Source: Choristocarpus tenellus KU-1152
Taxonomy: Eukaryota; Protista; Phaeophyceae
Assembly: GCA_964200185.2 (NCBI GenBank)
Contig: CAXNAD020000055.1
Location: 1 to 34,144 of the forward strand
DNA length: 34,144 nt
Reading direction: 5' to 3'
Shown here: positions 1 to 34,144 of the stretch, one piece after another
How positions within the stretch are numbered: position 1 is the first letter of the stretch
How the letters are laid out: the number at the start of each line of letters is the position of its first letter
Translations under genes and position numbers: made by a program
The notes under the pieces: generated by a model
Seen by the model: only the letters and a program-made list of their open reading frames with translations
The model's database searches: none
Told to the model about the DNA's origin: nothing

Positions 1-258
1 AACCTAGTGGGATACGGTTCTATGGTTGTGTGTAGAGCTCTGCAGTATTTATATACTGCAAGAAGAATGTTTGTACATTTGCCTTGGAATAGGTTAGGTG
101 TGTCAAATGTCATGTCAACTCTGAAGGCAAAATGATCTTGTCTAAATAAAGTAGTGATTTCTCCTTTTTTTTTAGTTTGAGCTTACATTATCAGCAAGGA
201 TTCTGTAATAATATTTTTTGGATATTGATCAAAATTCTACTAATGTTCTTGATGTAGA

Positions 259-410
259 CTGCGTTCAGCCCACAAAAGACACATGGATGGCGTGACCACT
301 ACCCGTTCCTCAAGTGGTTCCCATTGCTGACTTCTGTTTGTTTGGTCTATGCAGATCCTGGAAGATGCACACCATTAGTTGGGCGGAACTCTGTGGCACA
401 ATAGACATGT
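259..410. repeat. Dispersed ~150-bp intronic repeat, copy 1
   Basis: Shares collinear blocks (ctgcgttcagcccacaa, gtgaccact, ggttccYattgc, ctgtggca, atagac) with 6542-6695. Confidence 0.8.
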
Positions 411-448
411 AACCTAAGCCAAGCTTACTAGAGAAATTGCTGCCATAC

Positions 449-704
449 CTCAACACCCATGGTCTTGTCTTCATAGTTTTCCTCGAGGTCATCATTGACA
501 GGACCCTCGTCAATTTCACCATTGTCTTCTTCTTGATCCGACCCCTCCGCATTGTCATGAAACTTGTCTTCTTTCTTTGCATTGTCATCATTGTTCACCT
601 CCTCACCCTTGGCACCATCCTTATCCTTATCATCTCTATCTGCCTCACCATCTTCTCTTGTTCTGATCTCATCTTCCTCAAGCTTTTGCCCATCAAGGCG
701 TGAT
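449..704 (-). CDS. MDN1: MDN1 exon, D/E-rich tail (SRLDGQKLEEDE...MGVE)
   Basis: cag acceptor, gtatgg donor, phase 2/0. Confidence 0.88.
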
Positions 705-3700
705 CTGGTTTTGCAAAATCAAGAAATTGATCAGTATGGTCAATATACACCCAACCCCGCCCTCAAAACAGGGACGCACGCCAACATTCCACCAATCCGT
801 TACAACAATTTACAACACAGAACAAACAATATTAAATAAAACCTACCGAAAGAAATATGCACTACATAAGTCACAGCAAATGCATTAGTCACAGACACCT
901 GCCTCCAAATAGGGTAAAAGCAAAAACGTAACAAACACAACTCTGGAAGTACAAAACCGATTTTGTACACATTTAACACTCAAATCTTACCCCTCCTCGA
1001 ATTTCTCTTCTCCCTTCTCAGCCTGTTCATCATCATCGCCGTCGTCATCATCCCACATCTTCTCATCAACCACATCGGCACAGTCTCCAGTATCACCCAT
1101 CTCTCTATCAAGCTCCTCCTTGTCGTCATGCTCTTTATCCTTGCTCTCATCTTCTTTTTCTCCCTAGTTTCAGTGTGTGGTACAAAAACAGCCACCCATA
1201 TACGATGTAGACACAATAGGTTTCTGAGTAACTGATTGGAGGCTGTTACTTTTCGACACAAAACAGTTCAAATTATCTGTTGAAATTTCTAAAATTGCAC
1301 GTTCCACGTTAAAAATAACATACACTACTTGTGTCAGGACAACACGAACTTTTCAAAAATAGGATACAATTTCAAATGTTGGGAATCTCAACGATATCAA
1401 TAGCAGGAGATAAGTTGGAGCAAGTATCCGTCAAGCTACAACCTTGAAAATCGTCAACAAAATTCACTTCCTGCTCACCTTGGGGATATCAAACAATTCA
1501 CCATCGAAGTCATTCTCCATCTCCAAACCGTTGTCTTCCTCTTCTTCACCTAATACAGGAAATAAACATTGCAAATCGACATAATTTTATATGATACATG
1601 TAACAGTTCATTAAAACTCTGAACAATCTCGATCACTTCAGAGTCAACCCAACATAAAAAGTAATGTCTCAAGAACACAACAATACTCTCACCAAGCTCT
1701 TTCGACTCCTCAGGCTGCTGACTTTGATCTGGTGGCTTCTCATCACCCTTGAGTCCTAGAATCTGTTCCTCATCTTCAATTTGATCGCTCACATCCTTCT
1801 TTCCTTCTCCCTCTCCCATGCCGGTACCCTCCACATCGTCGTCAAACTGATGAGTTACAAATACCCCCACAAAATAATGACTGATTAGCTCTGATAAGGT
1901 CGCATGACCGCATTGGAGCATTGCAAGAACTGTTTGCATCAATTAGATTCTACAGAAGCGCTTTCAATATTGATTGTCGTCGCGAAACTGAATTACCCAG
2001 GAATAAGTAGTGTGAACTCAACTAAGCTCTGGTCAATAAATATGCGCTATAGATATATTACATTAAAGAAGTTATTTAGTGGAACTAATGGTATTCCCAG
2101 CAAGACACATATTTATGTTTAGAAGATGTCAGAAAAATGTACCTTCATTCCTTGAATATCTCCTCCACCTTCTCCATCCCCTTCCTCTGTCTCGTCTGAG
2201 CAAAGTCCTTTGGAAAGGAGAGTCCTAAAAACACGAACAATTACATAGTGCAGTTTTCCAGATCCCTTCAACACAGAGGCAACAAAAGGGAGTCGGGACA
2301 AAGTTTATCAGAAAAGGAGAAAACCCCTGTTCCCCACCAAGATCAAGGAATGCGGACGACAAACAACTTATGTGATAACAAGAATCCTGCCAGATATGAC
2401 CAAACCTACAATTTTACACTTCAAGACCTCACCTTACTAAAAGCTATTAACCCGGTCATCACCGCAGCTGCTGCAGCCTCAACCCGCCTCGCCAGGTGGA
2501 CCAGATCAGCACACAGAGAAATAATGGCAGCGCTTGCTGCATCGTATTCTGCACAGAATTAAGAGTCAGTGATGATTCAACACGGAGTGAGTGTCCATCA
2601 GAAATTCCTTCGTGGGAATTCTTGAGGAGATGTGATAACATGAAAACTATTTACCACAAAAATCCATTTACAGATAGTGCGTACTACACATCCCTATAGA
2701 CTCCAAGGTTAAACCAAGATCAAACATTTCATGTACCTACGAAGTTGTAACCTCCAATCCCTTGCACTCACCAGGTGTTCCCACATTCAACTTTGCATGA
2801 GTGAAGGCCTCAACAGCCTTACGTACGTCGCCTAGAGCAACAGCACATCGCCAAATCTTCATCAACCTAGCTTGTTCAAAAGCCTGCTTGTGTGCATCCC
2901 AGAGAGTTGTATCTGTTGTCCAGCCGCCAATAACCTCATCATCTCCATCTCCCTTTCCCTCAGAGGTAGAGACTGCAACTGCACTTGCTGTTTGTCCAGT
3001 AGTACCGTGTTGCAATGCTAAACTACTTTTCCCGTCATATACTCCACTGCCCTTGGGACGACATAAATTCTGAACAGAAAGAAGTAGTAAACGCACTACC
3101 CTCTCCACACGGAGACCCACCACAGAGAGATGCTGCTTGATGTTGTCCTTTGAATTTGTGCAACTCCCTACATCATCCCCATTACCAATCAAATTTCCCC
3201 CCTCAACTGCCCGAGTGTTTCTGAGACTTGCTTCCTGTTCATCAGGTAGCACCTTACCACCACACTGGTACCCGGACGCATTTTCTCCTAGAGGCGACAA
3301 TAAATGTAGACAAGGAGATAGGGCCGTCTTAACCGTTCCTTTCACATATTCAAGGTGACTCACTACACGTAAGACTGAGGCAGGAGGAAGAGGTGTCGTA
3401 GAATCCTCCATCTCCACGCACTTCAACAGTCCCTCTACATCGTGACAAACAACATCAAGTAGTTCTTGGTTCGACATCACAATCCTTAACACATTTACAC
3501 CAAGCAGTGGATGTCGTAAGTAAGTCCGATTAAGTACGAGCTTTTTTTCAGGGTTGTGAGCGTCACTGCTTACAGCGGCACTCGAGACACATTCATTGTC
3601 GAGAACACCCTCGGGTATGAACTCAAGCAGCCTGTCCATCATTTCACAAATTTTAGACCTAGCCACTGCAAGAACTGAATGCGCTCTTTCCACTCTCCCC

Positions 3701-6700
3701 GCATCCAACATTCCCTTCATCTCATCTCTCTCTTCCAGACATGTATCTCCTAAACCAACCACATGCATTCTGGACATAGATGGCATTGGAGGATCAGCTT
3801 TGGTTACACTTCTGAGGAAGAGCTGAAGCTCCACAATCGACTCCAAAGCACAGCGCATCCCCTGTAGCTGGAGATTGAGGGCTTGTTGCAGAGGCTTCTG
3901 AGGTGGAAGACCCTGTCCTGGAAACCCAAGCCCAGAAGTACTTTTCTTGACTTGTTCCTCAGAGGGAGAACTTATTCCGTCCGGAGCTGAATCCGGTTGG
4001 GGTATGTTAGATTGAAAGTTCAAGATGAGGGTATCAATTGCCTTTATTTCTGCAGAGAAGCTTGAAAGTTCCCTCTCCACTATCGTGACTGCACCACGTT
4101 GTTGAAGGACAAGAAGACCTAAGTGATCAGCCAAGCCACGCATGACCTGCAAAACAATTTGGTATTGTGTGTGATGTGTGAGACCTCAACTCTCAAGATG
4201 TATGTGGCACTGACCTGGACTGTGTACAATTCACAACATGTCCAGGGTTCCTCGACTGTTCTGCTTTCATTACCACATGTTTGGAGTTAGAAATTAAGGT
4301 TAAGAATCAATGACAAAATTAACACCAGAATAGGACCCAAGTTAATCAAGCATGGAGTTGCTAGGGTTAGGGTTGGCCAACGTACGTTCAAGCCCTATAA
4401 TTTCAATCTAGCACATGTTGCAGACCCCATGTCACCCAAAAAACAAGTAATTGTTACCTCTGCCTCTCTCCGTGTGATATCATGTGCCACAGGTGAGCTA
4501 GCCTCCAGCCTGAGGCGCATCACCTCTGACAAGGACTTGAGGTAGTAATAATCAGCACGTTTTGCAATTTCTCCAACAGCTTGCCGGGTCTGCATACATT
4601 ACAGTAAGAAAAGGCAAAGGTTGAGAAGCCCAATTTTATGTTGGGCACTCAGACATCTCATAATTATCCTCCAAGAGCTAAAGCATGTCATCAGAAAAAC
4701 AAAATAAACCTTTGACCTCACCTCATGAATATCATCACTATCACCGTTGAAACCACGGACAAGTACTTCAGGACCACAACCTGGCCCAGCAAGAAAGTCT
4801 TCCTGGAACGGAGTGAGTGACGTCATGACCTGAAGTATGTCTAACACCTCAACAGGTATAGCGGCCTTGGCATGACTTAGACCCTGCTTCTTTAATTCAC
4901 TCAGCAAGTCCAGAACTGCTCTTTTCTTGACCTGTTTCCCAACTGTCTTTTTTCGAAGTCGTTGAATTCTCCCAAAGACGGCCAAGCACATTTCTTCCGA
5001 TAGACCTGCACCCAAAAGCCCAGCTGGTCTTCCTGCTTCCGCCCAACCATCATCGTCCAATTGTTCCACAACCTTGGAACATCCATAAATACCCCTTCGA
5101 AGGAGCAATTTCATCTTATCAGAAAGGCCAGGCAATCGCATAATATATGGAGCAGCGCTTTCATCCTTTGATGCACCTTCCACAAACGCCTCCAAAATCC
5201 AACTTGGAATCGACTCAGAAAGATCACTATCTGGTAGATCAAAGCCGCGCCATCGCCTTACATATTCTTTCCAACTCCAACCAGGAAAGTCCACCTTGGA
5301 ATAAAACAAAGGCTCCTTCGGTAGGCACTCGTTGAGGGCTCTAAGAGATGAATGAGACACAATCGCTCCTTTCATTCCTTTCCTCTTGAGAGATAACTTT
5401 GTATTGCTTACGGGTTGTTGAAAGTCCCTAGATGAATTGAGGTGAACTGTAGAATCTTTCAATACATTTTCTGCACCTAGAACCATATTAGAATCACCTT
5501 CCTCCTTAGTCTCCGCATCATCCATAAAATCTTCTTCCGAGTCCACCTGGACAAAACAGTTACTGTTGGCATTATATTTTTCATATGTGGTTGTACATTT
5601 ACAATATGTTGACATACCTTTATACTCACAAGTTTGTACTATATTATATATTGATCATGCAACTCTGGGCTTTCAATTATGAGAAAAACCTTCAGACATT
5701 GAATTTATGGTCCCTTGGCAGTTACTTCTTTAACTACTAACGCATTATATAATATTATCAAGCTAGTGCAACTCAGGTATATCATGTCATACTGCTTATG
5801 TTCAACTTTATTCTTAAACGACTAAAAAAACTGTACGTGTTGCAATCGGTTTACAGAGTATTTTGAAGCTAACCATCAAAACAAAAAATAAATAAATAAA
5901 AACTATTCTATTTGACAATAGTTAAATAGGAACACATGTTTATGCCTACATTACAACATGTTTTCCACCTGTTACCTTTTTAACCATGCCAAACATAATG
6001 AAAAGGCTTGGAACATCGGTTGATGGACTTCCCATTCGAGTCCCTCCTGCTGAACCAGCTCTCTCCCCCACACCCTCAGTAATTGCTCCATGCAGAACTT
6101 CAGCAGACGAGACCTGAAAAAAAACTCAAAACAATGACCCACGCGGTTGGAAAATGGTTTAAAACCTTCACAGAGATCAATTTCAAAAGAACAACAAAAG
6201 ACAAGTACAGGCTACTCAGAACACACACTTACATTTAGTATGATGAGAGAAGAAAAGGTACAAAAAACACCCGTCTACAAATACAACAAGACAAACAAGA
6301 GTTTTAACCACATCAAACCTGAAACTTACACAATTTGCATTACCAATTCTGACCTCTCCACTTTCTACTTCACTGTGTTACGATGTTCCAAGATCAACAT
6401 TCCAAGCAAAGAAAGACTTTGCATCATTTTACCCACCTAGCGTTCCATCAAATACACACATCTGATTTATCCAATATTGCTGTTGGAATGTCAAAGGTAG
6501 TACGATACAACCAAGTTGGTGTCAAATTCTAAATATTTCGTCTGCGTTCAGCCCACAAGGGACATGCACTCAGTGTGACCACTGAATCTTTCCCATCCGG
6601 TTCCTATTGCAGACGTCCGTTTTATCTTTGCAGGTCTTGGCAGATAAATGCACCAGTCTGTAATTTGGTGGAGTTCTGTGGCAGATAGACCTGCATGTCG

Positions 6701-9700
6701 TTTACTTTCACTAAACCGACGGCAGATATTTCCTTATATCTTACAATGTCCCTTTTCATTGTAATTATGTCTATGAAACTAACTGTATCAATGTTCCGAT
6801 CAAAGCTTAGCACAGCTTGCATGTTCTCCTGGCACGTTTGTTCACATACTGCGAATAGATATACGCCCAAGGGGTAATCGTGGATGCCTTAAGAGAAACA
6901 AAACTACATCGTCTGCAACTGAATAATCTAGCTCGGGAAAGAAGAAATATTGCAAAAGTGCACTTAATGTTCGTAGGCACTAGAAACAAAACTTTAGTAG
7001 ATCTAACAGAAGTTCGGATCCCATCTTACCTCCAAGATTTCTTCATAACCCCTCAGTAACTTCGTGAGCTTGCGATGCGACTTTTCAGAGGACTCTGCCA
7101 GTGAGTAGTAAGTCTGTTCGTCCCACCTGCCCCAACCAACAGCGGTTGATTATCAAAGGATGAAAAAGAGAATCAGACATGATATTTCAACATGTTCAAC
7201 TCAATGTATACGAAACTCCCTCAAGCATTAAATGAGTAGATATGAGTCACAATAATTGCGTACAAGTCCACTCACTTGGCCAGTTTGGCTTCCTCCTTCA
7301 GCTTCTTCTCAATTCCTTGACGAACAGCATCTCTCGCTGACGCAACTTCTCCAGCGAACTGGACAACAAAGAGCACAGTAGTAATCACATATACTGAGAC
7401 AAAAAATTGATTCAAAATATTAACACGGAATGGCCGTACTTAACACAATTCAATTTTTTCTCTGTTAACAAGTAGGTACATAACAAAATCACAAGTACCA
7501 TCATCTCCGTAATACGATACAGAACAGAGAAGGAGAGGGTGATACATTAATTACACAGTTGAGTATCGAAAGATACCATCCCATAAAGTACTTCATCAGT
7601 GCAAGTACAAAACTTTTAACTGAACATACTACCAGATCCTCTACCCTCACCTGTGAGTAGTAACGCCATAGACTGTATAACAATGTTCCCAAACTTGAGT
7701 CTTGATTGCCAACATCATCGCATCGAGAAAGTTGGATAGCAAAGACATGGATGAGCTCCAGCCTTGCAAAGAACTCGCCTATCGGGGCTGTACGTAGGAA
7801 AGTGTCCAACGTATCAAAAAGACCTGGAGGGAGAACGACATAAACCTTGATTGACTCTGTGATACATCTAACCAAAAACATTCTTACTCAGCAACATACA
7901 CAGATGTGTGTGTATAGTAGTGCCTAGTCAGCAAAATAATATTTACTACGCGTATACCATTTAATAGAATTTAGTTTATCCTTCAACCTAACTGATGAGC
8001 AGAGAGTAAAGAATCACACTCACGAAGCATCCACCTATTTATAACATAATAAGGGAAAACGAAGTATGGCCGGCAACAAAGACAATCGGTGTTAATCCAT
8101 CAATTGGCAATTACAAAGCATCACGTATGTTTATGAAACTAGAATAACTCCATAGCATGGGAAGATTGGGCTCAGATCCATGAAGCAGTTTCTTCATCAT
8201 GCCATAATTCTCAAGAAAGAACCATATTCAGCGACGATGAAATACTTGGTAGCTCATCATAGCCTCTTCGCACATGACACATGGTTGACCACACTCAACA
8301 CTCTGTAAACAACAAATTAATTTGATCTTCAGTAAATCCAATGGTAAGTGAGACAACACTGCTTGATGTTAATGCAGTTTACATAAACGTGATACAGCAC
8401 CAGATACACAACTCAAACCACAACTCGATCACATGTAATGTTTAAGTTCAAACTCACAAAGCAGTGTTTTCATCACCAAACAATTCTCAAGAGAGAACCA
8501 TGGTCAGCGACGATGAAATACATGTTAACTTATCATAGCCCATTGTTGCTAACAAACCCAAATATTATGTAAACAACCAACATGATCTTCTCTTTGTACC
8601 AGGCGCATGGTCATTTGCAAGTGAGTTCCTATAATGCGCAAAGGTAGATTCAACAATCAGTAAAAAAAAAAAAATAGGGCATGAAACCTACCTTGAGCGT
8701 GCTCCAATCCTCCTCTTTTGCCCATGATTACACTCATTTGTTCAGCTTCAATTTCAGTCTTTGATACAGGCAGTGGTGCATCCGCAGATGTAAGTCCCAA
8801 CCACATCCAATCCCTCCCAGCGAAGCACTCCTGAGCACTCAACCAGTCCACTCTAGGCACTGCGCTCAAGGCATTTGCTTGGGAGTTGATATTTGACAAT
8901 TGAGGTATCTGTGTCATACCTTCACCTTCCTTCAAATTTTCCCAATCACCCAAGAGAAGCCTGTAAAGGTAGAACCACCACCTATGAGCCTTTCAAGAAA
9001 CAAGAGGTACGGTGGACAGCAAGAAGTCTTCAAACAAAATTGCGTGTCATACTTTAAAAAAAAATCAGAGGAACACAACAAGATAAAGATACCCTCGTTA
9101 CAAGGTCATCTGTATATCCCTGAAGCAACCGTTTACAAACCTTCATGGTGTACGATCTCTCCCTTGAATCAAGTAGAAGGGACCAGCTTCGAAGTTCCAA
9201 CGCTCTCCAACGTGTGACAAGGGCACTGAGAGGATTTAGCTCCTCTGACAAGCGTATCCCCCTGTGTGCCTGCTGCTCCCACTCCTGAGCTTTACTGAGA
9301 GTCACCTCCACTCCAGCAAGGACAGCACCCACAGGTGAGTGTAGTGGCATTCTCCTGATGCGATCTGCCACACGAGCCAACTGTATAGCCGAAATGGGAA
9401 AGCGCAGAGAGTATCTTAGAGGGTACAAGTTTCGCCATGTTTGTTTTTTGGGGGCTTGGCCTCCCATGGATTTTTAAAATATATTTTCCTACTCCAAAAC
9501 TATTCGGAGTAGGAAAATTTTCAATATTATGGAAAAGCGTGTCAAGAACAAGGATATTGACATTGACACATCCCAACAAACACGATGACAAACATTACAT
9601 CAAGTACGCAACATTGAACTTTGAAACTCAAATGAAGGAGACCCTACCTACCCTCTAAGGTAGGTTAGCTTCATATGCAGGTGTAACACTAATTCAGATG

Positions 9701-12700
9701 TTTCGATGCATATCAACAAAATTAACCACCAATAGACACTTTACTGTGTCTAACCTGTATCAGAATCCCATGGCCAGGAAACTCGCCGAGAAGCTTTGCC
9801 ACCTTCCCAATGATGCCAGCAAGTGGTTTATCCGCTAGTCTCGTCTCCACCACGTTGGCGTCATGATAAAAGTCCACGAGAGGGTCCACAATCGAAAAAC
9901 TACGCACAACAGACCTGTCAAACACACAAGAACTGACTACACTTTGCCTCATGCCCGACATTTGGCTTTTAAACCGTATCCCTTGAATTTTTGGGTTTGC
10001 CTTCCCCCTATCCATAGTTCCATTCGGAATAGTTCCATTCGGAATGCAGGCTTCTTGGCATGTGTCAAGGAGCAGACTGGAACCAGATGAACAAACCAAG
10101 GAAGCATCAGCCAAAGTCAGCAAATGTGAGCAGGCAAACTCATCCTCGAGGTCCCCCTCAACGTTACAACTCTCAAGCCCATCTGACTCTGTATCAGAGG
10201 CAGCACCAATGTTACCAAGCCTTCTCTCTGTTGACAGAAGAGGTTTTCCATGTAGAGAAAGCAGGGTCGCAGCCCTGTACGATCTTTGAATTGCCAACAG
10301 CCGAGCTGAATCTAGTGTACCATCTTCTACCACAGGTTTCCTGACGAAAACAACCAAAGGTAAGTGTTACGACCTTACACAAAGAGAATGGTTGATCCAA
10401 CATACATATGACAATACACACCCATGATTTTTTTCAACGTGAAGGCAGACACCTCACCTGCTAGCTCCACCGCTTTCCTGAACACCATTGCATAAGCTAT
10501 AGCTTGCCTGCTTTTTCTGGACTGCTGACGTAAGGAAGAGTCGGGCATGTGCCTTAACCAATGAAGACACCTCAGCCTCAGAAAATCGCCCATCAAAAGC
10601 ACCTGCAGAACCTGAGACTACTCCATCAGTGGCCTGATCCTGCTATCAGAATCGAAATTAAAGACCAACCCCATTAGAAAAGGATGCACTATATGCATTT
10701 ATCAATTATCGCTATGCCAACAATTTGCGAAACCTGTGTTTTGCCTCTACCTACATAATCTTAAAAATGATGTATGCCTTGTACATTGAAATCTAAGTGG
10801 TTTAGAAGGAAAAACAGTATCTTACTGACTTTGACACCCTTTGTGTCTATGATCATATCTAAAAATACACGCTCAAGCCTCCAAAAAGATGTGTTAAACA
10901 TAAAATGTACTGTTAGTTTTCCGGAGTTGTTAATATTGAACAGAAAACGAAATTGCTAAAACTTGTATCAGAGGGCATTGAAAACTTAAAACCTACCCAT
11001 CAGTTAAAACTTGCTTAATACGGATAACTATATACCCCACATTGAACCTACCCCCAATTCCATTGAAGGGATTCTGGCCGTTACCTAGTTCTTTCTCATC
11101 ACCCTATTCCCTCCATCCCTCCAAATACCATATCGGAAGGTACACACCTGATCTTCTTCAGGGTTACCAAGTTCGACAGTATAGCCTTCCAATCCGACAG
11201 AGTCATCAAAAATATCGTTATATCCAGCACTGAAGTCAGGAAATAAGGACTTCAACCTTTCTTCCTCTCTCTCCTCATCGCCAACAACCTGGTGAGCACA
11301 GATATATTGAGAAGGTAAAAAAGACAAAGAAAAAAGACAGCTCAGAAATTTTCGAACAAAGTATCTAACACCCACAGCCAGCAAGGCCAATATTTCAAGA
11401 CTTGAGGAATCACGAAGTCGGAACCAAACCAACAACCCAATCGTCAATGAAGACGTTCTCAGTTGGGATATTATCAGTATAAAAGAGCATACACCATAAT
11501 TATTATTGGTCAAAACCTCAGGAGAGCAAGATCAGCAGTAACTATCATCAAACATCTTAATTCTGTATAATAAACCCATGTCACTTCCTCAACCTCTCAG
11601 GGAGTGAAGCGAGACATCAACAAACATACTGAGGTTGAACACTCACTTCAGTGTCCAACAAAATGTATCTTGTGGCATTCCTCTGCTTTAGTCATCAGTG
11701 AAAAAATTAGAGTGAATTGGGCTTGGTAGTCCTCAGAGGAGAGTAGGTCAAGCTTTTCACATCACACGACTCACAGGAAACATGAACAACTGAGAGGTCA
11801 CAACAGTTACAGCATAGATGTTAATGCACACATAACACACATAGGAGTTTAACCAGACATAAGCCATCAGCAAAAAATTAGAGTGTTTTAGAGATGATTG
11901 GTCCTCATTGAGGTAGGATATCATTTTCTCATCATTTGGCTTTGATCTGATCAAAACGGATAGAGCAAAATCATTTTTTTATCAAGACGCATCGTTAAGC
12001 ACCTAATCCTTTTCTGTTTGTATTCGCAACACTGACCGTACATTTTAGAGGGTAGGAACGCGTCATTTGGTGGCCAAAAAAACCTCCAAAATTAATGCCA
12101 TTAGGAAGGCCAGTCACATCTATTCACCACATTTCCAAGACACAAAATGAAGACAGAAAGTTGGATACTTGAGCATTGAGCACCAATGAATAAATAAAGA
12201 GGGGAACTAGTGAGGCCATGGGCATGGAACGCCACACGCCAGCAATCCAGCAGCATTAAAATCTTCTTCATTGTCAACTGAAACCTGTCAAGATGTTAGA
12301 TTGCCCATCCCGTCATGCAGTAATGACCAACCACAAGTCATGAACAAAAAAACTATGTCTACTCACAATATGCTCCTGGACTTTGTACTTGAGAATCTCA
12401 TCCTTCTTTCGCTGTTCTTCAGCCTTTTTTTCCTCAGCCCTAGGATTAACAAGACAAACATGTTTTCACACATTTCAAAGAGTCAAAAGTCTATCGTTAA
12501 TCTGCATCCTGAGATAAGATGTATTCATCTCATGTTGTAATAAACACAAAATATTATATTTCATCAATAATACAGTATTTTCACCTATGCCACTACCACC
12601 ACCTTCGCAAAGTGATACATGTATCAAAATGTGGACTTCTACCAACCATTATTTCTACCTCTTTGCTTAAGCAACTTGGTGGACAGTGCGTTCAATCATA

Positions 12701-15700
12701 CCTTGCCCATGAGTTGACAGCAATCTCCATGGCACTAGCCGCAACCTTCAAGGATTGACGACCACATCCCACAGCCTGATATAGCTCCGCACGACAGAGC
12801 AGCGCCTACAAACGTGTGAACAAATAGTATATCATTGACAAGTTGATCAATAATGTTTCAAGCATTGTAATCACATCCAATATTTGATATTTTTATAGTT
12901 GAAAAAAGAATCAATCAATCAGACTTAGGATAAATGTGTCTAACATTGAAAAACAAACGAGGAAGACAACTCAACTATCAAAAAAAAAAAACAGCACCCA
13001 ACTTTGAAGACTTGAAACACTCTCATTCATTCCAAAGACCACACATTGAGGAAGCACAGGAATGGCAACACAGGCACAATTATTAAGCGCGAAACACCAA
13101 GGCTTACCTCGAGGAGGGCCGCCTGTTGTGCTCTCGCTGCATCACGAAATACGGCCACATTTGGCCTACTCGATGTATCCTCTAGAGGCCAACCTATCAT
13201 TGCACATCTCATGTCCTCTAATCCTCGTGCTAGCTTGTCAAAGGAACCTTTGGCATTATCCCTAACTTCACTTGTCGTATTCAGACCTACGTCAGTACTC
13301 TTGCAGGCGGTATATGGGAAGACCAACAGAGCTTTGTGAAGTACTCGGGAGGAATCCATCGAAGCAGCTTCACTCCCAGGTCCATGGATTGATAGCACTG
13401 GTGAAGACGTATGTCTGGCCTTATGTTGCGTTGTAGACGCCAATAGCCGCAAGCCCAGTCTCATTGTCTCTACAGCCTCACATATTCCAGTGGTAACATC
13501 TAAGTAGGACCAGAACACCTCACGAAGGCGAGTCACAAAGGATCCCGCAGCAGCTTGCCACACTCTCTCCTTCTGAACAGCCTGACCAACGGCATGTGTA
13601 GATTCGCTTGTACCAACCGGTTCCACATTGAACGAGGTATAATTGAACTCTTTGTCTGGTGTCTTCTCCACGATCAGCCCTACTAGGGTTGCAAGCTCCT
13701 GAGTAAGGCCTACAATACGATCTGGAGAACCAATTCCAGTTCCAAAAGAGTGCAGCTCTTGGAAAAGTGATAAGAACGAGGGTCGGTTTATTGGGCGCTC
13801 AATTGCTTCACGCTCCAGCTTGATGGACGTGCCTTTTAGTTCATGAGCAGTTCCTAGCAAAGCATCCACCTCATGGTAGTAGAAGAGAGATGCAAAAACA
13901 TGGAAGAAGGCAATGTTCAGAGACACGATTAATACTCCTGGGAAGAATGAATGGCTTCGGCGCACGTATCGTGGTTGTCCTGCGTGCCTTTACATTTATG
14001 CCTATCACATCATAGTTGAGAGAAGAAAAAGAAATAATGTACCGATTAAGACAATAGACAACATCCTCCTTATAATATACAGTTTGTCACCCCTATAGCG
14101 ACACCTCAACAATAGTATCAAGTACCTAAACTATCATGTTCCACAACACTTGAGTTCCATCACGCAGTGAGTCCACTCCTAGCAAGAAATTCAAGATCAT
14201 GGTTGACCTCTCTGGAAAACGACACATTCAAGAGTCGAGTTGACCTGCGAGTACTGTTGCAAAGCTGCGAACCGACGAAAGGGAACGGAAAGAACTGCGA
14301 CACTGCAAATAATTGCAACCCGCAAAACCCCAATGTGGTGACGTGTTTGCTTCCACTACTACTTACTTGGCCAGTTACAATTCAAGTTCTACCCCCATCT
14401 ACTTCAAGGAGTAACAAAGCTCACCTCAGGACTGGTATCTCCTCTTCCTTCAAGTCTCAGCGCCCACCTACGTGCGGTTAAGTCTAACTTTGCATCCCGA
14501 AGCCGCCTTTCCACCAGGTTCTTCCTCAGAGCTGGCCTCAATCCCGGATCAACAGGTGACATTGGCACAAGCAGATTCATCCTTAAGCAGCCCAACAGTG
14601 CCAGCCCCATCCCTAAAGGAGCACCCACATCCCTTTGCATTCCCTTTGAAAACAACATTGACGCCTTGTGGAGAACAAGAACTGATGGAACAAGAAGTGT
14701 ATTGACATTTTCCTTCAAGTAAGCATTATCACAGATCTCTGAGCCACTCCGAACAGCTTGCTCAAGTTCTCTTGATGTACAGGACATATATTCCCCATTG
14801 CTTAGATCATTCAGATGCTGAAGAGCGTTCAAAAACGCCAATTTCCTCTTAGGCCCTTCCAGCTGCTGAACATCATCCTTGATCTCATGGGCACTAGAAA
14901 TTAAGTCAACATCTTGGACTTCTCTGCCTGCACGTTTTGCAATGTGGGAAGTGCTCAGTATCTTTTCTAGTCCACCCCAAGCCAACGTGAGCAACCCATG
15001 AAGAACACCCCCCTGTTGGTATGACCAGCGTCTCAGCATTCTCATCCCCACCTGAAACTGCTTTCTTCGAGCTTCAGCATTCATCAAAGTCATCAAGCCC
15101 CCCCTTTCTCCAGTAAGACGAAAAAGCTTTGGATCACCTCCAAATGAATGGAAGGAACAAAGACCAAGGATGAAAGATGTTCGAACACACGAGAGCAGAT
15201 GACTAGGACCTTCCACATTGCGATCCGCTCCACACACCACGGCGCCTTCAACATTTATGGGTATGATCGGAGGAGGGGCAAGTTCCGCCGAGAGGAATTC
15301 CAAGGAACTGTACAAATTGATCCAAAGGCGTTTACCCCAACCATCAATCATGACTGGCAACAGTTTTCTCAAGAGTTGCACAAGCAGTAACCTCCAAAGT
15401 TTAGTGCCCTTTGAACAAGCTGCACCATCCTGGTGGTACTTTCTGTCAACAAGGTCAACTCCACACTCAAAATTTTCAGAACCATCACCAGACCAATCCT
15501 CCCTTTTCCATGCATCCCAGGCCCAGAGGAGTGTTTGGTATGGCCGCGCAGTGGAAGGGGGTAAAGAGAGTATTGACAGCATTGCTGATCGAAGCTTCTC
15601 AACACGTTCCATGACAACCCCCACTTGACATGCCGTTCTATCCACATTCCCGCATTCTGTTTCCCTCTCTCCCTCCACCTTCAATGACGAACCTACTAAA

Positions 15701-18700
15701 GAGTCTTGACGTGATAGTGTACCCTCCAATACTGTCAACGCAGCAAGAACGTGGCACTCTTCAGTTGCTAGCCAATGTTCTGCGATAGGAGAAAGTTGAA
15801 GCTTTCCCCACCGGTGCATCACATTAGGGACCCTTGCAAAACCCTCAACAACACGTTCACTGCACCCGCCAACATCCTTACCCTCAACCAATACCAGCAA
15901 TGATGCTCCAGCAATGGCCTTAGCAGCCTCTGTCTCAAAATAATCGAACTTGTCACTGCCATCATTGATGTTGTCGTCAACCCCAGTAATGGGATTCTCA
16001 TCTCCCTCGACTGTACCTAGTCGTACAGAGCGGTATTTATCCTGAAAAAGTGACCTTGCAGAGCCCAGTGATTCTTCCACAGCCCTAGGTACCGTATCAA
16101 GAATTGATGTGTTTCCAGCATCGGATGTACCTACATCAATATTACCATCCCTTCTAGTTCCTCTCTCACTGGTAGCTGCATATTGTACTGTACACAGTGC
16201 GCAGAGTACATCCTTCCGTTCTTCTACACCCACAAAAAGTGAAGGGTGTACTTTCCTCAACATGGACCCCAGCATACACTTAGGGAAACCCTCACTAACA
16301 TCAGTTCTCCCCATTGTAGGAAAACTAGAAATACCAAAAGACTCCGATATCTGTTGAACTTTCCTAATAGCTACCCAGCCTTCACAAAGCCACGGTACAG
16401 CGGCACGTACCCCAAACTCCCAATGCATACTATGACCTTGAGGCACACGACCTGTCTGTTTTGCTATTGCAGATCTAACACGAGCACAGATGGCATGAAG
16501 TGTCTTGAGAGGCTCAACAGACACAGCCCCAAGGGCTCCAGTCAAAAAATTCTCCAGAGATTCTAAAGCATCTTCATATAAACCCCATCCAACGAAAAAC
16601 AAATCCCAAGGAAAAACTGCGACCGACGTAACCTCCTTACCCATCACGGTCAGAGAACCAGCACCCCCCTGTAAAATTTGGAGCAAATCATCCCTCGCTT
16701 TCATTAACACATCGATAGCCAAAACAAATGTCTTGTTATTGACATGTCGGTCAACATTCATACACACAATATCCTCAGCCATCTCCTCAGAAACAAAGCA
16801 CCCAACCAGTTTGTCCGTACTAGCAAGAAGGGGTAAAAGGTAACGTACAAGATGCTGCCTGGCCACCGACGTCTCTGGAGACAAATATCTCCCTGATTTT
16901 TCAAGATCTACATTACCATGCACAGCAAAGTACGACAGACCAACCCAACCCAAGCCCTCCTCATTTGAAGTACATCCATTTCTCACTCTCGCCTGCGCTC
17001 GTTTTTTGGTTATCTCCTCCCAAGCAATCAGTGGAAGACGGCGCCCTACGGTGATAGTGTGGTAGTCTAACAAGAAGCAGGCCATCGCCCAGGTATATGG
17101 GTGCCGACACGTCAACATGTTCTTAACACGCAAAGTTAGACCAACATTGGTTCTTGGGTCCTGATCAAAAGACTTAGAAAATGCATCAACCACCAGCTTC
17201 TCCACAGATGAACCCATCAGAGAAGGAGACGTGTCAAACAGATTCTCGAGCAGACGTTGTGCAATCCCAAGTGATGTAGAATTCTTCACAGCCTTTGCCA
17301 TCACTTCCTGTATGGATCCTGAGCATGCATCCATGCCAGACATCACTGGCACAAATTCGTCTTCTCTACCTGTTCTTGTCCGTACAAGACGCCTCACTAC
17401 CTCCGCTGCCGCAAAAGGAACAAGACTCTCCAAAATATTATCAGCATCGTAAACATATCCTGACAGGCAAGTACTCGACTTCACCTCCCATGGTTGCAGG
17501 AAGAACTGGGCATCATCATGCTTCCTCTGCAATGGGCAAAGCGAATTCGAGTCCGACTTCATGGACTGAATCCCCACCTCCCCTAGGACCATCGAAAACA
17601 AAGGCATTGTGGCATTACTAGCACCACTGCCTTCATTTTTTGCCATTATTGCAAGCAACACCAGCCCCAGCACTCGCGAATCCCTTCTAGCTTGAACCAC
17701 TGTGGAATTCTGTAGCATCTCCTTCCAGCTAGGCTCGACCAGATTCATTAGAAGGCCATTTTCAATCCATGCACAAAATCTAGGTCCCTCATTTTCCCGT
17801 TTGTAACTAACCCAACGATTTATTACATCTAGAGAGGAAACAACCTCATCACCCCGGGTCAATGGATATGACAATAAGAGAGTCTTGGTTAATGATTCTC
17901 CGCCAAGAACTTCAAAACCATTCCGTGAACACCAGATGTCTACTAGTTCACACCATCGCATTAAGGCTCGTGGCAAAACAGAGTTTACCCCATTGCCGTC
18001 TCCATGCCCTTGATAACCATACTGCAGCGCCATTCCCGAATGTGCTAATAAGACCACCACAGCAACCTCAACACCACAAACCCCCTTTGAAAATAAAATA
18101 CCAAGTAGATCAGCCACATTATCTGACCTAGGTTGTGAACTCAGTCTAAACCCAGATGTTTCAGTATCCATACTGTCGGGGTCATCTGGCGAGACCTTCC
18201 CACAAGTCTGAGGTGGAAGACTGACAGCATTGGTGCCGAGAAGGGAAATCTCCACGCAACGGTTCCTCATTGCCCTTGAGACCTCACCACAAGCCGGATT
18301 GGATGTAAGGAACAGTCGAAAGTTTGGGTGAGGTTTAATGATCCGTGCACCGCCTTTCCTGAACTCTGGTACCAAACTGTTATCACAAATTTTCCCACCA
18401 CAATCAGGATGTTTTGTTGGGTGAACCAACTCAGTAGCGGTAGACGATCCACCACATTCTGTGAGAACTAGCTCACCACCCAACTCCAGGAGGGGGTTCA
18501 AACGATCCAGTACACTGTATAATTTGGAGCAGAAACGTGCAATGTATATGAGAGTAATAACATACTCCTAAAAACAATTTTAACACAAGTTGCTCATATT
18601 GAACAGTATCGATAATTCTTAAGAATTACTATAAAGCGGCCCTCACCTGGATGAACAGAGATTAGCACCATCAAGTAACAGCCACTCCCCCCTTTCCAAC

Positions 18701-21700
18701 GCATTTACCAGTACTCCATCACACCACTGAAATGACGGTGACGACCTGCCCACTCCATGTCCCACATCAAAAGCAGATGAGCGGACAGCTGATGCCAACA
18801 ACCTCACATTGTGAACGCACCATTCCAGATTTAAAAGCTTGTTCTTGCGTGTACCATCTGCTTCACTGCTGGTGCCACGGTGTAAGTCTTTAAGGAATAC
18901 TGTCGCTGATTCAAGGGCACCTAAGAGCACCTCCACGGTCACAATTCCCTGGATCAGGGAACAACAGCACAGAAGTGGAATCACTAAAAGAAACCTGATT
19001 CATGCAAGTGAGAAATTCCTTCTAGCAGTCTGAGTGTTCCCGAAACAAATACGGGTTGAAAGTAATGATTGGGCAATCATACACAAGAAAATGTACACTA
19101 GATGTGGCTTAACATGTGCGGGTGCACATAAAGCAAACACATGCTGAGAAATGGATATTCTTGACATGTAATTTACACACCTTTACATCAAACCCGGACG
19201 TAGCTGAACATCCAATGCCTGCATCATGAGAGAGTGGAGAAATGTAGGATCTCCTGACAGCCTCCCACGCATCCCATGCACATCTCGTGAGTTGGGATGT
19301 TCTCACCTGCAACACCCAAAAAAACACAAGAGCAGATCATAGTGGGTCACAACATCTCATCACAATCATTACTATATCCCAATGACTTCAATATCACCAG
19401 AGAATGGATGTCAGAACATACAACTCAAAATAGAGGTTGCAATCCCATCTCAGTTAAACTGTGTTACTGTAACCTGTCTTATGCGCACATTGCTACTAAC
19501 AGAGAGTAAGGAAAAGTTTTCTTGACGATTTATCATCTTGCCACAAAATACGGTTTAAAGTTAGTTGAATATTAGGAGGGCTTACCTTTCTCTCTGCTTC
19601 AACAGCATTAGCAGGGACGCTCTCAGGAGACATCAAAAATAGACACACTTGCTCTGTTACTCCCTGGAGTTTTTGTCGCAACTCAGCATGCCTTGATCTG
19701 GAATCTACCTGTTGTATGATTATAAAAATTGACGCCACTTCAGAGTGTATGATGTTGGGATTCACAGAATCATCAGAAAGTCAAACAAAATTTTGGTCTT
19801 CCAGTATGACCATCAACATTCTATAGCAAACATGCTAGTCCAACAAGAATTCAAGCAAATGTAAGCATGACATCAAAGATCATGTCCATCATGACGACAA
19901 CTTTTCAGCTGCGTGACACGAACGTGTAAAAATGACATGCTCGCCCTCCTCAACAACAGTTTCACCCACACCTTTGCAGGAGTAAAGTTTACAAGTTTTG
20001 AAAAGGGATCGATTGAATTTTCCCTGGGTTTGACAACCACCAGGCCACGGGAAAAAGACCACGGCGGATAACACACCTGGGTGTCTGAGGCATAACACAA
20101 GAATCTCTACTTCGCCACCCATAACAACACATGTTAGAAAAAAATGAGGGGTTAAGGAGGTAACTGCAATTGCCTAATAGGGTAGGTAACACTTAAGTTT
20201 TTTGTGCAGCACAATATTATAAGCAACGAACTTTTCGAATTTCCAACGATCACAAGAGAAAGAACCAAAGGTTTTACAGGATGAGCAACTCTCGACATAA
20301 AAAGAGCACCTTAATCCTTTGTAAGGATTCTCACATAATGTTCATAAAAAAAAATTATCCAGAAGGAAAAACCCGGTCTTCTTTTGCACACTCTTATTCA
20401 CAGCAGAAATTAGTCTCCTTGTTCTTAACTCAACGGGATTTAGTCCTGTAAAATAATTACACCAATTACTGATAATGCATATTCTATGGCTGGGCTGTTT
20501 AGGAATATATCTATTACAGAAGTCAGAACCAGTCCTATTAATCCCATAAACAAGAATGAACCCAATCCTGTTAAATCCTTACCAGTGGAATAGCCGTATA
20601 GACTCATACCGCCAAACATAGCAGAGCATACAAAGAAAGTTCTAGCTATTGACGCTCCTGTATAAATTATACCCTAGTGCTGCCATTCTCAAAATTCACC
20701 CCCAAGTACATGCACCAGCCCAATGAGAAGTATTTGAAATTTTTCAAATCATTACGAACGAAATAGTAGCCACATGCCCATCTTGGGTGAAGTGTTAGTC
20801 TCTAGAGACTTGGAAATGACTAGAAGGAACACAAAAATTACACTTAAAATCATCCTGACCTCTACTGAGGTGTTGAGTTGATCATGTGCCAGATTCAACA
20901 TGATGGGTGAACTTAGCACTTTCATCTAAAACAAGAGGGAATGGTGATGAGCCTACATCGACCGTGGCGCAAGTTCCTTCAAATTATCAATTCATGCAAC
21001 ACAATGGATTTACATCTGCAAGTCACAAATATCTTACCTGCTCATAGCATCCAAGCAGCTCCGAAATGTCAGTGGCAGGTGACAGGGCGACCTCTCGCAA
21101 CACAGCCCCAACTCCTGTTGCCAATGATCGGACCAGTGATGTCTTCCCTGTACCACGGTGACCAACAATAAGACTTGGCCACCCCATATTAACACACCTG
21201 AAAGATAGGGTGAGGATGAGACTTTAACTTGCAACGAATCACCAAGTCCACACCTCATCTCTAAAGATCCATGTTTCTATTCTCAAGTTATATCATCTTG
21301 CTCAGCACAGCTCGGAAGACAATTAGCAATAGTTCGCACCAATAGTTCAAAAGCACACTGAACAAGACAACCCCATCGAATAGTTCAACAATAAACACCA
21401 ACATATTACCACTCAAAGTCACAGAAGAGCAAATCCCAGGTACAGTGTGTAACAAGGTCGACTTCCGCAAATGGCATGCGCTTTTTCCATTCACATCCTC
21501 GTAAGCTCTACTCTTATAGGCAAACAAACAAGAGATTTGGATGCTTTGATTGCACCAGCATTGATTGGTACCTCAGGCAGTCTGTCCAAATCAATAGGCA
21601 TTAGCCTCACTAGAACTTGATTAACCCACACAAGAGACCAGGTCAATGAACTGTGCCCATTCACCTTTTAAGGCACAGTCCAGGCATCACTGGCCATGTC

Positions 21701-24700
21701 GTAGGTCATCACCGACCCTGCTACCTTGGAAGATCTCCACCTGTCCTTGCTTAGTATCATCCTTACAAAGGAACCTCTCGTCGGCAGCACAAACACCCTA
21801 AAGTTTTATGCTTGCCAAAAAATAACACAGCAACAACACCAGCAACAACTTGACTGACCCCAGAGAGCAGAGTAGTCATTACAACCATTCAAGTTTCACA
21901 CCCTACTTGTATCAGGTATAATATTACGCCACAGTCAAATTTCTTACATATAACTGATCAAAGTCAAGACCAATGTAAGAAATTCAATGTGGCGTTATAG
22001 TACACACACTTCAACCACAGCTCAATATGTGAAAGGCACCACTAGCATACCCTTGACATTCTCAGCTGACAGCAGAAGCCCATCGTACTCACTACAATCA
22101 TTGTAACGAAAATGTGACCAACACACCACATACATCCCCAAAAGTAAACAAATTGGCATATTATATCAGTGCGTTCATTGTATCGTGTGATACTCAAAAA
22201 GACTAGAGACATGATAAGTTGCCAAAGAAAATATTTTTTTACCAACCTTGCAAGCGCCAGTAGCGGCCTCCTCAGGCCAACAGGAATGCGCATATTCCGA
22301 TCCAGTCCTCCACATTTCCCGTCCAACTCGTATCCAACAATTGGCATATTATAACCAGCAAATCCATGGCCCATAATCCAAGTTCCACGAGGCACCAGAA
22401 CCTCCCCAATCTGGATGTAGGTTGGGGTTACCCTTAGCTCTGGATTTGAGCACACCATTTCGGAGCAACTGCTGCCGGTCGCCTCTAGTGCAGAGGGCTC
22501 AAAACCGCAACCCTTATTAGAGGGTGTATTAGGAAATACTTCAAAAAATCTTGCTTGGACAGCTTCTCTATCTGACAGAGTCCGCATTCGCTGTACGTAA
22601 AGTGTGTCCAATGACCTCCTAGGTTCCCATCCTACTCCACCATTGGAGCCATTCGATCCTTCTACATTAACTCCTCTATCGTTTACACTTGAACGCATCG
22701 ATAATGTCAACGGAGAATTAGTACAATCAGGAACTCCCTGCTCACGAAGAATGAGAAGGCACCAGCGAAACACATCGCGCAGGTTGAACTCCCATGCCCC
22801 CCCTTTCTGTCCATACAAGCATTTTTCTGATGTATCTTCCTGAACCAGGCTATAAAATAATCAACGATGAGCATAACAAAAAACGAGGTGGAACTGTGTG
22901 AAGATGATAATATAAGTTATTGTATGAAACCCCGTGTTCAGCATAACACGTCTCCCTATGTAAAGGAGCATAGAACAAAATATGCTAGCATAATTCACAT
23001 ACTCAGGGCCATCAATGAAAGAGTAAAAGCAGTGTGTTACTCAGCTTGAATTGCATCCTTAAGACAAGTTTAATAAAAATGCAAGAAAACAATAGGAAGG
23101 AACCATGTCAAATCAACTCAACAACGGCATGTTACCATAAAAATGGAAGTTGATCAACCAGGCTCTGTTTCACCTGTTGAAACGAATCATTTTGGCCAAT
23201 AGTGAATTCTGCTTCTCATTCTGGGATGCTTCCTTGATTGCTTCACTTGTAGAACATTTTCCGGACGGAACATGCACTGCAGCCAGTTGGGGAAACTTGG
23301 CTTCAGCAATGTGTAGCAAATCCTCCGGGGTTAGAGCATCCACAAATACCTTATCACAAAAGGCAACAAAATATTGATCAAATGAATGAAAATTAATAAA
23401 CATCGAACTAAACACAATGTTAAGGACCTGTTCTCCATATTGATCGCATCTCTTCCTCCCAACAATAAAGTGAGTCAACGAATTTGGGTTCAAAATCCAT
23501 ATATGCTGTACAAGTGGGGTACCAGAATAAAATTTGCCACAACCCCATTTGTATTGTTCTTACCTTTGTGAATCGACTTAGAAATGACTTTGGAAGACCT
23601 TTCCTCCCCCCACCCTGACCCAAGGGGTTCTGTGCAGCGAATACTTTGAATGTTGGTGGGCAACGGAACGACTGTCCCAACTCCGGAATGTAGACTTCCT
23701 CACGATGATCCAGGCAAGAGTTTAATCCCTCCAGCACATTCTGGGCCATGAGACAATATTCAACGCAGACAGGGTAAACATTCAAAAAAACTATGTCCTG
23801 ATCGGTATACAACGAAAGAATATATCCTTTAGGCACGAATGTGATCTAAACAAAACAAAATATTACCGTCCGGACGAAACAGAGAATAGAGACAATCCGT
23901 AAGGATAATGAAATCGACTAACTCAAATAATTGTGTATTACCTGACTAGCGAGGTTTAGCTCATCAAGCAGCACCCAGCTTCCTTTCTTCAGGGCTTTCA
24001 GAAACATACCATCACACCAAGCAAACCGTGCCCCTCCACTTTCCCCACCACCACTCTCATCTCCACGCCCTCTCCCCTTCATGCCCTCAAAGAATTCCTC
24101 TTTGTCTGGTACTGGCAGATCAGAACCGAAAAGGTCTGAAACATCCGTTTGTTCCGATAGGTTGATACGAACAAGCTGTGAAGAATCCAAACGAGGAAAG
24201 ACCGACAACAATGACAAAAGTTATACCATGGAAAGACCAATGCTACAGGATTGCATGCCATGACACGTAAGAAATTACAAATCACACAAAAAAAACAATA
24301 CATGAACATATTTTCTCCTTAAACACAGCACCCTTATGGTAGTCACCTTCCTGAATCAAGAAGTCAACAGTGCCTACTTCAGTTATCACCGTTCACCTCA
24401 TGGCCAGAGGTCCTTGCTAACGCCTCAATCAAGCTTGTCTTTCCCACCCCAGGACTGCCCTCCAACAAAACAGCCTTCCTGAGCTGCAATGCTCGGAGAA
24501 CTCTCACTGCATTCAATCCTGTCGTTGCTGCTCCAAGAGAGAACCCAATGTCCTGGGTCCCGACATCTGGAAGAGGACGACCACCACATGGGGTCCAAAA
24601 GTCTCCTGAACCAAACAATGCTTGGGGGGCAACATGGTCTTCAACTGACAGTGGCTGTGATGCGGTGTGATAGCGAACACCAAATCGTAGAGACTTGCAC

Positions 24701-27700
24701 TTTGGGAAAAGATGTGTAGTCGCCCTGGAACGTTCCAGGCCTTCTGGCACCTGTTACATATGGAATTATCATTTGGGCTCACACTCAGTTGATGTGTACT
24801 TACGAGTTCTAAAACAGGTCAACCAAGTATATGACAAATATTGGAGAGAATGTAACTCAATGCACTGAAAACAGGTACCATACACAGAACCCAGAAAGGT
24901 GGGCATTTGGCTTGTGCAACTGATGCACAAAACCTAATGACCAATGAGCATATAATCCAAAATACTTGCCAAAATGTAAGTATCACTACCAATGGCCAAA
25001 CGTTTTCAATAACTCTCTCTTGCATTGATACAGCACGAGGCTTACAAAATATGCATCTCCCCGATTTGTCTTACCTGCTCGAGAAGCACCTTACATGCAA
25101 CTTCTTTGAACTTTGAAACGTCGCCAGGAGACAAGCCCGCACCAAGGCCCAGTCCATCTAGCACAATCAACGAAGCCCCATGCACATAGGCAGCCCATGC
25201 ACCCAAACCCTGCGAACTCTCTGCTACTGACTGAGGATTCTCTGCCACACCTCTTGCCATATTACCACTTTGGCCACATACGTTTGAAATAAAGTGTGCC
25301 CACCCCAACAAATCTCGAATTGAAAGTGTCAGACCATGTCCACCAGCATACAATGTTGAGACCTGATAAGCACAAGCAAAGGGTGATTGGAAAGTATGGT
25401 ATTCTACCTCAGGTATCAGGCAGTTGGTAGTTCACAATGTTTGTGATTGTACAGTATACTAACACCTTAAATGTTGATGCCAATCGAAGTTGTTTGTGCA
25501 GAAAGAACACTTCAGGATATTTCGATATATACCATGGATTATATTGGTATACTCCTGCTCTTCAACATAAATAAACCATTTTTTTATTGTTAGAAAGGAA
25601 AATGGAAAACGTCATCCTGCAACTCTTTTGTTTATTCTCAATCGAACATTACTCCAATTAATATGAGGCATGTTTCAACAATGATTGTACCCAAAAATAA
25701 AACAGCATAAATTTCGAAGCAGGCAGGCACATGTCTATCAGGTATTACATTTACCTCTCGGTTAAACCACCATGCGAAGTCAAGCATGGCCTCCGCCAAC
25801 CACTGTAGACCACCTGAGTTGACCTCCTTTAGTGCTTTGATAACAACACCCTCCATGTCAGCCCTGTCGAACAGTCCAGGAACCCATACCTAAAGATTGA
25901 TATTTATTAAGATATGTATTATTAGTCCATTATATCAATGTAGCCATGAGAATAAGAGCATCCAAGTTGATATTGATGGATGTAATGAAATCATGTTCAA
26001 CCAATGTAATGTGCTAACTCATACCATTGCTACTATTGTACATAAAAAAGGGGTGATATGTACTGACATGTATAGATCTGTGGTATTGATCTGGACAAGT
26101 GTGATGAACCTCACCTCAGTAAATCTTGAGCGAAGAGCAGGAGATAGCTCCCTCTTGCCAAAGTCTCCACCAGGGTTCATGGTGGCCATAACTCTTAACA
26201 AAGAAGGATCATCCAGTGACATAAACGTTTTTCAAGAAAGAAATGTTAGATAAATTACAATCGCAAGCGGTGAAGTATTAAAAAAATCAATGTTTAAATG
26301 ATCCTGCATTCTAAATGTCTATAGAAACAGTGTAGAAGGATCATTGAGATCCAGGGTAACAAAACACATTCTAACAGACCCCAAGATATTTCAAAGGCAC
26401 TATTGCAGAAAGAGTGACAATTTTTGGTGTCTAATACACACTGGAAAAACCACTCAACAAAACTGTGTAAAAGAACCTCCTACCAATGACAAGTATCAAC
26501 CATTGACATGCCTGAATCCAGGAGCAGCCACCACTGTTTCTGCTATGCCTTCGCTTTCTCCACCTCCCTTCTCTGCCAACGTAATTGATCTTCCTGATTC
26601 CAGGACAGAGTTCAGCCTTTCTAGCACAGCATCCTCTGCCAAAGACAGTTCATCAAGTAGCAGTAGTTCCCCTCTGCGCATTGCTGTCACCAATGGTCCA
26701 TCTGCCCACTCGAACAGGCCTTGACACCTTCTACCAAGTGCTTGAAGTGACACCAACTCCTCCTCCAGCTTGTCCTTAAGACCTTGACAGTTTGCATTGT
26801 GCATACTCTCGCCACAACTGCTACCAATCACAGCACCGGCTTGACCTTTTGAAGAGTTCGACTCTTCCTGGTCACTACTATCTTTATTCGTGGAACTGGT
26901 TTTGACTGCTCCACTAAAATGTTTTCGTCGTCTCTTGGAGTTACCCCTTTGCTTTCTCTTCTGCTCATCATGCCCAATATCCTTCTCATCAACCACCTGA
27001 TCCACAGAAAGACACTGCTCTTGGGCATCTTCACACCTCGTAGACATGTCCCGTTCTTCACCCCCGTTAAGTCTTATTCTCTTTGCACTGAGGTTAGGGG
27101 CAGATTCACCTACTGGCTGAGCTCCATCTCCACAATTGTGGACCAAGATTGTGTGCTGTGTCTGTAGTTTCAACAAGGCAGACTGCGCCTTTGACCAGGC
27201 AGCCTTTCTTTGTAGATTCGATGTCATGGTAATTTCCAAAGGGGCAAAAGAGGCAAGTGAGTCGTCGAGAAATGGTTCTTCTGTTACACACATCAGGAAA
27301 ATGTGTTGCAATGGTCAAGTGGATCACACAAATCCATAATGGAAGTACATCTCCTGTTACACACAACCATGTGTGTTGCGGTGGTGAAGATGGATAACAT
27401 AAATCCACATATGCTTGATGATCCCCGTGACTTCCTTGCACATTTGGATTGCAAGTTAGTATGTAGAACCTAGTCCAAGGTCTGGGACACAGGAAACTCG
27501 ACGCCATCAACCTCCATAAGAAGGGAGGCAGTCAAGCAGCACAAGACCTAACTATAACCTAGATCCTGAAAATCTTTCTAGCATTCGTGACGTTGTCGTT
27601 GACCGCTCAAGGCCATGAGAGGACCAAGGCAGAGATACCGATTTGCATCAGAGTGGGTAATCGCATTCAAGGAAACATGGAACACATTTGAATATGTATT

Positions 27701-30700
27701 AGTATTCTTACCTGAATTGCAGAGATGATATCCTTCACAGTCCCAGATTCCATAACTGGTTGATCCCTGTCTTTTGATAGATCTGCAACATTTTCCACCC
27801 TAATCCCAGCACACATCTCTAAAAACAAGGTAGCCCTATCCCGCAGTTCTTTCACAAGTAAATCACGTCCACGAAGAGGCCTTAGACCTCCTAGAAGATC
27901 TGCAGCTTCTGTGTTTTGATGGCAATTGACAACATGCATCCTGACACCATCCAGCGCCACACAACATAGTAGACAACGAAGTGGGTTGTGTGGGGATTGT
28001 TAACTGTACATAAAATCAAGCCCACTCATAGAACACTGTTTATCAACAGGCTTACAATGTTAGTAACAAGTGCCATCCTGTTGGACCTGTGTTTGATGCA
28101 GCTATTGAGTCAACTAGGTCCATCAAGTGTGTTGACGAACCAACAAACTTGGCATGAAAGTCAAGAAGACTCTTGCAATGCACACAGAACATCTTAACAC
28201 CTCGATATTACTTTCGTAGGTGCTCAGTCACAATCTTGACTGAGCACATAGGAAAAGAACATGAGTGGATGTACTTCTGTGATTGGGGAGTTACTTCCTA
28301 CCACTGTCTGTTACATTCGTGCCACAGAGTAGAAATGCATGTCCTTCATGCACCAGGGACAAGTCATTATTCATGTACAAAGAAAAAAACAGTTTCTCCA
28401 TGTCAGGAAGAACGACTCACTTAATATCAAGCTACACAACAGATGTCAAATTTCATCACCTCCTCCCAAGAAGAGTAGAATAAAGTTGGCAAACAGTTGT
28501 CTTTCCGCAACCTGTCTCTCCAACTAGTAGAACAGGTTCCAAATTGGAAAGGCACCTCCCTACCAGTCGGAAGAGTCTCCGCATATGCCTGCCAACGTTA
28601 GCGAGACAAAGCGAGATAGGGAAAGTATTACACAAAATAATTAAACTAGATTGATGCTTGTCTCTCTGAAGTCATATATCTCTACATAAATTTATCACAA
28701 TTTCTGCACATTTGTCCTTGCCAAGATCCCACCACAAAAACCAAAAAATGACATTTTTATGAGGGCATGGTAACTTAACATATGCTGGCACGAATATTAC
28801 AATTTTCCTAGCTCAGCTAATGAGATTCCAAATCAAAATCCTCATCGTGCCTCTCACTACAAGAGGACAAAGGAAAAATGATATTTGCATCACTGCCAAG
28901 AAAACAACAAGGATATAGTAGAGCACAAAATTATAGTAATTACAAAAATTGCAAACCATCACAATTTCAAAATTTTCGTGATAAACCTCTTTTTAACTGA
29001 CAGATGTTCAGGCTCAGCAGGTGGTAAAAAATTGAGATTCCATGTTTTTTCATCCCCAGCAATACGCACAACACGTCTTTGTCGGAGTCCCTAACTTTTC
29101 GCATCATAGCCTTCACTTGTGAACGATTCATTGCAAACACATAAAAATCACACTTTTTTATCACACTTGTCAAAGTACAGGCTCAGAGATTAACCCTAGT
29201 TATGTAGGGCAAAATTGAACACAACAGAATTGTTCTGGAAGGCACAAACTGTATTCAGGCTCAGTAAATGGTTAATTTGAGATTCCGTGCGGGTTTATCC
29301 CCAATGATACGCACTACACGCCTCATACGGATGTCCCTAACTTTTCACATCACAGCCTTTTTACAGACCTTCAAAGCCTTTACATGAAAAAGGGGAATAT
29401 GAAACATTTCATCTATTCAATTATTGACATGTAGCATTTATCCTCTACAAAAATCAACCAGGGCACTTGACTCTAGTAACCACCATGTGCTGTAATGCAT
29501 GGTCAAACAGATAGGAATACGCTGTTGGATATTCCCTAGTTGCTAGGAGGTTATCCTTAACATTTTCCTTAATCTGGGGTCGTAATACTCTAATGAAAAC
29601 TTTAAAATAAATTCGTGTTTGAGGCTAGAGGAAAACAAGTCAGGAGTATGGTGTGCTTATAGAATATTTGGAATATATATGCTCACACACATTGAACATA
29701 GAATATCATGAGAATCAAACTCTACATAAAGAGTGCATGGTGTCAAGATGTAGGTGATAGACCTTCCACACTGAAAGGGATAGATATAATTACCTTGTCA
29801 GAGCTACTCCCTCCAGACCAGCTTCAGAACCCATCCCCTTATCTAGCATGTCCTGCACCAAGAGAAGCTGAGCATGGTTTCCGAGCCTTGTGTCAGCAAG
29901 CTCTTCCTCCTGATCATGCTTCAATGAGACATCCACACTACTATACAATGCCTCTGTGTCAATGGACACTCCAAGCTTTTAAACAAAGTTAGAAAAGAAG
30001 ATGTGATCAGCTTCAACACACAGAACACTTGAAAAATGAGCAAGCATAAAATATAGCTTCATCTGACAATATATGCTATCAATCTATCATCACTATATAG
30101 AGGGGAAAAAGTCATTCATAGTGAAATATTTAACAATTAAACAACTTAATTTAACAATTCTTTTTCTATTATCTCTATTTTTAAACTACACACCTTTTCC
30201 TCCAGCACGTTTTTCATCTCCATTTTTTCTTCTTCTCTCCTTAGCCTCTCAGCCAAAAGCATGTATCTGTCAAAAGGTGACATCAAACTACTTCAGATCT
30301 ACAATACCTCGGCGGTCATGAAAATGCTAAACATTCTACAACAATACTGTTATCATTGCATATTGTTTGTCGTGGGGGTAACTGTGTAACAAATTAATAA
30401 GAAATGTAGCCTTCCTCAAACAGCGCAGTCAGGGCGTGACCCCTGACATGCCTCCACCAGACCCCCCCCAAAAAATAGTGTATGCCTCCCGTCTATCAAA
30501 TTCCACCTACAACCAAAGATCTGCTGCCCTAGTAGCACTCTTGAACATGTCTCATTGAACACTGTATGTTTACCTCAAACCCTTTTGGTGTTGAGTGGGA
30601 ACAGGGTTGTGAGACAAATGGACAAGAACTAAGGGCAACAGGTGCAGTAAGGTCATTTATGAAACAAATGAGAGACTTCCAGCACACAAGTAGAGGGCGT

Positions 30701-32023
30701 CATTAAAGTGTAGAGGGTTGAGCAGATGGCTGATTGATCTTGCTGGGCATGAAACGGACCATGAGGCATGGGTCAAAAGCCTTCCCCACGGTTAGCTGGG
30801 CCAGCATACATGTTCAAATGCGTGTTTTATTTCACCATTTCGGTGTTGGCAGTTGTCAGAACTAGTCCCCACTTTTTAACATACACAGCCTATTCTAAAC
30901 AAAATGTAATACTGAAAAATGGGGCGCAATTTTTCTTACCCTTCCTCAGCCAGTTCTTGTTTTCCTTGTGGTGATCTTCCCGCCCATCGCAGCAAGTCTC
31001 GAGGTGATATCGGTCCATGCTTTCCCAAAAAGAGTCGACTTGTTTGCCGTCTGGCCTGGACATAAATATGCAGAAAAACCGTAACAAAGGTGATATGCGC
31101 ATTTTTTTTATTAATTACAGCAATAGCATTGTGAATCACTAATTAATCAACTCCAGCTAGATCAATTAGTGTAGCTTAACTATAGTATTGATCGGTTCAC
31201 AACACCCATGACACTTAAATGAGATACAACTTTCAAATATAAAATCCAGTGCCTTCTTTATGAACATTAAAGAACTAACCTGCAAATCCTGCAGCACACC
31301 CACCAGCAGCTTACAATGACTAGGAGGAACTCCACATCTCTTTTCCAATATGGTCTCCCACTCCTCGCCAGGTATATCACCCACATGAACCTGATCCGGT
31401 TTTCAAGACCGTTCCATGAAAGTATTTCCAAACGTATGTGAACTAGAGTTCCAGATCAGGTGGGTAATGCACGAAACGGTCAAGGTCATGGAGGATTCTG
31501 ACATTTAGAATCGCAGATTTTGATCGATTATACTGCTAAAACTTAAGTCTAAACACCTCCCTGATTCTATCCATTTCGTACTTGGACTGTAAGTGACCAT
31601 CATAATTTGCGTACCTCCAAGAACCTGTTCCTGAAAGCTCTTGAAAGTGGCTTACGCCCACCATATACTCCAGGGGGGTTTTGAGTCGCAAAAAGGCGGA
31701 AGGCAGGATGCGGTTTGATGATCTCTTGGGTTTCAGAGAGGAAGAGTTCTCTGTTGTTATCAAGGACTCGATTTAGAGCCTCAAGAACCTGTATGCAAAC
31801 AGAGAAGACAACAACTGTTGGTATCTTAACAATTGTGCATCACTCCAAGTCTTGATTCAGGAGTAAAACAGTGATCTTCTGTAAGAAGCGCTCTGATATG
31901 AAACACTTGAAATACAACAGTTCGGATATGTTTCCATTGGTCACTTCTTACCTCTGAAGGGGCGAGGTTAAGTTCATCAAGGATGATCCAGTAACCTTGT
32001 CGTAGTGCTTGCACTAACACCCC
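449..32023 (-). CDS. MDN1: Midasin (Rea1) AAA+ ATPase, partial multi-exon gene (43 exons in window, 4,910 codons; both ends outside the window)
   Basis: Tandem AAA motifs: WIILDELNLAPSE; GETGCGKT/LLLLDELSLA/ATMNPGGDFGKRELSPALRSRF; GSPGVGKT/WVLLDELNLA/AAQNP; GHRGTGKT. These are followed by the linker (LFPDF, WWFYLY, KWDEQTYY) and the D/E tail (GTGMGEGEG). Exon phases are compatible throughout. Confidence 0.97.
991..1163 (-). CDS. MDN1: MDN1 exon, D/E-rich tail (ELDREMG...VVDEKMWD)
   Basis: tag acceptor, gtaag donor; midasin-type VDEKxW motif. Confidence 0.92.
1479..1549 (-). CDS. MDN1: MDN1 exon (GLEMENDFDGELFDIPK)
   Basis: tag/gtgagc; EMxxDFDG motif. Confidence 0.92.
1693..1846 (-). CDS. 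MDN1: MDN1 exon (FDDDVEGTGMGEGEGKKDVSDQIEDEEQ)
   Basis: cag/gtgaga; conserved GTGMGEGEG. Confidence 0.95.
2143..2265 (-). CDS. MDN1: MDN1 exon (GKLHYVIVRVFRTLLSKGLC)
   Basis: aag/gtacat; motif at the end of the linker. Confidence 0.92.
2433..2548 (-). CDS. MDN1: MDN1 exon (YDAASAAIISLC...IAFSK)
   Basis: cag/gtgagg; phase 1/0 fits neighbours. Confidence 0.82.
2772..4146 (-). CDS. MDN1: MDN1 exon, linker
   Basis: Within 471-aa ORF; cag/gtgagt. Confidence 0.9.
4458..4589 (-). CDS. MDN1: MDN1 exon (AKRADYYYLKSL)
   Basis: cag/gtaaca; phase 0/0. Confidence 0.88.
4722..5546 (-). CDS. MDN1: MDN1 exon, linker (KKRAVLDLLSELKKQGLS)
   Basis: Within 338-aa ORF; cag/gtgagg. Confidence 0.9.
5976..6113 (-). 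CDS. MDN1: MDN1 exon (VSSAEVLHG...MVKK)
   Basis: cag/gtaaca; open frame, phase 0/0. Confidence 0.8.
6542..6695. repeat. Dispersed ~150-bp intronic repeat, copy 2
   Basis: Same orientation and blocks as 259-410. Confidence 0.8.
7030..7126 (-). CDS. MDN1: MDN1 exon (WDEQTYYSLAESSEKSHRKL)
   Basis: cag/gtaag; conserved motif. Confidence 0.93.
7276..7358 (-). CDS. MDN1: MDN1 exon (IEKKLKEEAKLAK)
   Basis: cag/gtgagt. Confidence 0.92.
7651..7823 (-). CDS. MDN1: MDN1 exon (FLRTAPIGEFFARL...RYYSQ)
   Basis: cag/gtgagg; GEFxxRL motif. Confidence 0.92.
8169..8264 (-). ncRNA. Box C/D snoRNA, SNORD102-like guide (LSU rRNA)
   Basis: GGCT-ATGATGA(C)...GTATTTCATCGTCG-CTGA(D')...ATGATGA(C')...CTGA(D)-GCC. 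All four boxes are canonical and there is a terminal stem. Confidence 0.88.
8446..8540 (-). ncRNA. Box C/D snoRNA paralog of 8169-8264 (partly degenerate)
   Basis: C=ATGATAA, identical D' guide plus CTGA, C'=GTGATGA, D=TTGA. Confidence 0.65.
8692..8989 (-). CDS. MDN1: MDN1 exon (AHRWWFYLY...)
   Basis: aag/gtaggt. Confidence 0.87.
9141..9380 (-). CDS. MDN1: MDN1 exon (KAQEWE...RWRALELRSW)
   Basis: cag/gtttgt; conserved WRxLEL. Confidence 0.93.
9755..10340 (-). CDS. MDN1: MDN1 exon (DFYHDANVVE...EFPGH)
   Basis: cag/gttaga. Confidence 0.9.
10458..10642 (-). CDS. MDN1: MDN1 exon (tandem TAGCAG acceptor, 10642 or 10639)
   Basis: Open frame, gtgagg donor, phase 0/2 fits. Confidence 0.78.
11148..11288 (-). 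CDS. MDN1: MDN1 exon (EERLKSLFPDF)
   Basis: cag/gtgtgt; conserved LFPD motif. Confidence 0.88.
11690..11771 (-). ncRNA. Box C/D snoRNA, 18S rRNA guide (copy A)
   Basis: AGTCG/TGACT stem, C=GTGATGT, D'=CTGA. The 16-nt D guide CACTCTAATTTTTTCA is antisense to 18S UGAAAAAAUUAGAGUG. Confidence 0.8.
11863..11940 (-). ncRNA. Box C/D snoRNA, 18S rRNA guide (copy B)
   Basis: GCCA/TGGC stem, C=ATGATGA, D'=ATGA, D guide AACACTCTAATTTTTT-G-CTGA. Confidence 0.87.
12367..12439 (-). CDS. MDN1: MDN1 exon (AEEKKAEEQRKKDEILKYK)
   Basis: tag/gtgagt; phase 2/0. Confidence 0.87.
12702..12805 (-). CDS. MDN1: MDN1 exon (ALLCRAELY...NSWAR)
   Basis: tag/gtatga; phase 0/2. Confidence 0.82.
13108..13869 (-). CDS. 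MDN1: MDN1 exon, linker (acceptor probably GAG)
   Basis: Within 312-aa ORF; gtaagc donor. Confidence 0.85.
14425..18514 (-). CDS. MDN1: MDN1 giant exon (4,090 nt): end of AAA6 and proximal linker
   Basis: SVLDRLNPLLE...PHPNFRLFLT...GEVSRAMRNRCVEI; cag/gtgagc. Confidence 0.95.
18647..18948 (-). CDS. MDN1: MDN1 exon, AAA6 Walker B region (FQWCDG...WLLLDGANLC)
   Basis: cag/gtgagg. Confidence 0.93.
19181..19306 (-). CDS. MDN1: MDN1 exon, AAA6 insert
   Basis: cag/gtgtgt; phase 0/0. Confidence 0.75.
19586..19708 (-). CDS. MDN1: MDN1 exon (VDSRSRHAEL...)
   Basis: cag/gtaagc; completes EQ|VD motif. Confidence 0.87.
20441..20673 (-). pseudogene. Fragment of a bacterial Bax inhibitor-1/YccA-family membrane protein gene (Rickettsiales-like), frameshifted, intronic
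   Basis: Hand translation GIIYTGASIARTFFVCSAMFGGMSLYGYSTGKDLTGLGSFLFMGLIGLVLTSVIDIFLNSPAIEYALSVIGVII-[1-nt deletion]-TGL. There is an in-frame stop upstream and codons mostly end in A/T. Confidence 0.85.
21038..21197 (-). CDS. MDN1: MDN1 exon, AAA6 Walker A (GHRGTGKT...TDISELLGCYEQ)
   Basis: cag/gtaag. Confidence 0.95.
22247..22849 (-). CDS. MDN1: MDN1 exon (GGAWEFNLRDVFRW...YVQRMR)
   Basis: tag/gttggt; AAA5 lid motif. Confidence 0.93.
23174..23349 (-). CDS. MDN1: MDN1 exon (VFVDAL...KMIRFN)
   Basis: aag/gtgaaa. Confidence 0.92.
23564..23740 (-). CDS. MDN1: MDN1 exon, AAA5 (VLEGLNSCLDHR...GRKGLPKSFLSRFTK)
   Basis: cag/gtaag; highly conserved. Confidence 0.96.
23942..24175 (-). CDS. MDN1: MDN1 exon, AAA5 (RINLSEQTD...WVLLDELNLASQ)
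   Basis: cag/gtaata. Confidence 0.96.
24397..24750 (-). CDS. MDN1: MDN1 exon, AAA5 Walker A (LLEGSPGVGKT)
   Basis: cag/gtgaac. Confidence 0.95.
25075..25362 (-). CDS. MDN1: MDN1 exon (SIRDLLGW...LDGLG)
   Basis: cag/gtaag. Confidence 0.93.
25755..25889 (-). CDS. MDN1: MDN1 exon (VWVP...MLDFAWWF)
   Basis: tag/gtaaat. Confidence 0.92.
26115..26193 (-). CDS. MDN1: MDN1 exon, AAA4 (ATMNPGGDFGKRELSPALRSRFTE)
   Basis: aag/gtgagg. Confidence 0.96.
26512..27203 (-). CDS. MDN1: MDN1 exon, AAA4 insert and Walker B (acceptor uncertain; GC donor)
   Basis: FEWADGPL...LLDELSLAEDAVLERLNSVLE; the phase-0 acceptor at 27203 is inferred. Confidence 0.85.
27712..27940 (-). CDS. MDN1: MDN1 exon (VNCHQNTEAADLLGGLRP)
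   Basis: cag/gtaag. Confidence 0.95.
28460..28588 (-). CDS. MDN1: MDN1 exon, AAA4 Walker A (EPVLLVGETGCGKTTVCQ)
   Basis: cag/gtgatg. Confidence 0.96.
28810..28897 (-). ncRNA. Candidate box C/D snoRNA, LSU guide
   Basis: C=GTGATGC, C'=ACGATGA. The D guide GGAATCTCATTA-G-CTGA matches LSU UAA(C/U)GAGAUUCC. Short terminal stem. Confidence 0.6.
29010..29112 (-). ncRNA. Candidate box C/D snoRNA (pair, copy A)
   Basis: AGGCT/AGCCT stem, C=ATGATGC, D=CTGA; elements GTTAGGGAC and GGAATCTCA shared with copy B. Confidence 0.68.
29257..29358 (-). ncRNA. Candidate box C/D snoRNA (pair, copy B)
   Basis: AGGCT/AGCCT stem, C=GTGATGT, D'=ATGA, D=CTGA; collinear with 29010-29112. Confidence 0.68.
29794..29975 (-). 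CDS. MDN1: MDN1 exon (LGVSIDTEALY...GVALTR)
   Basis: aag/gtaatt; phase 0/2. Confidence 0.87.
30194..30266 (-). CDS. MDN1: MDN1 exon (YMLLAERLR)
   Basis: cag/gtgtgt. Confidence 0.94.
30940..31055 (-). CDS. MDN1: MDN1 exon (FLGKHGPISPRDLLRWA)
   Basis: cag/gtaag. Confidence 0.95.
31280..31390 (-). CDS. MDN1: MDN1 exon (DIP...ILEKRCGVPPS)
   Basis: cag/gttagt. Confidence 0.94.
31615..31788 (-). CDS. MDN1: MDN1 exon, AAA3 (VLEALNR...FATQNPPGVYGGRKPLSRAFRNRF)
   Basis: cag/gtacgc. Confidence 0.96.
31952..32023 (-). CDS. MDN1: MDN1 exon, AAA3 Walker B (WIILDELNLAPSE)
   Basis: cag/gtaag. Confidence 0.96.
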
Positions 32024-32162
32024 CTGGCCGAAACAAGACATGGACGGAAACGTGACAACATAAGGAATATAGATTAGAACTGAAGGAACATGGAGAAACT
32101 CTTACACAGAAACATGCAGATCAATGCAGAAAGAAGAAACGAAGATTACCTTCCTCAAGGCT

Positions 32163-32272
32163 TGCTGGATTAGAATCAACTGGTCACCTCTGGCTTGACG
32201 GGGACAGCTCTTTCGAATTAAACCATGGTCGATCTTGTAAGGGGAAAGAAGACTTTTTCATCATTTCCAGCA
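32163..32272 (-). ncRNA. Box C/D snoRNA array copy 1 (snR190/SNORD12-like; box D mutated to CTAA)
   Basis: TGCTGGA/TCCAGCA stem, C=ATGATGA, guide GTCTTCTTTCCCC. Confidence 0.65.
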
Positions 32273-32490
32273 TCAGAAATAGTTGGTGTCTACTGACGTA
32301 TTCAGCATCAAGTCTATTTGTAGACTTGGGACTTGCATACACTAGTACTTGCAAAGTTAGTGAGCACACACACACTAGGCAATTTTCACAAATTATAAGT
32401 TGGTGAGGTGTAATGGACAAGGGAAGACATCGACTCCCTTCACGCTCAATACAAGAGAGAAATTTGACACTGAGCACACAGAATGCAACA

Positions 32491-32603
32491 CTGGATCAGA
32501 GTTGACCAGTCACCCTCTGGCTTGTCGGGGCTGGCTCTTTCATAATAAAAAAAAACCATGGTCGATCTTACATGGGGAAAGAAGACTCTCTCATCATCTC
32601 CAG
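32491..32603 (-). ncRNA. Box C/D snoRNA array copy 2 (snR190/SNORD12-like)
   Basis: CTGGA/TCCAG stem, ATGATGA, GTCTTCTTTCCCC, CTGA. Confidence 0.83.
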
Positions 32604-32693
32604 ATAGGCGCATCACCAAATAATCATTCACATAACTAAGCAGACTCCAAACAGAACCTCTTCAATGTTGCACTGTAATTTATTTTCTTAATC

Positions 32694-32803
32694 ACTGGAT
32701 CAGAATCAACCTAGCACCTTCTGGCTTGGCAGGGCCGGCTCTTTCATACTAGAACCATGGTCGGTATTACATGGGGAAAGAAGACTTTCTCATCATTTCC
32801 AGT
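32694..32803 (-). ncRNA. Box C/D snoRNA array copy 3 (snR190/SNORD12-like)
   Basis: ACTGGA/TCCAGT stem, ATGATGA, GTCTTCTTTCCCC, CTGCCAAGCC, CTGA. Confidence 0.85.
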
Positions 32804-32983
32804 TCCTTGATAAAATGTGACAAATCTTTCTGACGTAGTAGTTTCGCTTTCATCAAGACAAGCTACCAAACTAAGCTAATGAAAATCCTTTCAAGGTCTC
32901 CCATGTATGCTACCCTGGCAAGTGACAAGGCTTTGGTCAGAAACAAAATACTGAAGGATCTTTGAGGCTCACTCTTGTAGTAC

Positions 32984-33088
32984 TGGATCAGAATTGACCA
33001 AACACCCTCTGGCTTGGCGGGGTTGGCTCTTTCCGATATAACCATGATCGATCTTCCATGGGGAAAGAAGACTTTATCATCACATCCA
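32984..33088 (-). ncRNA. Box C/D snoRNA array copy 4 (snR190/SNORD12-like)
   Basis: TGGA/TCCA stem, GTGATGA, GTCTTCTTTCCCC, CTGA. Confidence 0.83.
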
Positions 33089-33394
33089 TACCATCAAAAG
33101 TGTGCTATATGATCATTTAAAATTGTGGCTAAGAACTTACTGAAGTCTTACTGTTTAGAAGTACAAGAATCAGATAGGTGATTTGTTCTTTCTCCAAAAA
33201 AATCCAGGTCATTGGTGTGGGCAATGACAAGCATAGTCTATCAATACTTCAGACACTGCAGAAGAGATTTAGCAGACCTTCTCCATTGGCAGAAAGAAGT
33301 AGATGTTTGTCTATGTGTGACAAGTAGCTTATCTACCACACTATCAAGAACATAATGGAAAAGAGGTGAATGACCCAGAAACACACAAGAAATC

Positions 33395-33524
33395 TCGATC
33401 AGAAAATGTTCCATGGTGTATCTTCAAGAACTTGTCTCAAGCATTGAAGGTGTTGTCAAGCACCCCACATTGCATGGTAAAGGATTGCAGAACAGGTCTC
33501 CAAGATGTTTTTTCATCACATCGA
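33395..33524 (-). ncRNA. Box C/D snoRNA, LSU guide (antisense to CAGGUCUCCAAG)
   Basis: TCGA/TCGA stem, C=GTGATGA, 12-nt guide CTTGGAGACCTG, D'-like CTGC, D=CTGA. Confidence 0.75.
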
Positions 33525-33664
33525 AATATTTCCCACAGTTTCTAAAGCAGGGTTTGATGAGACTTCAAAAAGGACATTCTGTATTTCCTAGAAACTACAC
33601 AAGCTTTCTCTTTGCATCATAGTTGATTCAGTAGCGTAAAATGTGCATTGGGGCTCTGCAAAAA

Positions 33665-33831
33665 TCGATCAGATAGTGGTGCATGTTGAATCATCAATAT
33701 CAGGCACCAAACATGAGAACTGAATAGGCAAAACTACACTTCTCAGCGTAGAATTTGTGACCCAATCAGTCTGCATATGGCTACCATTTACAGAACAGGT
33801 CTGTGATATGGATCTGTTTTCCTCACATCGA
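33665..33831 (-). ncRNA. Degenerate paralog of the 33395-33524 snoRNA
   Basis: Same termini (TCGATGTGA...TCTGATCGA), C=GTGAGGA, partial guide AGACCTGTTCTG. Confidence 0.45.
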
Positions 33832-34144
33832 CATTCACAAAAAAAAAACATTAGCAGTACATCAACAACATTGATGTTGGGCACAGTGCACAAGATGTCG
33901 AAAAAATCTTCATTGCAACATGTTCATATTGAATCATATCCAAAGAGTAATACCACATCTTTATATGACACCAAGCATAATAGTATACTGATACCTTTGA
34001 CGTGTCTTCCTTTAGCATGAGAATGATGCCATGCTACATTTTATATTGGCCAATATCAAAACTCCATCTTTATCAGTCTGATACTTTCTAATTTCTGGCT
34101 TATTATATTCCCATAATTCCTTTGAACTTAAATCTGCCAAATTA

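Follow-up and report, generated by a model that had tools for sequence, protein, structure and literature searches.

The Midasin gene (MDN1/Rea1) of this alga very probably acts as a host for many snoRNAs, with clustered sense-strand box C/D genes that would be made from its pre-mRNA, be directed to rRNA and have multiplied by tandem duplication. Most of the gene occupies the minus strand of the window (the whole 34,144-nt stretch of DNA analysed), where exon ORFs match the Pfam AAA_5 and Midasin AAA lid domains. Thirteen box C/D units belonging to five families lie in four of its introns, distributed as 2, 2, 3 and 6 (Table 1). These clusters are genuine and unannotated, and the units are regarded as real genes because the same RNA families are found in the same introns of distant relatives.

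Box C/D units in the introns of MDN1

Re-reading the locus reproduced the unit count and the intron boundaries, with their GT..AG ends, of an earlier sequence-only reading, which had also placed all units within introns on the host sense strand; splicing of introns is visible in an RNA contig. The RNA runs covering the locus consist of contig sets only. A 12.4-kb spliced contig (run X3) lacks 28588-29792 (joint 28587>29793) as well as five introns nearby; its loose end falls at 32025, the 3' edge of intron D. This last intron is truncated by the contig end at 34144, and the exon upstream of it falls outside the window. Unspliced contigs traverse the snoRNA clusters, and intron depth is lower than exon depth in the spliced run.

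A relaxed C/D pattern gave 35 matches on the minus strand versus 3 on the plus strand, and a strict pattern (RTGATGA, CTGA and a stem of at least 4 bp) gave 6 sense versus 0 antisense matches (mean 0.46 and maximum 3 over 200 shuffles). Direct-repeat families were confirmed by a repeat search. Boxes are damaged in two of the 13 units (A1 and D4), and the number of working genes is probably about 11, not 13. The Rfam search yielded a split result: none of the units was recovered at gathering thresholds, all scores being far below them, while weak sub-threshold matches were obtained for B1 (snoR16, 30 bits, and SNORD73), C3 (snoR1), E1 (snR56 and SNORD33) and the D units (SNORD12, with the top score of 22.6 bits for D3).

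Table 1. Host introns, box C/D units and H/ACA-like elements in the window.
Feature	Position	Strand	Description
Intron A	7824..8691	-	868 nt; GT 8691-8690, AG 7825-7824; between Midasin exon ORFs; holds A1, A2
A2	8168..8264	-	Canonical; C 8260-8254, D' 8231-8228, C' 8200-8194, D 8175-8172; GGC/GCC stem
A1	8450..8541	-	Degenerate boxes: C ATGATAA, D GTGA; D' guide and D' CTGA intact
Intron B	11289..12366	-	1078 nt; GT 12366-12365, AG 11290-11289; holds B1, B2
B2	11689..11771	-	B1 paralogue; C GTGATGT 11765-11759, D 11698-11695
B1	11861..11941	-	C 11935-11929, D 11870-11867
F2	19969..20082	-	H/ACA-like, fifth intron; 5' hairpin with internal pocket; H-box-like AAAUUC; ACA box indistinct
Intron C	28589..29793	-	1205 nt; GT..AG ends; holds C1, C2, C3
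C3	28807..28899	-	C GTGATGC 28893-28887, D 28816-28813
C2	29008..29113	-	C1 paralogue; C ATGATGC 29107-29101, D 29017-29014
C1	29255..29359	-	C GTGATGT 29353-29347, D 29264-29261; AGGCU/AGCCU stem
G	30740..30806	-	Conserved hairpin, internal pocket, then AGAUCA (H-box-like); inside spliced intron 30267-30939
Intron D	32024..34144	-	>2.1 kb; AG 32025-32024; holds E1, E2, D1-D4
D4	32165..32270	-	snR190/SNORD12-like; D box CTAA 32173-32170
D3	32490..32603	-	snR190/SNORD12-like; C 32597-32591, D 32499-32496
D2	32694..32802	-	snR190/SNORD12-like; C 32796-32790, D 32703-32700
D1	32982..33089	-	snR190/SNORD12-like; C 33083-33077, D 32991-32988
E2	33393..33525	-	Related to E1 at both ends; C 33519-33513, D 33402-33399
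E1	33663..33832	-	Double-guide, ~158 nt between boxes; C GTGAGGA 33826-33820, D 33672-33669

Two conserved H/ACA-like elements in two further introns (F2 and G) were absent from the sequence-only reading. F2 matches Rfam snopsi18S-1377 (30.2 bits, E = 0.096) and shows 84% identity with L127:8110-8184, which lies in a relative's syntenic intron; the two share a fold that includes three compensatory pairs in the 3' hairpin. G had no Rfam match and is a candidate 5' half of an H/ACA snoRNA; it is 82% identical to L129:8950-9009, the fold is common to both, and the intron around it is confirmed by an RNA contig joint.

Predicted rRNA targets

Guide pairing was computed on the rDNA of metagenomic eukaryotes, the assembly of the alga itself holding only degenerate rDNA fragments and no intact rDNA. 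Box-adjacent guides form 13-17 bp duplexes in regions conserved across three independent eukaryotic rDNAs, a length matched by 0-1 of 200 shuffled guides. Several guides share their register with known yeast sites (snR56 Gm1428, snR55 Um1269, snR53 Am796, snR64 Cm2337 and snR190 box A; site assignments, including that of snR190, per PMC5344495), and the registers agree with the Rfam consensus sequences of snR56, SNORD33 and SNORD12. The expectation that guides would be mostly LSU-directed was borne out, with ten of the 13 units in families for which LSU is the best or likely target (A, C, D, E2) and three directed to SSU (B1, B2, E1); the LSU match falls in a conserved stretch for D1-D4, E2 and C3, and was obtained on a single reference rDNA for A and C1/C2. 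For the D guides of A2, C1, C2 and E2, rRNA matches are weak or single-reference at best.

The D guide of B1 forms a 17-bp duplex with the 18S A-run beside UUAGAGUG, in the snR53/Am796 region, and B2 carries the same guide with its register off by 1 nt (16 bp); 0/200 shuffles reach either length. Since B1 and B2 differ by 1 nt in D-box spacing, two adjacent 18S targets are predicted. In E1, the D' guide (followed by CTGT) pairs over 15 bp with the 18S snR56/U25 site and the D guide over 13 bp with the 18S snR55/U33 site (0/200 and 1/200 shuffles reach the same length), and the weak Rfam matches are in the same register as these duplexes. The D' guide of E2 (followed by CTGC) is altered, and forms 15 bp with LSU CAGGUCUCCAAGGUG rather than with the 18S site (0/200 shuffles).

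Within family C, the 5' guide of C1 is complementary to LSU UGUCCCUAACU, with a target position at the first C of UGUCCC, corresponding to yeast Cm2337 (snR64); the neighbouring LSU GAGAUUCC is complementary to another conserved element. The 5' duplex is not significant by itself, as it spans only 11 bp on one reference (L081) and is reached by 13/200 shuffles. The D guide of C3 forms a 13-bp duplex with LSU UUAAUGAGAUUCC (0/200 shuffles). A1 and A2 form a direct-repeat family (repeat-search label D2; 76% identity), in which A1 is probably a decaying copy; judging from guide complementarity, the family likely targets LSU (14-bp match, one reference rDNA only, L033).

Each D unit contains a 13-nt "box A" whose complementarity to LSU GGGGAAAGAAGAC (helix 73) is perfect. 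A counterpart of the snR190 box B, with complementarity to domain I, was absent from the D units in an rRNA complementarity search. The distance between box A and the D'-like AAGA exceeds that in relatives and in the human consensus by 2 nt, which casts doubt on methylation at the snR190 position. The sequence-only reading held that paralogues keep boxes and guides while spacers drift, and the four D copies agree with it, being 83% identical within the unit versus 30% in the flanks. For D1-D3, this difference indicates purifying selection on several copies. D4 is possibly disabled; a D4-like copy on contig C52 (86% identical) has an intact CTGA D box. An E1 paralogue on contig C8833 retains both guides and boxes at 71% overall identity. 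Given these D-like and E1-like copies elsewhere in the genome, MDN1 is not the sole source of these families.

Conservation in related genomes

We compared the MDN1 loci of brown-alga-like relatives (L127/L129 and L128) and of a more distant one (L136). Conservation of boxes and guides in orthologous MDN1 introns, set beforehand as a test of the sequence-only reading, was looked for and found. In L127/L129 and L128, families A-D and the E2 form of E keep their order and lie on the sense strand; judged by the flanking exons, the relatives' D, B and A units occupy orthologous introns. For example, the exon just upstream of intron B aligns to L127:15331-15379 and L128:14571-14640. B orthologues were found in L127, L128 and L136, where the orthologous intron B measures 190 nt and holds one B unit; three genomes, L127 and L128 among them, retain both the B1-type and the B2-type register. 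C1 and C2 align to L127:471-564 and L127:471-562, respectively, and a C3 orthologue with identical guide and D box lies near L127:802 / L129:10731. E2 orthologues were located at L128:15062-15104 (93% identity) and L129:715. Apart from the snoRNA units, no non-coding block aligns between the genomes; A units were missed by BLAST, and a motif search found the 13-nt D' guide of A2, followed by CTGA, at L127:22227 and L128:20054, 20901 and 21041. Synteny holds across relatives at ~22-30% host identity. The two brown-alga-like relatives show 29-30% protein identity in a neighbouring exon, which excludes contamination from the same organism as the source of their loci.

Terminal stems, attributed to most units at the outset, covary between lineages, with compensatory changes in five of six pairs for the B family and three of six for the D family; stems of these two families are 92-93% paired, versus 15-57% in slid controls. 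Copy number varies by lineage (D 4 versus 7, B 2 versus 1) and copies are alike within a lineage, which fits the local tandem duplication already proposed.

Proposed expression and origin of the clusters

In the proposed pathway, RNA polymerase II would transcribe all units within the MDN1 pre-mRNA, core snoRNP proteins would assemble at the kink-turn and terminal stem of each C/D unit, an endonuclease would cut the intron between units, as in plant and yeast polycistronic precursors, and exonucleases would trim the pieces back to the protected stem. On the pre-rRNA, B1 and B2 would then target two neighbouring As in the 18S A-run (snR53 region), and E1 the snR56 and snR55 sites of 18S; in the LSU, C1 and C2 would target the snR64 site, and C3, E2 and A would target sites elsewhere. 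Through its perfect 13-nt box A, each of the four D copies may pair with LSU helix 73, like human SNORD12 and yeast snR190, the latter a folding chaperone and not a methylation guide (PMC8536666). The arrays would have expanded by local tandem duplication, lineage by lineage, and the association with MDN1 would predate the split of this alga from brown algae.

The genes could be real and yet give stable RNA from only one or a few units per intron, the other tandem copies being young, decaying duplicates, which would make the gene less of a polycistronic source than 13 units imply. The damaged boxes of A1 (ATGATAA, GTGA) and D4 (CTAA), the loss of the D box in one of seven D copies of a relative, and copy numbers that differ between lineages, suggesting fast turnover, are in keeping with this reading, but boxes, stems and guides are intact in 11 units, the 83% unit versus 30% flank identity of D1-D3 points to purifying selection on several copies, and both B registers are kept in three genomes; we consider it unlikely. 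It is less probable still that the clusters have their own intronic promoters or belong to separate non-coding transcripts, with expression independent of MDN1 transcription and splicing and MDN1 only a safe harbour. Plants, Chlamydomonas and Euglena mainly use independent polycistronic clusters (PMC7671301). Here, however, all 13 units, both H/ACA-like elements and all orthologues in four genomes share the orientation of the host gene, deeply diverged relatives retain the units in orthologous introns, the clusters are crossed by unspliced contigs, and a 190-nt intron with one unit leaves no room for a promoter.

Close to refuted already is the explanation that the elements have no function, being either C/D-like motifs that arose by chance or a short repeat family (a non-autonomous mobile element, for instance) that landed in MDN1 introns. 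In its favour, no Rfam family reaches its gathering score and two families have copies on other contigs, but the strand bias and shuffle controls, the guide-rRNA duplexes in correct register, the synteny in orthologous introns at ~22-30% host protein identity and the compensatory stem changes all stand against it. Production of the snoRNAs from the MDN1 pre-mRNA remains the preferred reading.

Comparison with known snoRNA systems

Animal intronic snoRNAs are present as one per intron and are released by splicing, debranching and exonuclease trimming. The units described here similarly lie on the sense strand within a ribosome-biogenesis gene, and the single B unit in the 190-nt intron of L136 has exactly the animal layout. 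In this alga, by contrast, introns hold 2 to 6 units, which cannot be freed by exonucleases trimming one lariat.

Several families resemble characterized snoRNAs. The D units share the 5' half of the SNORD12 consensus (Rfam RF00581, SNORD12-SNORD106), namely the C box, a U-rich stretch, CCCC and GAUCGAC.AUG, although they score 18-23 bits against a gathering score of 43. As in yeast snR190, box A is complementary to the helix 73 site assigned to that RNA (PMC8536666, PMC5344495), and its possible pairing with a downstream GAAAGA resembles the snR190 internal stem; the D units form four tandem intronic copies (seven in a relative), whereas snR190/SNORD12 is a single gene. E1 resembles snR56/SNORD25 and snR55/SNORD33, with both guides in Rfam-consensus register and the equivalents of 18S Gm1428 and Um1269 as predicted targets. 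It differs in carrying both guides on one long RNA (~158 nt), with a GTGAGGA C box and a CTGT D' box, and scores far below gathering thresholds against the snR56 and SNORD33 models. B1 and B2, with 16-17 bp at the A-run, are similar to yeast snR53 (18S Am796) and plant snoR16 (Rfam RF00296), but occur as two paralogues with D-box spacing 1 nt apart.

Plants and green algae already provide examples of a clustered intronic arrangement, with intronic and polycistronic snoRNA clusters documented in plants and Chlamydomonas (PMC7671301). Ochrophyte algae, on the other hand, are a lineage whose snoRNA organisation is essentially undescribed: we found no account of it in the literature for ochrophyte/stramenopile algae, snoRNAs of Ectocarpus being software predictions only (PMC4513859), and no paper in a full-text literature search names MDN1 as a snoRNA host gene. 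Clusters in plants (rice, Arabidopsis) and Chlamydomonas likewise have introns with several C/D genes in host-sense orientation, tandem-duplicated isoform families, hosts that are often ribosome-biogenesis genes, and one precursor to be separated (PMC7671301). The clusters reported here are distinct from these in belonging to an ochrophyte/stramenopile-type alga, in having MDN1 as host, and in a host association that is kept across very divergent relatives.

Host gene and splicing of its introns

Spliced introns of an expressed MDN1 gene carry sense-strand units with C and D boxes, covarying terminal stems, and conserved guides. All long ORFs in the window lie on the minus strand, and the exon ORFs there match the Pfam AAA_5 and Midasin AAA lid domains. 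With exons compared singly, the 1365-residue exon retrieved ORFs of the same length at ~30% identity, one of which is a partial protein of the brown alga Ectocarpus fasciculatus. The window is 29-30% identical to all matches, whereas the matches are 42-93% identical among themselves; by protein similarity, the host alga lies outside the sampled brown algae.

The GT..AG ends proposed in the sequence-only reading for introns A, B, and C were confirmed as placed (see the table of features). Intron D is truncated at the contig end, and the exon upstream of it was sought in the window and the assembly (164 Mb, 27,310 contigs) and not found. Because the last ~100 bases (34040-34144) match contigs C9493 and C2653 and show a depth spike, we attribute the end of the contig to a repeat.

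Three contig sets hold the locus (X1, X2, and X3), one of which (X3) is clearly spliced RNA; these contigs confirm introns and cannot resolve small RNAs or RNA ends. A 12.4-kb X3 contig omits 28588-29792 and five neighboring minus-strand GT..AG introns, and breaks at 32025. Because the contig omits these introns, MDN1 is expressed and the skipped introns are spliced. RNA contigs support two of the cluster introns, intron C by a spliced joint and intron D by a loose end at its 3' end. X1 and X2 contain an odd 90-nt joint (33697>33788), and since the joint and loose ends at 33664 and 33807 match an E1-like paralog on contig C8833, these look like chimeric contigs rather than splicing.

Box C/D units and their terminal stems

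Box C/D snoRNAs are discrete, stable RNAs of 60-200 nt bound by fibrillarin, Nop56, Nop58, and Snu13, with a C box (RUGAUGA) near the 5' end, a D box (CUGA) near the 3' end, and a short terminal stem that draws the two boxes together. A guide is an antisense element, 10 nt or longer, that immediately precedes the D or D' box, and its target is the fifth paired position. Reading the introns on the minus strand bore out the earlier count of 13 such units in four introns, distributed as 2, 2, 3, and 6 and all in the sense orientation of the host. Both boxes are perfect in six units (D1-D3, E2, B1, and A2), and the C box carries a one-base variant in five (B2, C1, C2, C3, and E1). The consensus is lost through disabling changes in A1 (ATGATAA and GTGA) and D4 (D box CTAA), which may be dead copies.

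A relaxed scan (C box with at most one mismatch, a D box following at 45-170 nt, and a flanking stem of 4 bp or more) gave 35 matches on the minus strand versus 3 on the plus strand, and a scan for perfect C boxes gave 6 versus 0 (200 shuffles: mean 0.46, maximum 3). A repeat finder recovered the D, A, and C families. When the four D copies are aligned, the unit is 83% identical and the flanks 30%, and the edges of conservation are the terminal stem. In the D-family stem, 91.7% of cells are paired and three of six pairs show compensatory change, with CUGGA/UCCAG becoming GUUCGA/UCGAAC across lineages; in the B-family stem, 92.9% are paired and five of six pairs show double changes (slid controls 17-57%, and 15-57% for slid controls overall). 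At gathering thresholds, Rfam returned no match in the window, and its permissive mode gave sub-threshold leads only.

Further candidates were rejected. B3 and F1 (the latter a weak SNORD11 match) are not conserved and have an unconvincing layout. A 50-nt mini C/D-like unit has an AACCUC/GAGGUU stem, UGAUGU, a 13-nt guide, and CUGA, and in one reference it matches the 5' region of the LSU over 13 bp; the unit is not conserved in relatives and is probably a chance pattern or a decayed copy. Exonic C/D-like pattern matches were regarded as chance.

Coordinates of introns, snoRNA units, and related features (window unless another locus is named)
Feature	Position (strand)	Content or remark
Intron A	8691..7824 (-)	A1, A2
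Intron B	12366..11289 (-)	B1, B2
Intron C	29793..28589 (-)	C1, C2, C3
Intron D	34144 (contig end)..32024 (-)	E1, E2, D1, D2, D3, D4
E1 D' guide	33794-33808 (-)	core shared with E2; 5' part differs
E2 D' guide	33493-33507 (-)	core shared with E1; 5' part differs
C1 second element	29281-29289 (-)	9-10 nt, complementary to LSU GAGAUUCC
C2 second element	29036-29044 (-)	9-10 nt, complementary to LSU GAGAUUCC
1365-residue exon	14404-18501 (-)
F2	19969-20082 (-)	H/ACA-like, in the intron just upstream of the 1365-residue exon
F2 conserved block	20081-20013	75 nt, 84% identical to the syntenic intron of L127
G	30740-30806 (-)	H/ACA-like, in spliced intron 30267-30939; 82% identical to L129:8950-9009
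B3	11557-11453	rejected
F1	19901-19767	rejected
Mini-unit	~11590-11650 (-)	rejected
L129 intron orthologous to D	L129 1582-6881 (+)	>6 kb; seven snR190-like copies
D-like copy outside MDN1	L132 1503-1611 (-) = C52 ~9339-9452	intact D box; 86% identical to D4
E1-like copy outside MDN1	C8833 = L133 ~1500-1700 (-)	both guides and boxes kept; interior diverged

Conservation in the MDN1 introns of relatives

The sequence-only reading had looked to orthologous introns for conserved boxes and guides, and the same families do recur in introns of two brown-alga-like MDN1 loci (L127/L129 and L128), with one family in a more distant locus (L136). The first two loci are contigs encoding two of the homologous exons. 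L127/L129 is a single 463-kb contig whose protein is 42-44% identical to the brown-alga group, and the L128 protein is 55% identical to that of Ectocarpus. In L129/L127, the units share the sense orientation of the gene and follow the window's order. An E2-like unit comes first; seven D-like units then immediately precede the exon aligning to window 32026-31945, and they are followed by one C1-like and one C3-like unit, two B-like units (in L127, after the exon aligning to window 12410-12361), and an A-like unit farther downstream. In L128, the intron after the exon matching window 12410-12361 holds B, E2-like, and B units, with three A-like units downstream. The blocks aligned by BLAST between the window and these loci all correspond to coding exons or snoRNA units; the A units escaped BLAST, and their conserved guide was located by motif search.

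A lone B-type unit is present in L136 (22% identity), where it has its own CUCC/GGAG stem and occupies a 190-nt intron whose position is exactly orthologous; no guide motif in a snoRNA-like setting was found in the intron-poor MDN1 locus L135. SnoRNAs are usually considered mobile between hosts, and here the host association has been kept while the MDN1 linker exon diverged to 22-30% identity.

Predicted rRNA targets

In the alga's own assembly, universal 18S and LSU motifs of nuclear rDNA are absent or occur only in short degenerate fragments, and intact rDNA seems to be missing from it. Degenerate, interrupted nuclear 18S fragments lie on contigs C1725, C10314, C9714, and C8705 (L003, L124, L125, and L126); own-genome 18S fragments are 74-79% identical to eukaryotic 18S over longer stretches. 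Separately, plastid contig C1 carries two inverted rRNA operons (16S-trnI-trnA) at 43548-43570 and 115344-115366 (L001 and L002), in which the adjacent trnI-GAU and trnA-UGC are intron-less, which marks the organism as a photosynthetic alga and not a land plant. Because the assembly is without intact nuclear rDNA, guides were tested on complete eukaryotic rDNA units from metagenome contigs rather than on the organism's own rRNA. The 20 nt upstream of D or D' were compared with mature rRNA, and the fifth nucleotide had to fall within the duplex.

On these reference rDNAs, guides are predicted to pair with conserved rRNA sites (see the table of duplexes). The predicted 18S sites are the G of AACA[G]GUC and the U of GUGG[U]GGUGCAUG for E1, and two adjacent A's for B1 and B2; those in the LSU are the first C of UGUCCC, the U of UUAA[U]GAG, and the G of CA[G]GUCUCC. 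The register of E1 is the same as that of snR56 and SNORD33 in sub-threshold Rfam alignments. Site equivalences with yeast and human come partly from a published table and partly from counting along reference rDNA; in the yeast table, Gm1428 is assigned to snR56, Um1269 to snR55, Am796 to snR53, and Cm2337 to snR64 (PMC5344495). Yeast numbering was counted along the L069 rDNA, with no length difference from yeast assumed for the stretch; only one frame fits the base identities at 2337, 2395, 2417, and 2421, and it equates C2337 with the initial C of UGUCCC and G2395 with the third G of GGGG.

Guide duplexes predicted on reference rDNAs, with the number of 200 shuffled guides that were as good
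Guide	Duplex	Predicted site	Shuffled guides as good
E1 D'	15 bp	18S AACA[G]GUCUGUGAUG	0/200
E1 D	13 bp	18S GUGG[U]GGUGCAUG	1/200
E2 D'	15 bp	LSU CA[G]GUCUCCAAGGUG	0/200
B1 D	17 bp	18S A-run adjoining UUAGAGUG	0/200
B2 D	16 bp	B1 site shifted by one nucleotide	0/200
C3 D	13 bp	LSU UUAA[U]GAGAUUCC	0/200

Matches for the A, C1, and C2 guides are weak or confined to a single reference. If CCGU/CCGA is read as a D' box, the target position of the 5' guide of C1 is C2337; because the duplex is 11 bp and matches one reference (L081) only, this assignment is suggestive and not significant. For the A family, the conserved D' guide matches just one reference (L033), over 14 bp directly 5' of GUGAAAUACC in LSU domain V, a stretch that is variable among eukaryotes. 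No target was found in the reference rDNAs for the D guides of A2, C1, C2, and E2. The second complementary element of C1 and C2 forms part of the D guide in C3, and the rRNA stretch that it matches lies 5 nt upstream of that of their 5' guide. It may represent accessory base pairing such as van Nues et al. 2011 described (PMC3116282).

Guide-to-D-box spacings of one and two nucleotides both occur among the B units of the window, L127, and L128, which argues that the two adjacent A residues are targeted by dedicated B paralogs. The conserved one-nucleotide register difference makes the B pair a clean evolutionary example.

The D family resembles snR190/SNORD12

D1-D4 form a perfect 13-nt duplex with LSU GGGGAAAGAAGAC in all three reference rDNAs. 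Their box A, upstream of a D'-like box, is complementary to LSU helix 73 around yeast G2395, a site assigned to snR190 (PMC8536666, PMC5344495). Scores against Rfam RF00581 (SNORD12/SNORD106/snR190) are 18.0-22.6 bits, below the 43-bit gathering threshold; the alignment with the SNORD12 consensus spans the C box, box A, and the GAUCGAC.AUG motif that follows. No counterpart of box B of yeast snR190 (antisense to LSU domain I) was found in the D units, and their invariant internal segment formed no conserved duplex of at least 11 bp beyond chance with 119 rDNA loci; box B may be a yeast-specific feature. Outside MDN1, contig C52 also carries a D-like copy whose D box is intact; ORFs near it have no Pfam match, and no host gene was identified for it.

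If the D units act as guides, the LSU position concerned would be at or near the first G of GGGGAAAG. In the window copies, the D'-like motif is weak (AAGA, but AATA in D2), its register relative to box A is offset by 2 nt, and the fifth position coincides exactly with the end of box A. A placeholder or chaperone role has been shown for yeast snR190, in which box A pairs with the same stretch of helix 73 (PMC8536666), and yeast Gm2395 is tabulated as "?snR190", with methylation undetected (PMC5344495). By analogy, the D family may be a placeholder or chaperone, not a guide. The array of four to seven snR190/SNORD12-like copies would mean that a helix 73-binding RNA exists beyond the fungi and animals from which snR190 and SNORD12 are described, and it would let the chaperone role be examined in such an alga.

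Paralog expansion and guide retargeting

Copy numbers differ between lineages. The orthologous B intron contains one unit in L136, two in the window, and two B units plus an E2-like unit in L128, and copies in the D array of L129 are spaced at ~1300 nt and 340 nt, with three near-identical copies at the 340-nt spacing. One L129 copy, near 6174, has lost its D box. D copies share lineage-specific features within each genome, including stem sequence, and in those of the window box A and the D'-like AAGA are separated by an insertion of 2 nt. Both the within-lineage likeness and the copy-number differences fit the local tandem duplication claimed in the sequence-only reading, and concerted evolution fits too; the pattern is the one expected of either process acting repeatedly in each lineage. 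Growth from one snoRNA per intron to tandem arrays can be followed here.

The D' guides of E1 and E2 share their core, with 15 bp pairing to 18S for E1 and 15 bp to LSU CAGGUCUCCAAGGUG for E2, and the E2 form is conserved in both relatives. E2 thus looks like a guide retargeted after duplication, from an E1-type 18S site to an LSU site, with the core kept. An E1-like copy is also found outside MDN1, on contig C8833.

H/ACA-like elements

H/ACA snoRNAs consist of two hairpins with pseudouridylation pockets, joined by a hinge that contains an H box (ANANNA), and carry an ACA 3 nt from the 3' end. F2 and G, which lie in two further introns and were not listed in the sequence-only reading, each combine a conserved, pocket-bearing 5' hairpin with an H-box-like motif (AGAUCA in G; AAAUUC in F2 and AAAUUA in its relative). 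Conservation is poor in their 3' hairpins, and neither shows a clear ACA box. F2 is the best Rfam lead in the window (snopsi18S-1377, 30.2 bits, gathering score 48, E = 0.096). Both elements are probable candidate H/ACA snoRNAs, and G is probably half of one.

Processing, significance, and precedents

A plausible route to mature snoRNAs begins with snoRNP proteins assembling on the nascent intron. With two to six units in one intron, the spacers would have to be cut by an endonuclease, after which exonucleases would trim the products to the stems, as unit number and plant and algal precedent suggest. The released RNAs would then direct 2'-O-methylation at the predicted sites.

The units are well supported, and their interest lies mainly in the deep conservation of the host association and in the snR190-like array. 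Midasin strips assembly factors from pre-60S particles, and a link between MDN1 and its snoRNAs could be read as a selected functional coupling or as a frozen accident; we consider selected coupling unlikely. Were it true, the MDN1 pre-mRNA would supply a multi-copy, snR190-like helix-73 placeholder and guides to neighboring sites in LSU domain V in fixed proportion, and one promoter would tune early rRNA folding and late large-subunit remodeling, an arrangement kept since before brown algae and their ochrophyte relatives split.

Our literature search found no paper naming MDN1 as a snoRNA host gene, and no description of snoRNA organization in stramenopile algae beyond Ectocarpus, where snoRNAs were software-predicted and used as a read filter (PMC4513859). 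In this algal lineage, these are probably the first snoRNA genes to be curated. None of them is picked up by Rfam-based annotation, so maps of rRNA modification and annotations of non-coding RNA for ochrophyte and brown-alga genomes are likely to be systematically incomplete. The multi-snoRNA intron arrangement itself is of a known kind, since several snoRNAs per intron, tandem-duplicate isoform families, and ribosome-biogenesis hosts are already established for plants and Chlamydomonas, and endonucleolytic separation of polycistronic snoRNA precursors has been described in plants and algae (PMC7671301).

Follow-up and report, generated by a model that had tools for sequence, protein, structure and literature searches.

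The question raised by this locus is how a piece of a bacterial membrane-protein gene came to lie inside the nuclear DNA of a brown alga, which bacterium supplied it, and how long ago. The window, by which we mean the whole 34,144-nt stretch of DNA that was analysed, is contig CAXNAD020000055.1 of the Choristocarpus tenellus KU-1152 assembly GCA_964200185.2. A preliminary description, made from the letters alone, had proposed a Rickettsiales-like gene fragment of the Bax inhibitor-1 (BI-1)/YccA family, inserted fairly recently into a nuclear intron and left there as a fossil of infection. We arrive at a reading that we hold to be very probable, namely that the locus is nuclear DNA in which a BI-1 piece from a mobile element of the Rickettsiaceae has been captured in a midasin intron. 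What this reading adds to the preliminary one is the nature of the donor gene, which appears to be of plasmid or mobile-element type.

A dead piece of a bacterial BI-1 gene

DNA homology to bacterial genes runs along the reverse strand from 20683 to about 20436, a span of about 248 nt that corresponds to nucleotides 343-596, approximately, of a 741-nt donor gene. Within it lies a hydrophobic open stretch of 77 codons (20443-20673, reverse strand) that would cover roughly TM4 to TM6 of a seven-transmembrane protein, and that matches positions 90-161 of the 207 in the Pfam Bax1-I profile (PF01027) with an E-value of 3.6e-21 (76.3 bits against a cut-off of 34.1). The stretch of about 75 codons, cut at both ends, that had been described earlier is therefore real. 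The fragment holds 74-80 of approximately 246 donor codons, equivalent to residues 114-193 or so of the 246-residue bacterial proteins. It is cut off on either side, and past the FTGL codons we don't see any C-terminal counterpart: the last 50-odd residues of the relatives are absent, and homology stops somewhere in 20430-20440, the range within which the 3' end of the fragment falls.

The defects noted earlier are also present, and alignment to donor genes explains them. The upstream stop is an in-frame TAG (20676-20674) created by a 1-nt insertion near 20670 together with a G-to-A change (20670-20676, reverse strand); the donor reading frame runs four codons further upstream of it. The 1-nt deletion suspected in the I-F-T-G-L codons is a lost T in the run at 20450-20453 (reverse strand), which has four T against five in all donor genes, and it shifts the frame. 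The open stretch lacks a proper start, and its end is the stop that this frameshift induces. We do not find a full-length seven-helix protein with an intact frame at this locus; the fragment is a dead, non-functional piece of a bacterial Bax inhibitor-1/YccA gene and not a working member of the family. Two further assignments were tried and rejected. As an equivalog of E. coli YccA the fragment reaches only 27 bits against the NCBIfam YccA cut-off of 353. A Pfam genome scan extended the match upstream to 20853, through four stops, and we regard this extension as hydrophobic noise because DNA and tblastx comparisons with donor contigs find no homology beyond 20683. The same tblastx comparison finds no further donor homology anywhere in the intron.

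The best matches to the fragment are all bacterial. We ran phmmer exhaustively against 1.84 billion proteins and obtained 2199 matches. The top one (P0001, 246 residues) is 93% identical over residues 118-192, with an E-value (1.5e-34) that excludes a chance match. Protein identity of the open stretch to P0001 and P0309 is 94.6-96%, and identity to members of neighbouring clusters reaches 96%, or 71 of 74 residues. By blastn, metagenomic bacterial contigs (L011-L014, L099 and L101) share 88% DNA identity with the fragment over about 250 nt. Codons ending in A or T, whose prevalence had also been remarked on, make up 71% of the fragment against 58% of a large host exon. One might nevertheless ask whether the fragment is a eukaryotic pseudogene of the host's own TMBIM/BI-1, given that a Bax1-I family gene does exist in this genome, on contig C2350. 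That gene has introns, is TMBIM6-like and does not closely resemble the fragment, which is instead 93-96% identical to bacterial proteins and falls inside a bacterial clade with support of 100/100 (see below). The C2350 comparison and the tree together refute a host pseudogene, to which we give practically no chance, and the earlier choice of a bacterial BI-1/YccA gene over a eukaryotic TMBIM/GHITM one holds.

The nuclear intron and its junctions

The whole contig (1-34144) is occupied by a many-exon, midasin (MDN1-like) gene on the reverse strand, recognised from the list of open reading frames and from Pfam. One of its exons is an open stretch of 1365 codons, and the Pfam AAA_5 (dynein-type) and Midasin AAA lid domains match several exons, which were searched one by one and not as a joined spliced model. 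Light-harvesting proteins match the host genome in at least 60 places; the match that we read through is of the fucoxanthin/chlorophyll-c (FCP) type, which marks the host as a chlorophyll-c alga.

To place the fragment within this gene we aligned public contigs of three runs (X1, X2 and X3, all from one study) to positions 19000-22000. A 12.4-kb spliced contig from run X3 omits 279 nt and then 1329 nt, the latter being exactly 19709-21037. This is a spliceosomal intron on the reverse strand whose GT..AG ends can be read directly. It is flanked upstream by a midasin exon that encodes the AAA P-loop (21038-21199, reverse strand; transcript contig; Pfam AAA_5, E 1.2e-5) and downstream by another (19586-19708, reverse strand), which is covered by a piece of a transcript contig with the next intron skipped. 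The fragment sits in the sense orientation within the intron, starting 354 nt from the 5' splice site. The nuclear intron site that had been proposed is thus backed by a spliced transcript, and splicing takes the fragment out of the mRNA.

The continuity of DNA across the two junctions, on which the preliminary description had made its reading depend, is established in part. Run X1 has a 21-kb contig that is identical across the whole stretch and spans both junctions, although the assembly may itself derive from this run. The second sample, run X2, provides a 415-nt contig (20513-20927) that reads through the right junction with zero differences, extending 170 nt into the fragment and 244 nt beyond it; X2 is without coverage at 20393-20512. 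Independent bridging therefore holds for the right junction only, and the left junction is bridged by X1 alone. An X2 contig with a 10-letter loose end at 20392 was considered as an empty-site allele and rejected, as these letters match neither flank of the fragment; by eye they are the reverse complement of nearby sequence, and we take them for a contig-tip artefact.

Contaminant bacterial reads might have been fused to a nuclear contig during assembly, and the possible identity of X1 with the assembly's source and the X2 gap at 20393-20512 do leave some room for such an artefact. However, the piece is only 248 nt long and cut at both ends, and it carries two frame-breaking indels that are not expected in a live bacterial gene. 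The second-sample contig crosses the right junction without a difference, the flanks are a midasin intron backed by a spliced transcript, and many similar scraps lie on other host contigs. Taken with these observations, an assembly artefact seems to us very unlikely.

The surroundings of the fragment offer no vehicle for it. The 1.1 kb around it has no second copy in the genome, so that carriage by a repeat or transposon is not supported, and the intron contains short repeats at chance level only. It is conceivable that the host has put the captured piece to use, be it in regulation from within the intron, as a small RNA or as a micropeptide, and its sense orientation and surviving 77-codon open stretch could be taken in that sense. 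But the open frame is accounted for by the youth of the insertion, and it lacks an initial start codon. We found no structured RNAs or tRNAs in the window and no Rfam match, and the fragment does not recur together with its flanks elsewhere in the genome. There is also no X3 transcript contig on 20111-21019, an observation to be read with the proviso that contigs cannot show absence. We attach next to no credence to a use by the host; the fragment almost certainly does nothing for the cell.

Taxonomy of the donor

Named genomes approach the fragment only distantly: a pattern scan of named genome contigs with exact peptide words gave no relative above 53% identity, and the best of the relatives that it did give were Rickettsiaceae, Rickettsiales and alphaproteobacterial MAGs. 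We then turned to a family set, defined as the 130 genomes that share a family with a MAG titled Rickettsiaceae. BI-1 is present at 43-62% identity in 124 of these 130 genomes. In three of them a small contig carries an additional BI-1 at 69-71%, and a copy at 57-59% lies in another part of the genome.

A careful IQ-TREE analysis of BI-1 (64 rows) groups the fragment with P0001 and P0165 (support 98/98), within a mobile-type clade of 22 rows (100/97) to which the small-contig copies at 69-71% also belong. This clade joins 23 chromosomal copies of the Rickettsiaceae family in a group of 45 rows with no outsiders (100/100), and other Rickettsiales (e.g. Ca. Bandiella) and other alphaproteobacteria fall outside it. 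One member of the P0002/P0195 branch of the mobile-type clade, a branch about 70% identical to the fragment, is labelled 'Rickettsiaceae bacterium' in NCBI. The tree thus sharpens the Rickettsiales-like character noticed earlier to the level of a family, and a donor within the Rickettsiaceae appears well supported, if not proven. We regard the evidence for the family as moderate because it comes from one gene of 246 codons that is mobile and able to cross lineages. Within the family, the donor would be a strain not yet sampled, its nearest relative standing at a dS of about 0.5. The preliminary description had named Ca. Megaira-type algal symbionts as candidates; the Megaira genome paper makes no mention of plasmids or nuclear insertions.

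A donor gene of mobile-element type

The close relatives of the fragment are all found on densely gene-packed bacterial contigs, and their neighbours are informative. The order around genes of the P0001 type is TraD, (methylase), ProQ, a small ORF, HU, BI-1, cold-shock protein, GapR, resolvase, ParA and SNF2 helicase. A TraA relaxase of 1634 residues (MobA/MobL-helicase-Toprim) is present on a 53.6-kb donor-type contig, and contigs L099, L012 and L100 have TraA (1634 residues), TraD, ProQ, HU, BI-1, CSD, GapR, resolvase and ParA. Genes of the P0002 type, 72-73% identical to the fragment, lie among genes for Tn3 transposase, group II intron reverse transcriptase, PDDEXK and RNase T. The linkage of BI-1 to relaxase, partition and recombinase genes is seen in several independent contigs. 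Rickettsiales amplified genetic elements (RAGE) and Rickettsia plasmids carry TraA_Ti/TraD_Ti, and the donor contigs likewise have a relaxase, TraD, ParA, resolvase and transposases around BI-1. Neither F-type T4SS genes nor integrase-tRNA borders occur on the donor stretches examined. Judged by its neighbours, the donor gene is of plasmid or mobile-element type, with the make-up of a conjugative plasmid or a RAGE-like element.

A recent insertion

How old is the insertion? Compared with its nearest relative, on contig L101, the fragment shows 24 differences over 74 in-frame codons (222 nt), distributed over first, second and third codon positions as 4/0/20, so that none of the 74 second positions has changed. 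The corresponding dN is 0.024 and the dS 0.50 (dN/dS 0.05). Nearly all of this divergence appears to have arisen in bacteria, under selection. Because it is almost all synonymous, decay since insertion should be small and the insertion recent, in agreement with the age suggested before. Decay in the nucleus would amount to the two 1-nt indels plus no more than a few substitutions; from the absence of change at 74 second positions we put a rough ceiling of about 4% on neutral decay.

Other bacterial pieces in the same genome

The preliminary description had pointed to other such inserts in the genome as a check on its reading, and they are plentiful. Further BI-1 pieces lie on four contigs (C15105, C9618, C886 and C8401), and pieces of TraA, resolvase, HU and PDDEXK genes lie on more than 12 contigs beyond these. 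The C15105 piece covers residues 14-118, is 72% identical to P0002, and has one stop and one frameshift. Second-position differences are 8-15% in the C15105, C9618 and C886 pieces and 1 of 21 in the 62-nt C8401 piece. The C15105 and C886 pieces are nearest to the P0002 type and the C9618 piece is nearest to a chromosomal copy. The higher second-position differences and the other nearest types suggest that the C15105, C9618 and C886 pieces are older, from other donors, or both. The midasin-intron event seems to be the youngest we see of a recurrent process, and as pieces of different age and donor sub-lineage coexist, the genome may be read as a layered record of recurrent contact.

Much of this DNA resembles that of the donor's mobile element. 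With 35 kb of plasmid-like donor DNA as query we find at least 13 nuclear scraps: 20 kb of L099 gives nine nuclear loci and 15 kb of L105 gives six. These loci include resolvase (C671, 89%; C24940, 85%), PDDEXK (five contigs), HU (C20511) and TraA (C1621). A TraA protein query finds eight pieces on six contigs, and the donor element's SNF2 helicase as query finds no piece in the host genome. The control query was 40 kb of chromosomal DNA of a Rickettsiaceae genome in which the mobile copy is also present. It gave the C9618 piece as its sole scrap, its other matches looking like ordinary host homologues of ClpB and aminoacyl-tRNA synthetases. This is a hint of an excess of mobile-element DNA among the scraps, one confounded by copy number and by reference distance. 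The scraps that we found are 65-340 nt long and scattered, and we see no large insert.

One model for such an excess is that the nucleus preferentially accumulates Rickettsiaceae DNA of plasmid or RAGE-like kind, delivered repeatedly and possibly through a relaxase and type IV secretion machinery that the element itself encodes (trans-kingdom conjugation), not by passive leakage from lysed cells. We offer this as a speculation, and a doubtful one.

The scraps also bear on whether the bacteria ever lived in this alga. Mixotrophy is frequent among chlorophyll-c algae, and the DNA could have come from Rickettsiaceae of organisms that the alga ate or touched, in the sense of 'you are what you eat', and not from an endosymbiont of its own. 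Sources for this would have been plentiful, as metagenomes of seawater, lakes and sediments commonly contain close relatives of the donor gene, and the assembly contains no intact Rickettsiaceae BI-1. On the other hand, the genome has many pieces that differ in age and come from donors related to one another, a pattern that fits long, repeated and intimate contact, and the shortest way to the nucleus is from bacteria in the cytoplasm. We consider an eaten or touched source unlikely, and we infer that the host itself was once infected, as the phrase 'fossil of infection' implies.

Proposed origin and significance

We propose that the fragment derives from a BI-1 paralogue that travels on a conjugative plasmid or a RAGE-like mobile element in Rickettsiaceae, which are obligate intracellular bacteria. 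The paralogue would have belonged to a conserved module of ProQ, HU, BI-1, cold-shock and GapR genes, beside the TraA/TraD relaxase genes, ParA and a resolvase. DNA freed from intracellular bacteria would have reached the nucleus, where non-homologous end joining at a chromosome break may have incorporated a short piece, in the manner of NUMTs, NUPTs and Wolbachia insertions; after insertion this piece would have decayed neutrally. The piece is short and cut at arbitrary points of the gene, and its ends lack repeat or transposon features, which fits passive capture and end joining; we infer the route of entry and the mechanism of insertion from these properties.

Why should such a small scrap matter? 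It documents a flow of DNA from intracellular bacteria of the Rickettsia family into the nucleus of a chlorophyll-c alga. Scraps of this kind can mislead contamination filters and screens for horizontal gene transfer. They are also markers with which infections can be dated and the symbiont lineages met by a host can be traced, and with their help one can examine whether mobile elements contribute more than their share to bacterium-to-eukaryote transfers.

Comparison with known systems

At the level of the protein, the fragment belongs with Bax inhibitor-1, YccA and YbhL, and the full-length relative P0001 matches Bacillus subtilis YetJ (4PGR, E 5e-12). The fragment encodes the middle of such a protein only, and its frame is broken twice.

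At the level of the event, transfer from endosymbiont to nucleus is already known from other hosts. Wolbachia inserts in arthropods and nematodes, like NUMTs and NUPTs, are non-functional, often short, intronic or intergenic, and subject to neutral decay. The midasin-intron piece shows the same capture and decay; the donor family and the kingdom of the host differ, and there is no large insert here. Our literature search, which was incomplete in coverage and is weak evidence of absence, found no comparable nuclear scraps in chlorophyll-c algae.

That Rickettsiaceae infect ochrophyte algae is known from Ca. Phycorickettsia, and an ebo operon in eustigmatophyte plastids has been described alongside it (Yurchenko et al. 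2018, PMC6092422). The transfer of ebo was read as a sign of long partnership, and the term 'nuclear genome' is absent from that paper (PMC6092422). The ebo operon is functional and resides in a plastid genome, whereas here we have a dead scrap in a nuclear intron.

The closest parallel that we know is in Volvox carteri, whose nucleus holds a block of about 9 kb with four rickettsial chromosomal genes, understood as the trace of a past infection, and for whose inserts more than one donor lineage has been inferred (PMC4324946). Both cases concern an algal nucleus with Rickettsiaceae DNA from what may be more than one donor lineage. Volvox carteri, however, is a green alga with one block, whereas the present host is a chlorophyll-c alga with short scattered pieces, many of them plasmid-like, and unlike the Volvox carteri block the piece described here is intronic, within a gene that is essential.

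BI-1 pieces elsewhere in the host genome

The alga has its own intron-bearing, TMBIM6-like Bax inhibitor-1 (BI-1) gene (G000:C2350:6269-6490 and 8347-8472; L006 and L007), and its contigs hold bacterial BI-1 pieces other than the one in the window. The piece at G000:C15105:773-1085 (L008) covers residues 14-118 with 72% identity to P0002, a second, mobile-type bacterial BI-1. It contains one TAA stop and one frameshift, and forms an island of 36-39% GC with host DNA of 45-54% GC on either side; it is probably older than the window fragment and derived from a related BI-1 gene. Decayed BI-1 pieces also lie at about 4940-5210 of G000:C9618 (L002 1430-1650), on G000:C886 (L003 1504-1691) and on G000:C8401 (L009 1498-1584). 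Where the C886 piece overlaps that of C15105 (77 nt), the two agree at 90%, yet each resembles any donor at only about 75%, so they have a common source or a duplication behind them. The C9618 piece has 80% likeness to a chromosomal Rickettsiaceae BI-1 copy.

Pieces of the donor's plasmid-like neighbourhood are likewise dispersed over host contigs as short stretches (65-290 nt, 68-89% identity), among them resolvase, a PDDEXK/Rpn-like gene, HU and TraA. They lie at G000:C671:7756-7909, G000:C24940:395-575, G000:C1225:14043-14328, G000:C113:1-260, G000:C20511:1606-1795, G000:C16285:907-971, G000:C1621:1019-1105, G000:C1364:3890-4133 and G000:C5288:2143-2210. A TraA relaxase piece with a 139-codon open frame and 61% identity sits at the start of its contig (G000:C2457:109-769; L108), where GC is 31-39% in the first ~1 kb and higher on average but uneven, at 38-46%, in the remainder; additional TraA pieces are held by host contigs C3759, C974, C1078 and C19733.

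The window around the fragment

In X2, the second sequencing sample, a contig terminates at window position 20392, and 20393-20512 is without an X2 contig. The last 10 letters of that contig hang loose and agree with neither of the fragment's flanks. Because, by eye, they repeat in reverse complement a sequence lying about 60 nt away, the loose end is probably a contig-tip artefact. Separately, an Rfam search of the window (1-34144) returned no family at its gathering score. Candidate snoRNA-like arrays at 11690-11940 and 32163-33088 would have to consist of lineage-specific snoRNAs that Rfam does not include, or else be something other than snoRNAs.

The mobile BI-1 gene in bacteria

Three genomes of the Rickettsiaceae family (G061, G074 and G064) each carry two BI-1 paralogues, one of chromosomal type (57-59% to P0001, the closest-type bacterial protein) and one of mobile type (69-71%), the latter located on small contigs; G109 and G046 have multiple truncated additional copies. 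This mobile paralogue of Rickettsiaceae, which seems to have had no earlier description, belongs to a conserved module of small genes, namely ProQ, a small ORF, HU, BI-1, a cold-shock protein and GapR. The contigs with this module (L011, L012, L099 and L101) also bear a relaxase and come from metagenomes of seawater, lake and sediment.

Follow-up and report, generated by a model that had tools for sequence, protein, structure and literature searches.

The question raised by this locus is whether four similar units, repeated near the end of a Choristocarpus tenellus contig, encode working snoRNAs, and if so, which RNA they would act on and in what manner. The window, that is, the whole stretch of 34,144 nucleotides analysed here, contains four head-to-tail box C/D snoRNA genes of 105–113 nt each, all on the minus strand and together spanning 32165–33089. 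With boundaries drawn from terminal stem to terminal stem, these are c1 (32165..32270), c2 (32491..32603), c3 (32695..32802) and c4 (32983..33089), scoring 129.4, 126.4, 133.7 and 131.9 bits with model R1, respectively; c4 comes first and c1 last in transcript order. The array is a real snoRNA gene array under selection. We further consider it probable that the units are functional, paralogous C/D snoRNA genes lying in a midasin intron, the products of which would clasp helix 72-73 of the LSU rRNA by a guide plus extra segments.

The spacers between c1–c4 (220, 91 and 180 nt) are mutually dissimilar (local-alignment z of −1.1 to 2.5), and despite these unalignable spacers the bodies of the units are 78–87% identical, with 75 of the 113 alignment columns invariant and the longest invariant run (14 columns) being the guide. 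No two-unit block duplication within the array was found from spacer similarity. By BLAST and covariance-model searches of the 164 Mb assembly, six copies exist genome-wide: c1–c4, a good fifth copy, c5 (C52:9341-9446), and a degenerate sixth (C3221:6243-6358). In the sixth, box C is broken and the guide and loop element are both gone, as would be expected without selection. No host gene was identified for c5, the sole Pfam result there being a TPR match below threshold. The sequence-only reading, which had described four tandem units of about 105–113 nt with unrelated spacers, had itself named a high-copy dispersed transposon fragment as the finding that would overturn it. The description holds, on the minus strand; and since the other contigs add just one good copy and one decayed one, and c1–c4 all follow the strand of the host gene, a reading of the array as part of a dispersed repeat or transposon retains next to no probability. 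Beyond this genome, a metagenome scan for the guide plus AGATCGA returned nine contigs; as none has a box C and model R1 gives them 13–16 bits, we regard them as chance matches, with no homologues gained. A scan of viral contigs for the rRNA pattern was empty.

Within the units, box C reads AUGAUGA three times and GUGAUGA once. Box D is CUGA in c2 (32496-32499), c3 (32700-32703) and c4 (32988-32991), and RUGAUGA and CUGA occur together in c2, c3, c4 and c5; in c1 the box D site (32170..32173) is mutated to CUAA, with no read variant seen. The 5-bp terminal stem, CUGGA/UCCAG (AUGGA in c4), is paired in 96% of cells and, being invariant, gives no covariation evidence. An internal hairpin (alignment columns 72-81 and 93-104) has four pairs changed on both sides, with a covariation score of 0.240 that was reached by none of 500 shuffles, slid controls giving 0.03–0.13. 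The good copies thus share box C, the terminal stem, an AAGAUCGAYCAUGG block, the invariant GAAAGAGC and a hairpin with compensatory changes. The block combines a D'-like AAGA with the SNORD12-consensus motif, as placed by the RF00581 alignment, and lies at 32223..32236 in c1 (AAGAUCGACCAUGG), 32556-32569 in c2, 32755-32768 in c3 (AAUACCGACCAUGG) and 33042-33055 in c4. A second C/D family of the same genome also carries a GUAAGAUCGAUUAUGG block. Further on, the invariant motif GAAAGAG(C) is found at 32208..32214 (c1), 32535-32541 (c2), 32739-32745 (c3) and 33027-33033 (c4); all these positions are on the minus strand. The conserved RTGATGA, the kept terminal stem, an invariant 13-mer and the lost box D of copy 1 had all been claimed from the letters alone, and each withstood the closer analysis.

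The mutated box D invites the thought that one copy works and the rest are decaying duplicates. In favour of this, c1 shows, besides CUAA, an altered spacer 3' of the guide and a hairpin lacking one G, the loop element of c2 has a mismatch, and the pairing before box D is lost in c2 and c4. Decay of this kind is hard to reconcile with spacers that are saturated, yet box C, the guide, GAAAGAGC and CAAGCCAGA are present in every copy, and with hairpin differences among copies that are compensatory; true decay, as seen in the C3221 copy, has a quite different appearance. We therefore hold a mostly dead array to be distinctly improbable.

The four genes lie on the strand of the midasin (MDN1/Rea1) gene, the identity of which was confirmed by search, in an intron occupying 32026..34144 (minus strand); it is at least 2.1 kb long, its 5' end lying beyond the contig end. 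Its joints read CT..AC on the plus strand, that is, GT..AG on the minus strand. A spliced RNA contig of 12.4 kb (run X3) exits the window at 32025 and thereby defines the intron, and the midasin exon directly downstream of it is 31950..32025 (minus strand), host exons being taken from read joints only; the upstream exon was found in neither the window nor the assembly. Unspliced RNA contigs cover the intron at depth 6–10; being contigs of one run, they show that the intron is transcribed and resolve neither discrete 105–113 nt RNAs nor strand. Presumably, the mature snoRNAs accumulate after release from this pre-mRNA. Also on the minus strand of this intron are another C/D snoRNA (33425..33531; GUGAUGA ... 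CUGA, a UCGAU/AUCGA stem and the snR56/SNORD25-type guide AGACCUGUUCUG) and two further C/D-like units (33665..33836), one snR56-like (33741-33830, 26.2 bits) and one SNORD33-like (33665-33746, 22.4 bits). A search of the window for U14/SNORD14 (E up to 5) gave none; c1 is followed instead by the exon.

To which RNA would these snoRNAs pair? The 13-mer guide GTCTTCTTTCCCC, here called ASE1, is identical in all good copies and sits inside the 14-column invariant run, at 32241..32253 in c1 (GUCUUCUUUCCCC), 32574..32586 in c2, 32773..32785 in c3 and 33060..33072 in c4 (minus strand). Three pattern searches of the algal genome for its native LSU gave no match, a search for the sarcin-ricin loop pattern gave one-mismatch matches only, at chance level, and the two rDNA contigs reached through 5.8S lack LSU and have a degenerate or chimeric appearance. 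As the native LSU is absent from the assembly, all pairing was computed on a plant rDNA proxy. Of 65 loci fetched, three from plant-symbiont assemblies (L024, L041 and L069) were read, the remainder being left out as some are possibly human rDNA contamination. On the proxy, ASE1 forms 13 perfect base pairs with LSU 2394-2406 (−22.1 kcal/mol), its only such site across proxy LSU, SSU and 5.8S. The predicted target is thus the 5' strand of helix 73, at the root of LSU domain V, at GGGGAAAGAAGAC. This strand holds human G3878, S. pombe G2483 and S. cerevisiae G2395 (PMC11971394, PMC8536666). The proposal that the 13-mer is antisense to domain V was borne out on real eukaryotic LSU sequences, and so was the statement that snR190 and SNORD12 act at this site, which published work names as the target of snR190, snR107 and SNORD12 (PMC8536666, PMC11971394). 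A match of CCAGAGGGUG to proxy SSU 662-671, which is proxy-specific and falls in a variable region, was for these reasons dismissed as fortuitous.

Two further segments pair next to this site. The loop of the covarying hairpin presents an element at 32189..32202 in c1 (CCCGUCAAGCCAGA, which contains the second element noticed earlier), 32516..32529 in c2, 32720..32733 in c3 and 33008..33021 in c4 (minus strand); one or two of its nucleotides also belong to the CCC/GGG part of the stem. In c3 the element is CUGCCAAGCC and makes 10 perfect base pairs with proxy LSU 2377-2386 (−18.6 kcal/mol); in c4 it is CCGCCAAGCC, with 8 bp to the A variant of the rRNA; c2 is an A variant with only 6 bp left. 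The rRNA reads GGCUUGGC(A/G)G here, and a native G would make c4 and c5 perfect 10-mers. Both forms had been read correctly in the initial inspection, as had their match to the adjacent rRNA, which on the proxy lies 7 nt upstream of the guide target. The gap itself is accounted for by the heptamer abutting box D on its 5' side: in three of the five copies (c1, c3 and c5) it pairs with proxy LSU 2387-2393. In c1 (32174..32180) and c3 (32704..32710) this D guide is GUUGAUU, forming 7 bp with one G-U; the variants GUCAACU in c2 (32500..32506) and GUCAAUU in c4 (32992..32998) break the pairing (all minus strand). Since the D guide fills the gap between the targets of the loop element and ASE1, contiguous pairing over 30 nt becomes possible, and c3 is the only copy in which all three antisense segments pair perfectly with the proxy.

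How much of this exceeds chance? In c1, c3 and c5, 15–17 of the adjacent 17 nt of proxy LSU are covered, a coverage reached by 18, 2 and 10 of 5000 shuffles, respectively, with a statistic chosen post hoc; for c2 and c4 the same test (5000 shuffles) was not significant. Against generic shuffles, duplex energy gave p of 0.01–0.10 and the longest helix of the extra pairing 0.03–0.31, and the loop element alone is weak (0.03–0.3). Statistical support for extra pairing beside the target is thus moderate. Conserved elements outside the boxes and guide do pair beside the target, which is the pattern termed extra base-pairing by van Nues et al. (2011). By contrast with the fungal relatives, no conserved domain I antisense helix of 8 bp or more was found in proxy LSU 300-379, and the only nearby match is a c2-specific, G-U-rich poly-U helix at proxy LSU 380-391.

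Combining these data, we propose the following model. The products of c1–c4, released from the midasin pre-mRNA, and that of c5 would be versions of one box C/D snoRNA, each folding as a C/D kink-turn closed by the 5-bp terminal stem. The invariant 13-nt element after box C would pair with the 5' strand of helix 73 and the 8–10 nt loop element with the 3' strand of helix 72, and in three of five copies the 7 nt before box D would pair with the 7-nt linker, lengthening the contact 5' on the rRNA. As the three segments are adjacent on the rRNA, their simultaneous use would let the snoRNP hold up to 30 contiguous nucleotides unfolded in the early pre-60S, as snR190 and snR107 do, with fibrillarin probably placed close to the third of the four Gs in the GGGG run. 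In human, S. pombe and Arabidopsis, the G at the equivalent position carries a methyl group (PMC11971394, PMC8583080, PMC8053127).

The outcome could be methylation, chaperoning or both. Budding-yeast snR190 binds its helix 73 target without methylating it (PMC8536666), and the present snoRNP might do likewise, binding the helix 72-73 strand and never modifying it because C'/D' is too degenerate or wrongly spaced. Indeed, although the guide duplex has 13 perfect pairs on the proxy, D' is degenerate: as the initial inspection had also seen, no CUGA-type box directly follows the guide, and four nucleotides intervene before AAGA (AAUA in c3). Compared with the SNORD12 consensus, the distance from guide to AAGA has two extra nucleotides, so that a strict fifth-nucleotide rule would select the first G, where the duplex ends. 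The GAAAGAG motif is a candidate split C' box, itself degenerate, and/or an internal partner of ASE1, with which it can form 7 bp (−6.2 kcal/mol), and a similar stem has been described for snR190 (PMC8536666); moreover, a long multi-segment pairing exceeds what a methylation guide needs. Disagreeing with a purely non-modifying role, however, the G in question is methylated in the three species mentioned above, activity is compatible with strongly divergent D' and C' boxes (PMC3116282), and a putative, degenerate D' (GUAA, GGAA, GCAA or ACAA) lies exactly in the NNAA register for the third G, whereas it is the AAGA register that selects the first. The domain I element that accompanies the chaperone role in fungi is also lacking. 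We thus regard a chaperone that never methylates as possible but doubtful. The earlier description of an amplified, chaperone-type snoRNA stands as to its multiple copies and its target; its chaperone-type character is conjectural, the domain I element being absent and the equivalent G methylated elsewhere.

Homology is a separate matter. The family that these units come closest to, judged by target, by a shared motif and by layout, is SNORD12/snR190/snR107. Its members have been described in organisms ranging from yeast to human, with the element order C - ASE1 - D' - conserved motif - C' - stem-loop - ASE2 - D (PMC11971394). SNORD12 is the best Rfam family for all four copies, and its RF00581 consensus aligns with AGAUCGAC between D' and C' in each of them. 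The scores, however, are 18.0–22.6 bits (the highest for c2) against a gathering threshold of 43 bits, and the model is unspecific in this genome, with unrelated loci reaching 25.5 bits; at gathering thresholds, Rfam reports nothing in the window. The label snR190/SNORD12-like proposed by the sequence-only reading is therefore upheld by target, motif and layout, and not by Rfam, where the copies remain at genome-wide noise. Could a non-homologous C/D snoRNA have arrived independently at the same conserved rRNA site, so that the label would describe function only? The low scores fit such convergence, as does the fact that in Arabidopsis this G has a guide catalogued as a separate RNA, SnoR28 (PMC8053127); in addition, the presence of GUAAGAUCGAUUAUGG in another C/D family may make that block a lineage-wide protein-binding module and not a family mark. 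These points are offset by the AGAUCGAC and AUG match, which extends beyond the guide, by an element order equal to that of snR107 (PMC11971394), and by the acceptance of fungal and animal guides to this site as orthologues. The stem-loop downstream of C' would likewise be the equivalent of that in snR107, going by the published description. Descent from the common family is the reading we retain, convergence appearing unlikely.

Having set out the model, we would add a more speculative version of it, which we think improbable as a whole. The lineage might have dropped the domain I tether in favour of a local three-segment clamp, in which D' guide, hairpin-loop element and D guide would cover an unbroken 30-nt stretch, reaching from helix 72 (3' strand) to helix 73 (5' strand); the knotted order of the segments would require both snoRNP faces on one rRNA stretch. 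The middle segment alternates along the array, being present in c1 and c3 and absent from c2 and c4, and the two subtypes could be functionally distinct, for example, a tight clamp versus a releasable guide. If true, the amplification within the midasin gene would link the dose of an early pre-60S chaperone to expression of midasin, the ATPase of later pre-60S remodelling.

The interest of the locus lies in the role of its relatives. Few snoRNAs have been shown to act in the folding of the peptidyl-transferase-centre domain, over and above its modification, and snR190 and snR107 are two of them. Known relatives of the two are confined to fungi and animals, and in plants one survey failed to find the guide for the equivalent Gm. 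A relative present in several copies in a distant, apparently plastid-bearing eukaryote shows which parts are old, namely the guide with its following motif and the stem-loop, and which part is free to change, namely the second antisense element, with local pairing here as opposed to domain I in fungi. The five paralogues constitute, in effect, a set of natural mutants of the extra pairing; in other respects this is an ordinary intronic snoRNA cluster.

Several likenesses and differences emerge from comparison with the known systems. In human SNORD12/12B/12C (RF00581), too, the guide lies 3' of box C, is directed to the identical LSU sequence and is followed by the AGAUCGAC...AUG motif; SNORD12 directs 28S Gm3878 (Gm3899 in newer numbering), and its paralogues, too, come from introns of one host gene (PMC11971394). 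The human copies, however, occupy one intron each of the non-coding ZFAS1, whereas the algal four share one intron of a protein-coding ribosome-assembly gene. The guides differ (CUUCUUUCCCC in the array versus CUUUUUUCCCC in human), as do the spacing, with two extra nucleotides before the D'-like box, and the size, 105–113 nt with a hairpin versus about 90 nt; human ASE2 is described as small in the SNORD12/snR190/snR107 papers.

The S. pombe snR107 is intronic and has the same order of elements; its ASE1 covers the same 13–14 nt with the third G as target, and, methylation apart, the RNA contributes to 60S biogenesis (PMC11971394). Its ASE2, in contrast, is 11 nt directed to 25S 333-343 in domain I, whereas the D guide of the array is 7 nt directed beside the ASE1 target, and snR107 is a single-copy gene in the fungal synteny with U14, whereas the array is multi-copy without a downstream U14. 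The S. cerevisiae snR190 has the same target in helix 73 (G2395 region), and its C' box is likewise split or degenerate; it may form an internal stem that sequesters the guide, and a conserved element far from the boxes, which crosslinks to Nop1, provides extra pairing next to the target (PMC3116282, PMC8536666). Unlike the array, snR190 is non-intronic, being cut from a dicistronic transcript with U14; it does not methylate, and it bridges domains I and V through box B.

Finally, Arabidopsis SnoR28, the assigned guide for 25S Gm2396, targets the equivalent G with a main duplex of 7 bp plus an adjacent extra 8 bp, as opposed to the 13-bp main duplex of the array (PMC8053127). A test of the plant snoRNA families in Rfam gave no match to the units at E up to 10. 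Intronic clusters of multiple snoRNAs are a common gene organisation in plants and algae, and the array shares all the essential features of these, with several snoRNAs, tandem paralogues included, placed in one intron on the strand of the host.

The four genes form a real intronic array, kept by selection, of a box C/D snoRNA that targets the base of LSU domain V. The units lie on the minus strand at 32165-32270 (c1), 32491-32603 (c2), 32695-32802 (c3) and 32983-33089 (c4), each measured from terminal stem to terminal stem, and the intervening spacers of 220, 91 and 180 nt bear out the lengths estimated in the sequence-only reading. In the minus-strand sense, a unit begins with the terminal stem CUGGA, box C ((A/G)UGAUGA), a 4-nt spacer and GUCUUCUUUCCCC, followed after 4 nt by AAGAUCGA(C/U)CAUGG. 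Between this block and GAAAGAGC lies a U/A-rich linker that varies from 8 to 17 nt; an irregular hairpin with the loop C(N)G(N)CAAGCCAGA follows, from which 7 nt separate box D (CUGA) and the closing stem UCCAG. In c1, box D reads CUAA, with no variant at this site among the DNA and RNA contigs covering the region.

The unit bodies are 78-87% identical to one another, and local-alignment scores for the spacers and flanks fall inside the shuffle range. Alignment of the four units with a fifth good copy from another contig (c5) shows no variation in 75 of its 113 columns. The invariant runs (UGAUGA; a 14-nt run with the guide, the 13-nt antisense element after box C; CAUGGUU; GAAAGAGC; CAAGCCAGA; and AUCCAG) coincide exactly with the functional-looking blocks. 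The hairpin, predicted by RNAalifold between GAAAGAGC and box D, has four pairs that vary on both sides, three of them neighbours and one closer to the loop (CG/UA, GC/AU, AU/UA/GC). Its covariation score is 0.240, as against 0.109 ± 0.038 in shuffles, none of 500 reaching the observed value, and 0.03-0.13 with slid partners. This is consistent evidence for structure, of modest weight given five related sequences.

A high-copy, dispersed transposon fragment, the alternative that the sequence-only reading had set against its own proposal, was rejected on the genome-wide copy number. BLAST of the 164 Mb assembly with one unit returned the four window units and C52:9341-9446 (c5), whose setting is also intron-like. 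A covariance model built from these five copies recovered the same five at 126-138 bits, plus one degenerate copy at C3221:6243-6358 (54 bits). In this sixth copy, UGAUUA replaces box C and neither the guide nor the loop element survives, with box D and parts of the hairpin still present; it is probably a pseudogene, and illustrates how the unit looks without constraint. Two further weak matches belong to a different, shorter C/D RNA having only GUAAGAUCGAUUAUGG in common with the array. This near-identical pair (C3600:4977-5071 and C8488:3072-3166) carries AUGAUGA, a likely box D CCGA and guides other than that of the array (GUCAUAUCUUCCGAU and GCCAUCACUUCCGAU, respectively); it may be either a diverged paralogue, or GUAAGAUCGAUUAUGG may be a module common in Choristocarpus tenellus.

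The host gene encodes midasin, as identified by the domains AAA_lid_7 (22042-22818) and AAA_5 (26496-27311) in minus-strand ORFs of the window and likewise by an atlas search. One of three public runs (X3) is in practice RNA. A 12.4 kb X3 contig omits six stretches with borders CT..AC on the plus strand, that is, GT..AG on the minus strand, and exits the window at 32025 into a further exon that is absent from both the window and the assembly. Thus, the array sits on the host's strand in an intron that spans at least 2.1 kb (32026 to past 34144) and interrupts the mRNA roughly 1 kb from its start. The assignment of the array-side exons to the same gene as the downstream midasin domains is based on their position and a single long contig. 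Unspliced X3 contigs cover the array intron at a depth of 6-10, as against 56 for exons and none for some other introns; the intron is thus transcribed, and the mature snoRNAs themselves are predicted. Such intronic snoRNA arrays are a common gene organisation in plant-like lineages.

The same intron holds at least three more C/D-like units on the minus strand. Those at 33425-33531 and 33741-33836 are paralogues with an snR56/SNORD25-type 18S guide (AGACCUGUUCUG), one having a degenerate box C (GUGAGGA); that at 33665-33746 is SNORD33-like (guide CAUGCACCAC), with a degenerate repeat at about 33900-33960. In both DNA runs (X1 and X2), a joint omits 33698-33787, loose ends occur at 33664, 33807 and 33934, and depth rises to 50-215 with several variants near the contig end (33934-34144), a pattern suggesting that the snoRNA-like units there exist in repeat copies or differ between haplotypes. 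Elsewhere in the gene, an X3 contig of depth 25.5 covers 30408-30798 within the intron 30267-30939, the neighbouring introns being uncovered. It has no Rfam match; intron retention may account for it, or a further small RNA, perhaps H/ACA (ACA near 30405). Other midasin introns give weak Rfam snoRNA matches (19806-20082 and 11860-11943, minus; H/ACA psi18S-1377-like, SNORD11-like and snoR16/SNORD73-like). Thus, the gene appears to host many snoRNAs.

The native LSU was not found anywhere in the assembly, and pairing was therefore tested on real eukaryotic LSU present as a contaminant in bacterial assemblies. The only rDNA pieces in the assembly are a 3' SSU-ITS-5.8S fragment running into unrelated sequence and a lone 5.8S (C10314 and C3273), and the 5.8S carries many C-to-T-like changes. 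A 31-mer spanning both target elements matches exactly in at least 65 contigs of assemblies labelled bacterial or MAG, a sign of contamination by eukaryotic rDNA; Rfam identifies three of these, from plant-symbiont projects, as eukaryotic LSU, in complete or partial rDNA units. In this plant proxy, 2377-2406 reads GGCUUGGCAG-AAUCAGC-GGGGAAAGAAGAC. The guide matches 2394-2406 perfectly over 13 bp (-22.1 kcal/mol), with no second such site in the proxy LSU, SSU or 5.8S. The second element that the sequence-only reading had matched to the adjacent rRNA does pair there, with 2377-2386, through 10 bp in c3, 8 in c4, c5 and c1 (one G-U) and 6 in c2; a G in the native rRNA in place of the proxy A would bring c4 and c5 to 10 bp. 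A further segment, absent from that reading, is GUUGAUU, the 7 nt adjoining box D on its 5' side in c1, c3 and c5, which pairs with 2387-2393 (one G-U); c2 and c4 have GUCAAYU at this position, and the helix is broken.

By predicted pairing, the three segments can thus cover 30 contiguous rRNA nucleotides in c1, c3 and c5. Their order is guide, loop element and D guide on the snoRNA, and guide target, D-guide target and loop target from the 3' end on the rRNA, so that all three pairing at once would form a knotted arrangement, not a single continuous duplex. Statistical support for pairing beside the guide target is mixed. For the 3' part paired with the 40 nt that precede the target, generic shuffles gave p values of 0.01-0.10 (energy) and 0.03-0.31 (longest helix); a coverage statistic chosen post hoc, with the data in view, was reached by 18 (c1), 2 (c3) and 10 (c5) of 5000 shuffles, and was not significant for c2 and c4.

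The site is the target of budding-yeast snR190, fission-yeast snR107 and human SNORD12/B/C, and the third G of its run is methylated in human (G3878) and S. pombe (G2483) and unmethylated in S. cerevisiae (G2395), where snR190 is a folding chaperone removed by Dbp7 (PMC8536666, PMC11971394). The equivalent Arabidopsis Gm2396 is present, without assigned guide in one survey (PMC8583080) and assigned in another to SnoR28, through a main duplex of 7 bp and an additional one of 8 bp (PMC8053127). The D' box bears on whether the array would methylate or chaperone. Compared with the SNORD12 consensus (CCCCAU-CAGA), the units have two additional nucleotides before AAGA; were AAGA the D' box, the fifth-nucleotide rule would select the first G, which forms the terminal pair of the duplex, a design that would be non-canonical. 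A degenerate NNAA (GUAA, GGAA, GCAA or ACAA) would instead select the third G, the conserved site, and divergent D' boxes can be active (PMC3116282). Since the third G is methylated in three of the four lineages studied, we consider its methylation here slightly more likely than none. The D guide would select the A at proxy 2391, which is not among the methylated sites given for this region in Arabidopsis tables; extra pairing is its more likely role.

The best Rfam family is SNORD12 for all four copies, at 18-22.6 bits (threshold 43), and in a genome-wide search the same model gives unrelated loci as much as 25.5 bits; the score is thus no proof of membership. The units have the same target as snR190, snR107 and SNORD12, and the guide is followed by AGAUCGAC, a motif alignable to the SNORD12 consensus. 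In snR190, a conserved element distant from the boxes base-pairs next to the target and can be crosslinked to Nop1, the C' box is split and an internal stem possibly sequesters the guide (PMC3116282, PMC8536666). The array units, correspondingly, have an invariant GAAAGAG (a possible split C' box, or 7 bp with the guide), a stem-loop after it and pairing beside the target. Whereas the second antisense element of the fungal members addresses domain I, that of the array is local, beside the guide target; no helix of at least 8 bp occurs in proxy LSU 300-379, the sole match nearby being a c2-specific poly-U helix at 380-391, and U14 was not found downstream of the array. By target, motif and layout, the units are classed as SNORD12/snR190/snR107-like, and homology is likely. 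The array adds a member to a family already known from yeast to human, noteworthy for a possible 30-nt contact through three segments, a second antisense element that is local instead of directed to domain I, two subtypes alternating along the array, and a host gene, midasin, that is a 60S assembly factor too.
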